Of a DNA stretch of 64,000 nucleotides, positions 1 through 64,000 are shown one piece after another. Source of the DNA: an uncultured Candidatus Saccharibacteria bacterium (GTDB lineage: Bacteria; Patescibacteriota; Minisyncoccia; Minisyncoccales; Staskawiczbacteraceae). The stretch covers positions 9,955 to 73,954 of the forward strand of contig CAZREI010000002.1 of assembly GCA_964599285.1 (NCBI GenBank). Reading direction: 5' to 3'. A program made the translations under genes and the position numbers. The notes beneath the pieces are model-generated. The model was given only the letters and a program-made list of their open reading frames with translations. It made no database searches and was not told the origin of the DNA. Position 1 is the stretch's first letter. The number at the start of each line of letters is the position of its first letter.

Positions 1-84
1 AATAGCGAATGGTGTACGAATTTACGAATGTGCGACGACGTCGTTATTCGAAAATTCGCAAGTAATTCGTTATTCGCTGATAGG
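1..84. repeat. family A hairpin repeat (cgaataacgaatta / taattcgttattcg arms)
   Basis: Other copies at 640-722 and 3437-3522. Confidence 0.8.
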
Positions 85-624
85 CTATCTTGTTTTAAGT
101 TTCCGCAACGCTTCCATCGTCGCCCGCGCGTTGTTTAATTTATTTTTTGATCCGGACAAAATTTTTGATGAAACGTTTTTAATTCCAGCTAAATCGCAAA
201 TGGTTCGGACCGCGCCGCCGGCAACCAAGCCTCGACCCTTTTTCTGGGGTTTGAGCAAAATAACCGCCGGGCCGAACTTAGCTTCTACCTGATGCGGAAT
301 GGTTTCATTGACAATGACCACGTTAATCATATTTTTTTTGGCCCGAGCCGTTGCTTTTTCAACCGCTTGGGATACGTCGCGACCCTTGTCAATTCCAATG
401 CCAATCTTGCTTTTTTTGTCGCCGGCAATGACCACTGCCCGAAAACTCATCCGCTTGCCTCCGCCGGTTACGCGCGTTACGCGGGCCAAATCCAAAAGCT
501 TGGAGTCTATACCATCATTAGCTTCCTGCCTGCGCCCGCCAAAGCCCCGTCGCAAAGGCCGAAAACCATCGTTGGTTCTTGCCACATTTTTAGCTGGAAT
601 AGGTTGTTTTGTATCGTCTGCCAT
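85..624 (-). CDS. rpsE: 30S ribosomal protein S5
   Basis: GGGKRMSFRAVVIAGD...IGIGIDKGRDVSQAVEKA...KNMINV matches uS5. First ATG (MADDTK) chosen because the ORF-track start lies inside a repeat. Confidence 0.9.
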   Translation of the reverse strand: MADDTKQPIPAKNVARTNDGFRPLRRGFGGRRQEANDGIDSKLLDLARVTRVTGGGKRMSFRAVVIAGDKKSKIGIGIDKGRDVSQAVEKATARAKKNMINVVIVNETIPHQVEAKFGPAVILLKPQKKGRGLVAGGAVRTICDLAGIKNVSSKILSGSKNKLNNARATMEALRKLKTR

Positions 625-722
625 TAATAATATCAACGAATAACGAATTACGTACGAATTTACGAATGTGCAACGACGTCGTTATTCGAAAATTCGCAAG
701 TAATTCGTTATTCGATGATGAA

Positions 723-1067
723 TTAAAACTTTAACCCGCCTTCCCTCGCCCCATCGGCCACCGCTTTTATCCTTCCATGAAAAACGTTACCTCCGCGGTC
801 AAACACAGCCTTTTCAATTTTTTTCTCAAGAGCTAATTTTGCTATCAATTTTCCAATCTCCATAGCGTGACTGGTTTTGTTTCCCTTAGATTTTAATTTC
901 AAATCGCTAGCCTGGACCAAAACCTTGGCATTATCGTCATCAATTAATTGGGCGTAAATATGCTGACTGGATCTGAAAACACAAAGCCGCGGCTTGTCTT
1001 TGGTGCCGCTGATTCTGGTTCTTATCTTGGTGTGGATTCTTTGTCGTTTTAGTTGCTTTCTTAACAT
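723..1067 (-). CDS. rplR: 50S ribosomal protein L18
   Basis: RxRxRIxGTxxRPRLxVFRSxxHIYAQLID pattern, plus position in spc operon. Confidence 0.9.
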   Translation of the reverse strand: MLRKQLKRQRIHTKIRTRISGTKDKPRLCVFRSSQHIYAQLIDDDNAKVLVQASDLKLKSKGNKTSHAMEIGKLIAKLALEKKIEKAVFDRGGNVFHGRIKAVADGAREGGLKF

Positions 1068-1074
1068 ATGTTTG

Positions 1075-1180
1075 AATCTTGAATTTTGTATCTAGTATCT
1101 TGAATTGAATGTTGAATTTAGAATTTAACGTCCGTGTTTTTATTCCAGCTTCAAGATACAAAATTCCAGATTCTATTTTT
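1075..1180. repeat. family G repeat (cttgaatcttgaat ... ccagcttcaagatacaa)
   Basis: Copies at 6215-6340 and 22570-22690. Confidence 0.8.
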
Positions 1181-1721
1181 TTGTGGCCACCACTTTCTTT
1201 CCTTCCTTCCTTCTAATCCTCTCGCCCTGATATTTAATTCCTTTGCCTTTATAGGGTTCGGCTTTTTTGGTGGCTCTTATTTGCGCGGAAATTTCACCCA
1301 CTACTTCTTTATTATTTCCAGAAACCGTAATCACGTTTTTTTCTACCAAAAAGGTAATGCCCTCTGGTTTTTTTATTTTTACGGGATTTACAAATCCCAA
1401 ATTCATCACCAGTTCATCTCCTTGCACATTAGCCTTAAAACCAACTCCTTCAATTTCTAATTTTTTTTCAAAGCCCTTGCTGACGCCTTCCACCATATTA
1501 AAAATCAATGCTCGATACAATCCCCAAAGTCCGCGCGCGCTTTTTATTAAATTCCGTTTTGGCGTAACAAAAATCTTGCCATCCTTGTTTTCAACCTGAA
1601 TGTCTTGATGGACGGTCATGTTCAATTCCCCTTTTGGTCCGGTTACTTTTACATCCTGACCGGTAATTTCAACTTTAACAGCTGAAGGAATTTCAATTAA
1701 TTTTTTACCAATTCGGCTCAT
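1173..1721 (-). CDS. rplF: 50S ribosomal protein L6
   Basis: MSRIGKKLIEIPSAVKV...; two-domain L6 pattern; operon order. Confidence 0.9.
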   Translation of the reverse strand: MSRIGKKLIEIPSAVKVEITGQDVKVTGPKGELNMTVHQDIQVENKDGKIFVTPKRNLIKSARGLWGLYRALIFNMVEGVSKGFEKKLEIEGVGFKANVQGDELVMNLGFVNPVKIKKPEGITFLVEKNVITVSGNNKEVVGEISAQIRATKKAEPYKGKGIKYQGERIRRKEGKKVVATKK

Positions 1722-1833
1722 GTTTTTGATTTATGATTTAAGATTTACGATTTATGAATTTGACTTTACGAATTCGTTATTATAGTATATTTATAGCCCT
1801 TTGGCAAGCCACTACACCTATTTCGAGGAATCC

Positions 1834-2040
1834 ATGAAGTGCGAAATCCAAAATCTTGATGATGGACTTATTGTGCTATACCCAGAAGATGACAAGGATC
1901 AGATTTTTCTGCAGAAATTAGCATCAACGGACCAGCTCGTAGGAATCTGGTGTCCAAATCATCCGGAAATTGAAAGAGCTGTAGCTCGCCTGGAATCTGT
2001 AAACCAAACTGCAGTTCTTCGATTTCCTTTCGCCGGCTAA
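1834..2040 (+). CDS. small hypothetical protein (68 aa), opposite strand inside spc operon
   Basis: ATG preceded by GAGGA SD. Upstream TTGACT-17-TAGTAT promoter (1752-1781); downstream hairpin plus T-run. Confidence 0.4.
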   Translation: MKCEIQNLDDGLIVLYPEDDKDQIFLQKLASTDQLVGIWCPNHPEIERAVARLESVNQTAVLRFPFAG

Positions 2041-2046
2041 TAGTCA

Positions 2047-2091
2047 GGCGCTCCATCCCTTTAGCAAGGTAGGATAGAGCGCTCTTTTTTT
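2047..2091 (+). terminator. intrinsic terminator after 1834-2040 ORF
   Basis: gcgctccatcc...ggatagagcgc stem followed by T7. Confidence 0.5.
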
Positions 2092-2092
2092 A

Positions 2093-2482
2093 CTACCATA
2101 TCTCGAGCATTACTTCCCCTCCCAGTTTTGCTTTCCTTGCCTGATTGTTGGTCATCAAACCTTTGGGCGTGGAAATGATGGAAATGCCAAATCCTCCTCT
2201 TACTTTTTTTATTTCTGCGTTTTTTACGTAAATCCTTTGACCTGGTTTTGACACCCTTTTTGCGCCTTCAATAGCCGGAATTCCATTATCATATTTTAAA
2301 ACAATCTTCATTACCTTATTTTTATCTTTGGCAACTTTTTTTACATCGGCCACAAATCCTTCTTGCGCCAAAATCATTCCAATCTGGTTTTTCAATTTTG
2401 AAAAAGGAATCAAAACCTCCGGCTTTCCCAAAGCCTTGGCGTTTCTAATTTGATTTAACATGTCGGTGATTGGATCAGTCAT
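2093..2482 (-). CDS. rpsH: 30S ribosomal protein S8
   Basis: MTDPITDMLNQIRNA...GGEVMLEIW typical uS8. Confidence 0.9.
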   Translation of the reverse strand: MTDPITDMLNQIRNAKALGKPEVLIPFSKLKNQIGMILAQEGFVADVKKVAKDKNKVMKIVLKYDNGIPAIEGAKRVSKPGQRIYVKNAEIKKVRGGFGISIISTPKGLMTNNQARKAKLGGEVMLEIW

Positions 2483-2486
2483 AGTT

Positions 2487-2580
2487 TAACATTTGACAAT
2501 TGACATGTGACATTTGACTTGCGAATTTGTAGCAACGTTGTCAATTGTCAATGGTCAAATGTCAATTGTTGCTGTTACCA
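2487..2580. repeat. family E repeat (tgacaattgacatttgac words)
   Basis: Copies at 6758-6840 and 20745-20830. Confidence 0.8.
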
Positions 2581-2760
2581 GCTTGATTTTGTTACTCCTG
2601 GAATTTCTCCTTTGTTGGCCAGTTCCCTAAAACATATCCGGCAAAGTCCGAACTTTCTCATAAAACCATGCCTTCGACCGCACTTAAAACAGCGTCTTTG
2701 CAGGCGGCTAGAAAACTTGGGTTTCATTTTTGCTTTTGCTTCTTGTGAAACTTTTGCCAT
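2575..2760 (-). CDS. rpsZ: 30S ribosomal protein S14 type Z (zinc-binding)
   Basis: 61 aa; [20 protein letters not shown] motif. Confidence 0.9.
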
Positions 2761-2761
2761 G

Positions 2762-2870
2762 TTTTAAGTATCAGCGATTTTTCAGCGTATTGTTCGGCGT
2801 GATTTCAGCGGACTAACACTATCGCTGAACTTAACGCTGATATCAACGCTGAATCTACGCGGAACATCGA
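2762..2870. repeat. family F repeat (aacgctgatatcaacgctgaat words)
   Basis: Copy at 9425-9480. Confidence 0.7.
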
Positions 2871-3431
2871 TTATTTTTCTCTGATTGGGAAGCCCATTAA
2901 TTTAAATAACTCAAGGCCTTCTTCCCTGCTTTTTGCGTTGGTAGAAACCGTTACCTCCAAACCAAAAATGGTTTTTTCTTTTTCAACCAGAATTTCCGGG
3001 AAAGAAATGTGCTCGCGAAATCCGATATTCAAATTTCCCCGCTTGTCTATTCCATGAGCATCCAAACCTTTAAAGTCGCGCGATCGGGGCAGTGACAAAT
3101 AAATAAACCGTTCCAAAAAATCCCACATTTTGCCTTTTCGCAGCGTCACCATGGCCGCGATATGCAAGCCCTCCCGCAAACTAAACCCTGCAATAGATTT
3201 TTTTGAAGCAACCAGCCGTGGTGCCTGTCCTGCGATTAAAGCCAAATCATGGCTTATGGCATTGTTGATTTTTTCGCGCTCGCCAGAAGTTTTACTGACC
3301 ACCTGCTTGCCAAAAGAACTGTTGATGGTAACTTTGGTAATGCGCGGCACGGCCATGCTATTTTTGTAACCAAACTTAGCCATCATAGCTGGAATTACCT
3401 GTTTTTGATATTTTTGCTGTAACTTCTCCAT
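2871..3431 (-). CDS. rplE: 50S ribosomal protein L5
   Basis: uL5 pattern; start moved to internal MEKLQQKYQ (ATG at 3431) because the upstream ORF-track part is repeat-derived. Confidence 0.85.
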   Translation of the reverse strand: MEKLQQKYQKQVIPAMMAKFGYKNSMAVPRITKVTINSSFGKQVVSKTSGEREKINNAISHDLALIAGQAPRLVASKKSIAGFSLREGLHIAAMVTLRKGKMWDFLERFIYLSLPRSRDFKGLDAHGIDKRGNLNIGFREHISFPEILVEKEKTIFGLEVTVSTNAKSREEGLELFKLMGFPIREK

Positions 3432-3524
3432 AACATTATCATCGAATAACGAATTACTTTCGAATTTGCGAATCGTGTCGGACGTTATTCGTAAATTCGT
3501 ACACAATTCGTTATTCGTTGATAT

Positions 3525-3830
3525 CTAAACTTCTGATTTACACTTTTTGCAAATTCTAAATTTCCTGTCGCCATCAATCTTGTACCCTATTCTGGTTGCC
3601 TTGCCACATTTGGGACAAATCAGTTTCACATTAGAAGCATCCAAGGGAGCCTGTACCGGCACCACTTGTCCTTTTTCTCCCTCTTTTTTTGGCTTGATGT
3701 GTTTCTTTTTTAAATTCATTCCTTCAACCAACACTTTCCGCTCTTTTACCAAGGACTTTAAAATCTTGGCAGTCCTGCCTTTATCTTTTCCGGAAATGAC
3801 TAATACATTGTCGCCTTTCTTCAACTTCAT
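3525..3830 (-). CDS. rplX: 50S ribosomal protein L24 with C-terminal zinc-ribbon extension
   Basis: KOW motif MKLKKGDNVLVISGKDKG; C-terminal CPKCG...CKKC. Confidence 0.85.
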   Translation of the reverse strand: MKLKKGDNVLVISGKDKGRTAKILKSLVKERKVLVEGMNLKKKHIKPKKEGEKGQVVPVQAPLDASNVKLICPKCGKATRIGYKIDGDRKFRICKKCKSEV

Positions 3831-3833
3831 GAT

Positions 3834-3917
3834 TTCGCTACGAAATACGAATCAAGTACGAATATACCAATAAGATTTAATTCGTATATTCGTAAAAAAT
3901 TCGTATTTCGTAGCCCA
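3834..3917. repeat. family C hairpin repeat (gctacgaaatacgaat ... attcgtatttcgtagc)
   Basis: Copies at 4316-4400, 36007-36090, 36325-36410. Confidence 0.85.
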
Positions 3918-3942
3918 ATTTACTTTTACCTTTATGGCTGCA

Positions 3943-4311
3943 TTACAATAATTCTGTGGCCATCATGGCTATCTTATCAAACCCCTTGTCTTTTACTTCT
4001 TTGGCCGCGGGACCGAACACTCTTCCTCCTTTGGGCAATTTGCCTTCTCCTAAAATTACTACCGCGTTATCATCAAATCGTATGTAAGAACCATCTTGCC
4101 GTTTAAATTCCTTTTTCTGCCGGATGATGACTGCCTTGACCACATCGTGCTTTTTTACCAACTTGCGCGGATCGGCCTTTTTAACGGTTCCCACAATCAC
4201 TTCTCCCAGCTGGGCATAATGCTTTCGGGTTCCGCCCGGAAGGTTAATACACTGCAGGATTTTTGCTCCCGAGTTGTCTGCGACAATTAACATAGACCTT
4301 GGCTGAATCAT
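3943..4311 (-). CDS. rplN: 50S ribosomal protein L14
   Basis: MIQPRSMLIVADNSGAK... canonical uL14. Confidence 0.95.
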   Translation of the reverse strand: MIQPRSMLIVADNSGAKILQCINLPGGTRKHYAQLGEVIVGTVKKADPRKLVKKHDVVKAVIIRQKKEFKRQDGSYIRFDDNAVVILGEGKLPKGGRVFGPAAKEVKDKGFDKIAMMATELL

Positions 4312-4405
4312 AATATTGCTACGAAATACGAATCAATTACGAATATACGAACATAGGCGTCTGATTTGGTATATTCGTAAAAAATTCGTATTTCGTAGCC
4401 AGAAA

Positions 4406-4639
4406 TTAAATCTTACTTATTACGGTAAATTTCTTGTCCCTTGAGATTGGGTTGGTTTCTTCAATGACAACTTTATCGCCAACATGGTATTGCTGGCTTT
4501 CATCGTGGGCTTTGTATTTTTTGTGGACTTTGTATCTTCGTTTGTACTTGGGATGCTCTTTGACTCGTTCCACTTCAACCACCACGGTTTTTTGCATCTT
4601 GTCGGAAACCACAATTCCCGTTAATTTCTTTTTGCTCAT
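4406..4639 (-). CDS. rpsQ: 30S ribosomal protein S17
   Basis: GIVVSDKMQKTVVVEVER pattern. Confidence 0.9.
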   Translation of the reverse strand: MSKKKLTGIVVSDKMQKTVVVEVERVKEHPKYKRRYKVHKKYKAHDESQQYHVGDKVVIEETNPISRDKKFTVISKI

Positions 4640-4721
4640 AGTTTTCAGTTTAATATCCGCAATATCCGTAATATCCGATATCTGATATTATTGATATTTG
4701 CTTTGCGATATTGGTTGATAG

Positions 4722-4910
4722 TTATCGTGTTATTTCTTTTATGATCGTCAAAATGGTAGCGATTTCTTTTTTAGTATTATGAATCTCTTTGACGTTCTTT
4801 AACTGGTTGGCGGAAAATTTAAACCGTAAATCACTTAGCTTTTTGGTAAGCTCATGGGCATTTTTTTGCAATTCGCCAATATCTTTTTTTCTTAGTTCTT
4901 GCGTTTTCAT
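4722..4910 (-). CDS. rpmC: 50S ribosomal protein L29
   Basis: MKTQELRKKDIGELQK... uL29 helical pattern; operon position. Confidence 0.85.
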   Translation of the reverse strand: MKTQELRKKDIGELQKNAHELTKKLSDLRFKFSANQLKNVKEIHNTKKEIATILTIIKEITR

Positions 4911-4911
4911 A

Positions 4912-5015
4912 ATAATGGCAATGCAAATCTACAAATCTTATGCTAATCTACAAAATTGCTAATGTGATATTCGCATATTCGCGGCATTCGCATAAGATTC
5001 GCAGATTTGCATTAC
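4912..5015. repeat. family H repeat (gcaatgcaaatctacaaat ... atttgtagatttgcattgcc)
   Basis: Copy at 34862-34975. Confidence 0.8.
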
Positions 5016-5428
5016 CCTTCTCTCTTAATGAATTTGGTCTTGATAGGCAGTTTGATGCCGGCGCCTTTGAACGCTTCGCGCGCCACCTCTTCTTTCAATC
5101 CGTCAATTTCAAAAATAATCCTTCCTGGTTTTATGGGATACACATAGTGATGCACGCCTCCCTTGCCACCACCCAACGGCACTTCTTCTCCCTTTGAAGT
5201 AACTGGTTTGTCCGGAAAAATTCTCACCCATAGTTTTCCGCCCTTTTTCATGTATCGGATAATGTGCCTTCGCGCCGCTTCCAACTGGCGAGCGGTAATC
5301 CACTTGGTGCCCATGGCTTTTAACCCAAAACTGCCGAAATTCAATTCCGTAGCGCGCGTCTCCACTCCTCGGCTGACACCTCGGTGCCACTTGCGGTGCT
5401 TTACTTTTTTGGGCATTAATAAACTCAT
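5012..5428 (-). CDS. rplP: 50S ribosomal protein L16
   Basis: MPKKVKHRKWHRG...; uL16. Confidence 0.9.
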   Translation of the reverse strand: MSLLMPKKVKHRKWHRGVSRGVETRATELNFGSFGLKAMGTKWITARQLEAARRHIIRYMKKGGKLWVRIFPDKPVTSKGEEVPLGGGKGGVHHYVYPIKPGRIIFEIDGLKEEVAREAFKGAGIKLPIKTKFIKREG

Positions 5429-5429
5429 A

Positions 5430-5540
5430 TTCTTTGATATATATTCGCCTCTGGCGAATGATACTTAGAGATATTTGCGCGCCTTGCGCGCGATATTTTT
5501 CTAGTATCTATTAATATCCGTAATATCCATTAATATCTAT
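5430..5540. repeat. family D repeat (gatatttgcgcgccttgcgcgcgatattt...atatccgtaatatc)
   Basis: Near-identical copy at 17910-18020; partial at 4655-4700. Confidence 0.8.
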
Positions 5541-6214
5541 TTATCAAAACGCTCTCCCTTATAAATCCAAACCTTAATTCCAATGACACCGTACGTGCAG
5601 TGCGCTTCCACCTGGGCGTAATCAATATCAGCTCTGATGGTCTGGCGCGGAAGCCTCCCCTGTTTTAACCATTCTTTGCGGGCAATTTCCACGCCATTTA
5701 ACCTGCCCGACACTTCCATGCGCACGCCTTTGACTTCTTTATTTTGCATCACCCGTTCCAATCCCATTTTCAAAACCTGCCGAAAAGGAATCCTTTTTTC
5801 AATCTGCTGAGCCGCCCATTGTCCGACCAGTTCGGCCACAATCCAAGGGTTTTTCATTTCCTTAATGTCAATTTTGATTTCCCGTTTTTCATGTCCTGCC
5901 CCTGCTTTTCCGGTCGCGAATACCTTGTCATGCAGTTTTTTGACAATCATGTTTTTTAAGGTTTCCGTCCCCTGTCCGCCTCTGCCAATGATAATTCCCG
6001 GCCGCGCTGATTCAATAATAATGTTCAGCTTATTGGCCGAATGCTCTATTTCTATGTTGGCAACCGAAGCTTCTTTTAAGATGTCACGCAGAAAATCTTT
6101 GATCAAAAAATCTTCCTCTAAATACTGGGGCATTTGCTTGCCATAAAAACCGCGGACGTTCCAGTCTTCCAGCCCTTTGATTCTAAATGATTTTGGATGT
6201 ACTTTGTGACCCAC
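5537..6214 (-). CDS. rpsC: 30S ribosomal protein S3
   Basis: GHKVHPKSFRIKG (uS3 N-terminal KH motif). Start proposed at GTG 6214; ORF-track N-terminus MRGIPNSLFRSRYKIRDSRFKN is translation of a repeat. Confidence 0.85.
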   Translation of the reverse strand: MGHKVHPKSFRIKGLEDWNVRGFYGKQMPQYLEEDFLIKDFLRDILKEASVANIEIEHSANKLNIIIESARPGIIIGRGGQGTETLKNMIVKKLHDKVFATGKAGAGHEKREIKIDIKEMKNPWIVAELVGQWAAQQIEKRIPFRQVLKMGLERVMQNKEVKGVRMEVSGRLNGVEIARKEWLKQGRLPRQTIRADIDYAQVEAHCTYGVIGIKVWIYKGERFDK

Positions 6215-6327
6215 GTTTTTGAATCTTGAATCTCGTATCTTGTATCTTGAACGGAATAATGAATTTGGAATACCGCGCATTCACTATTCCGTATTCGATT
6301 CCAGCTTCTAGATACAAGATTCTAGAT

Positions 6328-6756
6328 TCACGTTATTTTTTGATACTCTTTTTTCCTTACTTTTACTTCCTTTTTAATTTCCGGTTTCATTGCTTTTTTA
6401 ACTTTCCCTGCTGGCTTTTCCGCTTTACCATCAGTTAATATTAGGGTAATATGGGAAGTTCTTTTCATAATCGGGTATGCTCTGCCCCGCGACATCGGGT
6501 GGGACCTCTTTAATTTTGGCCCTTCGTCAACAAACACTTGGGAAATTTTAAGGTTGCTTTCTTCCAAATGCAAATCATGCACCGCCGATGCCACCGCGCT
6601 GTTTAACAGCCTTAGTACGGGAAGTGCGCCTCGCTTTACGGTAAATTCCAAAAGGGCGCGGGCTTGAGCCACGTCTTTGTTGCGAATCAAATCAACCACT
6701 TCTTTTGACTTTCGTGGCGCTGTCCGTAAATTTCGTAATACTACTTTAACCTCCAT
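6328..6756 (-). CDS. rplV: 50S ribosomal protein L22
   Basis: MEVKVVLRNLRTAPRKSKEVVDLIRNKDV... uL22; internal ATG chosen, upstream part lies in repeat. Confidence 0.85.
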   Translation of the reverse strand: MEVKVVLRNLRTAPRKSKEVVDLIRNKDVAQARALLEFTVKRGALPVLRLLNSAVASAVHDLHLEESNLKISQVFVDEGPKLKRSHPMSRGRAYPIMKRTSHITLILTDGKAEKPAGKVKKAMKPEIKKEVKVRKKEYQKIT

Positions 6757-6836
6757 TGCTACATTTAACATGTGACAATTGACATTTGACCGCCGGTTCG
6801 TTTTTTGGTCAATTGTCAAATGTCAATGGTCAATTG

Positions 6837-7172
6837 TTACTTCTCTGGTTTTTTGACGTCCACTGCTACTTTTGCCGCCTGCGACGCTTCAGCCTGCTGT
6901 TCTATTCCTTTTTGCATCTTGCCGCCGTGTCTTGAAAATTTGGTTGACGCGGAAAATTCCCCTAGCTTGTGCCCTACCATATCTTCAGAAACATACACCG
7001 GCACAAACTCCTTGCCATTGTGGACTCCAAAAGTAACCCCAACCATTTCCGGTGAAATCGTGGAAGAACGCGCCCAGGTTTTTATGATAGTCTTTTCGTC
7101 TTTGCGCAGCCTCAACACTTTTTCCAGCAATCGCTGATCTACGAAAGGACCTTTTCTTAAGCTTCTCGACAT
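6837..7172 (-). CDS. rpsS: 30S ribosomal protein S19 with C-terminal extension
   Basis: [12 protein letters not shown]...GHKLGEF; extra about 25 aa tail. Confidence 0.9.
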
Positions 7173-7179
7173 AATTTTT

Positions 7180-7307
7180 GGAGTAATCACGAATATACAA
7201 ATACGTTCAAATATACAAATGTTACAAATATACGAATACGAGCGACGTGATTTGTATATTAGTAAAATTTGTATATTATTTTAGATTTGTATATTCGTGA
7301 TTACTCC
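7180..7307. repeat. family B hairpin element (ggagtaatcacgaatatacaaat ... atttgtatattcgtgattactcc)
   Basis: Perfect about 23-bp terminal inverted repeats. Other copies at 8150-8289, 10696-10809, 18432-18582, 25112-25314, 27386-27501, 49287-49461. Confidence 0.9.
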
Positions 7308-7312
7308 TTATC

Positions 7313-8143
7313 TTATTTTTTCTTACGCCTTTGTATGATGAATTTGTTGGTCCACTTTTTTCGGTTTCTGGTTTTCACTCCTAATGCCGGTAATCCCCAC
7401 GGAGTTTTTGGATGCTTCAATCCAATGGGTTGGCGACCTTCGCCTCCTCCATGCGGATGGTCAACCGGATTCATGGCTGATCCACGCACATGCGGCCGTC
7501 TTCCTTTCAATCGTGACTTACCGGCTTTTCCAACCGTGTAAAATCGATTTTCCGGATTAGACACCATGCCCACCGAAGCAAAACATTCTCCACTGACTTT
7601 GCGAACTTCGGTTGAAGGCATTTTCAAATTAGTGTAGCCGTGTTCTTGCGCCAATACCTGGGCCGCCGATCCTGCCGATCTTACCAAAATGCCGCCTTTA
7701 CCCGGTTCCAATTCAATGTTGTACACGTTCGTTCCCACCGGAATATTTTTTAACTTCATTCGATTACCCGGAGTTTGCGGCGCGTTTTCTGAAAATACTA
7801 TACTATCGCCCACTTTCAACCCTTGCGGCGCAATAATGTATTGCCTTACTTTATCCGAATATTCAATTAATGCAATAAAGCCGGTTCGGTTTGGGTCATA
7901 TTCCAAAGCAATCACATTTGCGGGCGCGTCCATTTTGGTTTGACTAAACTCAATAATCCGATACAGTTTTTTTACGCCGCCGCCTTTGTGTCGCACCGTA
8001 ATTCTGCCCGAAGCCTTTGATCTGCCAACCGAGCGCCTGACGTATTTTAAAAGCGATTTTTCCGCCCGTTTTTTTGTAAGCAAAGAAAAATCAATTCCGG
8101 TCATGCCCCGTCTGGATGGAGTTGTAGGTTTGTAAATCTTCAT
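7313..8143 (-). CDS. rplB: 50S ribosomal protein L2
   Basis: MKIYKPTTPSRRGMTG...GGEGRQPIG; start 8143 (upstream MRVFVYSCIRDYSKI is repeat-derived). Confidence 0.9.
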   Translation of the reverse strand: MKIYKPTTPSRRGMTGIDFSLLTKKRAEKSLLKYVRRSVGRSKASGRITVRHKGGGVKKLYRIIEFSQTKMDAPANVIALEYDPNRTGFIALIEYSDKVRQYIIAPQGLKVGDSIVFSENAPQTPGNRMKLKNIPVGTNVYNIELEPGKGGILVRSAGSAAQVLAQEHGYTNLKMPSTEVRKVSGECFASVGMVSNPENRFYTVGKAGKSRLKGRRPHVRGSAMNPVDHPHGGGEGRQPIGLKHPKTPWGLPALGVKTRNRKKWTNKFIIQRRKKK

Positions 8144-8288
8144 AATTTTGGAGTAATCACGAATACACGAATATACGAATACTCTCAAATATACAAATCT
8201 TACAAATATACGAATGTGCGCGAATGTCGTAATTTGTATATTGGTAAAATTTGTATATTATTTTAGATTTGTATATTCGTGATTACTC

Positions 8289-8723
8289 CTATATGATCTC
8301 TATTTTTTGCCCTTCCTTGACTGTAACTACGGCTTTGGTAAATCCCTTTCTAAACCCTTCAGTTTTTCCCAGCCTTCTTTTTTTGTGCGGAATTGTTATT
8401 ATGTTGACGCCCAGCACGTCTACTCCGTAAATTCCTTCCACTGATTTTTTTATTTCTAATTTATTGGAGTTGCGGTAAACCTTAAATGTATATTTATTCT
8501 TTTCTGCCAAATTGGTTGCCTTTTCAGAAATATGCGGTTCTTTAATTACACTATAAGAAAACCCCTTTGCTTTCTTTGGTCCTGTGGTCCGAACCACGGG
8601 ACTGGGTTTTTGCGGTTCGGGTTTTGCTGATTTTGTAGTCAAAACTTTTTCCGATTTTTTATCAGCTGGTTTTTTCGCCTTTTCTACTTCCTTTTTTCTT
8701 TTTAAAAAATCAAATAAACTCAT
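8289..8723 (-). CDS. rplW: 50S ribosomal protein L23 with Lys/Pro-rich N-terminal extension
   Basis: C-terminal ISEKATNLAEKNKYTFKV uL23 core; start uncertain. Confidence 0.75.
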   Translation of the reverse strand: MSLFDFLKRKKEVEKAKKPADKKSEKVLTTKSAKPEPQKPSPVVRTTGPKKAKGFSYSVIKEPHISEKATNLAEKNKYTFKVYRNSNKLEIKKSVEGIYGVDVLGVNIITIPHKKRRLGKTEGFRKGFTKAVVTVKEGQKIEII

Positions 8724-8787
8724 GGAACATGGAACATGGAACATGGAACAAAACTACGACGTCTTGTTATGTGTTCCATGTTATGTG

Positions 8788-9426
8788 TTATGTCTTTTTC
8801 GAAGAAAAAGTCGCCTCTATATCCTTAATTCCCTCTTTGCTTACTACCACATATTTGTAATTGAGCAAATCCACGACGTTCAAATTCCGAGCTTCCGACA
8901 CTCCGGTTCTTGCGATGTTTCGCGAAACCAAGAATGTTTTCTTATCTTCATTCGCCCAAACAACTAATCTGCTATGAGCCTTTACCGGCAAATGTTTTAT
9001 CATAGTTGCCATTTCCTTTGTTTTCGAGGTTTTTGTTGCCAACTCATCTACAACCACCAATAAATTCTTTTTTGCTTTTTCTGAAAGCACCATAAACAAA
9101 GCCTTTCTTCTCATTTTAGTAGGCACAGCTTTTGCGTAATTTTTATCGTTTCTTGGACCCCCGGAAACTCCGCCACCTTTCCAAATAGGAGATCGGGTAG
9201 ATCCGTGCCGCGCGCGCCCCGTTCCTTTCTGTCTCCAAGGTTTTCGTCCACCACCGCGCACTTCTCCCCGGGTTTGAGTATGGGCCGAAACTTGTCGCTT
9301 ATTGGCAGTCTGGGAAATTAAAACTTGGTGCACCAAATCCGCGTTCATGGGAACCTCGAAGATGTCTTTGGGTAAGGTTATGCTTCCGTCCTCTGCGCCC
9401 TTTTGATTGTAGACTGGGTATTTCAT
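8788..9426 (-). CDS. rplD: 50S ribosomal protein L4
   Basis: RGGGRKPWRQKGTGRAR motif. Confidence 0.9.
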   Translation of the reverse strand: MKYPVYNQKGAEDGSITLPKDIFEVPMNADLVHQVLISQTANKRQVSAHTQTRGEVRGGGRKPWRQKGTGRARHGSTRSPIWKGGGVSGGPRNDKNYAKAVPTKMRRKALFMVLSEKAKKNLLVVVDELATKTSKTKEMATMIKHLPVKAHSRLVVWANEDKKTFLVSRNIARTGVSEARNLNVVDLLNYKYVVVSKEGIKDIEATFSSKKT

Positions 9427-9608
9427 GGTACTACGCTGAAGTAACGCTGATATCAACGCTGAATTTACGCTGATACTTTGTCCTCCCTCGCGCGCAATTT
9501 CTTGCGAAATTCCGCGCGACGATTGACAAATAGAGTTTATTATTATATACTATCCTTGTTGTTCTTTCAAGTCGCTCAATCCTCTTTTTCTCCTGAAAGG
9601 AGATCGTC

Positions 9609-9830
9609 GTGATCGAAAATGCACTTTATGTTTGGGATCTCTTCCTTGATAGCGAAAAACATGAAGCATCAAGGCGGAGTATCATTGAAAAGCTTGATAG
9701 TCTGTCTATAGTTGGTTTCCGTGTTACTAGTTTCCAACACTTTCCAGACGAGAAGATCATCACCTTTCATCTCCAAAGAGAAAAAAAAGAAACTTCACCA
9801 CCTGCTCCACCGGCAACCATTGCCGACTGA
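9609..9830 (+). CDS. small hypothetical protein (73 aa), opposite strand between rplD and rplC
   Basis: GTG/ATG after AAGGAG SD. TTGACA-17-TATACT promoter at about 9522-9551; terminator 9840-9879. Confidence 0.4.
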   Translation: MIENALYVWDLFLDSEKHEASRRSIIEKLDSLSIVGFRVTSFQHFPDEKIITFHLQREKKETSPPAPPATIAD

Positions 9831-9839
9831 ATGTGTCAT

Positions 9840-9879
9840 GCGCCTCGTCGTTTTGAAAACGGCCTGGCGCTCTTTTTTT
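9840..9879 (+). terminator. intrinsic terminator
   Basis: gcgcctcgtcgttttgaaaacggcctggcgc hairpin plus T-run. Confidence 0.55.
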
Positions 9880-10056
9880 GCTTAAATTTTCAAATTACTC
9901 TGGATTGCCACGTCGCTTCGCTCCTCGCAATGACGACGTTTGGTTTCCGCGTTTTTCCGCGAGACGCTGGGCGTCCCTGCCCCGCTCAGCGTGGGCGTAA
10001 ATTTCCCCGGCCTCGACTCGCTGTCAAGGCGAGGCGGGCGCGTTATTCCGCGATTG

Positions 10057-10689
10057 CTAACCCCTAATCTCCAGCAACGTTCCCCGGTGTCCCGGGACGG
10101 CTCCTTTCAATGCTATCACATTATTTTCTGCATCCACTTTTGCGACTATCAAATTTTTTACCGTTACTCTTTCAAATCCCATTCTTCCTGGCATTTTTCT
10201 TCCTTTGATGGTGTGCTGGGGAAATCGCTGGCCAATGGATCCTACGGTTCTTGCTTCGTGCTTTGCTCCGTGCGTAGCATTTCTGCCATGAAACCCATGC
10301 CGCTTTACTGCTCCTTGAAATCCTTTTCCTTTTGAAGTTCCGATAACCGTCACCTTGTCGCCCTCGGCAAATACTGCCACATTAATTTGGTCGCCCACTT
10401 TCACATTCTCATCGTTCCCCCTAAATTCCTTAATGTATTTATATTCTTTCCCTTTCATTGATTTACCAATTTTGCTTTTCTTCAATATTTTTTCCAAACC
10501 AATTTGAATAGCATCATAACCATCTTTGCCGTCTTTTTCTTTCTTGTCCGCCGTAGCTTTAGCGAGGGAGGAGGTTTTTTTCTGCAAAACCACGCAAGGC
10601 CCCGCTTCAACCAAAGTCACCGGAGTGATATTTCCTTTCGCGTCGAATAACTGGGACATGCCGATTTTTTTGCCGAGGATAAACTTCAT
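10057..10689 (-). CDS. rplC: 50S ribosomal protein L3
   Basis: MKFILGKKIGMSQ...; uL3; ORF-track MYIRDYSKF is repeat-derived. Confidence 0.9.
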   Translation of the reverse strand: MKFILGKKIGMSQLFDAKGNITPVTLVEAGPCVVLQKKTSSLAKATADKKEKDGKDGYDAIQIGLEKILKKSKIGKSMKGKEYKYIKEFRGNDENVKVGDQINVAVFAEGDKVTVIGTSKGKGFQGAVKRHGFHGRNATHGAKHEARTVGSIGQRFPQHTIKGRKMPGRMGFERVTVKNLIVAKVDAENNVIALKGAVPGHRGTLLEIRG

Positions 10690-10952
10690 GAATTTGGAGT
10701 AATCACGAATATACAAATACGATCAAATATACAAATATACTAATACGAACGAGTGTTACGATTTGTATATTCGTATATTATTTTAGATTCGTATATTCGT
10801 GATTACTCCTTTTATAAACAAATACCGGGCACTTCGCCCGGCCAATTCAAAACTATTGAATTTTTTGCGGACTTATCTCTTGATAATCAAGAGTAGTATC
10901 TCGTCTTTTTCAACGATTAATCAGTGTACTATATCTTAATAGAAATATCAAC

Positions 10953-11046
10953 CCCGTCGTTGCTTCGCCTCCTTCAAAACCCTCGGTTTTGAATAATTTC
11001 CTACACGGATGGGACACCAAGTGTCCCCTCCTACCCACCCCTCGAG
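10953..11046 (-). ncRNA. conserved structured RNA motif, copy 1 (S10-L3 intercistronic)
   Basis: Blocks YGTGTAGGAA / TTCAAAACCGAGGGTTTTGAA / GGnnCGAAG are shared with 58557-58670. The intervening hairpin differs but remains a hairpin. Confidence 0.4.
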
Positions 11047-11049
11047 TAG

Positions 11050-11430
11050 CTATATCTTAATAGATATATCTACTCCCGATGGTAAATTCAAGTCTCTTAG
11101 CGCTTCAATGATCTGTTCGTTCGGGCTTAGAATATCAATGATTCTTTTGTGGATTCTCATTTCAAATTGCTCGCGGGCGTTCTTGTGAACAAAGGTTGAT
11201 CGGTTGACCGTATACTTTAAAATTTCCGTTGGCAGTGGCACCGGTCCCACCACTTCAACGCCATGCCGATTGGCAATGTCAATAATCTGGCGCACCGAAT
11301 TGTCTATGATTTTGTGGTCATAGGCTTTCAGCTTGATGCGCAGTTTAGGCAAAGAAGCCACCGTTTGAACTGGCGCTTCTTTGGTTTCAACTTTTTTCCT
11401 GGTAACAGTTTTTTTTGCGACTACCATTAT
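11050..11430 (-). CDS. rpsJ: 30S ribosomal protein S10 with N-terminal extension
   Basis: [29 protein letters not shown] uS10 core. Confidence 0.85.
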
Positions 11431-11494
11431 GTTGGATTTTCTGCGTGATTCCGCGTAAATTTCCGCGTTTTTCCGCGCCAAAAATCATCAAATA

Positions 11495-12688
11495 TTATTT
11501 GATGATTTTTGTGACCACTCCCGCTCCCACCGTCTTGCCTCCTTCGCGGATGGCAAACTTTGACTTTTCTTCCAAGGCAACCGGTACAATCAGTTTGACC
11601 GTCAAATTTACCGTATCTCCGGGCATAACCATTTCGGTTCCAGCTGGCAATACGACGTCTCCAGTAATATCGGAAGTTCTAATATACAGTTGTGGTTTGT
11701 ATCCGGTGAAAAATGGAGTGTGCCTTCCGCCTTCGTCTTTGCTTAATACATATACTTCGCCTTCAAATTCGGTGTGAGGAGTAATAGATCCTGGTTTTGC
11801 CAGCACCTGACCGCGTTCAATGTCTTCTTTTTTCAAACCGCGAAGCAAAATTCCCACATTGTCGCCAGCTTGTCCCTGGTCAAGGCTTTTTTGGAACATT
11901 TCAACCGAAACCACCACCGTTTTTTGCGTTGGCCGAATTCCTACCACTTCCACTTCATCGTTTTGTTTTATCACTCCCCTTTCAATTCTGCCGGTAGCAA
12001 CCGTTCCCCTGCCTTCAATAGAAAACACGTCTTCAATGGCCATGCAAAAAGGTTTATCCAGTTCGCGCACGGGTTCTGGAATGTAATTGTCGCAAGCATC
12101 AAGCAATTCTACAATTGGCTTGGCTGCTGGGTCATCCGCTGATGTGGCGCTTAAAGCTTTCAAAGCCGAGCCTCGGATAATCGGTGTTTGATCTCCTGGG
12201 TAGCCATATTTTTTCAATAATTCACGAACTTCTGATTCCACTAAATCCAAAATTTCCGGATCATCCACCATATCCACTTTATTCATAAACACTACAAGAC
12301 TTGGCAATCCAACCTGTCTTGCGAGCAAAATGTGTTCTTTGGTTTGAGGCATCGGTCCATCGGGTGCTGATACCAGCAAAATTCCACCGTCCATTTGGGC
12401 GGCTCCGGTAATCATGTTTTTAATATAGTCAGCGTGGCCCGGGCAATCAATTAACGCATAGTGCCTTTTGGGCGTTTCGCATTCCAAGTGAGTAATGGAA
12501 ATGGTCACCCCTCTTGCCTTTTCTTCAGGCGAGGCGTCAATTTTATCCACATCAGCTTCGGTTGCTTTAAAACCGCGCAATTTTGAAACTTTCATAATTG
12601 CGGCTGACAAAGTGGTTTTTCCATGGTCAACGTGACCGATGGTTCCGATGTTTACGTGAGGTTTTGTTCGCTCAAATTTATCTGCCAT
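11495..12688 (-). CDS. tuf: elongation factor Tu
   Basis: [22 protein letters not shown] motifs; 397 aa. Confidence 0.97.
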
Positions 12689-12861
12689 TTGTATTTAGGT
12701 TATAGCTTTTAGTTTATAGGTTATAGAATTTCTATAAGCTATAAGCTAGAACCTGTAAGCTAATTAGATTTTATTTATACTAATAATACTATTACACTAC
12801 ATTAAATAAGTCAATGATTTTAACATAAAAAGACGCGACAGGGCGCCTCTTATCAAAAACG

Positions 12862-13149
12862 CTACTGAATTTCCAGCGCTTCCTCAAGCTTTTTCACTCT
12901 CGGCCGAAGATCAGAAATACCTTCTAACTTCACTTCAACATTCTTAAGCCTTTCGTCTATTTTTTCAACCTTAACTTCAACGTTTTTCAATCTATCTTCT
13001 ACTTTTTCAAGCTGAACCTTTGTTGCTACGTTATCAAAACTATCTTTTACCATTTTAGCGGTAGGAAAAGTCTCTTCCATTACTTTGGTAGTAGGAAAAA
13101 TCTCTTTCATCGCCTCAATTATTTTTTTTACATCTTTCTCGTCTATCAT
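12862..13149 (-). CDS. hypothetical coiled-coil protein
   Basis: Repetitive VEDRLKNVEVKVEKIDERLKNVEVKLE heptads; no SD. Confidence 0.4.
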   Translation of the reverse strand: MIDEKDVKKIIEAMKEIFPTTKVMEETFPTAKMVKDSFDNVATKVQLEKVEDRLKNVEVKVEKIDERLKNVEVKLEGISDLRPRVKKLEEALEIQ

Positions 13150-13153
13150 ATTT

Positions 13154-13336
13154 TTATATTTCTTTTTTCTCTTCTTTAATAATGTTATGATTTTTTAGAA
13201 ATTCCACAAGTGGCACATTACAATCTTTGCAAAATTCGTAGTGATCGTAGGCAAACCGCACGGTAGTCCAACCACTTCTATACTTTTCTTCAATTTCTTT
13301 TTTACAAATATCACATTTTGTAACCATCATATGCAT
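13154..13336 (-). CDS. hypothetical zinc-ribbon protein
   Basis: CDIC...CKDC pairs. Confidence 0.35.
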   Translation of the reverse strand: MHMMVTKCDICKKEIEEKYRSGWTTVRFAYDHYEFCKDCNVPLVEFLKNHNIIKEEKKEI

Positions 13337-13450
13337 CCATTATAGTCGGCCAGAGAAGTCTGTCAAATTTGACGGAAAAACTTTTTGGTGCTAAATTATC
13401 AATAGCTGTTTGACATATCGACTTTTCCTCTTTTCACGGGAGAACAGTTC

Positions 13451-13810
13451 ATGACTCAGGAAAATCGTAGGGTTATTAGAGATACGGTTTTCGGCCTTCT
13501 GCGACAACGCCTAGAAAAGCGAGAAAAGATCATTGCGAAATCATGGGAATATTTGAAAGTGAAAGGTATTCCCAGAGAAGAGTTTGAAGAATGGTGGCGA
13601 GAAAGGTTTCCCTCTTGCCCAAAATGCGGATTCGGTTGCAGTTCAACTTTTATGCATTGTCCTGAATGCGGTACCCGATTGCCCCTTCCCAAAACCATTG
13701 AACAGCTCGACGACAGAGAAGAGGAAATGGTTGGATACAGCCACATTGCTCACCACCTCCAAAAAGCAGACGGTTTAAACTTCTGCGTAGATTGTGGCAA
13801 AAAACTTTGA
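13451..13810 (+). CDS. hypothetical zinc-ribbon protein (119 aa), opposite strand between tuf and fusA
   Basis: CPKCG...CPECG and CVDCG; GGGAGA SD; terminator 13822-13852. Confidence 0.45.
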   Translation: MTQENRRVIRDTVFGLLRQRLEKREKIIAKSWEYLKVKGIPREEFEEWWRERFPSCPKCGFGCSSTFMHCPECGTRLPLPKTIEQLDDREEEMVGYSHIAHHLQKADGLNFCVDCGKKL

Positions 13811-13821
13811 CCTTCGTACAT

Positions 13822-13852
13822 GCCCGGCTGGATTTCCGTCGGGCTTTTTTAT
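13822..13852 (+). terminator. intrinsic terminator
   Basis: gcccggctggatttccgtcgggc plus T-run. Confidence 0.55.
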
Positions 13853-13944
13853 TGTAAGACTCTGGATTGCCACGTCTCCGACTACGGTCGGGACTCGCAA
13901 TGACGACGTTATTCGTAATTCGATAAAATTCGTAATTCGTAGGA

Positions 13945-16020
13945 TTACTTTGTCTTCCCTTCGATTATTTGTTGCGCGACATTTGAAGGCACTTGTTCAT
14001 ATGAATTAAATTCCATGGTAAATGACGCTCGTCCTTCCGTTAGAGAGCGAAGGGCCGTCGCGTATCCAAACATTTCTGACAATGGCACCATGGCGTCCAG
14101 TACCTTCATGCCAACGCGCTCATGAGTTTGCTCAATTTTTCCACGCCTTGAATTTAAGTCAGATATAACCGGACCAAAAAATGCTTCGGGAGTGATGACT
14201 TCCGTTTTCATGATTGGCTCCAAAATGACTGGCTTGGCTTTTTTGGCGCCAGCTTGCACGGCCATACTTCCTGCAATTTTAAAAGCAAATTCTGAAGAGT
14301 CAACATCGTGGAAAGACCCGTCATACAGCGTAACTTGCACGTCCACCATGGGGTAACCGGCAATAATTCCCTTGTCTAGCGCTTCAATAATTCCCTTTTC
14401 GGTTGGCTTGATAAATTCTTTGGGAATGGCGCCTCCTTTAATTTCATCCACAAATTCAAAACCCTTGCCCCGTTCCAGCGGCTTTAATCTAATCAACACG
14501 TGGCCGTATTGGCCTTTGCCTCCGGACTGGCGCACATATTTTTCTTCAGCTTCTGATTCGCCGGTGATGGTTTCCTTGTAAGCCACCTGCGGCCGGCCAA
14601 AGTTTGCGTCCACGTTAAACTCGCGCCGCAGCCTATCCTGAATAATATCCAAATGCAATTCCCCCATGCCAGAAATAATGGTTTCGCCCGTTTCAATATC
14701 TTCTTTAATTCTAAAGGTTGGGTCTTCTTGTGTCAGTTTTCTGATAGAAGCAATTAACTTTTCCTGGTCGGCTTTGGTTTTTGGCTCCACGCGCATGCTG
14801 ATGACCGGTTCAGGGAAGGAAATTTTTTCCAAAACCACCGGCTTGTCTTTGTCGCACAATGTGTGGCCGGTTGAAGTATCTTTTAAACCAACTGTGGCGC
14901 CAATTTCGCCGGCATACAGCACATCTAATTCTTCGCGGCTGTTTGACTTCATGCGCAAAATTCGGGCGATTCTTTCCTGCTCGCCGGTTACGGAATTTAA
15001 TACATACGTGCCTTTATTTAAGGTGCCAGAATACACTCTAAAAAACGTCAGCTGGCCGACAAAAGGATCCGTGGCAACTTTAAATACCAGCGCGGCAAAG
15101 GGTTCTGAATCAGAAAATTTCCGTTCAATTTCTGCGCCGGTTTTAGGATCCGTGCCCTTGACCATGCCAATATCGGCTGGCGATGGCAGGTAATCTATGA
15201 CGGCGTCCAAAATAAATTGTGTGCCCTTATTTTTCAAAGCTGAACCGCAAAATACCGGCACCAGTTTGAAAGCCAAACAAGCTTTTCGCATCGCTACCAT
15301 TAATTCCTCGTTGGAAATTTCTTCGCCTCCCAGCAATTTGTTGGTTAAGGTATCGTCTTCGCCGGCAATTCGGTCCACCATTTTTTCGCGCCAAGCTTTG
15401 GCTTTTTCCATCATATCAGCGGGAATTTCGCGCTCTTCCACTTTTTCTCCTTTCTCACCTTCAAAATAAATAGCTTTCATTTTTAGCAAATCAATCACTG
15501 CCGATAAGTTTTCTTCTTCGCCGATGGGAATGGTCATAGCCACCGCGTTTTTGGTCAGTTTATCTAAAATACTTTGAAAAGATTTTTCAAAACTGCCACC
15601 CATTCTATCCAATTTATTGATAAAACAAACCCGAGGTGTGCCGTATTTATCAGCCTGGCGCCAGACGGTTTCCGATTGCGGTTCCACGCCAGCAACTCCG
15701 TCAAAAACCACCACCGCGCCGTCAAGTACGCGCAAAGATCGCTGCACTTCAGCCGTAAAATCAATGTGGCCAGGGGTGTCAATTAAGTTCATTTGGATTC
15801 CCTTCCAGTGCATGGTAATAGCGGCGGCGGTGATGGTAATTCCGCGCTCGCGTTCCTGTGGCATCCAATCCATCACGGTATCGCCCTCGTGCACTTCCCC
15901 AATTTTGTGCGAAACTCCGGTATAAAACAAAAGCCGCTCAGACACGGTAGTTTTACCAGCGTCTATGTGAGCGATAATTCCGAAGTTACGTAGTTTTTCT
16001 AATGGGTATTGACGAGACAT
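13945..16020 (-). CDS. fusA: elongation factor G
   Basis: [17 protein letters not shown], long EF-G body. Confidence 0.95.
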
Positions 16021-16047
16021 TGACAAATTATAGTTTATTGTTTATAT
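16019..16047 (+). promoter_or_regulatory. sigma70-like promoter TTGACA-17-TATATT for 16089 ORF
   Basis: Consensus spacing; overlaps fusA start. Confidence 0.35.
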
Positions 16048-16088
16048 TAAATATAGTTTCGAAACTATATTTTACTAGGAGGTGAGAC

Positions 16089-16307
16089 ATGTTTGAGTAT
16101 GCAGTTGTTCGTTTTGGTGCGTTCGAACCAGATGCAGCGGATGAGGTGGTGAAAACCGCGAACGCAAGGGCGCAAGATGGATGGCGCCTTGTATCTGTGT
16201 GCGCCGTCAAGCCCACCTCAACCTACTCATACGTCCTTCCGCAAGAGGGACAAGGTAGCACCGAAAAAGTACCCACAATCGCCGCTTTTTTCGAAAGGAA
16301 GAAGTAG
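16089..16307 (+). CDS. DUF4177-like small protein
   Basis: M.EY.VV....F......EELLNxxGxxGWxLVSV pattern; AGGAGG SD; higher GC than flanks. Confidence 0.5.
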   Translation: MFEYAVVRFGAFEPDAADEVVKTANARAQDGWRLVSVCAVKPTSTYSYVLPQEGQGSTEKVPTIAAFFERKK

Positions 16308-16323
16308 GAGGATTAACGAGCGA

Positions 16324-16356
16324 GGCGCCAACCCAAAAAGTTGGCGCATTTTTTTA
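16324..16356 (+). terminator. intrinsic terminator
   Basis: ggcgccaacccaaaaagttggcgc plus T7. Confidence 0.6.
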
Positions 16357-16614
16357 CCTGTAAATATCCTTCCGGTGACCAATTTCTACGAATACTGCTT
16401 CATCTTTACTTTCAAAACAATAAATAACTCTATACTCGCTTGTTAATCTTAAAGAATAAAATCCATTAAATTTTCCAGAAAGTTTTTTAACATGAAGGCG
16501 GGTGTCATGTTGGTCAGTTCTAAAAATATCTGTTTGCCGCAGGAGTAATTCTTTTATTTTCAGGGGCAAATTACTTGCATCTTTTAAAAAAGATTTTCTT
16601 AAAACAACTTTCAT
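16354..16614 (-). CDS. type II toxin, RelE/ParE family
   Basis: C-terminal YRVIYCFESKDEAVFVEIGHRKDIY matches RelE/ParE; 86 aa. Confidence 0.8.
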   Translation of the reverse strand: MKVVLRKSFLKDASNLPLKIKELLLRQTDIFRTDQHDTRLHVKKLSGKFNGFYSLRLTSEYRVIYCFESKDEAVFVEIGHRKDIYR

Positions 16615-16958
16615 TTTGAAATAAGCTTTAGGAAATCTCTTTTATTGGTATAAACAACCGACCCACGCCTATCTTTTGCATTCTTTAAAACCCTTTTTAC
16701 AAAATTGGGATTATACTCACCCTCACGGTCAACACCACCACTTAAACGATACTTTTTCTTAACCTGTCCCATTGAATAAGTCCGTCCTGTTTTAACATCT
16801 TCTTGGCCCAACCTGATTTGCTTTATGGCCCAATTACTTAAAGCTTCTTTTTTACCTACTTTTTTGGTTTTTCTAGCGCCAGCTAAAACCAACCTTTTAA
16901 CAAAAGCTAAATCTTTTTCCAGTCTATTAATTTTTTTCTCTAAAAGTCTGTTGGTCAT
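16611..16958 (-). CDS. putative cognate antitoxin (unassigned family)
   Basis: Immediately upstream of toxin with 4-bp ATGA overlap; inferred from genomic position. Confidence 0.45.
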   Translation of the reverse strand: MTNRLLEKKINRLEKDLAFVKRLVLAGARKTKKVGKKEALSNWAIKQIRLGQEDVKTGRTYSMGQVKKKYRLSGGVDREGEYNPNFVKRVLKNAKDRRGSVVYTNKRDFLKLISK

Positions 16959-17030
16959 GGACTTATTTTAGTGTATTCTTTGTGAAAGTCAATTTTGAGC
17001 AATAATTCCAAAGTTACGCATTTTTTCTAT

Positions 17031-17060
17031 TGGACATTGTCTTGACATAAATATATTAAA
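17031..17060 (+). promoter_or_regulatory. sigma70-like promoter TTGACA-17-TATGAT
   Basis: Upstream of 17123 ORF. Confidence 0.35.
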
Positions 17061-17122
17061 AATATATGATTGGGACGTGTAATACTTCTCTCGCCTTTTG
17101 CTCTTACAAGAAGAGAAATCTT

Positions 17123-17380
17123 ATGGCGGAACGAATCTTTCCGAAAGGCGTGCGGACAAGGGGTAACGTAATCAAATTTCGAACGGAGGATGGAAAGGAA
17201 ATTTCCGAGTACGTCGAATTCCGAAAGAAGGAAGATGACGAAACGCTCATTGTCTTTTTAAGGGACACAAATCGTTATCTCACCCACAATCCCTTGAAGG
17301 ACGGAGACAAGTGGACATATCATTACGCACATCACGAGGTTCACAGAGAACTAGGTAGGGTGACAATCGTCACCGATTAG
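17123..17380 (+). CDS. small hypothetical protein (85 aa) opposite strand between fusA and rpsG
   Basis: MAERIFPKG...; own terminator 17402-17432. Confidence 0.4.
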   Translation: MAERIFPKGVRTRGNVIKFRTEDGKEISEYVEFRKKEDDETLIVFLRDTNRYLTHNPLKDGDKWTYHYAHHEVHRELGRVTIVTD

Positions 17381-17401
17381 CCTCAAAAGGGCTGGATACA
17401 A

Positions 17402-17432
17402 ACACGCGAAACGAATTTCGCGTGTCTTTTTT
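17402..17432 (+). terminator. intrinsic terminator
   Basis: acacgcgaaacgaatttcgcgtgt plus T-run. Confidence 0.6.
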
Positions 17433-17441
17433 ATCTCAAAA

Positions 17442-17906
17442 TTATCTTGCAAAGTGAGCAAATGCCTTGTTTGCCTCCGCCATCCTATGCGTATCGTTCT
17501 TTTTCTTCATCGCGTTGCCTTCGTTGTTTGAACAGGCAATCAATTCTTCGCTCAATTTAATGGCCATGCCTTTGCCTTTTTTATTTCTTGCGGCGTCTAA
17601 AATCCATTTAATCGCCAAGTCTAATTTCCGTTCTTGCCGAACTTCCATAGGAACTTGGTAGGTCGCTCCCCCAACTCGCTTTGGTTTTACTTCCAATAAC
17701 GGAGAAACGTTTTCAATAGCTTTGCCAAAAACCTCCAGTGGTTCTTTCTGGGTTTTTTCTTTTATAATATTAAAAGAATCGTACACAATTCTTTGTGCTA
17801 CGGTTTTTTTGCCGTCTTTCATTACCTTGTTAATCAGTTGGGCAACGACCAGGTCATTGTAGACCGAGTCGGGTGAAATTTTTCGTTTCTTAAATGCTCG
17901 TCGCAT
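17442..17906 (-). CDS. rpsG: 30S ribosomal protein S7
   Basis: uS7 body, 154 aa, str operon position. Confidence 0.9.
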
Positions 17907-18014
17907 AATCCTTTGATATTTATTCGCCTTGGCGAATGATACTTAGAGATATTTGCGCGCCTCGCGCGCGATATTTTTCTAGTATCTATTAATATCCGTA
18001 ATATCTATTAATAT

Positions 18015-18425
18015 CTACTTTTTCAGTTTCGTTCCATACCTCGATCTTCCCTGCTTTCGGTTTTCTACTCCTGTCGTATCCAAAATGCCACGGACAATGT
18101 GGTATCTGACTCCGGGCAAGTCCTTTACCCTGCCGCCTCTGATTAATACCACGCTGTGTTCTTGCAAGTTGTGGCCTTCGCCAGGAATGTAGGCTGTCAC
18201 CTCCATACCGTTGGACAGTTTTACCCTGGCAACTTTACGCAAAGCCGAGTTTGGTTTTCTTGGCGTTTGGGTAAATACCTTAATGCACACGCCGCGCTTA
18301 AAGGGCGATGGGTAGTGTGATGGCCGGTTTTGCAAAGCATTAAAACCAAACTGCAAAGCCACGCCCTTCTTTTTGGCTTTAATGGATCTTCTGGGTTTTT
18401 TAATGAGTTGATGAATCGTAGGCAT
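18015..18425 (-). CDS. rpsL: 30S ribosomal protein S12
   Basis: [13 protein letters not shown]...[11 protein letters not shown]...; start 18425 (MYIRDYSKK is repeat-derived). Confidence 0.92.
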
Positions 18426-18479
18426 TTTCTTGGAGTAGTCACGAATATACAAATACGATCAAATATACAAATATACAAA

Positions 18480-18520
18480 TGTGAAGATTGCTTCGGCGCT
18501 CCTCGCAATGACGGACGGAA
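18480..18520. repeat. family I motif (ctggattgccacg...ctcgcaatgacg) nested inside family B copy
   Basis: Also at 9895-9960, 13858-13912, 25170-25262, 31860-31945, 49356-49405; related ctggattcccgattgcgcgggaatgaca at 29060-29090. Confidence 0.8.
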
Positions 18521-18659
18521 CGGATTTGTATATTGGTAAAATTTGTATATTATTTTAGATTTGTATATTAGTGATTACTCCTTCTAAAAAAGAATAAGCG
18601 CACTGCGCTCAATACCTGCAAGTCTATCAAAAAAAATAATGAGAGTCAATACTCGCGGG

Positions 18660-19283
18660 CTACATTCCCGTAATTACGTGGAACAACGAGTCGGTAACGG
18701 TCCCCAATCCTTGCAGGCCGCCAAAGAAAATGACAAAAATTAAAATGAAAATTCCGTATTGCTGCAAAAACATTTTTGCTTTTTGAAACTGGGTGGGAAT
18801 AAAGGTAAACAAAATCCATGATCCGTCCAGCGGAGGAATGGGCACCAGGTTAAAAAGAGCCAAGATAATATTAATGTGAACAATAAAAGAAAAAATAATC
18901 AGCAATCCGGAAAACGTCGCAAAAAAAGCTGGTGAAAACAGACGCATGGGCAGGCCAAACACCAGCGCCAGGGCAATGTTTGACAGGGGCCCGGCGATGG
19001 CGACTTTCAGCGACCCCCAAGCTTGGTCGCGAAAATTATAGGGATTAATGGGAACCGGCTTGGCCCAGCCTACCAAAATGGGGCTGCCGCTGATAAAAAG
19101 CAACAAAGGCAAGGCGATGGACCCGAAAAGATCCAAGTGCTTGATGGGGTTTAAGGTTAGCCGCCCTTGGTACTTTGCCGTCGGGTCGCCCAATGAATAA
19201 GCCACGTAGCCATGCGCCAGTTCGTGGATAATAACGGAAAATAACAGGACAACTAAGGAAAAGATGGTAATGATAATGTCCAT
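18660..19283 (-). CDS. site-2 protease family zinc metalloprotease (peptidase M50)
   Basis: HELAHG motif, polytopic membrane. Confidence 0.7.
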   Translation of the reverse strand: MDIIITIFSLVVLLFSVIIHELAHGYVAYSLGDPTAKYQGRLTLNPIKHLDLFGSIALPLLLFISGSPILVGWAKPVPINPYNFRDQAWGSLKVAIAGPLSNIALALVFGLPMRLFSPAFFATFSGLLIIFSFIVHINIILALFNLVPIPPLDGSWILFTFIPTQFQKAKMFLQQYGIFILIFVIFFGGLQGLGTVTDSLFHVITGM

Positions 19284-19329
19284 GGTTTATTTGTACTACA
19301 TATTGCAAAAAATAGAAAGATAAGATACT

Positions 19330-19470
19330 ATGTAATTATTCTAATTGCTCTAATTGACCTAATTATTCTAAGGAATGTCTAATTTCTAAAACGAACGGTT
19401 TGCATATTTTGAAGTTGGGATTTATTTAGGTTAATTAGAATAATTAGGTTAATTAGAATAATTTCAAAAC
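19330..19470. repeat. family M repeat (ttagaataattag words)
   Basis: Copy at 29950-30120. Confidence 0.7.
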
Positions 19471-19659
19471 ATGGCTTCTAAAATTTGTTCAATCTGCGCC
19501 AAAAAATCTTCCATGGGATGGACGCTGGTCAAACTGCGCGGAAAATATAATCCCACCCAAAAAGTACGCAAGTACCCGAATTTGCAATGGACGCGCAATG
19601 CTTCAGGCGAGCGCGTACTCGCTTGCGCCAAATGCATTAAAGCTTTAGCAAAAGTTTAA
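19471..19659 (+). CDS. rpmB: 50S ribosomal protein L28
   Basis: MASKICSICAKK...PNLQ...CAKC resembles bL28 (PNLQ motif, 4 Cys). Confidence 0.7.
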   Translation: MASKICSICAKKSSMGWTLVKLRGKYNPTQKVRKYPNLQWTRNASGERVLACAKCIKALAKV

Positions 19660-19906
19660 TGCATTTGCACAAAGGGGGTCGGGGAAATTGGGTATTTCCC
19701 CGTGAAGGAAAACAGCTTGCCGAAGGCAAGAGTTAGAAACCGTGGGTTTCTAAGGAGCTCGCCCCGCAGAGGGCGAGTGACAAATGGATTAAGGCAATGG
19801 CCAAGTAACAACATTTGACAATTGCCTGTCCGCCAAAGCTTTAGCGGCGGCGGAACCACTGACATTTAACTGCAACAAAAAATCGCCTTTCGGCGGTTTT
19901 TTGTTG
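19660..19906 (+). ncRNA. multi-hairpin structured region downstream of rpmB, ending in terminator
   Basis: Hairpins ggggaaattgggtatttcccc, cagcttgccgaaggcaag, agaaaccgtgggtttct, ctcgccccgcagagggcgag, ccgccaaagctttagcggcgg. Terminator aaaaaatcgcctttcggcggtttttt. Confidence 0.3.
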
Positions 19907-20019
19907 CTCTGGGATCCTTTAAAATTTCTATGAAATTTTAAGTGGGTATCCTCATGTCCACGACCACAGTCGGAACGAATATTGGATTCCCTAATAAATG
20001 ATAATATAGAATATTATTG

Positions 20020-20190
20020 GGCTTACCAACTAAGTATTTTTCTACTGCAAATTAAATCTTTTGGTTGAAAATTTCCAAAAGCTTCGCGGCTTATCGACGT
20101 TGCTGATAAGCCTTGTCACTTTTGATAATTTTCAACTTCAAAATCTTTAATTTTCGTAACGAACAATACTTAGTTGGTAAGCCCCAGGAA
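20020..20190. repeat. MITE-like element with 20-bp terminal inverted repeats gggcttaccaactaagtatt
   Basis: Internal perfect hairpin ggcttatcgacgttgctgataagcc. Confidence 0.55.
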
Positions 20191-20239
20191 ATCTCAGAGC
20201 TACTTTCATTGTACTCCCCCTAAAAACCGTGTCAAGCTC

Positions 20240-20746
20240 TTATTCGCCCAGCGTGTATTTGGTATAGCTTGGCTTGTGGCTTACCAGCTCTTCGGGTTTA
20301 AACCAAACCGCTATTTCGGCCTCTGCTTCTTCGGGCGTCGCGGAAGCATGGATTAAATTCATAATCGGCATTTCTTTAGCGTCGGCATATCCAAAAGAAA
20401 CATGGGCAAAGTCTCCGCGGATGGTTCCGGGCAAGGATGCCTTGGGTTCGGTAGCACCAACCAACTTTCTGACAATTTCCACGATTTCAACTCCCTCATA
20501 GACAATCGCAACAATGGGGCCGGAAGTTATCATTTCTATCATCATGTTCCTTACTTTTTCACCTCGCCGCTTTGCAAGGTCTTCGGTGTAATGTTTTTGG
20601 GCCGCATCTTTTTCGGAAACCAACATTTTTAAACCCACCATTTTGGCGCCAACCCTTTCAAACCGGTGCATGATCTCGCCCACAATCCCCCGCTGCAAGG
20701 CATCGGGTTTTAAGAGGACCAGAGTTCTTTGTAAGGTATCTGACAT
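20240..20746 (-). CDS. ndk: nucleoside diphosphate kinase
   Basis: LVLLKPDALQRGIVGEI...NLIHASA; start 20746 (upstream part in repeat). Confidence 0.85.
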   Translation of the reverse strand: MSDTLQRTLVLLKPDALQRGIVGEIMHRFERVGAKMVGLKMLVSEKDAAQKHYTEDLAKRRGEKVRNMMIEMITSGPIVAIVYEGVEIVEIVRKLVGATEPKASLPGTIRGDFAHVSFGYADAKEMPIMNLIHASATPEEAEAEIAVWFKPEELVSHKPSYTKYTLGE

Positions 20747-20962
20747 AATGTAACATTTAACAATTGACCATTGACATTTGACCAGCGAAACCAGGTCAAC
20801 GGTCAAATGTTAATTGTCAACTGTTATTTGATTATTTTTGCAAAAGTATTTACTAAAAGCGCCGAGCCCCGCGGGGCTCGGCGCTTTATATTCGCATGGG
20901 CATATTCGCATACCCGAAAATTTCTCGCATAGGCAGAAATTTTTGGTTATGCTGTTAGCATG

Positions 20963-21124
20963 CTATTTCTTCATCCCCATAATCTTAAACATTTTCGTTC
21001 CGCATTTTTCACAAGTTCCCGTCATTGCGGCCCGTTTGGTGCCTCCCTTTCCATTCATTTCAACCTGCTTTTCATCTTTCATCATCCGTTTTGCTTTGCA
21101 CTTTACACAATAAGCTTCAGTCAT
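20963..21124 (-). CDS. small zinc-ribbon protein, DUF5679-like (53 aa; absent from ORF track)
   Basis: Own translation MTEAYCVKCKAKRMMKDEKQVEMNGKGGTKRAAMTGTCEKCGTKMFKIMGMKK. Confidence 0.6.
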   Translation of the reverse strand: MTEAYCVKCKAKRMMKDEKQVEMNGKGGTKRAAMTGTCEKCGTKMFKIMGMKK

Positions 21125-21220
21125 TTCCTTCGCAGAATAACGCGGAATCTTACGCGGAATTCTGCGGAAACACTTCCGCGTTTTTCTGCGTTAATTTCCG
21201 CGTGGTTCCGCGGTATTTAT
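21115..21220. repeat. family J repeat (ttccgcg / cgcggaa words)
   Basis: Related 11440-11482, 31905-31945, 52655-52725. Confidence 0.65.
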
Positions 21221-21478
21221 TTACGATAAATGCTTTGAAACCAATTTGGTCATCTCAAACATATTGACCATCGACTTGCCACCAAATACCATTTTTAGCT
21301 TGGCATCGGCGTTGATATTCCTTTTATTTTTGGTGTCTTGCAAATTATTTTTCTTGATGTACATCCAAAGCTTTTTTACCACTTCAGACCGTGGCATCGG
21401 GCCTTTGCCCACCACTGCTTCTAAATCGGCAGTAAGTTGCATAGGCTTCATAAACGCTGAATTTGATTTTCCTGGCAT
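21221..21478 (-). CDS. SWIB/MDM2 domain protein
   Basis: LTADLEAVVGKGPMPRSEVVKKLWMYIKKNNLQD. Confidence 0.65.
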   Translation of the reverse strand: MPGKSNSAFMKPMQLTADLEAVVGKGPMPRSEVVKKLWMYIKKNNLQDTKNKRNINADAKLKMVFGGKSMVNMFEMTKLVSKHLS

Positions 21479-21479
21479 A

Positions 21480-21550
21480 TAATATGCGATACTAATATAC
21501 GAATTGCATACCAATGATACTAATTACGTTTCCGTATTCGTTTCATTGGC
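21480..21550. repeat. family N repeat (tactaatatacgaatt / ataccaat words)
   Basis: Copy at 28810-28925. Confidence 0.65.
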
Positions 21551-21692
21551 ATGACCGCCCGAAGGCGGATTAGTAGATTGGTATCGCGTTTAAGTTTTAA
21601 ATCGACCTTGTTGTTGCCTTGCCCCGCAAGGCAATTTGATTACGAACTGTTTAAGCCATTTTACCCGATAATAGTCGGGGGGTCAACCGCTG

Positions 21693-22121
21693 TCAAGGAT
21701 TTTTGCTCTTTTTTTGAGAAAAAAACCTGATAACATCCGTTTCCCCGATAATACAGTGAGCGCCGTCCCACACCAGCGGCACTCCTAGCGTTTGTGGATT
21801 AAGGCCGCACGTTTGAGCCTTGTCCGCCAAAATATCGGCATTGGTGGCATTATGAAAAACTTCCAGGCGGGTGAATGTTACGTTTTTTTCAATGGCATTT
21901 TGCTTGATAAATGTCTCTACGACAGCACAGTGCGAACACGGGCTCCCTTCAAATAAAATAATTCCTGGAGGAGAGGCCGGAGTTTTGTGAAAGTAACGCA
22001 AAAGGGCAAAACCGTTATTCCCCTGCCACAAAAAAAGCCATGCCTCTATGATGGCCAAAACGCCAATGACAACAAAAAACAGTAAATTTTTTTTGAAAAA
22101 CGTAGTAATTGTTTTATTCAA
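21693..22121 (-). CDS. membrane-anchored thioredoxin-like protein
   Basis: N-terminal TM; CSHC motif. Confidence 0.5.
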   Translation of the reverse strand: MNKTITTFFKKNLLFFVVIGVLAIIEAWLFLWQGNNGFALLRYFHKTPASPPGIILFEGSPCSHCAVVETFIKQNAIEKNVTFTRLEVFHNATNADILADKAQTCGLNPQTLGVPLVWDGAHCIIGETDVIRFFSQKKSKNP

Positions 22122-22570
22122 AGGAAACGGATGTGATAGCCGGCGACGCCAAATGCTACCGACACGTTTAACGATTCTTTTTGGCCGGCCATGGGCAAGT
22201 AAATGATGCTGTCGGCTTGCGCCAATATTTTTTTAGAGATGCCTTTTACCTCGTTGCCAATAATCAAAGCCAGGGGAAACTTTGGCTTAAACTTAGTGTA
22301 CGGGATACTTTTTGGCGCTTGTTCTAACGCAACAATGTGTACCTTTTCTTGGCGCAGTTTTTTGACCAGCCGCCAGGTTTGCTTGTGGTGCTCAAAGGGA
22401 ATAGATTTTTCCGCACCCAAAGCCGTCTTGGAAATTTTATGGTTTGGCGGAGTTCCGGAAATCCCACACAAATATATTTTTGTTACCGCCAAAGCGTCCG
22501 CAGTTCTAAAAATGGATCCGATATTCTCCAAGCTTCGAATGTTGTCGCAAATCACGTAGAACTCTTCCAT
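22118..22570 (-). CDS. SpoU/TrmH-family RNA 2'-O-methyltransferase
   Basis: NIGSIFRTADA, GNEVKGIS, ESLNVSVA motifs. Confidence 0.8.
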   Translation of the reverse strand: MEEFYVICDNIRSLENIGSIFRTADALAVTKIYLCGISGTPPNHKISKTALGAEKSIPFEHHKQTWRLVKKLRQEKVHIVALEQAPKSIPYTKFKPKFPLALIIGNEVKGISKKILAQADSIIYLPMAGQKESLNVSVAFGVAGYHIRFL

Positions 22571-22691
22571 AACTTGAATCTTGAATCTCGTATCTTGTAG
22601 CTTGAATAGAATAGATGAATTTGGAATTTGCCGCGCATTCAGTATTCTTTTATTCTATTCCAGCTTCCAGATACAAGATTCCAGATTCACA

Positions 22692-23378
22692 CTATAATAG
22701 CCTAAATTTATTGATCACCAACCCAAAATCATATCCCAAAAACTGGGCGGCTTTGCGACAAAAGACCATTCTGTCAGTGAAAATTTCAAAGTACTCCATC
22801 ACCGGACAAAAGTTGGTATCAATTTTCAATGTCAAGGTAATCCGCTTTTTTTTCGCTTGCCCTGAGCCCGTCGAAGGGTTTTCTATTTTTATTTTGCTTT
22901 CCGTAGCTGCGTAATTAACCCTGTCGTGAATATCGGTTTTAAAATGATCTGGATCTTTTTGGGTCACGCGCGACCGGTCAACATCTGATTTATCAGCCAG
23001 CACCAAAATGGCGGAAATGTTGTGAGTAAAATTCATTTCTTCTTTGTCATGGTTTGAAATGGCCTGCATAATCATGGCCAGTTCCCTGGGGTCAAACTGA
23101 TTATTGAAGACCTGGCCAAAGAGCATCGCCCCAAAAAAGTGGTGATACGTGCGAGTCATAAAGTTTCCCATGTCGTGGCAAAACCCGGCAATGGCCGCTA
23201 ATTCCGCTTCGCGCTGATCCAAGCCGATATTCTTGGCAATTTGCATTGCGCGATCCGAAACCACATTGGAATGGCGAAGCCCATGGTTGGTGTAAGCCAA
23301 AGCTTCCATGGCAACTTCTGTTTGGTTGATAAACTCCAGGATTTGAGGGTTTTTCTTTACGTCTTCAAGAGTAATCAT
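22692..23378 (-). CDS. HD-domain phosphohydrolase
   Basis: HGLRHS...CHDMG. Confidence 0.6.
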   Translation of the reverse strand: MITLEDVKKNPQILEFINQTEVAMEALAYTNHGLRHSNVVSDRAMQIAKNIGLDQREAELAAIAGFCHDMGNFMTRTYHHFFGAMLFGQVFNNQFDPRELAMIMQAISNHDKEEMNFTHNISAILVLADKSDVDRSRVTQKDPDHFKTDIHDRVNYAATESKIKIENPSTGSGQAKKKRITLTLKIDTNFCPVMEYFEIFTDRMVFCRKAAQFLGYDFGLVINKFRLL

Positions 23379-23470
23379 GAATTGATTTATGATTTAAAAC
23401 TTCTATTGGTTGATCTGTTGATTATAATTCTGGATCAGCGTTTTCAAATGGATTTTCTACTGACATGATT

Positions 23471-24448
23471 TTATTTTGAATCTAACTCTATTGGTTTATA
23501 TTTACCCAATTTCTTCTTCATTTTTTCAATTGCAGCATGAAGGTCTTTATTTTTTACCACATACTCTGTTGGGTCATTCTCAGCGAATTCAACCGAGGCT
23601 GTGGCGTAAGTAAGAATATCGTTATACAATTGAGCAGATTTTTTGCCCACTTTTGCATTATCAAGTGCATCAAATACTCCTTCCCACCTTTCAATATATC
23701 TTTCGGGAGAAGAGTCCCGCTGCCAGGTACTCCAATTGAAGCCCTCACCAATGGGTTCGGCGAATCCTCGATTACGAGCATGGATATATTCAGGAAGTGA
23801 TTTCTGTTTATTGTAGTGGATGCATCGATCTAATTCGTTTGCTTGCTCCTCTAACCCTAATCTTCTTGCTTCAGCTACCATATCTTTAATACCAGAAAAT
23901 AGTTCAAGCAGTCTATCGTCTGCTGACTCAAAACTATATTCCTGCTTTACCCGGTTGAGCACTTTTTGAAAAACCATTTTTACTAACTTCAACTCTCCTT
24001 TAGAAAGTGATTTTTCGTCGAGGGATTTTAGGTAATTTACAAAATTTTCTTGATTTGTGAAATCTATCTTCATATCACCTACTGCGTAGGTTTCGTGTTC
24101 GTCGTAATCACCTTGCGGATTTGGAGATTCCAAGTCAATACCAAGTTTCTCAAGAGTTTTTTGGTGTCTACTAAGTAAATCCTGCAGTTTTAAATTTTTT
24201 TGTATTTCTTCATGTAGGTGCTCCAACCCCGACGGGCTTTTTTCAGATTCTTCCTCTTCATGTTCCTCGTCTTCTTGCTTTTCAAACAAGCCCATCATTA
24301 AACCAGCCAGGCCCCTTCCAAGCCACGCACCATGACTATGTTGTTCGTCGTAGCTTTCAAGGTCGGCAAGAAGTGCCTCAACCTCTTCTCTTGTTGCTTT
24401 TTCTACTCCCCCTTCTTGATTCTCAAGATTAATTCCTGTTTCTGACAT
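23471..24448 (-). CDS. acidic hypothetical protein
   Basis: Long ORF; Glu-rich N-terminus. Confidence 0.5.
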   Translation of the reverse strand: MSETGINLENQEGGVEKATREEVEALLADLESYDEQHSHGAWLGRGLAGLMMGLFEKQEDEEHEEEESEKSPSGLEHLHEEIQKNLKLQDLLSRHQKTLEKLGIDLESPNPQGDYDEHETYAVGDMKIDFTNQENFVNYLKSLDEKSLSKGELKLVKMVFQKVLNRVKQEYSFESADDRLLELFSGIKDMVAEARRLGLEEQANELDRCIHYNKQKSLPEYIHARNRGFAEPIGEGFNWSTWQRDSSPERYIERWEGVFDALDNAKVGKKSAQLYNDILTYATASVEFAENDPTEYVVKNKDLHAAIEKMKKKLGKYKPIELDSK

Positions 24449-24464
24449 AATTTTTACTCCAATA

Positions 24465-25103
24465 TTAAATATTGCTAAACCTTTTTTCGGCCTCTGCCCA
24501 GTTGACCACGTTCCACCAGGCTTTTAGGTAATCCGGGCGGACGTTTTTGTATTGCAAATAGTAGGCGTGCTCCCAGACGTCGTTGCCCATAATCGGCGTA
24601 TGACCATCGGACATTGGGTTGTCCTGGTTAGCCGTAGACATAACTTCCAGCTTGCCATCTTTATTTTTTACCAACCACACCCAGCCGCTTCCAAAACGCT
24701 TGGCTCCGGCGTCTTCAAATTTAGTTTTAAAATCTTCAAAACTGCCAAAAGTTTTTTTAATTTCTTCGGCTAACTTGCCGGTTGGTTCAGGGAGCCACCC
24801 CGCTGAGCGGGGTTCGGGTCCGCTAAGCGGACCCATAATCTCCCAAAACATGGAATGATTCACATGTCCGCCACCGTTGTTCTTAACAGCGGTGCGAATG
24901 TCTTCCGGAACAGCATTTAAGTCCATCAACAGTTCTTCTGCGCTTTTTTCAAAAAGTTCCGGATGTTTTTCCAAAGCATCATTTACATTTTTAACATAAG
25001 CCGCGTGATGCTTGTCATGGTGGAGCATCATAATTTCTTGTGAAATATAAGGCTCCAAAGCATTGTAGGTATAGGGCAAGTCCGGCAAAGCATGTTTTTT
25101 CAT
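24465..25103 (-). CDS. sodA: Fe/Mn superoxide dismutase
   Basis: [16 protein letters not shown]...HHDKHH...[13 protein letters not shown]. Confidence 0.95.
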
Positions 25104-25318
25104 AGTTTTAAGGAGTAATCACGAATATACAAATTTAGAACAATATACAAATGTTACAAATATACGAATGTGCTGGATTGCCACGCTGGCAAGATGCGTG
25201 GCGTAATTGGCCGCAGCCGATTCGCCCCATCTCCGGCTCGCAATGACGACGACGGGATTTGTATATTTGTAAGATTTGTATATTTGATCGTATTGGTATA
25301 TTCGTGATTACTCCAGCA

Positions 25319-25594
25319 TTATTTTTCTTCTTTTTGCGTCAACCGCAATAAATATACGGTGAAAATTACAATAATAATCGTGATGATAATAGCATACAAA
25401 AATTTTATCAACACTCCCCCGCCAAGATTGGGGAAAAATTGATCAATGGCGGATTTTATCGCTTCGTTCCAAGCCAAACCCGCCACCAATCCCAGCGCCG
25501 CCAAAATATATCCAATGGTTTTTTCCTTGATTTCTTTTCTTAATATCGCCTGCTCCTCTTTGATTTTGCTAATTCCTCCTTTTAATCGTTCCAT
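25319..25594 (-). CDS. small membrane protein
   Basis: Two TM helices. Confidence 0.4.
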   Translation of the reverse strand: MERLKGGISKIKEEQAILRKEIKEKTIGYILAALGLVAGLAWNEAIKSAIDQFFPNLGGGVLIKFLYAIIITIIIVIFTVYLLRLTQKEEK

Positions 25595-25665
25595 GGATTT
25601 ATTGTACCCAAATTAGGTAAAAATAAAAAGCCCCGGGCACGTTGGCACGCGGGGCATGAGGCATG

Positions 25666-26079
25666 TTACTGCTTTTGCTCGTATTGGACGAGGAGGCCAA
25701 TGATTGTCGGACTTGGCTTAGTAGTATTCGATTTATCGGCGTATACCAGAGAAATTGACACTACTTTCTTTGTTGGGTTTTCGCTTTCCCACTGGCGTTT
25801 CGTTTCCCGAAGCCAATGCAGTGTTTCTTCCTCATATCCGCAGCGAGGATTATCGGCGCGGATATAAATGGTACTCTTGCCGTCGTCGTCGACGGCGTTG
25901 GTCATCACGGACTTGGTGTTTTCGGGCGGAGTATCAGTACTAACTCTACTGAGACCGATACAATAAGACCCAACAGGGACCCCAATTGCCACCATTACAC
26001 CGAAGATTATAAGAGCGACTCTCCAGCCCCAACAATCCATCTTTTCAAGAAACGGGTGCCGATTTTTCATTGCTTTCAC
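25666..26079 (-). CDS. membrane-anchored hypothetical protein (GAGGTG SD, raised GC)
   Basis: SD present, unlike neighbours; terminator hairpin gccccgcgtgccaacgtgcccggggc downstream. Confidence 0.45.
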   Translation of the reverse strand: MKAMKNRHPFLEKMDCWGWRVALIIFGVMVAIGVPVGSYCIGLSRVSTDTPPENTKSVMTNAVDDDGKSTIYIRADNPRCGYEEETLHWLRETKRQWESENPTKKVVSISLVYADKSNTTKPSPTIIGLLVQYEQKQ

Positions 26080-26167
26080 CTCTCAAAGAGCTAAGCCACA
26101 ATAAATTGCGGCAACATAGTAAACAACACTACTTTCTTTTACGCCTATTTTTGATAAAAGTCAACGC

Positions 26168-26200
26168 CGCCGCGCCCGCGGGCGCGGCGGCGTACCTTAA
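26168..26200. terminator. GC-rich perfect palindrome (bidirectional terminator-like)
   Basis: cgccgccgcgcccgcgggcgcggcggcg. Confidence 0.5.
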
Positions 26201-26227
26201 TTTTGCATTTTGATTTTTGAATTAGTT

Positions 26228-27385
26228 TTATATTTCTCCCCGCTTAATTTTCCCCCGGATTTCTTCCACGAAATTGTTAAAATAGTACAGATTATGAAAC
26301 GTGAGCAGTTTTAGAGCCGTCAGCTCCCCTGCTTTCAATAAGTGGCATAGGTAATCTTTTTTGTAATTTAAGCAAGTGGCGCAAATGCAATTTTCATCCA
26401 GTGGTTCGCGTTTTTTTAAAAATTTAGTTTGTTTGAGATTTAATTTTCCCTCGCTGGTAAAGGCAACTCCGCGGCGGGCGTATTGGGTTGGGATAGTGCA
26501 GTCAAAGGTATCAACGCCGGTTTTTATGATGTTTTCAATGTCTTCCAGTTTTCCGATGCCAAGCAAGTGGCGTGGTTTTCTTTCAGGCAATTCGGCCATA
26601 ACCCAGCCCAGCATTTCTGACATTATTTTTTTGTCGCTGCCAAATTCTCCGCCAATGCCAAACCCATCAAAGGGCAGTGAGCCGATAAATTTTGCCGATT
26701 CCTGGCGCAAATCTTTATACCTTCCGCCCTGGACAATGCCATATAATGCTTGCTTGGACTTTTTATCCTTTAAACAAACTTGCGCCCACTGATGGGTTTT
26801 GATCAGCGAATTTCTGGTATATTCATGGTTAGCCAACGGAGCGGTGCACTCGTCAAAAGCAAAAATAATATCGGCGCCCAGCTTTTCCTGGATTTTCATG
26901 GACTCTTTGGGCCCCAAAAATAATTCCCTGCCGTCAACCGGAGACCTAAAATACACCCCATCTTGCATGATTTTCAGTTTTTTGGGCTGGTGGCCTATTT
27001 TTATTTCCTGGCGCAAATCGGCGTCCGACCCCATGCGCGTCTTAGGGTTTATCATTTTACCAACCTGCAAATCTTGCCCAAATCCCAATGAAAAAACCTG
27101 GAAGCCTCCCGAATCGGTCATCAGCGGCTTTTTCCAGTTCATAAAATCATGCAGGCCGCCGGCTTTTTCTACTATTTTTTCTCCAGGCTTTAAATGCAAA
27201 TGAAACGTATTGGCAATGAGCACCTGCGAATTGGTTTGGGCCACTTCTTCGCTAGTCAGCGTTTTTACCACCGCTTGCGTAGCCACCGGAACTAAACACG
27301 GAGTTTGGATAACTCCGTGCGATGTTTCGATAAATCCCAGGCGAGCATTGGAAATTTTTGATTTTTTGGAGATATGGAAATTCAT
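26228..27385 (-). CDS. tgt: queuine tRNA-ribosyltransferase
   Basis: TGT fold motifs; Zn site CICATCLNYKKDYLCH. Confidence 0.9.
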   Translation of the reverse strand: MNFHISKKSKISNARLGFIETSHGVIQTPCLVPVATQAVVKTLTSEEVAQTNSQVLIANTFHLHLKPGEKIVEKAGGLHDFMNWKKPLMTDSGGFQVFSLGFGQDLQVGKMINPKTRMGSDADLRQEIKIGHQPKKLKIMQDGVYFRSPVDGRELFLGPKESMKIQEKLGADIIFAFDECTAPLANHEYTRNSLIKTHQWAQVCLKDKKSKQALYGIVQGGRYKDLRQESAKFIGSLPFDGFGIGGEFGSDKKIMSEMLGWVMAELPERKPRHLLGIGKLEDIENIIKTGVDTFDCTIPTQYARRGVAFTSEGKLNLKQTKFLKKREPLDENCICATCLNYKKDYLCHLLKAGELTALKLLTFHNLYYFNNFVEEIRGKIKRGEI

Positions 27386-27503
27386 AAGGAGTGGTCACGA
27401 ATATACAAATACGATCAAATATACAAATATACGAATGCGGACGTTTGTCGTGATTTGTATATTAGTATATTAACGCAGATTCGTATATTCGTGATTACTC
27501 CAA

Positions 27504-27968
27504 TTATTTAAACGTGACCGGCAGAGTAAAAGTTTTGTCGCGCACCGGGTCGCCGCTGGCGTTTTCATTTTTGAAAACTAAAGATCCCAGACTCCCTGAA
27601 GTTGCTGTAAAGGTAATGGTTGTCTCAAATTGGGTTGGCAATTGGGTCCACTCGGTCGTTGCTTTCAAAACGCCTTTGGCCAACTCATTGCCACCGTTGT
27701 CCAGCAAACGCACGGTTCCCACTTGCCCTTCAAATCCAGACCAGCCGTTGCCATTTACAACTCCCGTGATTTTTAAGGGAGATAAAATTGTTTCGTTGAC
27801 TTTTGGAGAAAAAATTTCTATGCCAGAACTTACTGTTATGCTGGGGCTGGGGCTTGGCTCTGTAACAGGGGCTGCGGCTTTTTCTTTTGGCAACAACAGA
27901 AAAATCGCCCCGATTAAAATAAGAACTCCGACAATGGCTTCCACGATGAGAATTGTTTTTTTATTCAT
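27504..27968 (-). CDS. secreted/anchored Ig-like (Gmad2-like) protein
   Basis: Signal/TM then beta-rich domain. Confidence 0.4.
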   Translation of the reverse strand: MNKKTILIVEAIVGVLILIGAIFLLLPKEKAAAPVTEPSPSPSITVSSGIEIFSPKVNETILSPLKITGVVNGNGWSGFEGQVGTVRLLDNGGNELAKGVLKATTEWTQLPTQFETTITFTATSGSLGSLVFKNENASGDPVRDKTFTLPVTFK

Positions 27969-28158
27969 GGTTTTATAGCTGTGAATTGCGAAACCCCATT
28001 TGAAAAAGAGTTTCGGGCTCTTTTTCCCAAATTTGGGCTGAAAATTCGCTATAATTTTTTCCCGTAGCCTCAGGCTACGATAAAAAATTCTATCAAATTT
28101 TCATCTTCCAAATTTGGAAAAAATAGCTCCGAGGGGTTTCGTAATTCACAGCTTTATA
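27968..28158. repeat. MITE-like element with about 25-bp terminal inverted repeats
   Basis: tatagctgtgaattgcgaaacccc ... ggggtttcgtaattcacagctttatag. Confidence 0.6.
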
Positions 28159-28346
28159 GTAGTCGCTATACTGCCAAAAAGCAAACCTTGACATCCCATT
28201 CATTAAAAGTATAATGGATTTAGACAATAAGTAGTCGCTATAAACGACCTTAGCGTCTAAAGGTCGTTTATTTAATTGATCGTTAATTTCGCAAAAAAGT
28301 AAGCACAAGGCTTACCGTAAAATAAGTATAAATTAACGATAAAAGA

Positions 28347-28532
28347 ATGTTCAATAAATTTGACAACAATGGTGGAGGAAACTACCAAAAGCCTCCGATG
28401 ATTCAGGGGAATTGGAAGTGTTCAGAATGCGGCGCGGAAATCACCCAGCTGCCATTTGAGCCAGCTCCTGATCGGCCAATCTATTGCCGAGAATGCTGGT
28501 CCAAAAAGAAACCACCACGATTTAACCGCTAA
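28347..28532 (+). CDS. small zinc-ribbon protein
   Basis: CSECG...CRECW; followed by bidirectional terminator 28551-28576. Confidence 0.45.
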   Translation: MFNKFDNNGGGNYQKPPMIQGNWKCSECGAEITQLPFEPAPDRPIYCRECWSKKKPPRFNR

Positions 28533-28550
28533 AAGTTTAGTGGTTACAGC

Positions 28551-28576
28551 AAAAAACGGCCTTCGGGCCGTTTTTT
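28551..28576. terminator. bidirectional intrinsic terminator
   Basis: aaaaaacggccttcgggccgtttttt. Confidence 0.65.
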
Positions 28577-28603
28577 GCTGTAAAAAATCTACATTTTGCA
28601 ATA

Positions 28604-28810
28604 CTACTTTCTTTCCAGTTTCATGGCGTTAACCGCCAAGTAAATAGCCGACAATCCTACCAGAATGTAAATCAACCTGGCCAAAAAAGACCCTGCGCCA
28701 AAAACGATATCAACCAAGTTAAAGTTGGCCAGTCCCACCAATCCCCAATTCAATCCTCCGACAATCACCAGCACCAAGGCGATCATATCTACGGTAGTTA
28801 ATTTTTGCAT
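28604..28810 (-). CDS. DUF378 membrane protein
   Basis: GGLNWGLVG...FNLV. Confidence 0.6.
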   Translation of the reverse strand: MQKLTTVDMIALVLVIVGGLNWGLVGLANFNLVDIVFGAGSFLARLIYILVGLSAIYLAVNAMKLERK

Positions 28811-29102
28811 AGTATCTGATACCAATATACTAATCCGCCGATGACGGTCATACCAATTATACTAATGGTGAACGTTTTATTAGTATCATTGGAATGTAAA
28901 TTCGTATATTAGTATCACATTATTTCAAATAAAAACGACCTTTCATTTATTGTATCACGCGATACAAAAACAAAGGTCAAAAAGTTATCCACTGAAAAAA
29001 ATTGAGCGTTTTGTCATCCCAGGCCGCGACCCGGGATCCAGAGTATCGGTGCAGTTTCTGGATTCCCGATTGCGCGGGAATGACAGTTTCAAGGAGTTAC
29101 TT

Positions 29103-29675
29103 TTACGGATTTGCCAGTTTATTCTGGCCGCCCAAAATGTTAATCTGTTCCACCTGTGCTTTTTTCAAAACAATATCCTGGATTTGCAAGGCAATTTCTT
29201 TTGATAGCGCGGGCAAAATGATGGTGTCTTGGGTTTTTGCCGCCTGAGGCGATTCGCCGCTCTCGCCAACATCCAGGGTGGTAATAATAATATCACTGAC
29301 GCCAAACAATTGATCTACTAAACTTCTTTCAATTTTTGCATCTTGGATATGCCGATACGGAATGCCGATCTGCTCGGTGGCAATCAAACCCCGCGCGATT
29401 TTTAAATCTTTGTCATCCACAAAAATCCAATAACGGTAATATTGCAGCCAACCAATGCCAAAGGTTGCAAGGCCCAACAAAAGCACCAACGCCAACATCA
29501 TCAATAAAAGATTAATGGCGGTTTCTACATATTGGCTGGGCAAAAAATTTAACAGAACTACCCCGATAATCAAGAGCAGTAAAAAAGCAAAAAAAGTGCC
29601 GCTTTTTTCAAAGATGAGCATAAAAAGCGTCCGGTTGCCCAAAGGATGATAGCGCTGGATATTTTCCTGAACCAT
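29103..29675 (-). CDS. membrane protein with bacterial PH domain (YdbS/YdbT-like)
   Basis: Two TM plus PH-like C-terminus. Confidence 0.5.
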   Translation of the reverse strand: MVQENIQRYHPLGNRTLFMLIFEKSGTFFAFLLLLIIGVVLLNFLPSQYVETAINLLLMMLALVLLLGLATFGIGWLQYYRYWIFVDDKDLKIARGLIATEQIGIPYRHIQDAKIERSLVDQLFGVSDIIITTLDVGESGESPQAAKTQDTIILPALSKEIALQIQDIVLKKAQVEQINILGGQNKLANP

Positions 29676-29722
29676 GGTTGTATGATAGCACAATTTCAAT
29701 GAAAAATCCCACTTGCGGGATT

Positions 29723-29962
29723 TTATTCTACAATACAGCGGACTTCGTTGCCCTGTTTTACCTCCAAAAATCCTGATGCGACTTCAAAAAAGTGTTCTTT
29801 GTTCTGGGAATCGGCCACCCGCATCACGCCCGCCGTCAACACGCCGATATATGGTTCGTGATTATCCAGCACCGTAATCTCTCCCACCATAGTTTTGCAG
29901 TTTAACAAGCTGGCATCGCCGGCAAAGAGAATTTTCTTCAGTGAGTAAATAGAAAGCTTCAC
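29723..29962 (-). CDS. atpC: ATP synthase epsilon chain, N-terminal beta-sandwich only
   Basis: KILFAGDASLLNCKTMVGEITVLDNHEPYIGVL; GTG start proposed; lacks C-terminal helices. Confidence 0.7.
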   Translation of the reverse strand: MKLSIYSLKKILFAGDASLLNCKTMVGEITVLDNHEPYIGVLTAGVMRVADSQNKEHFFEVASGFLEVKQGNEVRCIVE

Positions 29963-30115
29963 TAAAATTATTCTAATTATTCTAATTAACCTAATTGACC
30001 TAATCAAATCCCAATGACAAAATGTCGAATGCCTAAAACTGTACTTAGACATTCATGTATTTCGTCGTTATTTAGAATAATTAGAACAATTAGAATAATT
30101 AGAATAATTTAGAAA

Positions 30116-31841
<1,726 letters not shown>

Positions 31842-31946
31842 AATTTTAAAAATTAATTTCTGGATTGCCACATCGCTTCGCTCCTCGCAATGACGACGTT
31901 TGGTTTCCGCGTTTTTCCGCGTAAATTTCCGCGTGGTTCCGCGATA

Positions 31947-32981
31947 CTACGACAGTGACTCCGCTCCCGCGATGATTTCAATAATTTGGTTTGTAATGGC
32001 TGACTGGCGGCTCTTATTGTATTGCAAATTCAGGGCTTGGCCCAAATCGCCGGCGTTGTCTGACGCTGTTTTCATGGCCATTCTGCGAACGGCGTGTTCG
32101 GACGCGTTGGCTTCCAAAATAATATGATACATTTGCATAAAAAACAAATGCTTTGTTAGGCGTTCCAATACTTTTTCCGGTGAAGGCTCAATTAAATATT
32201 CCCTTGCCCTGTTAAATTGTCCCGTTTTTATCGGGACACCGCTTTGAGCGGATTTAACAGGGTGAACTCTATTTTCTCCTGGTGCAAAACTTAAACCTTG
32301 CTCTTTTATTAATTCAGCAAATTTTCCGGTTTGGGGTATCAATTCTTGCACTGTTTCTTTAATATGATCAAAGTCAATGGGTAAAATTCTTCTGACATGC
32401 GGTTCTTGCTTTAGGGCTGACCTAAAATGGGTGGAAATTACCACAACCCGATCCCACGATTTATCCAAATAACCTTGTACAATAAAATCGGTTAAGGGCT
32501 GGACTTGCTCAAGTGTGGTAAAATCCCCCACTTGGGTAAACTTTTTCAGTCCTGTGGTTTTGACTACAGGACTAAGTTTTTTTGATAAATACTGGAAAGC
32601 TTTTTCCCCTACCGCTACATAAGACTTTTCCTCGTTTTTATATTTTTCTTTGTCGCGTTCCATGTGCTGTTCAAACTTTTTAAACACCGAACTATTAAAC
32701 GCACCTGCCAACCCCTTGTCCGAAGCCACCAAAACAAACAATACTTTTTTGACGCGCCGCTGTTTTAGTAATTCCGGCAATTCCAATTTGGCCGATTTTT
32801 CCATCAGCGTCAAACTGGCGAGCAAATCCAAAGCCACAAAAGCGTAAGGGCGCGAAGCCAGCGCGATTTCCTGCGATCGGCGCATCTTGGTGGCAGCCAC
32901 CAGTTCCATGGCCTTGGTAATTTTATTAATATTACCAATGCTTTTGATTCTCTTTTTTAAGTTTTGTACCGAATCTGGCAT
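31947..32981 (-). CDS. atpG: ATP synthase gamma subunit
   Basis: KITKAMELVAATKMRR; C-terminal IIEIIAGAESL. Confidence 0.9.
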   Translation of the reverse strand: MPDSVQNLKKRIKSIGNINKITKAMELVAATKMRRSQEIALASRPYAFVALDLLASLTLMEKSAKLELPELLKQRRVKKVLFVLVASDKGLAGAFNSSVFKKFEQHMERDKEKYKNEEKSYVAVGEKAFQYLSKKLSPVVKTTGLKKFTQVGDFTTLEQVQPLTDFIVQGYLDKSWDRVVVISTHFRSALKQEPHVRRILPIDFDHIKETVQELIPQTGKFAELIKEQGLSFAPGENRVHPVKSAQSGVPIKTGQFNRAREYLIEPSPEKVLERLTKHLFFMQMYHIILEANASEHAVRRMAMKTASDNAGDLGQALNLQYNKSRQSAITNQIIEIIAGAESLS

Positions 32982-32982
32982 A

Positions 32983-33012
32983 CTTGACAATAATTTACTA
33001 TGGGTATATACT
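32983..33012 (+). promoter_or_regulatory. sigma70-like promoter TTGACA-17-TATACT
   Basis: Upstream of 33054 ORF. Confidence 0.4.
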
Positions 33013-33053
33013 TAAGCTGTGGTAGTTCGAAATACTGCTTGTTCAAGGAGAGT

Positions 33054-33254
33054 GTTATGCCGCAGGTTCTTCTCACGAGCACTCGATCAAATATCGCTGA
33101 GTATGTAACGAGAGGCGAGGGAGACGTCGGGGTGATGTTGTTCAACATCATCCTGAATACCGAACGGTCTGAGGACGGGTTACGATACGTCACCCACATC
33201 GTCCACGATGGAATCCTGGACGTTATCTTCCGAAAAGAAGAAAGACCTCAATAA
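33054..33254 (+). CDS. small hypothetical protein (66 aa) opposite strand between atpG and atpA
   Basis: AAGGAG SD; terminator ggcgccggaatgcaaacggcgcc+T8 at 33268-33298. Confidence 0.4.
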   Translation, partial: VMPQVLLTSTRSNIAEYVTRGEGDVGVMLFNIILNTERSEDGLRYVTHIVHDGILDVIFRKEERPQ

Positions 33255-33305
33255 CAATGTGCTTTAGGGCGCCGGAATGCAAACGGCGCCGTTTTTTTAC
33301 AAATT

Positions 33306-34862
33306 TTACTTCACGCTTTCCACAAATTTTTCAATTACTTCCTTTAATTTTCCTTCAATTTCATCGGTAATTGCCCGTTCTTTTTTCAATGAATCCAATA
33401 AATCTCCATGCAAATCTTTTACGTATTCCAAAAACTTGGCTTCTATTTTTTGGATTTCTTCCGGTTGGAATTTATTAAAATAGCCATTCAGCGCGGCATA
33501 CAACACTAACACCTGTTCTTCAAACGGCATTGGCGCCAAGTCCGATTGCTTCAGCACTTCGGTAATGATTCTGCCTTTTTGGATTCTTGCTTTGGTGGCT
33601 TCGTCAACATCGCTGGCAAACTGCACAAAGGTTTGAAGTTCGCGAAACTGCGCCAATTCTAATCTTAATTTTCCGGCCACTTTTTTCATGGCTTTGGTTT
33701 GGGCTGATGAACCAACGCGCGAAACCGACAACCCCACGTTTACCGCCGGCCGCGTGCCTTGGTAAAATAAATCAGATTCCAAATAAATTTGCCCGTCAGT
33801 GATAGAAATTACGTTGGTGGGAATGTAAGCGGTAACGTCGCCAAGTTGGGTTTCAATAATGGGAATGGCGGTTAGCGAGCCTCCCCCATTTTCCTTTGAT
33901 AATTTGGCGGCTCTTTCTAATAATCGCGAATGTAAATAAAACACATCGCCCGGATAGGCTTCTCTTCCTGGCGGACGACGCAATAAAAGCGAAATTTGCC
34001 GATAGGCCCAGGCGTGTTTTGACAAATCGTCGTAAATAATCAGCGCGTCTTGTCCTTTGTCGCGGAAGTATTCGCCAATGGCCGCTCCCGCAAACGGCGC
34101 CAAGTACCAACTGGATGCCGGACTTGAAGCCGGCGCTGAAACCACCACTGTATTTTCAAAAGCATTATTTTTTTTGAGCGTTTCTACAATTTTGGCAATC
34201 TTACTTTCCTTCTGTCCAACCGCAACATAGATGCTGATGACTGGCTTGTCGCTGGACTTTGACTGGTTGATGATCATGTCCAAAGCAATGGCGGTTTTTC
34301 CGGTTTGGCGGTCGCCGATGACAAGTTCGCGCTGGCCGCGGCCAATGGGAATCATAGAATCAATGGCTTTAATCCCTGTGTGCAACGGATAATTTACCGA
34401 TTCGCGTGCCAATACATTGGGCGCATCATTTTCCAAAAAATTATATTGAGGTTTTTGCGCGGCTGAAAAAAGCGGCCCTTTACCGTCCAACGGATTTCCC
34501 AGAGGGTCCACCACTCGTCCCAATAATTCTTTGCCCACCGGAATTGATAGTAATTGTTTGGTTCTTTTTACGGTTTGACCCGATGTAATTCCAGTTGATT
34601 CGCCCAAAACCAAAGCTCCCACCGAATCTTCTTCCAAGTTTAAAACCACCGCTTTTACTTTGCTTTGGCTCGCCGAAGCCTTGGCGGAGGAGGCTGTCCC
34701 AATCTCAATGGTTAAAACCTCTTGCGACTGCACATTAGTCAGTCCTGAAATTTTTACAATGCCGTCACCCACTTCGGTGACAATACCAATTTCCTCCCAT
34801 TTGGGGTCGTCTTTATAGCCTTCAATGGCCTGCTTTAATTTATCTAAAATTTCTTGAGACAT
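33306..34862 (-). CDS. atpA: ATP synthase alpha subunit
   Basis: [11 protein letters not shown]. Confidence 0.95.
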
Positions 34863-34967
34863 AATGGTAATGCAAATCTACGAATTTAATGCGAATGCCG
34901 CGAATATGCAAATTCGCGGATTAGCAATTTTGTAGATTAGCATGAGATTTGTAGATTTGCATTGCCC

Positions 34968-35330
34968 TTAAAAAATACTGTCCAGTTTATTTTTTAACGA
35001 AAAGTCCAATTGCCTATTCCCATCAACCACGATTTTCACCCCAGCTATCAATGCGGGATTTATTTTTTCTTCAACCATATCACCCTTTTTAATAAAAGAC
35101 TTGGCCGCGTCCTTGGCGTTTATTTTTCGCGCGGTTTCCAGGGCAATCTTTTTATTTCCTGTTTTTTGTAAAAGCAGTTTTTGGGCCAAAGCTATTATTT
35201 CCCGAAACTTTTTCATATCACCATTTCGTTCCAAAAGCTTTAAAAAGTTATTTACCACTTTTTTGTCTTCAGTGCTTGTATCCAAATCTACCAGGGCTTT
35301 GGCGTATGCTTTCGCTTTGTACTTACTCAT
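34968..35330 (-). CDS. atpH: ATP synthase delta subunit (short)
   Basis: OSCP-like; operon position. Confidence 0.7.
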   Translation of the reverse strand: MSKYKAKAYAKALVDLDTSTEDKKVVNNFLKLLERNGDMKKFREIIALAQKLLLQKTGNKKIALETARKINAKDAAKSFIKKGDMVEEKINPALIAGVKIVVDGNRQLDFSLKNKLDSIF

Positions 35331-35473
35331 AGTCTTTTATTTGTGCTGTTAGACCTGTTGCGAAATAAGGATTTACTGCAAATTGTATATGTCGGCCGCA
35401 AATGTGCCATAATTTTTTACCGCACCGCAGAGGGTGCGCTAAAAAATTCTATCACATTTCCAGCTCAACATCT

Positions 35474-35989
35474 TCAATTTTCGTACGAATCCTTATTTCG
35501 CAACAGGTCTACCGCTTTTTTTATGAGCGCCTCGTCTACGGCTTCCGGTTTTAATTCCACGGTTTTTATCAATGTTTTTTTGACTAGCTCCAAAGCCTGG
35601 CTAAACACCAATTGCTTGGTTTCTTCCTGCTGTTTTTTGTAACCGTCTTCAATCTGCGCCATCAATTCTTTTTGATGGTCTTCTGCCTTTTTTTGCAAGG
35701 ATTGTTTTAGGGCTTCGGCTTTTTGCTCGGTGGTTTTGATGATGTGCATAGCCCCCGCATCGGCTTCTTGCAGTTTATGCTTGGCAATCTGGTCAACTTC
35801 TCGCAGGCGAATATCAGCTTGCTCGGCTTTTTGCAGGCCTTCTTGTATGGTATCCCTGCGCTTTTTTATCATTGCTAAAAGCGGCTTATAAACAAACAGC
35901 CGCAAGATGATCAAAAGGATAAAAAAATTAACGGCCTGGCTCAAAAAAAGCTGCCAATTTACACCGAGATTATCTAATAAGGAATTCAT
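35474..35989 (-). CDS. atpF: ATP synthase subunit b
   Basis: N-terminal TM plus long helix. Confidence 0.8.
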   Translation of the reverse strand: MNSLLDNLGVNWQLFLSQAVNFFILLIILRLFVYKPLLAMIKKRRDTIQEGLQKAEQADIRLREVDQIAKHKLQEADAGAMHIIKTTEQKAEALKQSLQKKAEDHQKELMAQIEDGYKKQQEETKQLVFSQALELVKKTLIKTVELKPEAVDEALIKKAVDLLRNKDSYEN

Positions 35990-36086
35990 TTGCTACTCTT
36001 TAAGGCTACGAAATACGAATTTTTTACGAATATACGAAATTAAAACGCTCGCATTCGTATATTCGTATGCAATTCGTATTTCGTAG

Positions 36087-36332
<246 letters not shown>

Positions 36333-36423
36333 TTACGAATGTAGTACGAATATACGAAAGTCAGACGCCCACATTCGTATATTCGTAAAAAATTCGTATT
36401 TCGTAGCCTAATTAATATTAAAC

Positions 36424-37155
36424 TTAATGACTTTCAATGGCGGTATGTAGGGAAATTGAAACCAGGGTGAGCATGGCAAAGACAAACGACTGGATTAATC
36501 CTACAAAAATTTCCAGAAATAAAAATGGCAGCGGGACTACATACGGAACCAAGAAAAACACAATGGTCAGCAATACTTCACCGGCAAACACATTGCCAAA
36601 CAACCGAAACGACAGCGAAATAATTTTAGCAAATTCTGAAACCAGTTCCAAAATTCCAATGAAAAATTTTATGGGATTTTGGAAATTGATAAATTTGCTA
36701 ATGTGCGGCAAAACGCCCACCGCCATCATCCCCAACAAGTTAGTGACAATCACGGAAATGACCGCAAAGGCCAGGGTGAAATTTAAATCAGCGGCCGGAG
36801 ACCTAAACAGTGAAACTTCCCTGCCTCCGTTTTGGATGTACAGCGACCCGACGCCGGGCAAAATTCCCGACAGATTGCAAATCATGATGAAAATAAAAAT
36901 GGTGGCGATGAGCGGAAAATATTGCTCGGCTTTTTTTATGGATCCCAACATCCCTTCCATTAGGCCCAAGAGCCACTCAAAGCCCATTTCCACCACCGAC
37001 TGGACCGCGCCCGGAACGATTTGGATTTTGCGATAGAAAAGAGCCGCGCCGGCCATCAGGATCAGTGAAACTACGAACGTGGAAAACAAGCTATTAGTGA
37101 AAGCAAAATGGCCAATTGAAAATATTTCCTGCGCTTTTAGAGAAATTTCCTCCAT
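36424..37155 (-). CDS. atpB: ATP synthase subunit a
   Basis: Polytopic; conserved Arg region LSFRLFGN. Confidence 0.9.
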   Translation of the reverse strand: MEEISLKAQEIFSIGHFAFTNSLFSTFVVSLILMAGAALFYRKIQIVPGAVQSVVEMGFEWLLGLMEGMLGSIKKAEQYFPLIATIFIFIMICNLSGILPGVGSLYIQNGGREVSLFRSPAADLNFTLAFAVISVIVTNLLGMMAVGVLPHISKFINFQNPIKFFIGILELVSEFAKIISLSFRLFGNVFAGEVLLTIVFFLVPYVVPLPFLFLEIFVGLIQSFVFAMLTLVSISLHTAIESH

Positions 37156-37234
37156 ATCAAAACATCATAGTATACTATTTTGTTTTTTACAATACGCGCG
37201 GCGGCCTTTTGGCCGCCGCGCGTATATTACAAAA

Positions 37235-37720
37235 TCAAAGTTCTGGCGCCGAAGAAACCCTTCTATATTCCAACCAAGTTAATACCACCATCACCATATC
37301 CAAGAGCGTAAAAACCAGCAACAGTCCCGAATGGCGGACGAAAAAACGGTAAACCTGATAGACAATAAAAAAACTGTGAAAGATAATGGCCGCCGGATAC
37401 GCCCATCGCTTGCCTTTGAGCAAGGCAACGACCAAAAAAATGTTAACCAGGCCGTAAAACAAAAAGTAAAAAGCAATAAAATTTTTGGTGCTGGCTGAAA
37501 AGTTATCGGCTTGCCAGGTCAGGTATCCGGTCAGGTATTCCGAATGGTTGATGATGCGACGCTCGGTAATCCAAATGATGGCGTTGTAAATAGTTTCGGT
37601 CTTAAATAAAAAAAACAAGGCGCCAATCACGATTTCCCAGACGCCGTTGATTCCTTTGACCAAAATGACCGCTTCGAAAAGTTCATGGAGAATAGTGTTT
37701 TGCCAAAATTTTTTTATCAT
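37235..37720 (-). CDS. DUF2127-like membrane protein
   Basis: 4 TM; last gene of the two-component-system operon. Confidence 0.45.
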   Translation of the reverse strand: MIKKFWQNTILHELFEAVILVKGINGVWEIVIGALFFLFKTETIYNAIIWITERRIINHSEYLTGYLTWQADNFSASTKNFIAFYFLFYGLVNIFLVVALLKGKRWAYPAAIIFHSFFIVYQVYRFFVRHSGLLLVFTLLDMVMVVLTWLEYRRVSSAPEL

Positions 37721-37731
37721 GTAACATTGGG

Positions 37732-38112
37732 TTATCGTGCTGCCAATTTTTCTTTTGCCCGGGCGACAATATTACTGATGCGCATGTCGGACTTTACAAT
37801 GTAATCAGCTCCCAACGATATATCAATAGCTTCGCTGACGTGCCCCTGGTCGCTTAAATTAGTCAGAAAAATCATCTTAGTTTCAATCCCCGCTTCTTTT
37901 ATTTTTTTAGCCATGGTGATGCCGTCCATGATGGGCAAGTTGATGTCTATCATCATCAGGTCCGGATGCTCTTTTTGAGCCATGTCAAAACCTTCTTGGC
38001 CGTCTTTGGCAAATGCCATGGAAAATCCGGTACCGGCGAAAGCCTGCTCCAAAAGCCAGGAAAAATCCTTGTCGTCTTCCACAATGAGAATTTTTTTAAG
38101 CTGTTTATTCAT
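37732..38112 (-). CDS. response regulator, receiver domain only
   Basis: ILIVEDD...D (phospho-acceptor) ...K. Confidence 0.8.
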   Translation of the reverse strand: MNKQLKKILIVEDDKDFSWLLEQAFAGTGFSMAFAKDGQEGFDMAQKEHPDLMMIDINLPIMDGITMAKKIKEAGIETKMIFLTNLSDQGHVSEAIDISLGADYIVKSDMRISNIVARAKEKLAAR

Positions 38113-38120
38113 GGAGATTA

Positions 38121-38522
38121 TTAATCTTTTTTATCAAGCTCTTTTGTCACCATGTCCGCCAGTTCCGTGGGAGTAATGCTGGATTTAAGCAAACATTTGT
38201 CGGGCTTGATGTACTGCATATTCTGCAGGGAATCGCTGGTGTAGTTGCTTAAAATAAAAACGATGAGATTTTTGGTTTGGTCGTTTTCGCGGATAGCCCG
38301 CAACACTTCCAGCCCGTTAATATCGGGCAGAGCCAGGTCAAGCAATACCAGCGAAGGATTTTCTTCCTTTTTTTCCTGCACCTTTTTTAACTTTTCCATG
38401 GTTTCCTTGCCCGTACTCATTCCTTCCACCAAAAAACCGGCGTGGGCCAATGCCGTTTTGTTGATGTACATGATGTCTAGTTCGTCTTCAATGAGCCAAA
38501 TTTTTTGTTTTGATTTTATCAT
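38121..38522 (-). CDS. response regulator, receiver domain only
   Basis: IWLIEDE...LLDLALPDINGLEVL. Confidence 0.8.
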   Translation of the reverse strand: MIKSKQKIWLIEDELDIMYINKTALAHAGFLVEGMSTGKETMEKLKKVQEKKEENPSLVLLDLALPDINGLEVLRAIRENDQTKNLIVFILSNYTSDSLQNMQYIKPDKCLLKSSITPTELADMVTKELDKKD

Positions 38523-38660
38523 GAGTAGTTTTTGGTTTTAGGTTCCGGCCGCGCCGCCCGTTGGGCGGCGCGGCCTATTAGTTAAAGTTCTTTAGTTTTT
38601 AGTTTTAAAACTGGAAACTTTTTCAAACTTCAACTTTAAACTATCAACTAATAACTGCGT
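38520..38660. repeat. family O repeat (GC palindrome ggccgcgccgcccgttgggcggcgcggcc plus agtttt/aaactt words)
   Basis: Copies at 51050-51180 and 53815-53925. Confidence 0.8.
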
Positions 38661-38670
38661 TACTATAATC

Positions 38671-40404
38671 TTACCCTATCGGCAGCTCAATGTAAAAAGT
38701 GGATCCCTGGTTTTCGCCCTTGGACTCTGCCCAAATCTTGCCGTTATGAGCTTTGATAATTTGCGTTGCCAGATACAAACCGATGCCGCTGCCAGAAGCA
38801 ACATCCTTGGCCTTTTGATCCCGCTCAAACACGCGGTCAAACAAAGTTTTTAGGCTTTCGGGTGTCATGCCAATACCCGTATCGGCAATGGTAATTAAAA
38901 TGGCGTTTTTGGAATTTTCGTTTTTTGGATTTTCATTGGAAATTGGTAATTGGGAATTGGAATTTATTTTCACCGTCACGCTTCCCTTCGGCGTGTACTT
39001 TATAGAATTATCAATGACATTGAAAATGGCTGCTTTTAATTTTTCTCGGTCGGCGGTGATGCTTACGTCCTTGGCCATTTTTTCCAGCTTCAACACAACC
39101 CCTTTTGATTCGGCCTTAAACGAAAGTTCGTTTACAATTTCATCCAACATTGGTGAAATCGCAATGCCAGGCTTTAATGTTACCGGATTTTTGCCCAACT
39201 GAAACTGCGTCACATCCAAAAAATTGTTGACTTTACGAATCATGTTTTGCGCCACGGCTTGCATTTTTTTGATGACCTCCAGCGTTTTTTTGTTCTGCTT
39301 GCCAAAGGTACCATTAAGCAACAGGTCGGAGTAGCCCATGATGGAAGTCAGCGGCGTTCGCAAATCGTGCTGGGTATTTTGCACAAACTGGTTTTTGATT
39401 TTATCCAACTTTTCCAGTTCTTCATTGGCCTTTTTTTCAACCAGGTAGGCCCGGTCAATATTTTCCTTGGCCCGCTTTTCCGTAACATAAGCGCGCCGAA
39501 CATCCTCAGCCATAGCGGCAATCTTCTCCCGCTGCTGCACCTCCCTCAAAACCCCGCGAATCAATAAAATGCCAAAGATAAGTACTGACAAAAAAACCGA
39601 AGACCGGTAGAAGATGACAACCAAAGAATCCGCCTGAGTGATTTCTAAAAAAGTAACCACCGAAAGTGCGAAGACCAAAGCCGCAGTTCCAATAACTCTG
39701 ATATTGAATAATTTATGCCTAATGATTGCGTAGGAAGTAAATAAAATAAATGGAAAAACAAATAAAGAACCGAATGGTGCAAATCTGGGATTACCAAACA
39801 CTGTTGGTAATATTAAATTAAATAAAATGTGCAAAACAAAAGTAATAGTTACACCTGTAAGCAATAATCTTAACTCACTTTTTTCCGTCGTATTAGTTGC
39901 TTTGATTAATTTTCTACACAATAAATAAATTGCATAGACTATTAAAAAGATAACCGTAATACCAAAAATAATAACACCAAAACCATTGCTAACTTTTTCT
40001 ATTCCTCCACTTTCTGAAAACTGGGTAACGCGCTCAAAAACAAATGGCGTCAAAGTTAGTAAGGTACTTAAAACTACCGCAGGAAGAACAAGTAAATAAT
40101 AAACTTTTGGAAATGAGATTTTTTCTTGAGGGAAAATATAAAAAAGCCTATAAAGAAAAAAGCAATACAAAATTGCAAAAAAAACATGGGCTCTTAAAAC
40201 CCAAATGGCTATATTTGATGGTAATGGTTGAAATATAAGATAATTTAAAATACCCCAAGGGATAGTTGAAATAACGAATGTGAAAAACGCACGATTTACC
40301 GCGCTCTTACTATTACTCAAAATAACAGTAAAACCCAAAACTCCATTTGCTGCTAATGCAATGCCAACAAATAATAGATCAAAATTTTGAAAATAATCAG
40401 TCAT
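38671..40404 (-). CDS. membrane sensor histidine kinase carrying a repeat-derived in-frame insert
   Basis: HisKA H-box QHDLRTPLTSI; HATPase G-boxes. Low-complexity SNENPKNENSKN encoded by an intergenic-type repeat at 38920-38962. Confidence 0.85.
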   Translation of the reverse strand: MTDYFQNFDLLFVGIALAANGVLGFTVILSNSKSAVNRAFFTFVISTIPWGILNYLIFQPLPSNIAIWVLRAHVFFAILYCFFLYRLFYIFPQEKISFPKVYYLLVLPAVVLSTLLTLTPFVFERVTQFSESGGIEKVSNGFGVIIFGITVIFLIVYAIYLLCRKLIKATNTTEKSELRLLLTGVTITFVLHILFNLILPTVFGNPRFAPFGSLFVFPFILFTSYAIIRHKLFNIRVIGTAALVFALSVVTFLEITQADSLVVIFYRSSVFLSVLIFGILLIRGVLREVQQREKIAAMAEDVRRAYVTEKRAKENIDRAYLVEKKANEELEKLDKIKNQFVQNTQHDLRTPLTSIMGYSDLLLNGTFGKQNKKTLEVIKKMQAVAQNMIRKVNNFLDVTQFQLGKNPVTLKPGIAISPMLDEIVNELSFKAESKGVVLKLEKMAKDVSITADREKLKAAIFNVIDNSIKYTPKGSVTVKINSNSQLPISNENPKNENSKNAILITIADTGIGMTPESLKTLFDRVFERDQKAKDVASGSGIGLYLATQIIKAHNGKIWAESKGENQGSTFYIELPIG

Positions 40405-40407
40405 AGA

Positions 40408-41484
40408 CTAAAGCCACTGAATTTCTGGTTTCTTTTTCAAGGATTGGGCAGTCGGCGGAGCGGCGTACCCTATCCTAAAACTAAAAGTTGGAATTCTTCC
40501 TGAAGTACTAAAAATTTTCACAATATTTTGATAAGCTTTTTTTATAAACACTACCTGATTTGGTGTAAATTCTTCTGGAGTTTCCTCCTGCATCCTCTGT
40601 CCTATATATAAAAGGCCTGCTGACACTGGTTGGAAACTTAGTCCTAAAGAAGTCACGGTAAGCCAAAATAATTGAAGAATTCTTCCAGTTTCAATAAAGT
40701 CTTTAGGTAAATCACTTTTAGCAACAATTAAACCTATCGCAGAGCAGTTACAATAGAGCTCTTCTCTCTTTTTTGCAGCTTTTACTGATATCTTAAATTT
40801 ATTTAGTATCTTTAAAATATTCCAATTACTAAACAGGTATTTAAATATAATTCGCATTAAAAATGGGAGCTCCTTAGTCCCGACATACAAACCTTCTCGT
40901 TTCTTTTTCTCTTCTTCTACGGTCCAGCTTACTTTTGCAAAAAAAGCTTTATGAATATCAAAGTTTTCAAAAATTAATCTATCCGCCATACTAAACGAAC
41001 CTGAAAGATTGCTTATATCTTCAACATTCTGTTTTAATAAAATCTCTAATCCTGAATTTTTTATTGATTCACAAAATGCTTTTATTGACTTTTCGTCCTC
41101 CTGTTTGAGGGGGATCTTTTTGTAAGGTTTTCTATTTGTAGCACGCTTCAAAATAAAAGGAAAAAGATAATTATAAGGATATTTGATATCACTTTTTTCA
41201 AAACTTATTTCTGCAACTAAATCAACTTCATTTTCTTTTGGAAACAAAGTTAAGTTCCCTCTATACCCTTTTTCTGATGCAGTAATTAAAATATTCTCAA
41301 TTAAGGCTCCGTGAGCAATAAACGATCCTCTTTGTTGATAATTAAATAAGAATTTATCCTTATTAGGAAGATTCCATAGAAAAATTTTATTATCGCTGAC
41401 AACAAATCTCCATGGCTGGGAATTATTTCCAGATGGAGCGTTTACGGCAATATTCAAAATTTCATTAATTATTCCTTTCATCAA
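40408..41484 (-). CDS. tandem nitroreductase-family protein (SagB-like or Acg-like)
   Basis: N-terminal VNAPSGNNSQPWRFVV nitroreductase signature; second nitroreductase-like half. Confidence 0.65.
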   Translation of the reverse strand: MMKGIINEILNIAVNAPSGNNSQPWRFVVSDNKIFLWNLPNKDKFLFNYQQRGSFIAHGALIENILITASEKGYRGNLTLFPKENEVDLVAEISFEKSDIKYPYNYLFPFILKRATNRKPYKKIPLKQEDEKSIKAFCESIKNSGLEILLKQNVEDISNLSGSFSMADRLIFENFDIHKAFFAKVSWTVEEEKKKREGLYVGTKELPFLMRIIFKYLFSNWNILKILNKFKISVKAAKKREELYCNCSAIGLIVAKSDLPKDFIETGRILQLFWLTVTSLGLSFQPVSAGLLYIGQRMQEETPEEFTPNQVVFIKKAYQNIVKIFSTSGRIPTFSFRIGYAAPPTAQSLKKKPEIQWL

Positions 41485-42564
41485 CTATCGTGAAATAAAA
41501 TCATCGAATGTCACCCGACTCCTTCCGCTTTTCACAGGCTCTCCAAGAGCAATCTTTCTGGCAATAAAACACGCAATACCAGAAGCTATGGTTACCGTGC
41601 TCATCAGCTGAGGCCTTCCCACTAAAGTTTTGCCGATCTCTTTTACCGAATCCATCACTTTTGGTGGAATATTCTGGGGCCCTACAATCTGCACTACATA
41701 TTTATTGACTTCTGCTTTAGGAACTTTGCCTTGCAACAAATCATCTAAGATTTTTTCCTCAACCATTCCATTAAATATTTTGGTATCTAGGTCATTGTCA
41801 TAGCGCTCCACATCAATGAGTACAGAGTCTCCAATACTGGTAAGCATGACCACGGGAATTTTTTGTTTTTTAGCTTCTTTCCTAAGTAAAATTTTCAATT
41901 CCAGATCATCAATAATTTCAAATACTAAATTTGTTTTTTGCTTGCCACCTAAAAAATCACCCATAGTTTCTTTGGTAAGACCTTTTTCAAACGGTATTAC
42001 ATTTACATAGGGATCTAACTCATATAACTGCTTGCTGATAATATCTATTTTTGGAGATCCCACGTCAGAAAGCTTTCCCCTCACCCTATTTAAATTGGTT
42101 GTTTCCAGAGTATCAAAATCAGCAATTTTTATATGTTTTGGAAACCCATTATATAAAAGTGTTGTGGCAATATTTCCTCCCACGGAAAGACCGGCAATGG
42201 CAATGGTAAAATTCCGTAACTTTTGTTGCTCTTCCGCAGTAATAATATTTCTATTGCGATTTGTTCGCAATGCGTCATTTTCTTGTTCTGAAAGTGTATG
42301 TAAAAGGACATTGCTCCAGGGATAATAGATCCAATCGCCAAGTAAATCTTGATCTTCTTGAGTTTTTATTTTTTTGAATACTAAGAATTCTTTATTAAAT
42401 TCTTCTTTCCCTGCAATGTGCGCATTTCTTATCTCAAAAAACTCTTTTAGTTGTTGTAAATAAACATCAACTACTTTGGGTTTATATTTATCTTCAAGAT
42501 TAGTAATTTCTTTTTCAGTGTATGCGCCCTCTTTTAAAATAGTGGGGTTTTTTAAATTATCCAT
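41485..42564 (-). CDS. E1-like ThiF/MoeB-family adenylyltransferase
   Basis: IAIAGLSVGGNIAT...IKIADFDTLETTNLNR. Confidence 0.75.
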   Translation of the reverse strand: MDNLKNPTILKEGAYTEKEITNLEDKYKPKVVDVYLQQLKEFFEIRNAHIAGKEEFNKEFLVFKKIKTQEDQDLLGDWIYYPWSNVLLHTLSEQENDALRTNRNRNIITAEEQQKLRNFTIAIAGLSVGGNIATTLLYNGFPKHIKIADFDTLETTNLNRVRGKLSDVGSPKIDIISKQLYELDPYVNVIPFEKGLTKETMGDFLGGKQKTNLVFEIIDDLELKILLRKEAKKQKIPVVMLTSIGDSVLIDVERYDNDLDTKIFNGMVEEKILDDLLQGKVPKAEVNKYVVQIVGPQNIPPKVMDSVKEIGKTLVGRPQLMSTVTIASGIACFIARKIALGEPVKSGRSRVTFDDFISR

Positions 42565-42593
42565 TCTATTATGTCGAGTTATATTTTAAAACT

Positions 42594-43367
42594 TTATTTT
42601 TTACTAACTTTTCTAGCTAATATTTTTGCAGATATATTAAATATGGGACTTCCATCTAATTTTTTGCCAAATGCCTTTCTCTTAACTTCATTGTATTCTA
42701 AAATTTCCCAACCCATATACATCTCTTTCAATTCGCCCTCATCTGGATAAAAATTATCTGTTTTGGGATCCTCCCTAAAAAAATCACCATTTTTCGTAAA
42801 AACCGTTATCGCATTTAATCCTTTAAGATTAGTGTGCTCCTGAATTTCCCGTATTAGTTTTATTGCTTCCTCATAAGACAAATGATGCAGCATAAAAGTA
42901 GAGACTAACACATCAAAATTACTATCAAGATTTAAATGGCGGCTATCTACAATTTCTGTTTTTATACCTAAATCTTTTTCCTGAGATACTTTTTTTATTT
43001 TTTCTATTCCAACTTTGGAAATATCTTCTGCCGTAACTTCAAATCCATTTTCAGCCAAAAATATAGAATTTCTCCCTTCACCAGCTCCTAATTCTAAAAC
43101 GGAACCTGAATTGCGATATTTTAGTATATCTTCAACAATTTTTTCTGGTTTTCCTTGGCCAAAAGTAACCCCATTTTCAGAATACATTTTGTCATAATGT
43201 TCTGCTATCTTATCTGCTGCTCCATCTTCACTTTCATTATTTTTTAACTGCTCTGCCATAAATTTACTACTAGGAATATTTTGATTTCGTTGCTGTATTT
43301 TACCATAAATCGGTTCAATCAGGCAACTGAAAGCTGTACATTTGTATATTTTCTTTACCTTGTTCAT
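42594..43367 (-). CDS. class I SAM-dependent methyltransferase (TehB-like)
   Basis: VLELGAGEGRNSIFLAENGFEVTAEDIS. Confidence 0.7.
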   Translation of the reverse strand: MNKVKKIYKCTAFSCLIEPIYGKIQQRNQNIPSSKFMAEQLKNNESEDGAADKIAEHYDKMYSENGVTFGQGKPEKIVEDILKYRNSGSVLELGAGEGRNSIFLAENGFEVTAEDISKVGIEKIKKVSQEKDLGIKTEIVDSRHLNLDSNFDVLVSTFMLHHLSYEEAIKLIREIQEHTNLKGLNAITVFTKNGDFFREDPKTDNFYPDEGELKEMYMGWEILEYNEVKRKAFGKKLDGSPIFNISAKILARKVSKK

Positions 43368-43482
43368 TGAGAAATAGATTCTGTCTCATTACCCAACACC
43401 ATTGACAATGGAGGGCATATGATATAATGTAAAAATAGTTTTTGGTACTTTGAAAATCCGAACTTCAATTTGGAGGATTGTT

Positions 43483-43977
43483 ATGTCTCATGCTATATCT
43501 AAGCAAAAAGTCTACGAAATGCTGATTGAGGAGATTAACCAAGTTATTGATAGGCTCACGAAGGTATATGAGACCACAAGTGATGCTGCGGTCAAGGCGC
43601 AGGGACGTATGGAATCACGCTACGACACGACCAAGGAAGAGCAAAGTAAGCTCGCAGATGCTATTGGTATGCAAGTTTATGAGCATAGGAAGCGTCTTAA
43701 GTCGCTTCAGTATTTCTGGTCTATAACAACGAAAAACGTAGGGACAGTTATTGGTCCCGGGTCGTTAGTTATAGTTGAAGCTGATAATCAAGAAGAAGTA
43801 TACTTTATTATTGAATCAGGGAGCGGTTACGTTTTTGAACTAGAAGGTTGCGAAATTGTTTGTATCTCTGTTCAGACGCCGCTCGCTCAATCACTAACTG
43901 GGCACAAACAAGGTGAAGTAGTGGAAGTGATAGTTGGGGGGGAAAAACGCTTACTAACTATCAAGTCCCTGCAGTAA
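43483..43977 (+). CDS. GreA/GreB-family-like protein
   Basis: C-terminal FKBP-like domain ISVQTPLAQSLTGHKQGEVVEVIVGGEKRLLTIKSL resembles GreA C-terminus; GGAGG SD. Confidence 0.55.
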   Translation: MSHAISKQKVYEMLIEEINQVIDRLTKVYETTSDAAVKAQGRMESRYDTTKEEQSKLADAIGMQVYEHRKRLKSLQYFWSITTKNVGTVIGPGSLVIVEADNQEEVYFIIESGSGYVFELEGCEIVCISVQTPLAQSLTGHKQGEVVEVIVGGEKRLLTIKSLQ

Positions 43978-43997
43978 TCCAACTGAAAGGATTTGAG

Positions 43998-44564
43998 ATG
44001 AAACTGGAACATGTCTTTGTTAGTATTGATGGAGTAGATGGTGTTGGCAAGACCACGGTAGCAAAGCTTCTTGCTGCTGATGGATCTTTCCAATATCACA
44101 AGTCTCCAACCAGCCCTTTTGCGCAACTGCGAAAAGAAGTTGACGCTCACGCAAATCCGATTGAACGCTACTGCTTCTACCGTATAGCAACGCAGTTTGA
44201 TTCAGCGCAGATAAGCAAGTTGCTGGAAACAAACTCAGTTGTCTGTGATCGCTACATTGCGTCAACGGCGGCATATCACATCGCAATGGACGCTCGTATT
44301 CGAGTTATCCATAGTGATGCGGAACTCCTTAAGCCACATTTTGCGTTTCTTCTAGGTGCTCGTTCGGAGATTCGTGATAAGCGAATACTTGAACGCGCAA
44401 AAGTGTTAAGCGATGTAAAACTTGAGAGAGATAGTATGCTCCTCGATCGCGTCGCTGAAATTTTTATGTCGTTCGGTCTTACCTACATTGACACCAGCGA
44501 CATCCCAGCTGAAGAAGTCGTACAAGTAATAAAGCGCATCGTTGCGCAAGGAGGAATACCATGA
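43998..44564 (+). CDS. thymidylate-kinase-like P-loop nucleotide kinase
   Basis: SIDGVDGVGKTT P-loop; DRYIAS; AAGGA SD. Confidence 0.65.
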   Translation: MKLEHVFVSIDGVDGVGKTTVAKLLAADGSFQYHKSPTSPFAQLRKEVDAHANPIERYCFYRIATQFDSAQISKLLETNSVVCDRYIASTAAYHIAMDARIRVIHSDAELLKPHFAFLLGARSEIRDKRILERAKVLSDVKLERDSMLLDRVAEIFMSFGLTYIDTSDIPAEEVVQVIKRIVAQGGIP

Positions 44565-45574
44565 GCTTGAAGCCGCTTTCGTACGCTCACATCATGGCCA
44601 TTGCAGATGCGTGGCGTGATATGGGTGGTGTTCCTGAAGTAGAAATCGGTGCCCTTGAACCGCTTTTGTGGCGTGACGAGCAATATCGCATTCACGATGT
44701 TGTGAGTGCGCTGACTGAACGCGGATTCAATGTTTCGATGACCACCAATGGACAATTACTGGATATCTTCGCCAAGAATTTGAGTCGTGCAGGTCTCTCA
44801 CTCATACGAACTAGCTGGCACTCGACTGACCCACTTATGTTTCGGGAAATATCTGGAGGTTATGGTGATTACAATCGGTTCATGCGTGGGATAATACTTG
44901 CGCTTGAATCGGGTATAAAAATTGCCTTCAATCGCGTACTCCACAAAGGGTACACTGATGATATTCCCGAACAATTGTCGTTCATTGAGCGGTACAAAAG
45001 CCGACTCAAACTCTACACACTTCTATGGACGCCGCAGGGTGCATCTACTCACGAGTTGTTCTATCAAGATTGGCATCCTGTTGTGCGAGAATCAGTTTTG
45101 CCACGCACACTCAAGATAGTCAGAGTCAGAAAACAACTTGGTCGTGGACGTCTTCGGTTTCATCTTGTTGGAGGTGGATCGGTTGAAGTAAAGTTAGGTG
45201 ATAAATTGGACCGTAGTATGCACCCCTGTACATCATGCTCGTTTAAAAACGAGTGTGAAGAGGGGTTTGGCGACTATGTTCGAATTGACCCGCGTCTGCA
45301 CCTTTACTTCTGCTATATGCGCAGGGATATCGGATTCCAAATACCGGAATACTTTGGGAGACCAGAGGTATTGAAGCAGAAGTTACAAGAAGCAATTGGG
45401 ACAATAGATGTTGAGAATCTTCTTGTAACGGCTCCGCTACGCCTGACCGTAACGCCATTCTGCAATTTTAATTGCAGAGCGCCTGGCGCAAAACAGGGAT
45501 GGTGCATGGAGGAGCCAGGTGAGTACACATATCCAAAAATTCGTTTGTCTCTCCTGGGAGAAAACAAACCTTAA
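44561..45574 (+). CDS. MoaA-like radical-SAM-fold protein with cluster-loop-like motif at C-terminus
   Basis: EPLL...SMTTNGQLL...SWHSTDPLMF...IKIAFNRVLHKGYTDD...CTSC..C follows MoaA. No N-terminal CX3CX2C. C-terminal LRLTVTPFCNFNCRAPGAKQGWC resembles the MoaA N-terminal loop. Confidence 0.55.
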   Translation: MSLKPLSYAHIMAIADAWRDMGGVPEVEIGALEPLLWRDEQYRIHDVVSALTERGFNVSMTTNGQLLDIFAKNLSRAGLSLIRTSWHSTDPLMFREISGGYGDYNRFMRGIILALESGIKIAFNRVLHKGYTDDIPEQLSFIERYKSRLKLYTLLWTPQGASTHELFYQDWHPVVRESVLPRTLKIVRVRKQLGRGRLRFHLVGGGSVEVKLGDKLDRSMHPCTSCSFKNECEEGFGDYVRIDPRLHLYFCYMRRDIGFQIPEYFGRPEVLKQKLQEAIGTIDVENLLVTAPLRLTVTPFCNFNCRAPGAKQGWCMEEPGEYTYPKIRLSLLGENKP

Positions 45575-45595
45575 TGCCGCGATGAGCTTACAAGT

Positions 45596-46174
45596 TCATG
45601 CGGCTTTTTTCTTTGGTGGATTTGAGAATGTGATTTTCGACAAACGAATTATTGTTTCGGCAGGAATACCTATTTCTTTTTCGTATATAAGATCAATACT
45701 ACCAAAGACAGCTTTTCTGAATTCAAAACCTAATTCACTGGATATTTCTTGCACTATTTTCTCGTTTGACCCCTCAATCTCTACAAATGGATTTAGTCCA
45801 GGCCATGTATCAATCATTACTTCCACTCCGTCACGCACCCATACCTCGCGCATATTTTCCTGAAATGCTTTTACGGGGGCACCACATGCTTCTAAAAACG
45901 ATGCGGCAGTATCAAAATCATTGACAATAAGCTCAACTTCATAAGTGTCGTTGATGCCCAATCCACGAACTTCTTTAATAGTCATTGTTACCTTATCGGA
46001 TTCTTGCCGAACACGACCCCATTTATTTCGTCCAGGCGCAATACGAGAAAAATCAAAAGTTTTTCTCCGCATCATATAATCCGGGGTTTTTAAATCAAAT
46101 CCCTTACTTTTTAATTTGACTCGTAGTAAATCTTTATTGACCGATAGGAATTTTGCCTCTACTTCTTTTTTCAT
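45596..46174 (-). CDS. CYTH-domain protein
   Basis: N-terminal EVEAKF. Confidence 0.65.
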   Translation of the reverse strand: MKKEVEAKFLSVNKDLLRVKLKSKGFDLKTPDYMMRRKTFDFSRIAPGRNKWGRVRQESDKVTMTIKEVRGLGINDTYEVELIVNDFDTAASFLEACGAPVKAFQENMREVWVRDGVEVMIDTWPGLNPFVEIEGSNEKIVQEISSELGFEFRKAVFGSIDLIYEKEIGIPAETIIRLSKITFSNPPKKKAA

Positions 46175-46238
46175 AACTGTAGTTTATCACGAATTTTATC
46201 ATCTGCATAATTTAAAGAAATACAATTTTATAGGCTCT

Positions 46239-46817
46239 CTATAATACTTCCGCAGAAAATAATTTTAGTTTATCCGCTAACTTACTAATAGGAAGCCCTT
46301 CAGCACCAAAAAAGTCACCTTCTATTTTTTCAATCAATACCGCGCCAATGCCTTGAATGGCATATGAACCAGCTTTATCTAAAGGTTCCCCGGTTTCTAT
46401 ATATTTTTTGATTGTACTGGAAGTAAACTTTTTCATATAAACCACTGTTTTATCGTGAAAAGATAGTGATTTGCCGTTCTTGGTATCGATAATAGTAACT
46501 CCAGATATAATATCGTGTTTTGTCCCGCTTAACATTGTAAGCATTTTCTCGGCATCTTTTTTATTTTTTGGTTTACCCAATTTCTTATTCTTATATACTA
46601 CAATCGTGTCAGCAGCGATGATAATGGTATTAGGATTTTTAAGAGCAACACTTTCTGCTTTTCCTTGCGACAAATATTCAACCAGTTTTTCGGGTGACAT
46701 TTTCAGATTCATATCTTCCCGATAATCACTTGCCTGAATTTGAAAAACTAACCCTGTTCTTGCAAGGATTTCTTTTCTTCGCGGAGAAGTTGAGGCTAAT
46801 ACTATTTTTCTATTCAT
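46239..46817 (-). CDS. maf: Maf-like nucleoside triphosphate pyrophosphatase
   Basis: IVLASTSPRRKEIL. Confidence 0.85.
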   Translation of the reverse strand: MNRKIVLASTSPRRKEILARTGLVFQIQASDYREDMNLKMSPEKLVEYLSQGKAESVALKNPNTIIIAADTIVVYKNKKLGKPKNKKDAEKMLTMLSGTKHDIISGVTIIDTKNGKSLSFHDKTVVYMKKFTSSTIKKYIETGEPLDKAGSYAIQGIGAVLIEKIEGDFFGAEGLPISKLADKLKLFSAEVL

Positions 46818-46830
46818 GATAAAAAATCTA

Positions 46831-47370
46831 TTATGTTTTTTTATAAAAACTTTCAGGTGGCGCGATTATCTGAATGAAGGCATTTCTTAAAGATTCTTCC
46901 AAACTTATTTCCCGTATCAGCACCCCTCCAGAATATGTTCCCCATGTATCATTCGGCAAGTTGCCAAATTCCTTTTCAATCATTGCCATAACGCCATAAT
47001 GTTCCATGTTTAGATCATCCATTTTTTGCAAGATATAATCTGGAACTTTTAATCCACTAGAATATCCGTAGTATTCTTTGCTGTCACCAGTTATAATAAC
47101 AGCCCAACACTCTTCATACATATGTCCGTATCTTTCTACTAAACCGCTTTCCAATCCTATATAATAATCGCAATTTATAACATGATGTTTAGAGTCCATC
47201 GCCCTATTCCTTGCTCCATCAAAAGTTTGCTGATCGTAAGGAGTATAAGGAACTTTGGATTCTGCATCATAACTTTCAGTAACTATATTTTTCTCATTAA
47301 AAAGTTGGCCAACAACCTTTTCAGTGACAGCAATTTTTCTCTGACTTTTGGAACCAACAACAAATTTCAT
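46831..47370 (-). CDS. YjjX-like non-canonical purine NTP phosphatase
   Basis: MKFVVGSKSQRKIAVTEK...YIGLESGLV. Confidence 0.6.
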   Translation of the reverse strand: MKFVVGSKSQRKIAVTEKVVGQLFNEKNIVTESYDAESKVPYTPYDQQTFDGARNRAMDSKHHVINCDYYIGLESGLVERYGHMYEECWAVIITGDSKEYYGYSSGLKVPDYILQKMDDLNMEHYGVMAMIEKEFGNLPNDTWGTYSGGVLIREISLEESLRNAFIQIIAPPESFYKKT

Positions 47371-47438
47371 AATTTCTATTTTTAATTTTTGTATCCCCCA
47401 TTTATCTATATGTGAAAAGCAAAAAATAGGAAAATAGA

Positions 47439-48986
47439 TTACTTCTTCACCCACTTCTGTTTGATGCCCAGTTTAAAATGCTTTGGATCTTCGGCTGGCC
47501 AAAATTGTAATCTAGGCAATGCACGGTTACCGATAAATTTATGCAACTCCCGATATTCGGAGTTTTTTAATTCTAACTGTTCAGTGATAGCGTTAACCAT
47601 GGCACGTTTAATGACCTTGGGGATACCATTCTCTCCATAAGGTTTTTTCATCTCCAAATGAATTAAAAGATACTGGTTTTGCTTGCGGTCAAATTGGGTC
47701 TCCAAAGTGAATTTTCCTGTCACATACATGGCCAGCGGTTTTTTGAGCAAGGCCGCCCTGATCGGTTCTGGATAAATTTGCAAGCCATATAACGTAACTG
47801 ACAAGTCGCTGCGTTCAAAAACAAACACAAACGGAAGTTCGTTGGCAACTGTATCTATGCCGGCTTTTTTTTCTTCACGGACAATATCTACGCCATGCTT
47901 TTTGAGCAGGGCAACCATTTGCGAATAAGAATACACTCCCCCATGATCTCCAACATTATAGCGGATTAAGGGAATTTCGTTATTACCCGTTAAAATAATA
48001 TTCCCGTCTACTGACTCAAAATTAATAAATAACGGATTAAATTGAGTTAAGGTGGGTGTCTTATTGATTGATCCGAAGATATCTTTAAATAAGTCTGGCT
48101 TACTGGTGGCTATTCTCCGAATTAAAATACTCAGCGGAGTTTCATAAGCCATAGCACCAATATCCGCAGTTCCGTAAATATTCAACGTATCCAAGTAAAT
48201 ATTTTTAATACGGACACTATCGGCTAAGTAACTTCTGAACTCTTCGGTAAAAGCTTCTGCCGCAAAGAGTAACTTCACATTCATCTTTTTAAAGTCTACG
48301 CTTTGGGAAGCTGACTCATCAACAATATCTTTGATAAACGGCGGGTATCCGACTAAAACGACGGTATGAAAATGAGGCGCCAACTTTTTTAAGGTGTTGA
48401 AAATTTCTTTTTTATTAATGCCCGGGGTAATAATGGATATTGGAGTACCAATACGCTGGGCAGCCATTTCAAATGCTTTATAGGTAATCAAGCCCCCTAT
48501 CCACACTCCCATCCCAAAACAAATAACCACCAAGGTAGGGCCTTGTTTTTTTTGCAAACTATTCTTAAGAAATTCTTCAATCAACAAAGAATACTGCCAA
48601 TCCAGTTCGTTTCCCCTAGGAAAATAAAATGGCTCTCCCGTAGAACCAGATGTTGAAGTAAATACTAATGGTTTTTCCAGATTTCCGTTCCAGCAAACTT
48701 TTTCAAGTGAATATTTACGCAGATAGTCTTTTTTGCTAATAGGCGGAACTTGCACAAAATCGTCCCATGTTTTTATTTCTCCAGGATTAACTCTATTTTT
48801 TTTAAGAAAATCCTGATAAGCGGGAACAAATTCAGCTGCTTTACGGAAAAGTGCCAATGAACGTTTTTTTTGTTCCAATGACCAATCATTTGAATTTCTT
48901 TTTTTTACATCCAAAAGATCCGGGCTATTCTGTTTGATAACTTTAAAAAGAGTAGATGTGGTAAAACTTTTTTGAGATTTCATCAA
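47439..48986 (-). CDS. adenylate-forming enzyme, PaaK-like (F390 synthetase-like)
   Basis: TSTSGSTGEPF. Confidence 0.7.
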   Translation of the reverse strand: MMKSQKSFTTSTLFKVIKQNSPDLLDVKKRNSNDWSLEQKKRSLALFRKAAEFVPAYQDFLKKNRVNPGEIKTWDDFVQVPPISKKDYLRKYSLEKVCWNGNLEKPLVFTSTSGSTGEPFYFPRGNELDWQYSLLIEEFLKNSLQKKQGPTLVVICFGMGVWIGGLITYKAFEMAAQRIGTPISIITPGINKKEIFNTLKKLAPHFHTVVLVGYPPFIKDIVDESASQSVDFKKMNVKLLFAAEAFTEEFRSYLADSVRIKNIYLDTLNIYGTADIGAMAYETPLSILIRRIATSKPDLFKDIFGSINKTPTLTQFNPLFINFESVDGNIILTGNNEIPLIRYNVGDHGGVYSYSQMVALLKKHGVDIVREEKKAGIDTVANELPFVFVFERSDLSVTLYGLQIYPEPIRAALLKKPLAMYVTGKFTLETQFDRKQNQYLLIHLEMKKPYGENGIPKVIKRAMVNAITEQLELKNSEYRELHKFIGNRALPRLQFWPAEDPKHFKLGIKQKWVKK

Positions 48987-48989
48987 ATC

Positions 48990-49289
48990 TTATCTTACAA
49001 GCAGCAGCAATGCCGCTCCGCCGCTTTCTATGTGGTCTCCTACGACTTTTCCTATGCAACGGTTTTCATAGTCAAAAACCTGGCCGTCGCCGTGGACCGT
49101 GCCGATGTGGCTTCCGGCTTTGTACACGTACCCGTTGGCTCCAAAATTTCCGACCACGCTTCCCGAAGCATTGTGCACTTCACTATCGCTTGAAACATAT
49201 CCAATAATAACGTTTGCCGTGTTGCGGACCCTCCCATCTTCTCCAATGGTCGCCATTTTTTGCCCGGATATATCTAAGATGTCTGACAT
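48990..49289 (-). CDS. beta-rich hypothetical (bactofilin-like repeats)
   Basis: Start at MSDILD; G-x-V repeats. Confidence 0.35.
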   Translation of the reverse strand: MSDILDISGQKMATIGEDGRVRNTANVIIGYVSSDSEVHNASGSVVGNFGANGYVYKAGSHIGTVHGDGQVFDYENRCIGKVVGDHIESGGAALLLLVR

Positions 49290-49454
49290 AGTTTTTGGAG
49301 TAATCACGAATATACCAATACGATCAAATATACAAATGTTACAAATATACGAATGTGCTGGATTGCCACGTCGCTTCGCTCCTCGCAATGACGGACAGAA
49401 CGGATTTGTATATTGGTAAAATTTGTATATTGTTCTAAATTTGTATATTCGTGA

Positions 49455-50117
49455 TTACTCCCTAATTAGTTGGTATTCTTTGTTAAAAATCTTTTTGGAA
49501 ATAATAAAAATACTATAGGTGATAAAGGGCGCGGCAAAGACATCTATGGAATAATGCATGTGGGCCAAAATCATGGTGACGCCAAAAATGCCGGCGGCGA
49601 CAAAAAAGAAGTTTCTCCAAAGGGCTTCTTTCCAAAAAATCAGGCCAAATAAAAATGGCGCGCCCACGTGTCCCGAAAAGAAAAAATCATTTTTGGCATT
49701 GTATAAAAAATCGTAAATACTGAAACCAACGCCCTGGGCGTTTAAGGTGATTTGATGAAGGCTGACTCCCAAGTGCGTCAAGCTGATAAAAAAGGACCTG
49801 ACAATAATAAAAAATGCCAAAGATTTAATAGAAAAAAGCAGGTAGCGGGGCTGGATGGCGCAGAGCATCATAACGACAAAAGACAGTATCAGCGCGCCTT
49901 GCACAATGAAAAAATCTAAATTAATGGTGGGCAGGTTGTCCAATAATAAATCCCCCACGTAGGTTACCTGCGCGTGATGGTCAACATAATTGTAGGCAAA
50001 ATGCTGCACGAGCAAAGCGGCCGCCAATAGCGCCACGGCACCCAAGAACAACAAAAACGTATCCTTTTTCCAAAAATGCGTATGGCGCAAATATATTTTT
50101 TCTATGTAGCTATTCAT
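49455..50117 (-). CDS. PAP2-family membrane phosphatase
   Basis: SGH and HMHYSIDV motifs. Confidence 0.7.
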   Translation of the reverse strand: MNSYIEKIYLRHTHFWKKDTFLLFLGAVALLAAALLVQHFAYNYVDHHAQVTYVGDLLLDNLPTINLDFFIVQGALILSFVVMMLCAIQPRYLLFSIKSLAFFIIVRSFFISLTHLGVSLHQITLNAQGVGFSIYDFLYNAKNDFFFSGHVGAPFLFGLIFWKEALWRNFFFVAAGIFGVTMILAHMHYSIDVFAAPFITYSIFIISKKIFNKEYQLIRE

Positions 50118-50658
50118 ACCTTTCCCTGCGGAATTTATAAAACACTAAAAAAATAATCACTAAGGCAAAAGCGGTCAGCGCCATCATAGGAATGGTCACG
50201 TAGCCAAACTCAAATACGTAGCGCTTAATACAGGAAACTTGCACACCCCCGCGCAGGCAAAACACGTTCAATCCCCCATTATAGTAATAAATATAATTGT
50301 GATACAGTGACACCAAAAATCCCAAGCCCGCGAGCGCCAATCCATAGTCAGCCATGTGTCGGTCTTTTTTTACTAGCGCCATGCCCAACACTACCACCAA
50401 AGGATACATGAAAATCCGTTGAAACCAACACAGTTCGCAGGGAGGAAAACCGATTACGTTTGAATAAAAAAGGCTACCGGCTACTGAAATCAAACTGACC
50501 AAAAATGCTAATATCAATCCGCGACGCTCCACAAATTCCACCAAGGAAAACTGCTTTTTTTTAAAAAACAAAAGATAGATAATCGCCAAAACAATGCCAA
50601 CCTGGCTTAAAATTATCCCCAAAGAAAAAATGGTATTGGTAGCTGAAAGCAATGTCAT
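50110..50658 (-). CDS. DsbB/BdbC-family disulfide oxidoreductase
   Basis: PPCELCWFQRIFMYP. Confidence 0.7.
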   Translation of the reverse strand: MTLLSATNTIFSLGIILSQVGIVLAIIYLLFFKKKQFSLVEFVERRGLILAFLVSLISVAGSLFYSNVIGFPPCELCWFQRIFMYPLVVVLGMALVKKDRHMADYGLALAGLGFLVSLYHNYIYYYNGGLNVFCLRGGVQVSCIKRYVFEFGYVTIPMMALTAFALVIIFLVFYKFRRERYE

Positions 50659-50659
50659 G

Positions 50660-51046
50660 TTATTTGGGCAAGGCGCAGCCGGATTTTTGCGCCAGTTCCT
50701 GCAAACTTAATTCGCCCTCTTGTTTTGAATCGTCGGGTAGTTTCCAGGTTGGGTAACCTTCAATTTTTTGATCAGTGCATACCGCGAGCTCTCCGTTGCT
50801 ATCGGGCGTTGAGCACTCAACATAGGGAAGGTACTTTGCTGATTTTCCAAACAGTGACTTTTGGTCCTGGCAGTGCGGACACCAAAAAGCTCCGTACATT
50901 TTCAGTCCCTTGCTGTCAAGGCATTTGGCAAAATCATCCAGCTTGCCCGGCCCCTGGTCTTTTGCCCACAGAAAATAAAATAATCCGGCAACAACCAGCA
51001 AGGCTCCAATGATAATTAACAGGGTATTTTTCACTTTTGAATCCAT
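50660..51046 (-). CDS. membrane-anchored thioredoxin-fold thiol:disulfide oxidoreductase
   Basis: WCPHC. Confidence 0.7.
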   Translation of the reverse strand: MDSKVKNTLLIIIGALLVVAGLFYFLWAKDQGPGKLDDFAKCLDSKGLKMYGAFWCPHCQDQKSLFGKSAKYLPYVECSTPDSNGELAVCTDQKIEGYPTWKLPDDSKQEGELSLQELAQKSGCALPK

Positions 51047-51179
51047 GTAGTTTTTAGTTTTAGGTTCCGGCCGCGTCGCCCGCGGGCGACACGGCCTGTT
51101 AGTTTAGGTTTTTTTGGTTGTTAGTTTTAAACTGGAAACTTTCTAAACTTAAACTTTAAACTTAAAACTGATAACTATT

Positions 51180-51947
51180 TTAGATGAGACTCATCTGATT
51201 TTTCAATGACTCATTACTGATCAGTCTCCGATAAGCGCAATGCTGGCAATCCGGATTTGACGGTGGAATATTGTCCGAATCCAAACACTTTTTAATATTC
51301 ATAATGGCTTGGTCAACCCACGCGCTGTTTCCCTGATACGGAATAATAGACGTTTCAAATTCCAATTTGCCGCCAAACCCGGGCCGATTGCGCGACGCGT
51401 TGGCAAACAAGAAATAACCGACATCAGAAACAGAAAATCCAAGCCTTGCAAAAATCCACTGATACACTTCCATTTGCCTTTTATACCCTATTTTGTACTG
51501 GCTGTCCAACGATATGGGATAATCCGTGCTGGTGGATTTGTAATCCACAATGTGTAGCGCCCCAGTTTTTTGATCCGCCCAAATATCGTCCACAATGCCG
51601 CAGATGTTCAAATTGGTTTCTTTGTGCAACACGCAGGCTCCTAATTTTTTATTGTTGTCATCGCGCCAGATAGCAAAATCGGGATGGTAAAACGGAATAG
51701 CATCAATGCCATATTTTTGCATCAGCGGGTGCGACTTTTTTTGCTCGCGCAGCAGGTCAAACTCATTTTTCAAAAGCGCGTCAACGGCGCTGTTGAGCGA
51801 CCAGCCGGGCATATCGGGCCGCACAATCCCCAACCGCCGGTCCAACCAAAAGCACTGCGGGCATTCCAAAAAAAAGTCAATTTTTGAGCGGCTGACGTTG
51901 AATGGCTCTTTGGATGTCGGATTATAAAGATTGGTTCTGCGCTTTTG
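51180..51947 (-). CDS. PD-(D/E)xK nuclease, Cas4/RecB-like, with Cys cluster
   Basis: DYKST motif; CPQC...CQHC. Confidence 0.55.
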   Translation of the reverse strand, partial: QKRRTNLYNPTSKEPFNVSRSKIDFFLECPQCFWLDRRLGIVRPDMPGWSLNSAVDALLKNEFDLLREQKKSHPLMQKYGIDAIPFYHPDFAIWRDDNNKKLGACVLHKETNLNICGIVDDIWADQKTGALHIVDYKSTSTDYPISLDSQYKIGYKRQMEVYQWIFARLGFSVSDVGYFLFANASRNRPGFGGKLEFETSIIPYQGNSAWVDQAIMNIKKCLDSDNIPPSNPDCQHCAYRRLISNESLKNQMSLI

Positions 51948-51959
51948 CATAAATATGGC

Positions 51960-52095
51960 GACGCTAATTCCCAAGTCCCCAATTACCAATTCCCAATGAA
52001 ATGCTAAAAATCTTAATGCCCAAACCTGTTTTGGAATTTAGGATTTAGGATTTTCATTGGGAATTGGATATTGGGAATTGGAAATTAAGACCAGC
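51960..52095. repeat. family P repeat (gggaattgg/ccaattccc words)
   Basis: Related 53465-53530 and intragenic 38920-38962. Confidence 0.7.
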
Positions 52096-52098
52096 AGG

Positions 52099-52575
52099 TT
52101 ACGCGCTTCCGATGAGCATTCCCGCGATGGCGACCAGCACTCCTCCCACCACTACCTGAGCGACCGACCACAAAAAATTCATTTTAAAGTAGCGGGTGCG
52201 GATGTAGGCGATGACCAGAAGTTCGACTCCCACCACTAAGTATGCCACAGAAAGAGCTCGCCACACGTTGGGCAAAAAAAAGGGAACGGTGTGTAAAAAT
52301 CCGCCAATGAAAGTGGCTAGGCCCGTCACTAATCCCCGACGCACGGGGTGTCCCCTACCAGTGTGGACTCCCGTATCGGAAAGCGCTTCGGCAAACCCCA
52401 TACTGATGGCTGCTCCGATGGCCGCTGATAATCCAATCAGCAAGGTAACGTGGGAAGATTTGGTTGCAAAAGCGGCGGCAAACAGCGGGGCCAAGGTTGA
52501 TACCGATCCGTCCATCAGTCCCAGCAAAGCCGGCTGGATATATTGGAGCACAAAAGCTTTTTCTTTTTGATCCAT
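52099..52575 (-). CDS. VIT1/CCC1-family metal transporter
   Basis: LMDGSVSTLAP...GFAEALSDTG. Confidence 0.6.
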   Translation of the reverse strand: MDQKEKAFVLQYIQPALLGLMDGSVSTLAPLFAAAFATKSSHVTLLIGLSAAIGAAISMGFAEALSDTGVHTGRGHPVRRGLVTGLATFIGGFLHTVPFFLPNVWRALSVAYLVVGVELLVIAYIRTRYFKMNFLWSVAQVVVGGVLVAIAGMLIGSA

Positions 52576-52741
52576 TTTACTATTGTAGCATATTCTTTTT
52601 CAATGAAAAAGAAAGCAAAACAAAAATAGCAAAGTGGCGGCGCCCGAAGGCGCCGCCACTTTTTTCACATCCGCGTTAATCCGCGTTTCGCCAGCTGGCG
52701 AATATCCGCGTAAATCCGCGAATTTTACGAAGTAAAATTGA

Positions 52742-52993
52742 TTAGCAGCACTTGCACATCCCTGCCTTATTGGCCCACTTCATAAAACCTCCAATGATAA
52801 CCAAAATTGGCCAAACAATTGCCGAAAATCCGGCGGTCACAACGCCCAAAGCTTGCAACAAAAAGGTCAAACCAAACAAAATGATCAGCACCGGTACTAC
52901 TTTATGATGAGGGCACTTGCACATATTTTTCATTCCCCCACCCATATTTTGCATATTTTCCATATTTTTTAAATGATAAATGATAATTAACAA
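52742..52993 (-). CDS. small Cys-rich membrane protein
   Basis: CKCPHH...CKCC flanking two TM. Confidence 0.35.
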   Translation of the reverse strand: MLIIIYHLKNMENMQNMGGGMKNMCKCPHHKVVPVLIILFGLTFLLQALGVVTAGFSAIVWPILVIIGGFMKWANKAGMCKCC

Positions 52994-53031
52994 TCTATTA
53001 ATTATCGACCTTTACCTGATCATACCATAGA

Positions 53032-53463
53032 TTAAGACCAAAGTGCCAGCACTGATCCCATAATCAGCAAGGCAAGCAAGTAATACGCGTTCATCAAAAA
53101 CCAAAGTTTCCACGATTTTCCTTCCCAAAGCACCGACCCCAGCGTCACCGGAGCAATAAATCCCAGCCAACTCCAAAACCCCACCATCAGGCCTGCGCCA
53201 ATGCCCGCCGCCTGCAAATAAGCACTGGCAAACACCAAGCTGTGCGCCAACACATATCCCATGACCAGCGACCCGATAAAGGCCAGCAAATATCCTTTCC
53301 ACATGCCGCCCTTGGCTTTGGCAGCGTCCATGTGTTCTTTGGTCATGCCCATCAGCGACATCCAAAGTTTGCCAAATAAGGGCCCGTACCAAACAAAACC
53401 CAGCACCATATTGGCCAGAGCCGCCACCAAAATGGCCCAGTAATTTACGACAACTTGCACCAT
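53032..53463 (-). CDS. DUF1761 membrane protein
   Basis: YGPLFGKLW pattern. Confidence 0.55.
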   Translation of the reverse strand: MVQVVVNYWAILVAALANMVLGFVWYGPLFGKLWMSLMGMTKEHMDAAKAKGGMWKGYLLAFIGSLVMGYVLAHSLVFASAYLQAAGIGAGLMVGFWSWLGFIAPVTLGSVLWEGKSWKLWFLMNAYYLLALLIMGSVLALWS

Positions 53464-53583
53464 ATTTTTAAAAATTCCAAATTACAAGCACCAAATTACA
53501 ATAGCGAATTGGAATTGGGATGCTGCAGTTTGAAAGATTTATATTTTTTCATTATACCACGCTAATCTTGACATGCCTATTGC

Positions 53584-53612
53584 AAGCATTGAAAAAATGG
53601 CTTACTATAAAA
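53584..53612 (+). promoter_or_regulatory. promoter TTGCAA-17-TACTAT upstream of tRNA
   Basis: Spacing consensus. Confidence 0.3.
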
Positions 53613-53646
53613 CTGCGAATAAGGGAAATGGTTCATTAAAAATACA

Positions 53647-54010
53647 TTCCGGTGTAGCTCAGCGGTAGAGCGATTCCCTGTCAACAAGGCAGCGCTCAGA
53701 AGAAACTCTGAGATGAACTTTTCGGGATATCGGTGAACCCTTCGACATTAATTGTCATGGCGATACCGAGGGAACCTAAATAATTTATTTGGGGCTCCGT
53801 AGAGACTAGATACCGAAATGCCTAATGTAGTTATTAGTTAGAAGTTTAAAGTTATAGTTATTAGTTCTTGGTTTAAAACTGAAAACTAAAAAACTTAAAC
53901 TTGGAACTTAAAACCAAAAACTGCCACGGCAAAGATATAGTCCACGCCTTGTGGAAACACAAGAATAAAGTGTAAGGAATGGGTCGTAGGTTCGAATCCT
54001 ACCACCGGAG
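53647..54010 (+). tRNA. tRNA (probably Asn-GUU) split by an about 292-nt group I intron in the anticodon loop
   Basis: 5' half tccggtg-ta-gctcagcggtagagc-g-attcc-ctgt. 3' half taa-ggaat-gggtc-gtagg-ttcgaat-cctac-caccgga-g. Intron has R-like gtagagactaga and exact S element aagatatagtcc, ends in G after exon U, and GCAG can pair CUGU for P1. Confidence 0.65.
53815..53925. repeat. family O repeat copy lodged inside the tRNA intron
   Basis: agttattagtt...aaactgaaaactaaaaaacttaaactt, similar to 38520-38660 and 51050-51180. Confidence 0.6.
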
Positions 54011-54011
54011 C
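53997..54011 (+). repeat. 15-bp direct repeat (tRNA 3' end), left copy
   Basis: tcctaccaccggagc; identical at 58681-58695. Confidence 0.7.
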
Positions 54012-54055
54012 AAGACAGGATTTGCTTCGTACAAATCCTCAATTTTAATTTCATT

Positions 54056-54484
54056 TTGTGCTGTTTTGAGATGAACTTTATGTCGTTGTTGAACTCAAAA
54101 AATATCGTTGCTTTAGGAATCATTGCTTTTTTAGTAGTGAGCATTTGGAGTTTATCTACCATGTGCATAATGGACATGAGCGGCCATATGGTAAATTGCC
54201 CATTCATGAACGGCTCATCAGGTTTTTGCCAGATGACCCTAACCGAGCATATCAGCCTTTGGCAGCAAACCTTTTCTTTGATAAAAATAAAAGATTTGTT
54301 TTTATTGTCTTTGCTGGTTTTTCTTTTTTCTGTTTTAGGTGCTGCGATCAGAAAAACCTACTACCAGTTAGAATCTCAGCCGTTTCGTCACTATTTTTAT
54401 AGGTATCGACCGGAAATAAAATTATTTAACCATCTGGAGCTGGCTTTTTCAGACGGCCTCATCCACTCAAAAATCTACGCTTAA
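54056..54484 (+). CDS. Cys/Met/His-rich membrane protein
   Basis: MSGHMVNCPFMNGSSGFCQM; start uncertain. Confidence 0.4.
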   Translation: MCCFEMNFMSLLNSKNIVALGIIAFLVVSIWSLSTMCIMDMSGHMVNCPFMNGSSGFCQMTLTEHISLWQQTFSLIKIKDLFLLSLLVFLFSVLGAAIRKTYYQLESQPFRHYFYRYRPEIKLFNHLELAFSDGLIHSKIYA

Positions 54485-54612
54485 TATTCGAAGCTGCCTT
54501 TTGTTTTTGTCAGCTCTCTTTACATACTAACTTTCATTGCGAAAGATTATTGTAAAAGAGAGCTGTAAGGCAGTTTTTTGTTAAACGTTTTCAGGGTAAA
54601 GTTAATCAAAAC

Positions 54613-55656
54613 ATGAATAAGGAACAGACCTATTTTATCAAAGGCATGCATTGCTCGGCCTGCGAAATACTCATCGAAAAAAAGCTCCTGGCAATTCCCG
54701 GGGTGAAATCCGTTGATGCTTCCCTATCCAAGGGAGAAGCGATAATTGAATACGATGGAGAAAAGCCGACAACTGAAACGCTCAACGACATGTTCAGGAA
54801 AGACAATTACACTTTTTCTGAAGATCGGCAGTTAGTAAGTAGCCAAGTTCAAGAGAAAAGCAAAGAATCAATAAATCCAACGCTGCTTGGATTGGCAATA
54901 GCCATGGTCATTGTGACAGGATTTTTGGTGCTGGATCGTCTGGGAATATCGGGGTTGCTCAATATCAGCTCAAAATCTTCGGCCATCACTTTTTTTGGTT
55001 TTGGAATCATAGCCGGCTTGTCCTCCTGTGCCGCGTTGGTAGGAGGTATCGTGCTATCTATGTCAAAGCAATGGCTCCAAATGTATAACTCCCAGCAAAG
55101 CAAAATAAAAAAACTCGAGCCGCACTTACTGTTTAATGTTGGCAGGGTTCTATCTTACGCCGTACTGGGCGGAGCGCTGGGATTGATTGGGGGCAGGCTG
55201 CAAATATCGGTAGGGCTTACTACTACATTGGTCATTGTCATTTCTGTCCTCATGATAGGGTTGGGATTGCAAATGCTCGAAGTAAAAGGGTTTCGGAGAT
55301 TTCAATTTTCAATGCCAAGATTCATTACCCGAGGCATTGCCAACGAAAATAATTTTAAGGGAAAGTATATGCCGTTTGTTATGGGGGCCGCCACCTTTTT
55401 TCTGCCTTGCGGTTTTACCATCACCGCTCAAACGATAGCATTGTTATCGGGAAACGCGTTGCAGGGAGGTTTGATTATGGGGTTTTTTGCCTTGGGAACT
55501 TTGCCCATGCTTTTGCTTATTGGATTATCAAGCGTTGCCTTTTCTTCAAAGCCTCGCTTAGCATTAATCTTCTCAAAAGTTGCCGGGTTCTTGGTGTTGT
55601 TCTTTGCCTTGTATAATATTTACCATCAATTAATACTATTAGGATTAATCAAATAA
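54613..55656 (+). CDS. HMA domain fused to CcdA/DsbD-like membrane domain
   Basis: GMHCSACE metal-binding motif; Cys in TM helices. Confidence 0.6.
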   Translation: MNKEQTYFIKGMHCSACEILIEKKLLAIPGVKSVDASLSKGEAIIEYDGEKPTTETLNDMFRKDNYTFSEDRQLVSSQVQEKSKESINPTLLGLAIAMVIVTGFLVLDRLGISGLLNISSKSSAITFFGFGIIAGLSSCAALVGGIVLSMSKQWLQMYNSQQSKIKKLEPHLLFNVGRVLSYAVLGGALGLIGGRLQISVGLTTTLVIVISVLMIGLGLQMLEVKGFRRFQFSMPRFITRGIANENNFKGKYMPFVMGAATFFLPCGFTITAQTIALLSGNALQGGLIMGFFALGTLPMLLLIGLSSVAFSSKPRLALIFSKVAGFLVLFFALYNIYHQLILLGLIK

Positions 55657-55661
55657 AAATT

Positions 55662-56078
55662 ATGCAAAAAAATAACCTCATTCAGCCGATATTAATTTCA
55701 GTGATCCTGATTTGCGTACTCATTTCAGGATATATTCTTGTAACTTCAAACAAGCAAACTGCAAGCCAGGGCGCGAGCGCCTTGGCACCCATGGTCAATG
55801 GCAAGCAGCTAATCCAAATGACGGTAAATGCGGTAAAATATAATCCCAATTCATTTACCGTAAAAGCCGGCATTCCGGTAAGCTGGCAAATTACTTCATC
55901 GGGCGAACCGGGATGCGATAGCGGAGAGGTAATCGCGCGCGGTTTAACTGATCCGATTTTTTTAAATCCCAATCAGGGGCAAGTTACTATCAAAGAATTC
56001 ACTGCGCAAACTCCAGGCACTTATCAGTTCGGTTGCCCGATGGGTATGGTACTTGGCACCATTGAAGTAGTAAATTAA
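55662..56078 (+). CDS. cupredoxin-like protein
   Basis: GTYQFGCPMGMVLG C-terminal ligand loop. Confidence 0.5.
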   Translation: MQKNNLIQPILISVILICVLISGYILVTSNKQTASQGASALAPMVNGKQLIQMTVNAVKYNPNSFTVKAGIPVSWQITSSGEPGCDSGEVIARGLTDPIFLNPNQGQVTIKEFTAQTPGTYQFGCPMGMVLGTIEVVN

Positions 56079-56090
56079 CATCAAAAATCC

Positions 56091-58394
56091 ATGACTCATA
56101 AAACATATCAAATTAAGGGAATGCATTGCGCTTCTTGCGCGAGCATCATTGAGATGGCTTTTAAGGAAACGGAAGGAGTCGCCTCCGCGCAAGTCAACTA
56201 CGGCACGGAAACCGCCAAAGTTTCTTTTGATCAATCAAAAACAAGTGTGGAAGCGCTTTCAAAGAAAATAGAACCTTATGGCTATTCCATTATCATGCCA
56301 ACGGCGGAAGAAATGGGCATGTCTACTGATGAACACGCCGCTCACACCGGCATCGGGCAATCAAAAAAAGAAAAACTAAAGGAAATTGCGGAGCAAAAAA
56401 CCATGGTCATGTCGGCCATTCCGCTGGCCATTGTCAGTATTTTTGCTATGACTTGGGAAACGCTGGCTCAATTCAATTTAGTGGCGCAGCAGCCGTTTGC
56501 CGTGGCAGAATTTTTTAGTCACCTACTACCGATTATGGCTACCTACGTTTTGTTTGTGGTGGGAAAGCCGTATTTACTCGGCATGTATCGGTTCCTGCGC
56601 TATGGCAAAGCCAATATGGATACATTGATTGGGCTCGGTACTTCAGTCGCTTTCCTGTACAGCTTTATTGTTACTGCGTTCACCAATTCAATGGCTCATA
56701 CTTATTACGATGTCACCATTGTGGTTATTACGTTCATTGCTCTGGGCAAATATCTTGAAGCCCGGGCTAAACTAAAAACAGGAGATGCTATTGAAAAGCT
56801 GCTGAACCTTCAAGCAAAAACGGCCTTAGTGATCCGGGACAGTAAAGAGCAAAAAGTTTCTATTAATGATGTGGTGCATGGGGATTTATTAATAGTAAAA
56901 CCGGGAGGAAGAATTCCCGTTGACGGAACTATTACCCAGGGAACTTCTTTTGTTGACCAAGCCATGATCACCGGCGAGCCCATGCTCGTTGAGAAAAAAT
57001 TGGGAGACCAAGTGGTTGCCGGCACCATCAATACCACTGGCAGCTTCACATTCAAAGCCACAAAAGTTGGGTCTGAAACGTTGCTATCTCATATTGTGAA
57101 AATGGTTCAGGAGGCACAGGGAAGCAAAGCTCCCATCCAGGCCTTGGCCGATAAAATCTCGGGCGTATTTGTGCCGGTAGTACTGGTGATTTCTTTTATT
57201 ACGCTTGGAATATGGCTTACGATTGGAACTCATTACCTAGGTTTTGCTGAAGCATTATCCTTCGGCCTAACTTCGTTTGTGGGAATCTTAGTCATCGCCT
57301 GTCCATGTGCTTTGGGATTGGCAACACCGACGGCAATTATTGTCGGCGTAGGCAAAGGAGCCAAAGAAGGCATTCTCATTAAAGATGCGGCAACGCTGGA
57401 AAAACTTCACAAGGTAAATACCGTGGTTATGGATAAAACCGGGACGATCACCAAAGGAAAAACAGAGCTTACGGACATTAAGAATTATTCCTTCCTTCGC
57501 CAAGGCTTCGGCGGGCAGGCAAAACTGGATGATAAAAAAGTAATATCCATCCTGGCTTCGCTCGAAAAAAATTCAGAGCATCCGATCGCCTCCGCAATCA
57601 CTAACTACGCAAAAGAAAAATCCATTGAAACAATAACGGTAGAAAAATTCGAAATCATCAAAGGCAAGGGGCTCAAAGGAATTGTTGATGGCAAGGAATA
57701 CTTCGCCGGAAATGCAAAACTTATCTTTGATCTAAAAATTCCTTTTGATGCCAAAAGCATTGAAACGGAAACCCGACAAGGGAAAACGCCGGTGATTCTT
57801 GCAACCCAAAAAGAGATCATCGGCGTCGTAATGATTGCTGACGCCATAAAACCAGAAGCAATCGATGCTGTAAAAAATCTGCACAAGATGGGCATTAAAA
57901 TCGTGATGCTTACCGGCGATGATAAAAATACCGCACAGGCAATTGCTAAAGAAGTTGGCATCGATAAAGTGATCTCGGAGGTGTTACCTGAAGATAAACT
58001 CAAAACTATCAAGGAGCTGCAGCAGAAAGGCGCGGTGATTGCCATGGCAGGTGACGGAGTAAATGATGCTCCGGCGCTAGCACAAGCTGACGTCGGCATT
58101 GCCATGGGGACAGGCACAGATGTTGCTATTGAAACCGCTGGCATTACACTTTTGCACGGCGATATTTCAAAGCTGGTCAAAGCGGTGCGCCTTTCAAAAA
58201 TGACGATGCTTGGCATCAAGCAAAATCTCTTCTGGGCGTTTATTTATAACATAGCAGGAATCCCGATCGCCGCCGGCATCTTATATCCATTCTTTGGAAT
58301 ATTGCTTTCACCGGTGTTTGCGGGATTGGCCATGGCATTTTCAAGCGTAAGCGTGGTTGGAAATAGTTTGAGGATTAGAGGGAAGAAATTGTAG
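56091..58394 (+). CDS. copA: Cu+-exporting P1B-type ATPase
   Basis: GMHCASCA, CPC, DKTGT, GDGVNDAP. Confidence 0.95.
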   Translation: MTHKTYQIKGMHCASCASIIEMAFKETEGVASAQVNYGTETAKVSFDQSKTSVEALSKKIEPYGYSIIMPTAEEMGMSTDEHAAHTGIGQSKKEKLKEIAEQKTMVMSAIPLAIVSIFAMTWETLAQFNLVAQQPFAVAEFFSHLLPIMATYVLFVVGKPYLLGMYRFLRYGKANMDTLIGLGTSVAFLYSFIVTAFTNSMAHTYYDVTIVVITFIALGKYLEARAKLKTGDAIEKLLNLQAKTALVIRDSKEQKVSINDVVHGDLLIVKPGGRIPVDGTITQGTSFVDQAMITGEPMLVEKKLGDQVVAGTINTTGSFTFKATKVGSETLLSHIVKMVQEAQGSKAPIQALADKISGVFVPVVLVISFITLGIWLTIGTHYLGFAEALSFGLTSFVGILVIACPCALGLATPTAIIVGVGKGAKEGILIKDAATLEKLHKVNTVVMDKTGTITKGKTELTDIKNYSFLRQGFGGQAKLDDKKVISILASLEKNSEHPIASAITNYAKEKSIETITVEKFEIIKGKGLKGIVDGKEYFAGNAKLIFDLKIPFDAKSIETETRQGKTPVILATQKEIIGVVMIADAIKPEAIDAVKNLHKMGIKIVMLTGDDKNTAQAIAKEVGIDKVISEVLPEDKLKTIKELQQKGAVIAMAGDGVNDAPALAQADVGIAMGTGTDVAIETAGITLLHGDISKLVKAVRLSKMTMLGIKQNLFWAFIYNIAGIPIAAGILYPFFGILLSPVFAGLAMAFSSVSVVGNSLRIRGKKL

Positions 58395-58556
58395 CGGATA
58401 ATTTTTACTCCTCCCTGACCAAAGGCTTCTCCATTTGCATAATATCGGCGTCGGGGAAGCGCAGTAGGTCTTCCCATTTGGTGTTTATGAACTCGTTCCA
58501 CTTCGGGAGCAGTGAAATCAGAACGCCCCTTGCGGGTGTTTTTGATTTCACTTGAT

Positions 58557-58670
58557 TCGTTGAGGTAGGAGTCGAACCTAGGATGGGGTCGGGAAGGAGA
58601 AGTCCTTCCCGTGTAGGAAGCCTTCAAAACCGAGGGTTTTGAAAAAGGATCGAAGTGACGCTGGTTCAAG
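58557..58670 (+). ncRNA. conserved structured RNA motif, copy 2
   Basis: Same blocks as 10953-11046 (reverse complement); preceded by T-loop-like ggagtcgaacc. Confidence 0.4.
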
Positions 58671-58680
58671 TAAAACGGAG

Positions 58681-58695
58681 TCCTACCACCGGAGC
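58681..58695 (+). repeat. 15-bp direct repeat (tRNA 3' end), right copy
   Basis: tcctaccaccggagc. Confidence 0.7.
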
Positions 58696-59060
58696 CATCG
58701 TATACGAATAGAGGCGAGAGCCTCTGTTTTGTTCGTAAAATCGCCTGTTTTTGCCAGTTCTAACCTTAAATACTCTGCTTGTAGGGCAGGATAGCCTTCG
58801 CCGATAGGTTGTAGCCACTCTTTTGGCTCAATAGTTAGATTTTTGTTCTTAATTATGGGCTTTTCTCCCAAGCTCATTAAGATTTCTTTCTTCAATTCTA
58901 ACCCTCTTTCTAAAAACTTGATTCTGGCGTAGGCGGCAAAGTGAAAAGTTTTTTCATTTATCTCAAACCAATGCTCGACTCGGGCTTCGGTTTCTTTTAC
59001 CAGATTTTTTAGCTTGTTTATTTTTGCCGCTAGTAAACCTATATTAAAAGTAAAATAAAG
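58683..59060 (-). pseudogene. C-terminal gene remnant without start codon
   Basis: About 120-codon frame opening directly after a stop; first Met only 70 codons from end. Confidence 0.3.
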
Positions 59061-59107
59061 CCCCCAATCAGTTTCCGTAGAAACCGACTAGGGGCATGTT
59101 GAAAGAA

Positions 59108-59518
59108 CTACCTGATGCTTGAGTTGCTCACGCTACTCAAACTGCTCTCCTCACGAACGTTGTTGATAGCACCGTTGCTATGAACATCGTGAGGCGTGTC
59201 GTTGACTGATCGAAACGGTGTCAGTTTGATGACCACGCCGCTTACGATTGCGGCGATGGCCACGATCACGAACACCGAGACGAAAAGGTCAATGACAACC
59301 CACTGCGAAACAACCACGGGCTGGTAAATCACGACGAGCGTGATCGCCACCCAGTGGCTGGTGCAGTAAGAGCATGACACAAGCTCACCGAGCCAGGTGT
59401 TTTTCTTGGCACTCCATTCCCTTGCGGAAGCGAAGAGCCGAGATTTGGAGGTGGTCACCGAAATCGCCGCTGTCGCCAGAGCGAGAACGATAACCTGATA
59501 CAAGCCGTTCAGATCCAT
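59108..59518 (-). CDS. DUF1360-like membrane protein
   Basis: SCSYCTSHWVA; AAAGGAGG SD; high GC. Confidence 0.5.
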   Translation of the reverse strand: MDLNGLYQVIVLALATAAISVTTSKSRLFASAREWSAKKNTWLGELVSCSYCTSHWVAITLVVIYQPVVVSQWVVIDLFVSVFVIVAIAAIVSGVVIKLTPFRSVNDTPHDVHSNGAINNVREESSLSSVSNSSIR

Positions 59519-59533
59519 TGCGCTACCTCCTTT

Positions 59534-59737
59534 CTAGCAGGTACATCCGCCCTGGGACTTGGACTGTTCGCGACGCATTTGTTCGTTGATGCTGTCGGCC
59601 AGCTTCAGGGCTTTGTCCACCCCGGCCAACACATCGTCAACCTCCGGAACCTGGTCGGAAATGTCAGTCGTCTCAAGAGACGAACTGCCACCTGGACCCG
59701 GCCCTTTGGTTTTCTTGCGGAACCGATCTTGGAGCAT
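59534..59737 (-). CDS. Pup-like small protein ending ...QGGCTC
   Basis: Gly-rich N-terminus; EVDDVLAGVD...KSQGG resembles Pup DEIDDVLEEN...QKGGQ; AAGGAGA SD; directly after ARC stop. Confidence 0.5.
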   Translation of the reverse strand: MLQDRFRKKTKGPGPGGSSSLETTDISDQVPEVDDVLAGVDKALKLADSINEQMRREQSKSQGGCTC

Positions 59738-59749
59738 GGATGTTTCTCC

Positions 59750-61487
59750 TTACGCCTTGGCCTGGCGAAGCTTCTGAATGCCCACGACTTCCTCGCGGAA
59801 ATCATGGACGAAATCAGAGAGTTCGTCGGTGTGGTTGAGGTCACGGTTTTGTTGTTCCACCAGATCCACTGCCACCACCAGATCGTCCTTGCGCATCCCT
59901 TCCGGCTTTTTCTTGGAAAGGTCGCGTTGCAGAGCAATCGAAGTGGCTTGGTCGATGATACTCACGATCATCCCACCGTTCACGATGTGACCGAGGGTGA
60001 AATCGCAGACACCATCTTTCTTCTTGACTTGGTAGAGCACCCGACGAGACGAGAACACCTCGTCACTGCCGAGCTTTGCCAGCTCCTCGCGCGTGTAACC
60101 GTTGTTAAGCGGCACTCGCTTGAGGTTGAGCTGGAAAATGTCCACCGCGCCTTGCGGAGTCGGACGCCCAATCTTGATCTTGCGATCAATGCGCCCGTCA
60201 CGAACCACAGCCGGGTCGAGGATGTCGGAGCGGTTCGTGGCCAGAATGACCAGAGCGCCCGAATCTTCGAGACCGTCCATTTCCGTCAGGAACATGGGAA
60301 CGATCGTGCGTTCCACATCCGAGCTGATGCCCGAACCGCGCTTGGACAAGATCGCGTCGGCTTCGTCGATGAACACCACCGCCGGATAGCCATGCGTTTC
60401 CTTGTGCTTGCGCGCCCGCTGGAAGATTTGACGAACCGTTGCTTCGGCCATACCCACGAAACGATCGAGAATCTCGGGACCCTTGATGTAGATGAATCCC
60501 GCAGACTTCGAGCCGCCGTTGTAGATCTTGGCCAGAGCTGTCGCCGTCGCCTTTCCCAGCATGGTCTTGCCGCATCCCGGAGGGCCATAGAGGAGAATTC
60601 CCTTTACTGGCTTCTTGCCGTAGAACCGGAAAATATCCGGGTTCCTGTGTGGAAGCTCCACGGCTTCGATCATCTGTTTCTTGGCTTCCGCCAAACCACC
60701 GACATCGTTCCAAGTGACGTTCGTTTCAGCCGAAAAGCTGAAGCGTTCGTCGTCTTTCCCGAGGTTGCGGATGATGACGCTGGCCGTTCCGTCAAGCACG
60801 ACGCGGTCGCCCTTTTCGAGCGCCTTGCCGAGCTTGCCGTTGAAAACGACCCGAACCGAAGACTGGTAGTCCACTTCCGAGAACATTTCGTCGATCACGC
60901 GTCGCAGGTAGCCGATGTCACCGCCCAGTTGCGTTGCCGCAACGTCGACGATTTGCATCGTCTCCATAACGATCGTGACCGTGTCGCCAGGGTTGACCTG
61001 TTTGTCCTTCGGCAGAAGGACTTCGAGGAACTTCCCTTCGACGGCGATGAGGGCAGTGTTGCCATAACTAGCAGATGCCTTCTTAGTGTACCATCGTTCG
61101 ACATCTGCACAAAAATCGAGAAACACCTTTCCGTCGTGATCAGTGAAAATCTTGGAGCCCTGAAAACCCGCCACCACATGCTTCTTGGCCTTCATGACAT
61201 GGGAGGTAAGACCCACATCGGGTTTAATCTCAAGCTCATCACCCACAGCGTAACCCCGCAACGTCCTGACGATATTATCCACTTTTTCAGTGCTGCCGTT
61301 CACCATAACAATGGACGAAGGGATTTTTACCTCCCTCTTCACTTCCACCGCCACCACCGTCGCATACGCGAAGGGGGGGGGTAGTGAGCTGTTCGAGCAT
61401 CTCCTTCTGTTCGAGGAGCTTGGCTTTCGCCTGCTCGAGAGCGTCACGGAGCTTCTGGACCTGTTCTTGGACTTCACGTTCGTTCAT
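59750..61487 (-). CDS. proteasome-associated AAA ATPase (ARC/Mpa-like), frameshifted in a C9 run
   Basis: GILLYGPPGCGKT...FIDEADA...ILATNR...RxGRID; N-terminal coiled coil MNEREVQEQVQKLRDALEQAK encoded in the other frame upstream of G9/C9 at 61373-61381. Confidence 0.85.
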
Positions 61488-61774
61488 GACTGACCTCCTG
61501 ACCTGACGTTCGCGGTTTGATCTTCAACGGGATTTTGCAGGCATACGTCAACTGCTCGCAAAACTTTCGCCCCCGCTGGATCGTCAATCGTTCCGATGGC
61601 AAAGTGAACATTCAGTCCCCTTGCCAACTCCAGTCCTCCCCGGACCGAAGCTACGATTAGTTTTTGTCCGTCATGGGAACTGGTCGGATCCTTCACGCGC
61701 ACCTTCCAGACTGTTCGTCCTTTCGATGGCGTGTCGAACCCGACGACGAACCCATTGGTTCTTTTCGGGTTCAT
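61484..61774 (-). CDS. hypothetical protein (96 aa)
   Basis: ATGA overlap with ARC start; no family recognised. Confidence 0.4.
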   Translation of the reverse strand: MNPKRTNGFVVGFDTPSKGRTVWKVRVKDPTSSHDGQKLIVASVRGGLELARGLNVHFAIGTIDDPAGAKVLRAVDVCLQNPVEDQTANVRSGGQS

Positions 61775-61894
61775 GACTGGTTCCTTTCTGAACTAGTGAC
61801 CGATTTACCAAAAGACCGTCAGACCGTTTGACACCTCCTTTTAGTTTTCAAAGACCATTCCTAATGATCTCCAAGGCACATACCTTGAGATACC

Positions 61895-61925
61895 CCATCT
61901 TATCACATTGACAGTTTTATGTCAA
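61895..61925 (-). promoter_or_regulatory. promoter TTGACA-17-TAAGAT with palindromic operator ttgacaNNNNNNNtgtcaa
   Basis: On the reverse complement upstream of 61774; palindrome cattgacagttttatgtcaatag. Confidence 0.4.
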
Positions 61926-61930
61926 TAGTT

Positions 61931-61966
61931 TGTAGTAAAATAAAATCCCCTAGCGCTTTGTTTGCA
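61931..61966 (-). terminator. intrinsic terminator after 62003-62437 gene
   Basis: cccctag...ctagggg stem plus T-run on minus strand. Confidence 0.5.
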
Positions 61967-62002
61967 CTAGGGGATACTGTTGCCGACGGCGGTGCCGATG
62001 GC

Positions 62003-62437
62003 CTACGAAAAGATGTGCTCGACCAGTTCGGAGAGCGCCTTCTTGGCCTTGACCCACGGGTCGATGAGGACGACCTGCCAGTCCTTGCGGAGACCGACGT
62101 CGTCGCTGCCGACTTTGGGGAACTCGAGGCGGACGCAGGTCCAGAATGCCTTGTGAATGAGGTCTTCCTCGAGATGAACGGTCGCGTGCTCGCGGATGAT
62201 CTCCTTCTTTTTCTCCTCGGTGATCTTGTCGCCGAGTTCGGGAATCTCCTTCTGTAGCCGGGTGTGCAAAGCCTTCGTTTTCTCCTCGGCGCCCACCATC
62301 ACGACGTAGAGCTTCTTGAGATCGTCGGAAAGAATGCCCACGACTTCTTCGCCTTCCTCTACTCCGTAATCCGGAGACTTCATTCCCTTGAGAGAGACCT
62401 CGGATACCATTCCCATGACCTTCTTGAGAAACAACAT
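62003..62437 (-). CDS. hypothetical protein (144 aa), high GC
   Basis: GGAGG SD; consensus TTGACA-17-TATAAT promoter upstream on minus strand (about 62515-62545). Confidence 0.5.
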   Translation of the reverse strand: MLFLKKVMGMVSEVSLKGMKSPDYGVEEGEEVVGILSDDLKKLYVVMVGAEEKTKALHTRLQKEIPELGDKITEEKKKEIIREHATVHLEEDLIHKAFWTCVRLEFPKVGSDDVGLRKDWQVVLIDPWVKAKKALSELVEHIFS

Positions 62438-62603
62438 GGCAAACCTCCAATGTGTTACTCGAAAACCCTACACCGTGCAGGATTTCAGGGGTAACGAATT
62501 GACGAAATGTTCTGAAAATCATTATATTACAATAGGGTTCTATTGTCAATGGTTTTGGTTTTCTTTGATTAAATTTTAGATTTCCTTGGCTGGTCTGGTA
62601 GGT

Positions 62604-62633
62604 TGACACAGATTTTTATTTTGCTATAATTCC
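62604..62633 (+). promoter_or_regulatory. promoter TTGACA-16-TATAAT facing an ORF-less 400-nt region
   Basis: ttgacacagatttttattttgctataat. Confidence 0.4.
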
Positions 62634-63180
62634 ACTATAAAGCTCTTTGTAATTAACTCCGCTCCGCCTGCAGATGTAACAGCAAATTAGCCTCGGTACC
62701 TGCAGTTCTATGCAAAGATTCTAATATGAGAAATGTAAAAATGCTTATGACCTCCTTAGAATTCAATCTTCTAAAAGACAGTTGTTATTTTCGGAATCAT
62801 TAAATTAGAGGAACGAATGAAGTGCTAAATAGGCGATTTCAAGGATTATTAGAGATGAGTGGAGTTAATTACAGAGAGTTTTTTTAAGTTTTAAACTGGC
62901 GATAAACTTATTGGCCCTACATTAGGAAACTGCTGCAAATACCAAATTTTGATATCATTCCAGTGAGTTCTAATATTGTTTTCTTGCCAGAGCAAATGAA
63001 AATCTCCTTTACGGAGGTTTTTATTTTGCTTTAATGTTATTATTTGTAGAAATAAATTTGACATATTTATATATAAATATTATATATAATACATACAATT
63101 ACATAATATTGCAGGACAAAACTTGACAACAGTACATGATAGAATATATGATTGATTCAAATACATAAAAGCATATCATT

Positions 63181-63921
63181 ATGGAAATCATACCACTATT
63201 AAAAAAGTTCGGGCTTAGTGAAAAAGAAATCAAGGTATATTTGGCTTTGTTGGAATACGGCCCCGCTTCCGTAAGAAAATCAGCACAAATAAGCGGCGTT
63301 AATCGAGGGACCGCCTACGATATTTTAAAATCTTTAAAAACAATGGGGCTTATCAGTTATTACCACAAGGGTGCAAAACAAATGTTTGCTGCTGAAGATC
63401 CTAGGAAATTTTTAGACGCTATTAATGAAAAAGAACAAAACCTCATTACCGTAAGACAAGATATGCAAAACGCCATACCGCTACTTCAATCCTTGTATAG
63501 CAAGGCAGGCAGCAAGCCGACGGTGAAATTTTATGAAGGCATTAAAGCAATGAAAACTATTTTGCAAGATGTGCTTGAGGTTACTGAACATTCGAAAGAA
63601 AAAACGTACTATATCTTTTCTTCTTCCACGATTCGCCCTTACCTGCACCAGGCGTGGCCGCTTTTTACAACAGAAAGAGTTAAAAGAGGTATTTACGTTA
63701 AGTCGATTGGGCTGGGCCACACTGGCACCAAAGCTCCCCTGGCAGAGAGAAAAGGAATTACCGAAAAGCAGGGCCCTCCTACGTACTTTTTAATTTATCC
63801 GGGCAAGGTAGCCATGATTTCAGTTAATGAACACAAAGAATTGATGGGATTAATCGTACAAGATCAGGCAATGTTTGAATCGCAATTACAGATTTTCAAT
63901 TACATTTGGCAGACCCTGTAA
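63181..63921 (+). CDS. TrmB-family transcriptional regulator
   Basis: N-terminal wHTH FGLSEKEIKVYLALLEYGPASVRKSAQISGVNRGTAYDILKSL. Confidence 0.7.
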   Translation: MEIIPLLKKFGLSEKEIKVYLALLEYGPASVRKSAQISGVNRGTAYDILKSLKTMGLISYYHKGAKQMFAAEDPRKFLDAINEKEQNLITVRQDMQNAIPLLQSLYSKAGSKPTVKFYEGIKAMKTILQDVLEVTEHSKEKTYYIFSSSTIRPYLHQAWPLFTTERVKRGIYVKSIGLGHTGTKAPLAERKGITEKQGPPTYFLIYPGKVAMISVNEHKELMGLIVQDQAMFESQLQIFNYIWQTL

Positions 63922-64000
63922 AACCGTGAGTTACGAAATAGTTTGAAGGGGCTGTCACATCGCTCTTTTACAATTCCATAAAACAAAGAAAGGACCATGG

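Follow-up and report, generated by a model that had tools for sequence, protein, structure and literature searches.

Hairpin elements filling operon junctions of a Candidatus Staskawiczbacteria genome are probably ORF-less relatives of selfish GxxExxY cassettes

The window analysed here, a 64,000-nucleotide stretch of DNA, comes from a tiny groundwater bacterium of the Candidatus Staskawiczbacteria (Patescibacteria) and carries ribosomal-protein (r-protein) and ATP-synthase operons with AT-rich inverted-repeat elements at their gene junctions. We count ~45 such elements in positions 1-53930, combining scan hits with half or decayed copies from a gap listing, in line with the claim of over 40 copies in 54 kb made by an earlier sequence-only reading. 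A gapless hairpin scan of the window returned 32 strong non-overlapping hairpins compared to 0-1 in 10 dinucleotide shuffles. Gapped stem DP yielded 49 hairpins at a score of at least 13 compared to 0-5 in local shuffles, with ~33 at a score of at least 18 and ordinary GC-rich terminators making up ~10 of the 49. The elements are given with strand where assigned and with their basis in brackets (DP, gapped stem DP):

1-84: family A (CGAATAACGAAT words) hairpin cut by the window start, 3′ of S5 stop (93% identity to 639-719)
624-726: family A hairpin, L18 to S5 (37/43 pairs; sense RNA dG -40.8)
1068-1173: CTTGAAT-family hairpin, L6 to L18; orthologous copy in L001 (DP)
1722-1790: GATTTATGATTT word array adjoining L6 start, one-armed or decayed (gap listing; weak fold)
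2483-2575: TGACAATTGAC-family hairpin, S14 to S8; orthologous copy in L001 (DP)
2761-2874: AACGCTGA-family hairpin, L5 to S14 (31/39 pairs)
3432-3524: family A hairpin, L24 to L5 (DP)
3831-3925, reverse: family B (GCTACGAAATACGAAT) hairpin, L14 to L24 (DP)
4312-4405, reverse: family B hairpin, S17 to L14 (DP)
4640-4721: ATATCCG/GATATT word element, weak hairpin, L29 to S17 (gap listing, folding)
4911-5019: ATGCAAATCTAC-family hairpin, L16 to L29 (DP)
5429-5536: ATATCCGTAAT-family element, S3 to L16 (97% identity to 17930-18020)
6215-6330: CTTGAAT-family hairpin, L22 to S3, source of a false S3 N-terminus (DP)
6757-6839: TGACAATTGAC-family hairpin, S19 to L22 (DP)
7173-7312, reverse: family C (GGAGTAATCACGAATATAC...GTATATTCGTGATTACTCC) hairpin, L2 to S19 (53/60 pairs)
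8144-8297, reverse: family C hairpin, L23 to L2 (DP)
8724-8787: CACATAAC/GTTCCATG-family hairpin, L4 to L23; family also in L001 and L004
9457-9530: CGCTGA word remnant and GC-rich hairpin upstream of L4 (gap listing, DP)
9890-10056: composite of nested module CTGGATTGCCACG..CTCGCAATGACG and TTCCGCG words (98% identity to 31859-31921)
10690-10815, reverse: family C hairpin adjoining L3 start, source of the false MYIRDYSK N-terminus (DP)
11428-11494: single CGCGGAA arm (TTCCGCG family), EF-Tu to S10
12689-12766: TTATAGG-family hairpin adjoining EF-Tu start (DP)
13866-13944: nested module and one ATTCGTAATTCG arm, directly 3′ of EF-G stop (gap listing)
17907-18014: ATATCCGTAAT-family element, S12 to S7 (similarity to the 5429-5536 copy)
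18426-18581, reverse: family C hairpin adjoining S12 start, nested module in loop (DP)
19331-19466: AATTAGAAT-family hairpin between M50 peptidase and L28 genes (DP)
20751-20834: TGACAATTGAC-family hairpin adjoining NDK start (DP)
21120-21215: TTCCGCG-family hairpin downstream of SWIB gene (DP)
22571-22691: CTTGAAT-family hairpin between HD-domain and SpoU methylase genes (43/53 pairs)
25104-25318, forward: family C hairpin of inverted polarity upstream of SOD, 87-nt nested module in loop (DP)
27386-27503, reverse: family C hairpin adjoining TGT start (DP)
28826-28925: TACTAAT/ATTAGTA-family element upstream of DUF378 gene (same words flank the L154 GxxExxY ORF)
29960-30115: AATTAGAAT-family hairpin, ATP synthase beta to epsilon (DP)
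31859-31946: nested module and TTCCGCG arm downstream of ATP synthase gamma stop (identity to other copies)
34862-34970: ATGCAAATCTAC-family hairpin, ATP synthase delta to alpha (DP)
35995-36090, forward: family B hairpin of inverted polarity, ATP synthase c to b (DP)
36316-36420, reverse: family B hairpin, ATP synthase a to c (DP)
38547-38575: GC-rich terminator hairpin adjoining the next element
38576-38670: AGTTT/AAACT word element downstream of kinase stop, towards response-regulator start (gap listing)
38908-38966, reverse: one GGGAATTGG-family arm, in frame in histidine-kinase HATPase_c (81% identity to 52029-52087)
49290-49465, reverse: family C hairpin, nested module in loop (arm 96% identical to 7168-7237)
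51084-51176: AAACTT-family element (identity to other copies)
51965-52087: GGGAATTGG-family hairpin (48/58 pairs)
53829-53922, forward: AAACTT-family hairpin extending a peripheral stem in the group I intron of a tRNA gene (DP)

Hairpins in the operon gaps are 60-200 bases long, and their arms are built from repeated words with a periodicity of 7-12 nt that belong to at least 15 families. Every word listed by the earlier reading is present in the window. Its long perfect terminal inverted repeats are indeed inverted but not perfect, with arm complementarity of 72-93% and some copies one-armed. Loops are the variable part of the elements and the place where nested insertions are found, and element centres across families share an ACGT/AACG/GACG-rich motif (ACGT enriched 11.7-fold). 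The ATGCAAATCTAC-family copies at 34862 and 4911 exhibit opposite G:T asymmetry. Comparison of element junctions across genomes revealed no target-site duplication or target motif.

Each of the 17 listed r-protein junctions is 64-145 nt long and forms hairpin structure when folded, with a single hairpin domain in 16. In the ATP-synthase operon, the a to c, c to b, b to delta, delta to alpha and beta to epsilon junctions are filled, and the gamma to beta spacer harbors a nested module and a half element. Occupancy of almost every junction, as previously claimed, holds for these operons but not for 39-49 kb, which is mostly free of elements. The stem begins ~0 nt past the stop codon and ends ~6 nt upstream of the AUG, and the r-protein genes lack Shine-Dalgarno sequences. 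By inspection, copy polarity is that expected with a co-oriented ORF in 7 of 8 family B and ~8 of 10 family C copies. Predicted N-termini such as MYIRDYSK... and MRGIPNSLFRSRYKIRDSRF... proved to be translated repeats, as had been proposed. The two intragenic copies reported from the sequence are likewise real: the arm in the kinase gene adds ~15 amino acids within HATPase_c, and the 53829-53922 hairpin lies in a peripheral stem of an Rfam Intron_gpI match at 53666-53964 (43.4 bits, gathering score 50, local E ~1e-9) with tRNA halves on either side.

Comparison with relatives demonstrates that the hairpins are not a conserved operon feature and reflect an invasion specific to one clade. Junctions measure 64-145 nt in the window and in related loci L001 and L004 compared to 1-19 nt in L087 and L088, close relatives whose L2 is 87-88% identical. 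Most of 80 outgroup r-protein loci contain 0-1 hairpins per 10 kb compared to 8 per 10 kb in the window. Both results agree with the expectation that spacers of this kind are normally missing from compact operons. At one junction, three genomes carry three different families. Arms are near-identical or invariant between the window and L001 despite a four-fold site identity of 0.45 (synonymous sites saturated), and loops vary and even flip between the same copies. Stable arms, variable loops and junction turnover fit actively turning-over mobile families.

Arms of the same kind surround genes in many other Patescibacteria contigs, and the 2.3 Mb of fetched DNA contains 31 GxxExxY ORFs enclosed by arms. 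A full cassette of ~470-500 bp opens with 2-4 repeated words as its 5′ arm, followed by a ~127-amino-acid ORF and a complementary 3′ arm. The ORF encodes a GxxExxY protein (PF13366 PDDEXK_3 / TIGR04256), a PD-(D/E)XK nuclease in which D71 and E81-x-K83 are invariant; it scores 90-102 bits against TIGR04256 (cutoff 35) and also matches PF13366. Family C termini bracket the ORF in 13 distinct sequences, AAGCGAAT arms do so in L209, and different word families pair with diverged GxxExxY paralogues, including family A arms (L193), TACTAAT arms (L154), ACGAATTACGAAT arms (L161), and family-B-like and TACGGAT arms (L233 and L235), the TACGGAT family resembling the ATATCCGTAAT words of the window. 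Flanking inverted repeats score at least 18 for 11 of 16 distinct GxxExxY ORFs compared to 0.4% of 4146 control ORFs, with arms visible by eye in three of the five that score lower. Cassettes lie between cistrons and run in the same direction as the genes beside them, at L10/L12, S7/EF-G and S14/S8 as well as at three consecutive L235 junctions. In every case the arms directly adjoin the start and stop codons of the ORF; they keep one polarity with respect to it, and both this polarity and the arm sequences are common to ORF-containing and ORF-less forms. One family C cassette with its ORF lies on a contig with a protein that NCBI places in a Staskawiczbacteria genome, and two Bacteroidota GxxExxY genes have comparable word-built inverted flanks.

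We favour, with moderate confidence, the explanation that the window hairpins are ORF-less, MITE/REPIN-like derivatives of small selfish GxxExxY cassettes; the arms of several families are the inverted ends of such cassettes, which provides a candidate for the common generating mechanism suggested earlier. The window contains ORF-less copies only, and a GxxExxY ORF is likewise missing from the 20-kb L001 and L004 r-protein loci, so the explanation has to assume mobilisation in trans in this genome. An ORF remnant is recognisable in only one short element (13-nt match, E 0.002; L154 3424), and no ORF was linked to the CTTGAAT, TGACAATTGAC, TTCCGCG, AATTAGAAT, GGGAATTGG and AAACTT families. Identical GxxExxY proteins always share one genomic context, which gives no sign of recent full-cassette movement. 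To our knowledge a PD-(D/E)XK nuclease is by itself incapable of strand transfer, which also weighs against a cassette origin. Copies with identical arms have different loops, which would be odd if the copies were very recent and is counted on the same side.

Hairpins could instead have come first and spread by other means, serving as targets into whose loops GxxExxY genes insert like free-standing homing-endonuclease genes. A CTGGATTGCC...CGCAATGACG module inserts in loops of pre-existing hairpins, and the variable loops with their nested insertions agree with this order of events, as do shared ACGT-rich centres that could be a common target, the near-absence of ORF remnants from short copies, and ORF-less arms that often run to 4-6 words where ORF-flanking arms have 2-3. 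We consider it unlikely, because arms and ORF diverge jointly (seen in the C-clade ORFs, in AAGCGAAT compared to ATACGAAT arms, and in paralogues of 35-40% identity that carry other words), codons precisely adjoin arms of fixed polarity, and the spread of the hairpins themselves is left unexplained. Host-selected RNA elements, acting as RNase III-type intercistronic processing sites, mRNA stabilisers or per-cistron translation devices, are consistent with near-saturated junctions in highly expressed operons of three genomes, tight placement at genes lacking Shine-Dalgarno sequences, orientation bias, and arm conservation far above neutral expectation. However, close relatives live with 1-19 nt junctions, any of >15 unrelated sequences serves one junction, and sense and antisense strands fold equally well (summed dG difference over 44 elements +80.8 kcal/mol, favouring antisense). 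No compensatory changes were seen among the family B and C copies compared, no Rfam family reached its gathering score in window elements, conservation covers arm sequence beyond pairing alone, and copies also occupy a kinase ORF, an intron and non-operon spacers. Host selection of this kind is quite improbable on these grounds, and the processing site, attenuator or translational hairpin envisaged by the sequence-only reading is not upheld, given absence from sister lineages and families swapped per junction.

Window elements also match the architecture of REPINs, which have conserved inverted ends, variable spacers, extragenic positions, clusters and nesting (PMC3116915). Movement as single-stranded hairpins by a Y1 (HUH) transposase/RAYT encoded elsewhere in the genome, as in classical REPIN or IS200/IS605-type elements, would further agree with the missing target-site duplication, the orientation bias, the GCTAC...GTAGC ends of family B and, in L165, an IS200-type TnpA at 355 bp from a family C hairpin. 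We judge this origin very improbable, since that TnpA is unflanked by hairpins with a secG-like ORF between, it is the only match in 2.3 Mb (a search with approximate query sequences and hence limited sensitivity) compared to 31 arm-embraced GxxExxY ORFs, and >15 families would demand many RAYTs in a ~1 Mb genome. In Logan contig L003, ATP synthase gamma runs into L23, probably through a mis-join via shared repeats, but an assembly or chimera artefact, named earlier as what could overturn the observation, is barely conceivable: the same families recur at defined junctions in independent NCBI, ENA, JGI and Logan assemblies from many samples, and reading frames flanking the elements are intact.

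Cassettes and their ORF-less forms both lodge between the stop and next start of co-oriented operon genes. For the mobilisation chemistry, we infer that each family would be kept alive since its arms need recognition, probably by the cognate nuclease acting on the hairpin or cruciform once extruded, and host repair or recombination would then finish the move; slippage within stems may lengthen the word arrays. The transcript would fold as one stem that brings stop and start as close as in an empty junction (1-19 nt), and translation of the downstream gene could thus still begin. Elements may be tolerated in essential operons because the stem spans nearly the whole distance from stop to AUG, and an RNA hairpin keeping stop and start in proximity is a plausible reason for toleration. 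Like MITEs and REPINs, the window hairpins would be non-coding relatives, here of gene cassettes, and the match between their arms and the ends of cassettes with an uncharacterised GxxExxY gene points to little-studied selfish DNA.

L2 homologues assign the source of the window to Candidatus Staskawiczbacteria (Parcubacteria / Patescibacteria). We identified the genes of the window by Pfam on concatenated ORFs and found almost all of them on the minus strand, among them the str genes S12, S7, EF-G and EF-Tu, together with NDK, SOD, TGT, assorted others and the following:

S10 (11050-11427) to S5 (85-624), S10-spc ribosomal-protein operon
29723-37155, ATP-synthase operon
38671-40404, histidine kinase

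Between 1 and 53930 we counted about 45 hairpin elements from at least 15 word families, a count that also took in one-armed and weaker copies read from spacers and that bears out the scale and diversity described in the sequence-only reading. A repeat tool returned 94 inverted pairs and 57 direct-repeat families in the window, and the hairpins are real: a gapless scan recovered 32 strong hairpins versus 0-1 in ten dinucleotide shuffles, and a gapped stem DP recovered 49 versus 0-5 in shuffles, about ten of the 49 being ordinary GC-rich terminators. An RNALfold-style scan of the window did not separate the elements from background, and the stem DP was used in its place. Over-long N-termini that had been attributed to the elements are translated repeats; gene callers run N-termini into such repeats, and assemblers can mis-join contigs at them. 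In L003, a Logan contig, ATP synthase gamma is fused straight to L23, probably by a mis-join via shared hairpin repeats, or by rearrangement.

In each element, 3-6 words make up the 5′ arm, the 3′ arm is complementary to it, and a short centre of variable sequence lies between the two; arms have a periodicity of 7-12 nt and a GC of 0.10-0.41, and elements are 60-200 nt long, giving short, non-coding, dispersed and multi-copy units. The inverted repeats had been called perfect; arm complementarity is instead 72-93%. Families, designated here by a letter or by their arm words, can be large, with 91 copies of family C (75 distinct sequences) among the fetched contigs, and across unrelated families and genomes the centres are enriched for ACGT (11.7-fold), AACG (7.6-fold) and GACG (6.4-fold). 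The idea that the words are shared restriction sites or uptake sequences was dropped because each genome carries many unrelated words. A small further module, CTGGATTGCCACG...CTCGCAATGACG, varies in its middle part, yields the spurious peptide 'RGAKRRGNP' on translation and is nested at six places in loops or at arm ends of different hairpin families:

9899-9938, nested module
13866-13905, nested module
18480-18520, nested module
25175-25260, nested module
31859-31898, nested module
49357-49396, nested module

The elements have a precise position relative to the flanking genes. RNA folds of 64 junctions from five genomes that are filled by a hairpin and have a dG below -15 kcal/mol revealed a single hairpin domain in most, with the stem starting a median 0 nt past the stop codon and ending a median 6 nt ahead of the AUG. 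In the junctions examined there is no U tract 3′ of the stem and no Shine-Dalgarno sequence ahead of the start codon. We rejected an intrinsic transcription terminator on the basis of the low arm GC and of stems of 25-57 bp that are followed by a short spacer (median 6 nt) and a start codon; true terminators, such as those of the window at 20856-20887 and 28544-28583, do not look like this. Rfam returned no match to the elements at gathering score, and its e-value mode gave only spurious matches to plant miRNA-precursor hairpins. No consistent target-site duplication was found in the flanks of family B and C copies, which are A-rich, or in comparisons of filled with empty junctions.

A metagenome scan with the family C terminus as query returned 120 contigs, in which family C termini repeatedly lie 464-538 bp apart around one ORF of about 127 aa, alongside the usual 80-200 nt hairpins. 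The enclosed ORF encodes a GxxExxY protein (TIGR04256, 90-102 bits against a cutoff of 35, with PF13366 PDDEXK_3 also matched) in which D71, E81 and K83 are invariant and the PD-(D/E)XK catalytic residues are present. Other GxxExxY paralogues in the scanned contigs, picked irrespective of their flanks, and further contexts retrieved via protein homologues carry arms of other families, so that hairpin families and nuclease cassettes share arms and the arms co-diverge with the paralogues.

Table. GxxExxY genes in scanned contigs (L154, L161, L193) and in contexts retrieved via protein homologues
L154; between S7 and EF-G; TACTAAT arms
L161; ACGAATTACGAAT arms
L193; family A arms
Nealsonbacteria; cassette between L10 and L12; AAGCGAAT arms
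Wolfebacteria and Sungbacteria; cassettes; family-C-like arm pair
Falkowbacteria; cassette; family-B-like arms
L235 contig, 1501-3378; cassettes at three junctions in a row in a PrgI/TraC-like operon; TACGGAT and B-like arms
Giovannonibacteria, complete genome; cassette between S14 and S8; one arm only

A flanking inverted-repeat score of at least 18 was reached by 11 of 16 distinct GxxExxY ORFs versus 0.4% of 4146 control ORFs, and inspection by eye reveals arms at three of the five below that score. For one family C cassette that contains the ORF, NCBI places the protein from the same contig in a Staskawiczbacteria genome. The window and the ribosomal-protein loci of L001 and L004, contigs of two close relatives, hold no GxxExxY ORF; short BLAST matches to possible ORF remnants in loops were nearly all arm words, with one clear remnant only, and were dropped as evidence. 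We checked flanks outside the CPR at six GxxExxY genes on plasmid and secondary-replicon records. Word-built inverted flanks surround the genes of Bacteroides finegoldii (CAGAGGAC words) and Bernardetia (ACACAGAGA words), a 16-nt inverted repeat accompanies that of Treponema, a Fusobacteria record has direct repeats in place of inverted ones, and the Persicobacter and Gemmatirosa records showed no such flanks.

Three further observations concern small ORFs and nuclease genes near word elements. Contigs L215, L216 and L217, which encode an identical GxxExxY protein, differ around 2879-3066 in the number of additional copies of a 74-nt unit (0, 1 or 2); the unit comprises the ORF 3′ end and the 3′ arm, and the copy-number differences are live tandem amplification at the cassette end. 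In contig L233, a 23S_rRNA_IVP (PF05635) ORF at 2843-3292 likewise lies between cistrons, a hint that this niche is used by other small selfish ORFs. In the window, a PDDEXK_1 (RecB/Cas4-like) nuclease gene unrelated to GxxExxY (51180-51989, minus strand) sits between word elements of two families (51084-51176 and 51965-52087).

The best explanation for the window hairpins makes them the ORF-less members of families that in full length are GxxExxY-nuclease cassettes; the relation of hairpin to cassette resembles that of MITE to IS or of REPIN to RAYT (PMC3116915). Relative to the ORF, the arms always have one polarity, and most ORF-less copies show this polarity relative to host genes. A less likely alternative reverses the order of events, in that the ORF would home into the loops of already existing hairpins. 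A classical REPIN-type system would instead be moved by a Y1 HUH transposase (RAYT / IS200), and tblastn with approximate IS608 TnpA and E. coli RayT queries, a search of limited sensitivity that covered the 2.3 Mb of retrieved sequence, gave a single match, an IS200-type TnpA gene 355 bp from a family C hairpin; hairpins do not flank this gene.

To compare the window with its relatives, we retrieved syntenic loci via L2 homologues:

L001 and L004, L2 91% and 90% identical to that of the window; ribosomal-protein junctions about 80-145 nt, window-like
L087 and L088, L2 88% and 87% identical; most ribosomal-protein junctions 1-19 nt

Filling is therefore clade-specific, and hairpins number mostly 0-1 per 10 kb in 80 outgroup ribosomal-protein loci from other phyla, also retrieved with an L2 query, versus 8 in the window. 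The word-hairpin style recurs in a few other Patescibacteria (contigs L019, L083 and L011). Copies also turn over: among the three filled genomes (window, L001 and L004), the same junction usually holds three different families, as at L23 to L2, where the occupants are family C, the TGTTATAAC family and family A, respectively, and orthologous copies persist at a few junctions (L6 to L18, S14 to S8). Between the window and either L001 or L004, identity at four-fold degenerate sites is down to 45%, the level of saturation. Family B arms are nevertheless essentially invariant in eight copies from the window and L001 and family C arms nearly invariant between the window and L004; the loops of both families differ and are sometimes inverted. 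This is the pattern expected of families in which the sequence itself is under a requirement that preserves it while single copies are quickly gained and lost, and not that of junction-specific RNA structures. The ribosomal-protein genes of the window, L087 and L088 lack Shine-Dalgarno sequences, and empty junctions of 1-19 nt often end ..ACC ATG, which suggests coupled or SD-independent initiation.

The same arms bear on the RNA-level role that the sequence-only reading had put forward. Family B has no compensatory pair and family C has 1, but arms that do not vary leave no covariation to score; folding gave equal strength for sense and antisense strands, and so no sense-strand energy advantage. 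By inspection, copies with internal asymmetry lie mostly in one orientation relative to transcription (7/8 in family B, about 8/10 in family C). A selected RNA role is conceivable, but no tested feature favours it.

Two copies had been placed inside a kinase gene and a group I intron, and both are there. In the histidine kinase, about 15 extra residues lie in frame within HATPase_c, between conserved segments. Their coding DNA matches one arm of the GGGAATTGG hairpin (51965-52087) with 81% identity, and the insertion leaves the kinase readable, in a single case with a single arm. The second copy, an AAACTT-family hairpin at 53829-53922, lengthens a peripheral stem of a probable group I intron at 53666-53964 (plus strand), a full-length match to RF00028 with 43.4 bits against a gathering score of 50 and a local E of about 1e-9. 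Halves of a tRNA flank this intron; we read them as tRNA-Asn(GUU) interrupted at position 35/36, an arrangement recently described for Patescibacteria (PMC13011429). ARAGORN missed this split tRNA gene (53650-54012, plus strand) because the group I intron splits the anticodon loop.

The operons and their surroundings hold further features. A second kind of long hairpin, 160-185 nt with up to 65/76 pairs and without word structure, occurs at window 27974-28156 and 35350-35511, L004 17958-18140 and L001 6988-7109; all copies have the core GCTATAATTTTT-small hairpin-AAAAATTCTATCAAATTT, and it looks like a separate MITE-like family. The S10 to L3 spacer (10816-11049) contains a stretch, ..AGATACTACTCT..AAAAGTCCGCA..CCGGGC-GCCCGG.., conserved in the window, L001 and L004, which has no Rfam match and may be a structured leader or small RNA. 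Within the larger gaps of the ribosomal-protein, str and ATP operons lie small ORFs that run on the opposite strand, have strong Shine-Dalgarno sites and end in terminators of their own; at some of these positions, small ORFs are present in relatives too:

1801-2040, plus strand, small ORF
9609-9830, plus strand, small ORF
13451-13810, plus strand, small ORF
~16090-16300, plus strand, small ORF
17066-17380, plus strand, small ORF
33067-33254, plus strand, small ORF

The S7 to EF-G and EF-G to EF-Tu spacers are about 1-1.7 kb and variable between relatives; between EF-G and S7 lies a possible toxin-antitoxin pair (16354-16958, minus strand), and the corresponding L004 spacer has an 86-aa ORF with a weak HigB-like toxin match. 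A GC-rich block at 58000-62000 (0.49-0.54 versus about 0.41) may be acquired DNA; it is free of hairpin elements, and both of its strands carry long ORFs that overlap.

Several known repeat systems share parts of this design. Neisseria Correia and enterobacterial ERIC elements, bacterial MITEs that are co-transcribed with genes, are non-autonomous units of about 100-150 bp with inverted ends that form long stem-loops within transcripts; they share all three properties with the hairpins here, but their terminal inverted repeats are defined and tied to IS transposases, and they duplicate the target site (TA for Correia), and we found neither a duplication nor a transposase relative. Rickettsia palindromic elements are palindromic repeats of a reduced genome that can lie in frame within protein-coding genes, as the kinase copy does; they differ in that here a single arm makes up the one in-gene copy and most copies are intercistronic. 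Mycobacterial MIRU are direct tandem repeats with small overlapping ORFs; they are confined to intercistronic operon spacers, in an arrangement that preserves translation of flanking genes, but they are not hairpins and lack an associated nuclease gene. Cyanobacterial STRR, intergenic arrays of 7-nt words, and SDR, hairpins of very small size that are found nested within other repeats, recall the word arrays and the nested tiny hairpins, and we know of no nuclease cassette linked to either.

SDR are cited in the description of REPINs, short, dispersed extragenic hairpins in which a spacer of lower conservation separates two conserved inverted ends and which cluster by insertion beside or into one another, each family being tied to its own RAYT gene flanked by repeats (Bertels & Rainey 2011, PMC3116915). 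The elements here share the hairpin with conserved arms and variable loop, the clustering and nesting, and the one small enzyme gene per family. They differ in that the enzyme is a PD-(D/E)XK (GxxExxY) nuclease and not an HUH/Y1 transposase, that the arms are arrays of 7-12 nt words in place of one 20-25 nt palindromic REP, and that the elements are AT-rich and occupy operon junctions, placed precisely between the stop codon of one gene and the start codon of the next. The short multi-copy form and terminal inverted repeats of MITEs are present, and the ends are shared with ORF-containing cassettes, whose ORF is a PD-(D/E)XK nuclease and not a recognised transposase. Homing endonuclease genes, whether free-standing or of the PD-(D/E)XK type such as I-Ssp6803I (listed in PMC3424549), are comparable as small selfish restriction-fold nuclease genes lodged where least harmful; they copy themselves into one cognate site, unlike the cassettes, which occupy many unrelated junctions, bear inverted arms and leave many ORF-less hairpins. 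Full-text literature searches returned no description of these elements in CPR/Parcubacteria, nor of the nested module sequence; mentions of GxxExxY / PF13366 were incidental apart from a PD-(D/E)XK survey that lists PF13366 function as "unknown" with multiple horizontal transfers (PMC3424549), and no solved structure matched GxxExxY by sequence. As non-autonomous palindromes linked to the gene of a cognate enzyme, the elements belong to a known kind, of which they are a variant; the mechanism of a nuclease with self-insulating arms, if it holds, could make them a more novel class.

In the mechanism we infer, the nuclease would recognise the arms, cuts and host repair would spread the element, slippage would lengthen the word arrays, and the folded stem would hold stop and start codons close and so render insertions in essential operons harmless. 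We tentatively propose, as a reading that falls somewhat short of an even chance, that GxxExxY proteins are the enzymes of a distinct bacterial mobile-element class of ~0.5-kb cassettes whose arms serve both as nuclease substrate and as an RNA zip keeping operon stop and start adjacent, that ORF-less derivatives saturate every core translation and ATP-synthase junction in some Patescibacteria, and that the same design extends to Bacteroidota. GxxExxY / PF13366 is a widespread family with thousands of annotated genes, and it gains a testable function. Genomes thought minimal, such as those of about 1 Mb in Patescibacteria, can bear dense, fast-turning selfish hairpins in their most conserved operons, and the stop-hairpin-start geometry suggests a general route to neutral insertions in operons without Shine-Dalgarno sites.

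What the first reader, a model, noticed from the sequence alone, without database searches (positions are those of the whole stretch)
7180..7307. Family B element is placed a fixed short distance upstream of start codons (seven copies) and carries a nested second repeat
- Placement: all seven copies (7180, 8150, 10696, 18432, 25112, 27386, 49287) end about 5-8 nt before the ATG of the downstream minus-strand gene (rpsS, rplB, rplC, rpsL, sodA, tgt and a hypothetical).
- Structure: a perfect 23-bp stem GGAGTAATCACGAATATACAAAT/ATTTGTATATTCGTGATTACTCC would pair a GGAG-containing arm in the mRNA.
- Nesting: three copies embed the family I motif ctggattgccacg...ctcgcaatgacg in their loop. Family I-like sequences elsewhere (29040-29095) translate to the SFWIPDCAGMT / VIPGRDPGSRVS peptides typical of a widely observed bacterial palindromic repeat.
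Basis: seen in the sequence. Interest (0 to 1): 0.65.

Follow-up and report, generated by a model that had tools for sequence, protein, structure and literature searches.

The report
Hairpin mini-transposon that targets gene starts
The seven repeats are small, gene-less copies of a mobile hairpin element whose full-length form carries a nuclease gene of unknown function, and they insert almost exactly six bases upstream of start codons in a tiny-genome bacterium that does not use the usual ribosome-binding sequence.

Summary
Seven 114-203 nt elements with 23-bp inverted ends (GGAGTAATCACGAATATACAAAT) lie 2-8 nt upstream of minus-strand ATGs, and three carry a second small palindromic repeat in the loop.

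The window comes from a Staskawiczbacteria-like Parcubacterium (CPR). Its genes almost never have a Shine-Dalgarno sequence, so the terminal GGAG is not a working ribosome-binding site.

In related genomes, 36 of 46 complete copies lie 1-14 nt from an ATG (null 11%), and 22 lie at 6-7 nt. Copies sit before many different genes, and orthologous sites may hold this family, another hairpin family, or nothing.

Longer copies with the same ends (468-570 nt) enclose a 126-aa GxxExxY / PD-(D/E)XK nuclease gene. One 296-nt copy keeps only the start of that gene.

In copies at 6 nt, AA flanks both ends in 14 of 20 (p = 7e-7). This fits a 2-bp duplication of the AA at -6/-5 of the lineage's TAAAAYY-ATG start context.

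No compensatory base changes were found, and the antisense fold is at least as stable as the sense fold.

Best reading: a MITE-like derivative of a hairpin-flanked nuclease cassette, tolerated because it folds out of the mRNA. It is a new variant of a known kind.

The parts
7180..7307 (-). Family B copy 1 (128 nt), between the rplB stop and rpsS. The 7-nt linker AAAAATT is followed by the ATG at 7172.
   Evidence: 23/23 stem, -57.9 kcal/mol, z = -10
8150..8289 (-). Family B copy 2 (140 nt). Its first G completes the TAG stop of the upstream gene (rplW). The 6-nt linker AAAATT is followed by the rplB ATG at 8143.
10696..10809 (-). Family B copy 3 (114 nt), at the 3' end of a 360-nt spacer. The 6-nt linker AAATTC is followed by the rplC ATG at 10689. 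A copy sits at the orthologous site in L002.
18432..18581 (-). Family B copy 4 (150 nt), in the rpsL leader downstream of a promoter-like TTGACT-N17-TAGACT. The 6-nt linker is followed by the ATG at 18425. A copy sits at the orthologous site in L038.
18486..18512 (-). Nested family I palindromic repeat in the loop of copy 4.
25112..25314 (-). Family B copy 5 (203 nt), with its arms in the flipped orientation. The 8-nt linker is followed by the sodA ATG at 25103. The orthologous site in L021 is empty.
25173..25247 (-). Nested family I repeat (long variant) in the loop of copy 5.
27388..27501 (-). Family B copy 6 (114 nt), flanked by TT on both sides. The 2-nt linker is followed by the tgt ATG at 27385.
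49297..49461 (-). Family B copy 7 (165 nt). The 7-nt linker is followed by the ATG at 49289 of a beta-flower-domain protein.
49358..49392 (-). Nested family I repeat in the loop of copy 7.

Best explanation
What it is: Family B is a miniature, ORF-less (MITE-like) derivative of a small palindromic mobile cassette.

Anatomy (shown):
- The full form is about 470 nt. It has two inverted arms around a 126-aa GxxExxY (TIGR04256 / PF13366) PD-(D/E)XK nuclease gene.
- Each arm has a 12-nt terminal motif (GGAGTAATCACG) followed by 2-3 copies of an 11-nt motif (AATATACRAAT). The motifs repeat every 18 nt and are separated by variable 7-nt spacers.
- Short copies have lost the gene.

Mobilisation (inferred): the nuclease binds the arm motifs and mobilises both long and short copies.

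Target (shown statistically):
- Insertion is into the AA at positions -6/-5 of the lineage's conserved start context T-A-A-A-A-Y-Y-ATG, with a 2-bp AA duplication.
- This places the element end 6 nt from the ATG.
- In compact operons the element fills the whole stop-to-start spacer, and its own GAGTAA often supplies the upstream stop codon.

Why it is tolerated (inferred):
- The arms are complementary, so the transcribed insert folds into a self-contained hairpin of -40 to -85 kcal/mol.
- The A-rich linker lies outside the stem in every copy, though in copies 1 and 2 the predicted fold pairs the end of the linker and the AUG with the upstream flank.
- This organism does not use Shine-Dalgarno pairing, so nothing essential upstream of -6 is lost, even in ribosomal-protein operons.
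- The 23-bp duplex is a plausible RNase III substrate, as for 23S rRNA intervening sequences. The lineage encodes RNase III.
For: Repeat family and placement:
- 14 TIR hits against 0 expected.
- Distances to the ATG are 2-8 nt in the window.
- The element is present in several Staskawiczbacteria and other Patescibacteria MAGs, before at least 30 different genes.
- 36/46 non-window copies lie 1-14 nt from an ATG (null 0.11, p about 5e-26), and 22/46 lie at 6-7 nt (null 0.016).

Mobility:
- Orthologous sites hold B, a different hairpin family, or nothing.
- A few copies lie between convergent stop codons or upstream of a promoter.

Autonomous relatives:
- L003 3854-4321, L024 3279-3746, L052 6710-7188, L015 and L016 have B-type ends around a GxxExxY ORF. 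The ORFs scanned (L003, L024, L052) match TIGR04256 at E 6e-27 to 2e-31 and PF13366 at 7e-27.
- L069 1755-2050 keeps only about 25 codons of the ORF.
- The modelled fold is a Cas4 / lambda-exonuclease-like PD-(D/E)XK nuclease (pLDDT 89).
- In four other CPR lineages, GxxExxY genes are likewise co-oriented between operon genes and flanked by inverted sub-repeat arms. The arms end 0-6 nt before the next ATG in three of them; in the fourth (L073) the called ATG lies inside the 3' TIR.
- A filled/empty pair shows insertion exactly at a TAATG stop/start overlap.

Target site:
- A at -6 and -5 in 20/20 copies at d=6, against 63-65% in hairpin-free genes.
- AA on both flanks in 14/20 (null 0.186, p = 7e-7; 17 distinct genes).
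- The tight spacing belongs to one orientation: 22/29 at 6-7 nt, against 4/11 in the other.

DNA-level rather than RNA-level conservation:
- 0 compensatory changes in 28 pairs; covariation term +0.1.
- The antisense fold is more stable than the sense fold in 29 of 43 copies (p = 0.017).
- Sub-repeats are conserved while spacers vary.

No SD usage; PMC9297842.

RNase III: present in the lineage.
Against: - No transposition, excision or nuclease activity has been shown. GxxExxY proteins have no known function (PMC3424549), and no GxxExxY gene lies in this 64-kb window.
- The 2-bp duplication sits in A-rich sequence and is only statistical. It is absent in 6 of 20 d=6 copies and unclear in flipped copies.
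- Hairpins of all families are concentrated in the ribosomal-protein operon: roughly 17-20 of 24 spacers, against about one in six genes elsewhere. Pure selfish insertion does not predict this.
- Most short copies are in the opposite orientation to the ORF-bearing copies. This is unexplained.
- All genomes are metagenome bins, some with doubtful labels.
Confidence: 0.7

Rival explanations
1. Exapted translation element. In a lineage without SD/anti-SD pairing, a cis RNA helix whose last pair sits at about -7 occupies the pocket of the 30S platform normally filled by the SD helix. Alternatively it acts as a standby or insulating structure. Either way it promotes initiation on highly expressed genes.
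For: - The offset of 6-7 nt equals the usual SD-to-AUG spacing.
- Unrelated hairpin families show the same offset.
- A hairpin is kept at the same site while its sequence family changes.
- Hairpins are enriched in ribosomal-protein and ATP-synthase genes.
- Helix h26, which contacts the SD helix, is reported as conserved in Parcubacteria that lack the anti-SD motif, with its role unknown (PMC9297842).
Against: - No compensatory changes were found, and the antisense fold is at least as stable as the sense fold.
- Half of the copies have an A.C mismatch at pair 7 in the mRNA sense.
- About two thirds of genes, including tuf and fusA, lack a strong hairpin.
- The tight offset is orientation-dependent and comes with an AA duplication, which points to DNA-level targeting.
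- Some copies lie between convergent stop codons.
Confidence: 0.12
2. Selected RNase III punctuation sites. The hairpins are kept because cleavage cuts polycistronic mRNAs into units with short 5' leaders and 3'-terminal half-stems, which sets stability and translation of each cistron.
For: - The 23-bp near-perfect duplex is of suitable length for RNase III.
- The lineage encodes RNase III, and a B copy lies 6 nt upstream of the rnc gene itself.
- Nearly every ribosomal-protein spacer has a hairpin.
- 23S intervening sequences of the same architecture are cut by RNase III (PMC4990558).
Against: - No RNA data are available.
- The same lack of strand-specific or compensatory conservation applies.
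- Presence/absence and family turnover between close relatives suggest the hairpins are dispensable.
Confidence: 0.15
3. SD-sequestering riboregulator. The stem hides a GGAG ribosome-binding site and controls translation.
For: The element begins with GGAG, which pairs with CUCC.
Against: - The GGAG is at the distal end, and the AUG and its linker lie outside the stem.
- The genome does not use SD sequences.
- Sister hairpin families end in other sequences, for example CTAC...GTAG.
Confidence: 0.03
4. A REPIN/RAYT-type or IS200/IS605-type single-strand element that inserts 3' of a short target word on the lagging-strand template.
For: - The element is hairpin-shaped.
- It shows an orientation bias relative to co-oriented genes.
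- A conserved terminal tetranucleotide recalls the GTAG of REPs.
Against: - The associated gene is a PD-(D/E)XK nuclease, not a Y1/HUH transposase.
- It has true 23-bp terminal inverted repeats and an apparent 2-bp duplication. The IS200/IS605 family lacks both (my own knowledge of the family).
Confidence: 0.05

Closest known systems
Bacterial MITEs that are co-transcribed and fold into mRNA hairpins (for example Correia/NEMIS elements of Neisseria, ERIC, RUP; reviewed in PMC3184786)
   Same: - Short size and terminal inverted repeats.
- Many dispersed copies in intergenic DNA.
- A short target duplication.
- Transcribed with neighbouring genes as long hairpins.
   Different: - There is no sequence relation.
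- The longer partner encodes a GxxExxY PD-(D/E)XK nuclease rather than a known transposase.
- The arms are built from spaced 11-nt sub-repeats.
- Insertion is at a defined offset (-6) from start codons, in a start-context motif of an SD-less organism.
ORF-bearing intervening sequences (IVS) of 23S rRNA, for example in Coxiella and Leptospira (PMC4990558)
   Same: - A long terminal stem (28 bp in Coxiella).
- Tandem short repeats just upstream of a small ORF in the loop.
- The ORF decays while the hairpin persists.
- Regarded as selfish, and tolerated because the insert folds out and is cut by RNase III.
   Different: - The IVS sits in helix 25/45 of 23S rRNA, not in mRNA leaders.
- Its ORF is an S23p four-helix-bundle protein, not a GxxExxY nuclease.
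- It is present in one or a few copies per genome, not as a dispersed miniature family.
Neisseria REP2 and Borrelia upstream inverted-repeat sequences (PMC3184786)
   Same: Repeats located immediately upstream of many genes, containing internal stem-loops.
   Different: Those repeats carry a promoter, ribosome-binding site and ATG that fuse to the gene. Family B stops 6 nt short of the native ATG, and no promoter-like site was found in it.
REP/REPIN elements mobilised by RAYT transposases
   Same: Hairpin-forming intergenic repeats with a conserved terminal tetranucleotide, linked to a single small gene flanked by the same repeats.
   Different: The associated protein class differs (PD-(D/E)XK, not Y1/HUH). 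Family B also has longer arms with sub-repeats, and is placed proximal to the start codon rather than at the 3' end of genes.

Membership tests
MITE (miniature inverted-repeat transposable element) | Terminal inverted repeats | tested here: met
   23-bp TIRs, 14 hits against 0 expected. They are conserved across 43 copies.
MITE (miniature inverted-repeat transposable element) | Small size without coding capacity; many dispersed copies at non-orthologous sites | tested here: met
   114-219 nt. There are 7 copies in 64 kb and more than 40 in related genomes, before at least 30 different genes.
MITE (miniature inverted-repeat transposable element) | Target-site duplication | tested here: met
   AA on both flanks in 14/20 copies at d=6 (null 0.186, p = 7e-7). 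Over all copies, 2-nt flank identity is 21 against 15.6 expected (p = 0.007). The evidence is statistical and the sequence is A-rich.
MITE (miniature inverted-repeat transposable element) | Related longer element with the same ends that encodes the mobilising enzyme | tested here: inconclusive
   Longer copies with the same ends exist and encode a GxxExxY nuclease. A decay intermediate is L069. Whether this protein acts as a transposase is unknown.
23S rRNA intervening sequence (IVS) | Inserted in helix 25 or 45 of 23S rRNA | tested here: not met
   All copies lie in mRNA leaders or spacers. There is no rRNA in the window or in the checked loci.
23S rRNA intervening sequence (IVS) | Complementary termini forming a long stem around a small ORF | tested here: met
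   The ORF family differs (GxxExxY, not S23p).
23S rRNA intervening sequence (IVS) | Excision by RNase III | not testable with these tools
   Only indirect evidence: an rnc gene is present in the lineage.
REP/REPIN-RAYT | Associated Y1/HUH (RAYT) gene flanked by the repeats | tested here: not met
   The gene between B arms is PF13366/TIGR04256, with a Cas4-like PD-(D/E)XK fold.
SD-sequestering translational riboregulator | A functional SD or the start codon lies in the stem, in an organism that uses SD pairing | tested here: not met
   The AUG and linker lie outside the element's stem. The GGAG is at the distal end. The genome lacks SD motifs.
GxxExxY protein family (TIGR04256), for the ORF of the long copies | Match above the curated cut-off over the full model | tested here: met
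   94-109 bits against a cut-off of 35, covering model positions 1-115 of 116.

The most novel reading that the evidence does not exclude
In Parcubacteria that have lost SD/anti-SD pairing, mobile hairpins ending at about -7 have been co-opted as cis-acting substitutes for the SD helix. The intramolecular duplex would dock where the SD:anti-SD helix normally sits, contacting the conserved helix h26, or would be cut by RNase III to give short-leader cistrons. That would explain why nearly every ribosomal-protein spacer keeps a hairpin while the sequence family turns over.
Probability: 0.12. Interest if true: 0.85.

Novelty: new variant of a known kind. Interest (0 to 1): 0.62.

Why it matters
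- It gives a large protein family of unknown function (GxxExxY / PDDEXK_3) a concrete, testable role as the cargo, and probably the mobilising enzyme, of palindromic cassettes and their miniature derivatives.
- It shows a mobile element whose target is the translation-start context itself, at single-nucleotide resolution. That is possible because the host does not use Shine-Dalgarno pairing.
- It explains the inflated, repeat-filled spacers in otherwise compact CPR operons. These spacers break assemblies and mislead gene callers, which pick false starts inside the elements.
- It links mRNA-leader hairpins to the long-unexplained ORF-bearing intervening sequences of 23S rRNA.
- I found no description of this in the searched literature.

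Tried and rejected
- Rfam at gathering thresholds: no match in the window, and no rRNA or other family in L019, L044 or L001.
- tRNA scan: none.
- Sigma-70 promoter and intrinsic terminator scan over copies 1-2: no site inside the elements. An outward promoter or a terminator role is therefore not supported.
- Viral contig scan with the TIR: no hit.
- Exact-protein look-ups meant to find near-identical strains with empty sites: rpsS is not on record, and the only sodA contig breaks at the element.
- TIGR-Tas arrays came up in a literature search. I rejected them because these are inverted hairpins at gene starts, not tandem 36-nt arrays next to a Tas gene.
- The idea that the element inserts 3' of an SD-like GGAG was dropped once the genome proved SD-free.
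- A test for selection on the sense-strand RNA structure gave the opposite sign.

Full report
**1. Check of the observation**

The 23-mer GGAGTAATCACGAATATACAAAT, with up to 3 mismatches, occurs 14 times in the window as seven inverted pairs. None is expected by chance.

The elements are 7180-7307, 8150-8289, 10696-10809, 18432-18581, 25112-25314, 27388-27501 and 49297-49461.

Read on the minus strand (the sense strand of the neighbouring genes), each element runs 5'-GGAG...CTCC-3'. It is followed by 7, 6, 6, 6, 8, 2 and 7 nt and then the ATG of rpsS, rplB, rplC, rpsL, sodA, tgt and a beta-flower-domain protein.

Copy 1 folds at -57.9 kcal/mol, z = -10 against shuffles.

The nested repeat GTCATTGCGAG...GCAATC(CAG) is in the loops of three copies. 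It also stands alone at 9900-9934, 13862-13904 and 31860-31894. The quoted peptides are the translations of 29013-29048 and 29053-29085.

**2. Anatomy**

Forty-three copies from the window and related genomes were oriented by their downstream gene and compared.
- Positions 1-23 of both arms are nearly invariant.
- A variable 7-nt spacer follows, then a second conserved 11-nt motif AATATACRAAT at positions 31-41, and often a third.
- The conserved motifs pair with each other. The spacers do not pair and form 7x7 internal loops.
- The two arms can be told apart by their spacers: CTAAAAT-like against ACGATCA-like.

Conserved motifs with free spacers are what a set of protein-binding sites looks like. 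They are not the pattern expected from a structure kept by base-pair covariation.

**3. Organism and start signals**

The window is not in the genome collection. Its genes are 75-82% identical to contigs of Candidatus Staskawiczbacteria MAGs (Parcubacteria, CPR) that carry the same element.

Among 93 ORFs in the window, GGAG/GAGG/AGGA upstream of the start is almost absent. The exceptions are two blocks, at 43.4-45.6 kb and 59-61.8 kb.

Hairpin-free genes have T at -7, A at -6 to -3 (53-65%), and C or T at -2 and -1. This fits the report that a Parcubacteria subgroup lacks the anti-SD motif (PMC9297842). The GGAG of the element is therefore unlikely to act as a ribosome-binding site. It is also at the end far from the ATG.

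**4. Placement in other genomes**

A scan of one genome per species with TATATTCGTGAYYACTCC gave 72 loci. Most come from four Staskawiczbacteria MAGs and other Patescibacteria bins. Single hits in unrelated phyla look like chance.
- Of 46 complete non-window elements, 36 have an ATG opening a long ORF 1-14 nt beyond one end, and 22 of these are at 6-7 nt.
- Random intergenic positions in the window would give 11% and 1.6% (p about 5e-26 and 1e-27).
- The downstream genes are diverse.

The exceptions are informative. Two copies lie between convergent stop codons, one lies after rpsG next to a terminator, and one lies upstream of a promoter.

**5. Turnover at orthologous sites**

Upstream of rpsS the window has family B. 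L020 has a CGAAT-type hairpin there, L042 a TTGACA-type hairpin, and L004 and L040 yet others.

Upstream of tgt the window and L049 have B, L021 has a CTACGAAAT-type hairpin, and L024 has none. Upstream of sodA, L021 and L003 have none. For rplC and rpsL, B is shared with L002 and L038.

**6. Longer copies carry a nuclease gene**

Elements of 468-570 nt with B-type ends (L003 3854-4321, L024 3279-3746, L052 6710-7188, L015 3836-4405, and L016) enclose a co-oriented ORF of about 126 aa.
- The three ORFs scanned (L003, L024, L052) match TIGR04256 'GxxExxY protein' (E 6e-27 to 2e-31), and the L003 ORF matches PF13366 PDDEXK_3 (7e-27).
- L069 1755-2050 (296 nt) keeps only the first 25 or so codons. 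It is a decay intermediate.
- A model of the protein (pLDDT 89) resembles Cas4, lambda exonuclease, tRNA-splicing endonuclease and Hjc, which is a generic PD-(D/E)XK nuclease fold.
- The family's function is listed as unknown (PMC3424549).
- 184 homologues were found; those that carry a source name are all from CPR bacteria, apart from one Pacearchaeota-labelled bin.

In four further lineages the gene again sits co-oriented between two operon genes and is flanked by inverted arms of sub-repeats. The arms end 0-6 nt before the next ATG in three of them; in the fourth (L073) the called ATG lies inside the 3' TIR.
- B-type arms in L073.
- GAGTAATCGCGAATAATGCGAAT arms in L077.
- TTCGCGAATAATGCGAAT arms in L075.
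- CTACAAAT...GTAG arms in L079.

By inference, several of the window's other hairpin families are relatives of the same kind of cassette.

**7. Target site**

A filled/empty pair shows the precision.
- In L075 the gene upstream of prgI ends ...GAATAATG, so the stop and start overlap.
- In L073 the cassette sits exactly there. Its GGAGTAA provides the last codon and stop of the upstream gene, and its other end abuts the new start.
- The reciprocal site (prgI/traC-like) is filled in L075 and is a 15-nt spacer in L073.

In the window, too, the element overlaps the stop codon of the upstream gene (copy 2).

For the 20 copies at d=6 (17 distinct genes):
- A is present at -6 and at -5 in all 20, against 63-65% in hairpin-free genes.
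- AA also ends the 5' flank in 14 of 20. The AA frequency within the same flanks is 0.186, giving p = 7e-7.

This fits a 2-bp duplication of the AA at -6/-5 of the T-AAAA-YY-ATG context. That in turn explains the 6-nt linker (AAAAYY; most common AAAATT) and the frequent TAA or AAA just upstream.

The tight spacing belongs to one orientation: 22 of 29 copies at 6-7 nt, against 4 of 11 for flipped copies. An asymmetric DNA target would produce that pattern. Two empty orthologous sites lack AA at -6/-5. This last point is anecdotal.

**8. Is the RNA hairpin itself under selection?**

In all seven window copies the A-rich linker lies outside the element's stem, and the mean unpaired probability of linker plus AUG to +12 is 0.51-0.79. 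In copies 1 and 2 the predicted fold pairs the end of the linker and the AUG with the upstream flank.
- Twelve aligned copies show 28 conserved pairs with no compensatory change and a covariation term of about zero.
- The antisense strand folds better than the sense strand in 29 of 43 copies (p = 0.017). It has 133 G.U pairs against 101.
- Half of the copies have an A.C mismatch at pair 7 in the mRNA sense.

So there is no sign that the sense-strand structure is maintained beyond what the DNA palindrome gives. The lineage does encode RNase III, and a B copy lies 6 nt upstream of rnc itself. A 23-bp duplex is a plausible substrate for that enzyme.

**9. Wider context in the window**

Almost every spacer of the S10/spc/str ribosomal-protein cluster (1-19 kb) holds a hairpin built from inverted arrays of 7-11-nt sub-repeats. 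They belong to at least eight sequence families, start 0-6 nt after the upstream stop, and end about 3-7 nt before the next ATG.

With a strict criterion, 30 of 93 ORFs have such a hairpin, mostly at 4-8 nt. They are far denser in the ribosomal-protein cluster than elsewhere. A purely selfish model does not predict this. It keeps the functional readings alive.

**10. Interpretation**

Shown:
- A dispersed repeat family with TIRs.
- Placement proximal to start codons across genomes.
- Longer copies that carry a nuclease gene, plus a decay intermediate.
- Turnover at orthologous sites.
- AA flanks on both sides.
- An SD-free genome.

Inferred:
- The GxxExxY nuclease mobilises the family.
- The start context is the target.
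- The insert is tolerated because it folds out of the transcript and nothing upstream of -6 is needed.
- RNase III cuts the stem.

Rivals are exaptation as a cis helix in place of the SD helix, or as RNase III punctuation. They cannot be excluded and are not mutually exclusive with a mobile origin.

**11. Comparison with known systems and novelty**

In behaviour this is a MITE. In architecture it is closest to the ORF-bearing 23S rRNA intervening sequences, which have a long terminal stem, short tandem repeats before a small decaying ORF, and RNase III excision (PMC4990558). It differs in three ways:
- The cargo protein is a GxxExxY PD-(D/E)XK nuclease.
- It resides in mRNA leaders.
- Its target is a start-context motif at a fixed offset.

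Full-text searches for GxxExxY, PDDEXK_3, and CPR combined with palindromic repeats, MITEs or Shine-Dalgarno found no description of this. I rate it a new variant of a known kind.

**12. Caveats**
- All comparison genomes are metagenome bins, and some labels (Saccharibacteria, Pacearchaeota) may be wrong.
- Gene starts were called by a simple first-ATG rule.
- Some copies counted are orthologous to each other.
- The duplication is inferred in A-rich sequence.
- No expression or activity data exist.

Noticed in passing
window 625-722, 1068-1172, 2483-2560, 2790-2870, 3432-3524, 3831-3942, 4312-4405, 4640-4721, 4911-5011, 5417-5536, 6215-6327, 6757-6836, 8724-8787, 11428-11494, 17907-18014, 34863-34970, 36005-36087, 36316-36416: At least eight other hairpin families fill the spacers of the ribosomal-protein and ATP-synthase operons. 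Each is an inverted array of 7-11-nt sub-repeats (CGAATAA, CTACGAAAT, TTGACA, GATATTA, TTGAATCTTG, TGCAAATCT, CATGGAACA, CGCGGAA). They mostly end 3-7 nt before the ATG, like family B.
   Followed up: partly
window, all gene starts; exceptions 43483-45574 and 59108-61774: The genome lacks Shine-Dalgarno motifs and has a T-AAAA-YY-ATG start context. Two blocks do have GGAG/AGGAG upstream of their genes; the one at 59-62 kb has raised G+C (0.49-0.54) and may be foreign DNA, while the other is at about the window average (0.35-0.45).
   Followed up: partly
window 9900-9934, 13862-13904, 31860-31894 (free) and 18486-18512, 25173-25247, 49358-49392 (nested); L014, L023, L051, L062, L067: All six window copies of the small palindromic repeat GTCATTGCGAG...GCAATCCAG are on the same strand. 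It repeatedly occupies the apical loop of family B copies in several genomes, which suggests it targets hairpin loops or spreads as a B+I composite.
   Followed up: partly
window 29013-29085: Two inverted units of a related repeat, GTCATCCC...GGGATCCAGA and TCTGGATTCCC...GGGAATGAC, share the GTCAT...ATCCAG termini of family I. This is the widely seen 'WIPxCAGMT' repeat.
   Followed up: no
window 12862-13810 and 16354-17380: Small extra genes are lodged inside the str operon. A RelE/HigB-like toxin ORF (16354-16614, below Pfam cut-offs) overlaps by 4 nt a 115-aa ORF upstream of it (16611-16958), between fusA and rpsG. Zinc-ribbon-like small ORFs on both strands lie between tuf and fusA.
   Followed up: partly
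43 oriented family B copies (window and L002-L072): TIR position 7 is A in the arm far from the ATG but G in 22 of 43 arms next to the ATG. This gives an A.C mismatch in the mRNA sense and a G.U pair in the antisense. ORF-bearing copies have the opposite arrangement. Unexplained.
   Followed up: partly
L036 5159-5251: A family B copy lies 6 nt upstream of the ATG of the RNase III gene (rnc) of a Staskawiczbacteria MAG.
   Followed up: partly
window 19331-19466 and 29965-30110: Hairpins made of 9-nt TTAGAATAA / TTAGGTTAA tandem units lie upstream of a small ORF (19471) and upstream of the ORF at 29723-30052. This is another sub-repeat hairpin family.
   Followed up: no
L081 1-36; window 6837-7190 and 7313-8188 in the ORF list: The only public contig with an identical sodA breaks at the element. 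Mechanical ORF calls extend into the elements through GTG/TTG codons. These repeats therefore fragment assemblies and mislead start-codon calling.
   Followed up: no

Follow-up and report, generated by a model that had tools for sequence, protein, structure and literature searches.

What is the short, apparently structured motif that lies between the genes for ribosomal proteins S10 and L3 in the 64,000-nucleotide stretch of DNA analyzed here (the window), and that recurs beside a gene for a CopA-type P-type ATPase? The initial annotation described two copies, each with a different but paired hairpin between shared blocks, and proposed a cis-regulatory or mobile-element-associated RNA. The shared blocks are present at both sites (CCGTGTAGGAA, the 21-nucleotide hairpin TTCAAAACCGAGGGTTTTGAA, and GG..CGAAG..ACG), with the 21-mer identical at 10973 to 10993 (minus strand, copy 1) and 58623 to 58643 (plus strand, copy 2). 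The variable hairpin is perfectly paired in each copy (GGGACAC/GTGTCCC, 7 bp, in copy 1; GGGAAGGA/TCCTTCCC, 8 bp, in copy 2); the string first quoted for the copy 2 hairpin (gggaaggacttctccttccc) turned out to be the reverse complement of the plus strand. Both copies are sense relative to their neighboring genes, the ggagtcgaacc string reported before copy 2 is found at 58569 to 58579, and the tRNA 3'-end direct repeat noted there (58678 to 58697 versus 53994 to 54013) is identical at 18 of 20 positions. The described extent was right in that both copies exist but too narrow in two respects: a third copy, more divergent than the other two, follows rpmB at 19671 to 19781 (plus strand), and the elements reach gene-end repeats that lie farther out than had been marked. 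The three copies are not consistent with a bias to one replication strand. The window is also rich in other intergenic repeats.

Every well-resolved copy has the same layout: a gene terminus (Y), a spacer or cargo, a segment (S') that repeats the beginning of Y in inverted orientation, a core, and a second, often diverged copy of the gene terminus (X). Copy 1 occupies 10929 to 11076 on the minus strand in the S10-L3 intercistronic region when its gene-end repeats are included; the target gene was assigned as rpsJ (S10) by a Pfam Ribosomal_S10 match. Its Y (11050 to 11076) is the working rpsJ 3' end, GGAGTAGATATATCTATTAAGATATAG, encoding GVDISIKI and a stop, while its X (10929 to 10955) is a second S10 3' end, GGGGTTGATATTTCTATTAAGATATAG, which also encodes GVDISIKI and a stop, the differences from Y being confined to three synonymous sites. 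S' (CTACTC, 11044 to 11049) is an inverted copy of the GAGTAG that begins Y, with which it pairs, and not with the GGGTTG of X. The core (10956 to 11043; 72 bits and E of 1e-20 with our covariance model R1) consists of a purine tract, M (GGGGTGG, 11035 to 11041), a turn, the hairpin Pa (11006 to 11032, its first base mutated from C to A), the segment TGTAGGAAATTA, the hairpin Pb (10973 to 10993), and a stretch comprising GGAG, a GCGAAGC-like mini-hairpin (Pc), and GAC (10956 to 10972), all on the minus strand.

Copy 3, whose features all lie on the plus strand, begins with the working rpmB (L28) 3' end as Y (19629 to 19659; CAAATGCATTAAAGCTTTAGCAAAAGTTTAA, encoding ..KCIKALAKV and a stop), followed by an S' (19660 to 19667; TGCATTTG) whose reverse complement, CAAATGCA, opens Y without a mismatch; against X there is one mismatch. 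Its core (19671 to 19781; R1, 44 bits, E of 6.5e-12) comprises M (AAAGGGGG, 19671 to 19678), Pa (19680 to 19702), an optional extra hairpin (19715 to 19730), a Pb variant (TTAGAAACCGTGGGTTTCTAA, 19733 to 19753) followed by GGAG, and a Pc of the form CTCGCCC..GGGCGAG (19758 to 19777) followed by TGAC, a subfamily layout also found at loci L156, L169, L199, and L203. X (19782 to 19808; AAATGGATTAAGGCAATGGCCAAGTAA) is a diverged second L28 3' end that encodes KWIKAMAK and a stop, in which the zinc-ligand Cys of L28 is replaced by Trp, and the L28 ends that occur naturally in relatives are almost the same (AAATGCATTAAGGCAATGGCCAGAACTTAA at L120).

Copy 2 (58562 to 58697, plus strand) has its partner repeat 4.6 kb upstream and closes a copper-resistance island of that length inserted in a tRNA-Asn gene that appears to be split by an intron, again entirely on the plus strand. 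The target gene, tRNA-Asn(GUU), spans 53648 to 54010, with exons read by eye; a putative group I intron lies at about 53682 to 53972, after anticodon position 35, and Rfam Intron_gpI (RF00028) matches 53666 to 53964 with 43.4 bits (E of 1.2e-9), under its gathering score of 50. The exons flanking the putative intron read TCCGGTGTAGCTCAGCGGTAGAGCGATTCCCTGT and TAAGGAATGGGTCGTAGGTTCGAATCCTACCACCGGAG, and such an arrangement, a group I intron in tRNA-Asn(GUU), has been described for Patescibacteria (PMC13011429). ARAGORN reports no tRNA in the window, and it apparently misses this one because the gene is split by the intron. Between Y (53994 to 54013) and S' lies the cargo (54014 to 58561), which encodes a 142-amino-acid membrane protein, an HMA and DsbD_2 domain protein, a cupredoxin-like protein, and the CopA-type ATPase; no recombinase or integrase is present among these open reading frames, and the GC skew of the island is reversed relative to its flanks. 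S' (58562 to 58580; GAGGTAGGAGTCGAACCTA) is an inverted copy of the tRNA T-arm and the start of the acceptor 3' strand. A T-arm-like sequence on the minus strand here (GGTTCGACTCC) led us to consider a tRNA or tmRNA on the opposite strand, which neither ARAGORN nor Rfam detects; that sequence is S', the inverted copy of the target T-arm. The core (58581 to 58659; R1, 73.8 bits, E of 2.7e-21) contains M (GGATGGGG, 58581 to 58588), Pa (58590 to 58611) followed by TGTAGGAAGCC, and Pb (58623 to 58643) followed by AAAGGATCGAAGTGAC, and X (58660 to 58697) consists of an altered T-loop (GCTGGTTCAAGTAAAACG) and then the tRNA 3' end (GAGTCCTACCACCGGAGCCA).

Could this resemblance be a coincidence, or a simple genomic repeat without structure or function? 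The abundance of other intergenic repeats in the window speaks for such a reading, but the 21-mer is expected by chance 0.01 times in the window and occurs twice, and searches beyond the window settle the matter. The exact 21-mer is present in at least 118 genome stretches, nearly all from Patescibacteria and some from genomes with several copies, and R1 gave 108 matches with E below 1e-3 in 100 loci as well as 15 further matches in metagenome loci that had been retrieved with a pattern lacking Pb. The covariance search for further homologs that had been suggested at the outset found over 100 copies in genomes of Patescibacteria and in metagenomes, in divergent lineages of the candidate phyla radiation (CPR) and with covariation far above that of shuffled and slid controls, and the explanation by chance is refuted. 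As far as our scans show, the family is confined to CPR/Patescibacteria. Rfam is no help in naming it: version 15, whose families include the hammerhead, twister, twister-sister, pistol, hatchet, and HDV-like ribozymes, tRNA, tmRNA, SRP, and group I and II introns, gave no match anywhere in the window at gathering thresholds. When the surroundings of copies 1 and 2 were scanned with E allowed to reach 10, the motif stayed unmatched except for a 15.9-bit chance match to sroE. A phage or plasmid origin was rejected, as the 21-mer is unmatched in IMG/VR, all 25 loose-pattern matches there were rejected by the covariance model, and BLAST against plasmids and phages returned no match. We found no description of the motif in the searchable literature on CPR, ribozymes, tRNAs, repeats, or its conserved strings, and the family is apparently undescribed.

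The core contains two covarying hairpins. In Pa, which comprises 6 to 8 pairs, both sides have changed together many times, and almost every copy has a homopurine 5' strand; among its pairings G-U exceeds A-C by 11-12 to 1, which fixes the strand that folds. In Pb, 97.1% of alignment cells are paired when variants are included, versus 81.6% in shuffles, compensatory changes occur in 17 of 18 pairs, and the loop carries a conserved CCGNGGG. Pc is a mini-hairpin of the GCGAAGC type. The elements are built of modules, in that some hairpins are optional and the order can be circularly permuted; minimal permuted copies occur at L047, L070, L078, and L058, and some permuted copies lack any repeats. 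M is a mirror repeat of the purine strand of Pa, and at 356 of 395 positions it obeys the rules for the triples G·G-C, A·A-T, and T·A-T, compared to 210 ± 10 in shuffles (maximum, 242) and 95 to 217 in slid registers. There are 7 triple positions, and all three window copies obey the rule. The sequences agree with the definition of a class I intrastrand purine-motif triplex, which has at least 6 such triples, loops of 1 to 6 nucleotides, and the strand order reverse-Hoogsteen strand, purine strand, and then pyrimidine strand (PMC4666352), and judging from this three-way pattern M probably forms a purine-motif triple helix with Pa. The suggestion of a structured, conserved, strand-specific motif with real compensatory changes is thereby borne out.

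The targets of the family are varied, and S' is matched to each. Forty-four copies lie within 200 nucleotides downstream of a tRNA on the same strand and none beside a tRNA on the opposite strand; 15 tRNA identities are represented, as are the genes for S9, S10, and L28, and the core also adjoins unrelated loci (L15|secY, lysS|serS, and atpG|atpD). Insertions fall in the tRNA T-loop or in the last 20 to 75 nucleotides of protein genes, and once in the first 48 nucleotides. The tRNA-linked repeats begin in the T-loop and extend to the end of the tRNA or past it, and protein-gene ends are duplicated likewise; these gene-end repeats are 10 to 75 nucleotides long, variable in length, and sometimes diverged, with X and Y differing by synonymous or conservative changes and one in-frame indel. 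S' is 6 to 20 nucleotides long, differing with the target, and its sequence complements the beginning of the repeat in 22 of 60 copies, compared with 2.1 in controls. In 49 of 55 copies it pairs better with Y than with X. Pairing within tRNA stems gave an ambiguous answer as to which repeat is native (L041, L007, and L114). Mismatches in the Y:S' helix show no bias of G-T over A-C (10 versus 7), so that this helix resembles an inverted repeat made by copying more than a fold kept by selection. In more than 90% of copies, Y lies 70 to 150 nucleotides upstream of Pb, which leaves no room for cargo.

Is the element mobile? The syntenic loci L119 to L123 have no insertion at L28, so the element is, or was, mobile; together with the position of copy 2 at the distal end of a tRNA-gene island, this upholds the initial suggestion of a mobile-element association. 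At S10, the window and L059 share identical Y (27 of 27) and Y plus S' (44 of 44) sequences where the upstream S10 coding sequence is 80% identical, and the orthologous X of L059 differs from that of the window at synonymous sites and in the stop codon. The cores of these two copies match at 69 of 77 positions, which is less than for Y plus S', and a recent transfer of the whole unit therefore fits poorly. The window island and the neighbors that were scanned yielded no integrase, transposase, or HUH protein, and clustering of neighboring open reading frames recovered no protein family that recurs at a fixed position beside the elements. The clusters were small (S9, L19, a glycosyltransferase-like protein, and a helix-turn-helix [HTH] protein); the last has a LAGLIDADG-like motif by eye and occurs at four loci at no fixed position, and Pfam detects no endonuclease domain in it. 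We therefore rejected a protein partner encoded among these small neighbor families. A few copies have XerC/D-like recombinase genes nearby, as judged by eye.

The copies' setting bears on whether the active molecule is RNA, transcribed with the upstream gene, for instance a ribozyme that cleaves or splices itself, taking out everything from Y through the core and connecting the gene body with X like a small intron with a spare exon end, or a module for 3'-end processing or stability, with mobility that is RNA based or secondary. Folding is strand specific, with G-U far above A-C; the modular, permutable architecture recalls hammerhead and twister ribozymes; most copies are sense to a tRNA or to operon genes, and many lie inside operons where they are necessarily transcribed (S10|L3, L15|secY, rpsK|rpsD, and atpG|atpD); and S' resembles an internal guide sequence, with a Y/X repeat that would permit precise exon joining. 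Against this, in 30 of 50 tRNA-linked copies the core is separated from the gene by a terminator-like hairpin and T-run, the copy at the 5' end of pth (L087) runs antisense to that gene, and splicing to the X of copy 3, with Trp for a zinc-ligand Cys, would yield a defective L28. Sense orientation to flanking genes was rejected as a general rule, since distant upstream flanks are only mildly skewed (32 on the same strand versus 14 on the opposite strand) and the pth copy breaks it. Rfam is silent even at E up to 10, the family search suggested initially having matched nothing, and comparison by hand with HDV-like, hammerhead, and twister ribozymes showed that the junction strands do not fit; a likeness to the SRP Alu domain (two hairpins joined by UGUAG) likewise has no Rfam support. 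Complete Patescibacteria genomes are reported to lack group II introns, and hence their reverse transcriptases (PMC13011429). The third-strand covariation obeys the rules of the purine motif, a triplex that forms in DNA and is said not to form in RNA (PMC4666352) and whose formation with RNA strands is contested (PMC7583470). We thus consider an active RNA rather unlikely, and the upstream terminators, the antisense pth insertion, the unrelated neighboring genes, and the triplex covariation argue against the cis-regulatory RNA first proposed.

The gene-end repeats raise another reading, namely, that the copies are attachment-site scars of tyrosine-integrase islands that entered the 3' ends of tRNA and other genes and for the most part lost their cargo afterward. 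The core would then function as double-stranded DNA, namely, as the attP arm beside attR, and would be a small regulatory gene or a group of sites to which proteins bind. Repeats in direct orientation of the tRNA 3' end that start in the T-loop and provide a replacement gene end are reportedly the classic signature of tRNA-targeting integrative elements; copy 2 bounds a 4.6-kb resistance island, and the XerC/D-like genes near a few copies would fit as well. Like such islands and the related CIME-like elements, the family inserts in the 3' part of genes, leaves the gene intact, has direct repeats of gene ends on both sides with cargo between them (copy 2), and has repeats that may differ, one coming from another lineage. 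The copies here, however, are nearly all 100 to 200 nucleotides long, the only sizeable island lacks an integrase, permuted copies occur without repeats, and there are many targets, one of them a 5' gene end, each with an S' matched to it and a covarying single-strand fold at one end of the element. The core sequence varies freely as long as the pairing and triple rules hold, as expected of a folded single strand but not of duplex protein-binding sites. Thus, the family has the tRNA 3' direct repeats of tRNA-targeting integrative elements without their integrase gene, and we regard an origin as integrase scars as improbable.

The reading that we prefer, to which we give about an even chance, is that the members of this family are small pieces of mobile DNA, most of them non-autonomous, with a core that works as a folded single strand of DNA; we favor DNA over RNA on the strength of published biophysics of purine-motif triplexes of other sequences. 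Under this reading, the element would bring in Y, the spacer, S', and the core, and X would be the displaced native terminus, continuing into the native flank; by supplying Y in place of X, the element would keep essential genes intact. The spacer is usually a terminator and rarely holds cargo genes. On one strand, the core is predicted to fold into Pa, capped by a 7-triple helix with M, and into Pb and Pc, and this folded single strand may serve as the recognition or synapsis module for a step of recombination or transposition. S' may act as a guide by base-pairing with the target sequence S; joining would then occur at the 5' edge of S, and the enzyme would be supplied in trans. Because conserved gene sequence lies on both flanks, homologous recombination could also spread the element between lineages.

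CPR/Patescibacteria have tiny genomes with few recognized mobile elements. Several copies are present per genome of roughly 1 Mb, and three in the 64-kb window. The family occupies tRNA, ribosomal protein, and ATP synthase loci in many CPR lineages and can carry cargo, here copper resistance; it would thus be among the major sources of genome change in the CPR, and one that annotation has so far missed. In the annotation of CPR genomes, it explains why 3' fragments of tRNAs occur as orphans and why some gene ends are present twice. To our knowledge, the three-way covariation of M and Pa is the first comparative evidence of a purine-motif triple helix under natural selection, and it would bear on the long-running question of the biological roles of such triplexes. 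Tentatively, we suggest that the family may represent a new class of mobile element, in which a rewritable S' picks the target, insertion occurs at the edge of the pairing within essential genes, a spare gene end renders the insertion harmless, and the core, which would be the first purine-motif triplex in nature found to be maintained by covariation, acts as folded single-stranded DNA or, more surprisingly, RNA, perhaps without any element-encoded protein.

Among known systems, miniature inverted-repeat transposable elements (MITEs) are likewise small, multicopy, noncoding, probably mobilized in trans, and folded into stem-loops, but the family has neither family-wide terminal inverted repeats nor a short target duplication of fixed length, and its inverted arm is copied from the target; it does not qualify as a MITE. 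Homing introns and intron-less homing share the choice of the most conserved genes (tRNA, ribosomal protein, and ATP synthase genes) and of conserved flanks that permit homologous recombination, and the target tRNA of copy 2 also carries a putative group I intron. In contrast, the core is no group I or group II intron according to Rfam, the gene is not functionally interrupted, and no endonuclease gene is tied to the element. Integron attC sites and the attP hairpin of CTX phage resemble the core in folding on one strand with variable sequence and retained pairing, in a hairpin stem (here Y:S') that has the double-stranded target sequence, and in an association with the 3' ends of genes or cassettes. 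However, no R''/R' core sites, attI, intI, cassette arrays, or dif-like sites were seen at the copies, and the triplex and conserved loop are not known from attC; the copies are solitary at gene ends, and by inspection their consensus ends do not fit RYYYAAC/GTTRRRY.

The triplex itself has its closest counterpart in the BoxC/PIT repeats of Escherichia coli and other bacteria, intergenic repeats that form a class I purine-motif intrastrand triplex on one DNA strand and are linked to genome rearrangement (PMC4666352). BoxC sequence is conserved (PMC4666352), whereas the triplex described here covaries among copies and is one module beside Pb, Pc, S', and the gene-end repeats. The IS200/IS605 and REP/RAYT systems come nearest in their logic, being strand specific and reliant on hairpins, with an internal segment complementary to the joining site and with miniature, non-autonomous derivatives. 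The likeness is in logic only, and the family does not belong to the IS200/IS605 type: no Y1 transposase was found near any copy, the scanned window open reading frames include no transposase, and no autonomous copy was found. IS200/IS605 elements have subterminal hairpins at both ends, with a Y1 transposase in autonomous copies; they use guides of 4 to 5 nucleotides and fixed tetra- or pentanucleotide targets and produce no target duplication; the S' segments here are 6 to 20 nucleotides long and target specific, and the gene-end repeats are 10 to 75 nucleotides long. TnpB-like genes have been reported in Patescibacteria (PMC13011429). If S' does direct the choice of target, the element would join the guides of IS200/IS605 and the bridge RNAs of IS110 as a further case of nucleic-acid-programmed insertion.

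The three sequence blocks described by the initial annotation are present at both of its sites, copy 1 (10929-11076, minus strand, at the end of rpsJ, encoding S10) and copy 2 (58562-58697, plus strand), and by reading and aligning both sites we found that the hairpin between the blocks differs in sequence and is perfectly paired in each. A 21-nt hairpin, TTCAAAACCGAGGGTTTTGAA, is identical in the two copies, against a chance expectation of 0.01 in the window. Gene order (tuf-rpsJ-copy 1-rplC on the minus strand; copA-copy 2 on the plus strand) bears out the claim that both copies are in sense to their neighbors, and the tRNA-like stretch and direct repeat beside copy 2 are both real. The original observation is genuine and non-trivial. 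Rfam at gathering thresholds and ARAGORN returned nothing across the whole 64-kb window, and local Rfam scans with E values up to 10 gave no match on the motif. The motif had been read as a cis-regulatory or mobile-element-associated RNA; the association with a mobile element holds, while a cis-regulatory RNA is unlikely.

An exact scan for the 21-mer with one genome per species recovered at least 118 stretches. Among the matches listed, nearly all were from Patescibacteria (Saccharibacteria, Staskawicz-, Yanofsky-, Jorgensen-, Berkel-, Lipton-, Wildermuth-, Nealson-, and Wolfebacteria, and Paceibacterota), certain genomes carried multiple copies, and the few matches outside this group (Sporolactobacillus and Desulfobacteraceae) were missing the other blocks. 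A covariance model (R1) covering a purine tract, M, and two hairpins, Pa and Pb, retrieved 108 copies across 100 loci, together with 15 more from metagenome loci that were fetched with a pattern lacking Pb, and it identified a third window copy at 19671-19734 (44 bits; E = 6.5e-12), part of copy 3 (19671-19781, plus strand), which follows rpmB (L28). R1 accepted no copies in the viral contigs searched, BLAST against plasmids and phages was empty, and literature queries that included the conserved strings recovered no description of the motif; the family appears to be undescribed.

The well-resolved copies share a layout in which a gene terminus (Y) is followed by a spacer or cargo, an inverted copy of the start of Y (S'), the core, and a second copy of the terminus (X). 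In ARAGORN runs on the loci, 44 copies follow a tRNA gene on their own strand at a distance of up to 200 nt, and none lies beside an opposite-strand tRNA. These tRNA-linked copies represent 15 tRNA identities, with a median of 102 nt from tRNA end to Pb; S', directly 5' of M, holds the T-arm and acceptor 3' strand in inverted copy, and a second 3' part of the tRNA, beginning within the T-loop and reaching the 3' end or beyond, lies 3' of the core. The layout is the same at protein-coding targets, namely the 3' end of rpsI (S9; loci L084 and L077, and L032 and L036 by inspection), an mraY-like gene end (L039), the S10 end (copy 1 and its orthologue, L059), the L28 end (copy 3), and other gene ends (L043, L072, L091, and L101). 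At locus L087 (3186-3420) the element has duplicated the opening 48 nt of pth, which lies on the opposite strand, and is therefore antisense to this gene; this insertion at a gene 5' end is the single clear exception to sense placement. In more than 90% of copies the spacer is only terminator-sized. Three elements abut the 5' end of a complete tRNA gene, with the core 3' GCGAC adjoining its first base, and in these neither an S' nor an upstream repeat is obvious (L009, about 70-162; L017, 1131-1241; L156, about 1448-1530). In L106 and L014, a second, truncated S' and the start of M follow X and a terminator and end abruptly at GGGG, perhaps as the footprint of an excision or what remains of a tandem copy.

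The repeat start is matched by a complementary S' in 22 of 60 copies, compared with 2.1 in controls, and in 49 of 55 cases Y, the upstream copy, is a better pairing partner for S' than X, the downstream copy. Mismatches in the Y:S' helix show no wobble bias (10 G-T versus 7 A-C), and the helix has the look of an inverted repeat made by copying, not of a fold under selection. Where Y and X differ, they diverge in the manner of orthologues: in L072 they are about 75% identical over 75 nt and both supply a complete, similar C terminus, and in copy 3 they are separated by four synonymous third-position changes, one conservative change, and an in-frame 3-nt indel, with X near-identical to the ends that L28 naturally has in relatives. 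This divergence indicates that one of the two came from another lineage and that fresh duplication of the target does not account for the repeats. The element is missing from three relatives that share S7-S12-M50 peptidase-L28 synteny, in which a terminator directly follows the L28 stop codon. At the S10 site, the S10 coding sequence is 80% identical between the window and L059; Y matches at 27/27 positions, S' plus M at 17/17, and the rest of the core at 69/77, and X is identical for 20 nt and diverges after that, with an unrelated flank downstream. The simplest reading of these alignments is that Y, spacer, S', and core would form the inserted unit and that X and its flank would be native, with the lower core identity as a loose end.

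Placed side by side, the copies give a core consensus of purine tract, GUC, Pa, GUGUAGGAAAUUA, Pb (the 21-mer), GGAG, Pc, and GAC, with optional hairpins between GGAA and Pb and within Pc. Pa is a hairpin of variable sequence that covaries heavily (two-sided changes at 6 to 8 of 9 pairs), and its excess of G-U over A-C combinations, 11-12 to 1, identifies the strand picked in the initial annotation as the folding strand. Pb looked invariant because it had served as the search query; its variants retain the CCGNGGG loop and alter the stem with compensation (UUAGAAA/UUUCUAA, CCAGAAA/UUUCUGG, and CUAAAAA/UUUUUAG). In a model-fitted alignment of 53 copies, Pb is paired in 97.1% of cells versus 81.6% after shuffling, has compensatory changes in 17 of 18 pairs, and falls to 34 to 69% pairing in slid registers, all somewhat generous figures given the bias of this alignment toward the model. 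Pc is often GCGAAGC, a short form found at 10961-10967 (minus strand) in the window and at many loci; longer forms carry a covarying stem inserted at the same place. In sequence, the short Pc is identical to d(GCGAAGC), which is known as a DNA mini-hairpin of unusual stability. In at least four circularly permuted copies, Pa closes the structure, giving a minimal motif of 68 nt. Such minimal copies (L047, 1716-1785; L070, 4773-4861; L078, 2801-2833; L058, 412-467; L026, 5810-5868; L057, 5584-5656) have no S', Pc, or gene-end repeat, and at least two are intercistronic and in sense, between rpsK and rpsD (L078) and between atpG and atpD (L047).

Just 5' of Pa, M repeats the Pa 5' strand in mirror order instead of complementing it; that strand is homopurine in nearly all copies, and M changes in step with Pa across copies. 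The combinations over seven positions (G·G-C, A·A-T, and T·A-T) are the rules of a predicted antiparallel purine-motif triple helix, in the same strand order as the class I intrastrand triplex (PMC4666352). They fit in 356 of 395 cells, versus 210±10 (maximum, 242) when the M of one sequence is matched with the Pa of another and 95 to 217 in slid registers, and are obeyed by all three window copies. These rules bear on whether the active fold is RNA or single-stranded DNA, since RNA is stated to be unable to form purine-motif triplexes (PMC4666352), and a review describes their formation with an RNA third strand as contested and the natural RNA triple helices known so far as pyrimidine motif (PMC7583470). 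A terminator-like hairpin with a T-run lies between gene and core in 30 of 50 tRNA-linked copies, the pth copy is antisense, and X of copy 3 lacks a zinc-ligand Cys and so is not used as an exon; together with the triplex rules and the GCGAAGC form of Pc, these features argue against a co-transcribed cis-acting RNA and, within the mobile-element reading, tilt us slightly toward a single-stranded DNA fold. An active RNA, which would suit the strand-specific folding, the modular and permutable architecture, and the frequent sense placement within operons, has, within that same reading, a little less than an even chance in our judgment.

The upstream repeat of copy 2 (53994-54013) forms the 3' end of a predicted tRNA-Asn(GUU) gene (53648-54010, plus strand). 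ARAGORN probably misses this gene because a putative group I intron of ~290 nt splits the anticodon loop after position 35 (Rfam Intron_gpI at 43.4 bits and E = 1.2e-9, short of the gathering score), matching an arrangement described in Patescibacteria (PMC13011429). The products encoded in the 4.6 kb from Y to S' are an HMA/DsbD_2 protein, a cupredoxin-like protein, and a CopA-type ATPase; a recombinase is not among them, and copy 2 is thus the distal end of a cargo-bearing family member. Just past the right end of this copper island, 59000-62000 has 51-58% G+C versus about 42% elsewhere, carries minus-strand genes for an AAA ATPase (59750-61477) and a DUF1360 protein (59108-59518), and may be a separate acquired segment. 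Most window spacers hold long AT-rich palindromes of short repeated words (GGAGTAATCACGAATATACAAAT, ATTCGTATATTCGTAAAAAATTCG, TTAATTAGAATAATTAGG, and GTCAATTGTCAAATGTCAA; e.g., 7168-7310, 8138-8290, 10694-10811, 18420-18597, 25096-25315, 27376-27507, and 49285-49465). They flank many genes and form several distinct word families, each at multiple spacers (others at 3440-3940, 36006-36432, 19331-19478, 29965-30124, 2482-2573, 6761-6841, and 1071-1180), and bear no relation to the core motif.

The junctions of gene body with Y and of core with X both lie at the 5' edge of S, the sequence that S' can pair with. We propose that S' would act as a guide, aligning the element's own S with that of the target, and that an enzyme not encoded by the element would exchange strands at the 5' edge of S. 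Neither the window nor the neighbor genes yielded a partner protein. A family of 207-248 aa open reading frames recurs without fixed position in element-bearing tRNA clusters (L017, 1294-2004; L018, 807-1430; L023, 4226-4972; L114, 1212-1898), each with a helix-turn-helix at the N terminus and a LAGLIDADG-like motif recognizable by eye (GLYWGEGNK / LYLGEGSK). No endonuclease domain was assigned to them by Pfam, and the L017 member is inserted between two tRNA genes, tRNA-Ile and tRNA-Val, that relatives (L075) have side by side. Because conserved gene sequence lies on both flanks, the element could spread additionally between lineages by homologous recombination, which would explain its preference for the most conserved genes.

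The family is of a known kind, the non-autonomous insertion elements that target gene ends, but its architecture is not known from elsewhere: a covarying triplex-hairpin core accompanied by a spare gene end and by an inverted arm matched to the target. The element fails the defining tests of the IS200/IS605 family, whose guide pairing follows a logic like that proposed for S', and likewise those of attC and CTX attP, folded single-stranded sites of similar logic. Its putative spread between lineages via conserved flanking gene sequence is comparable to that of homing introns.
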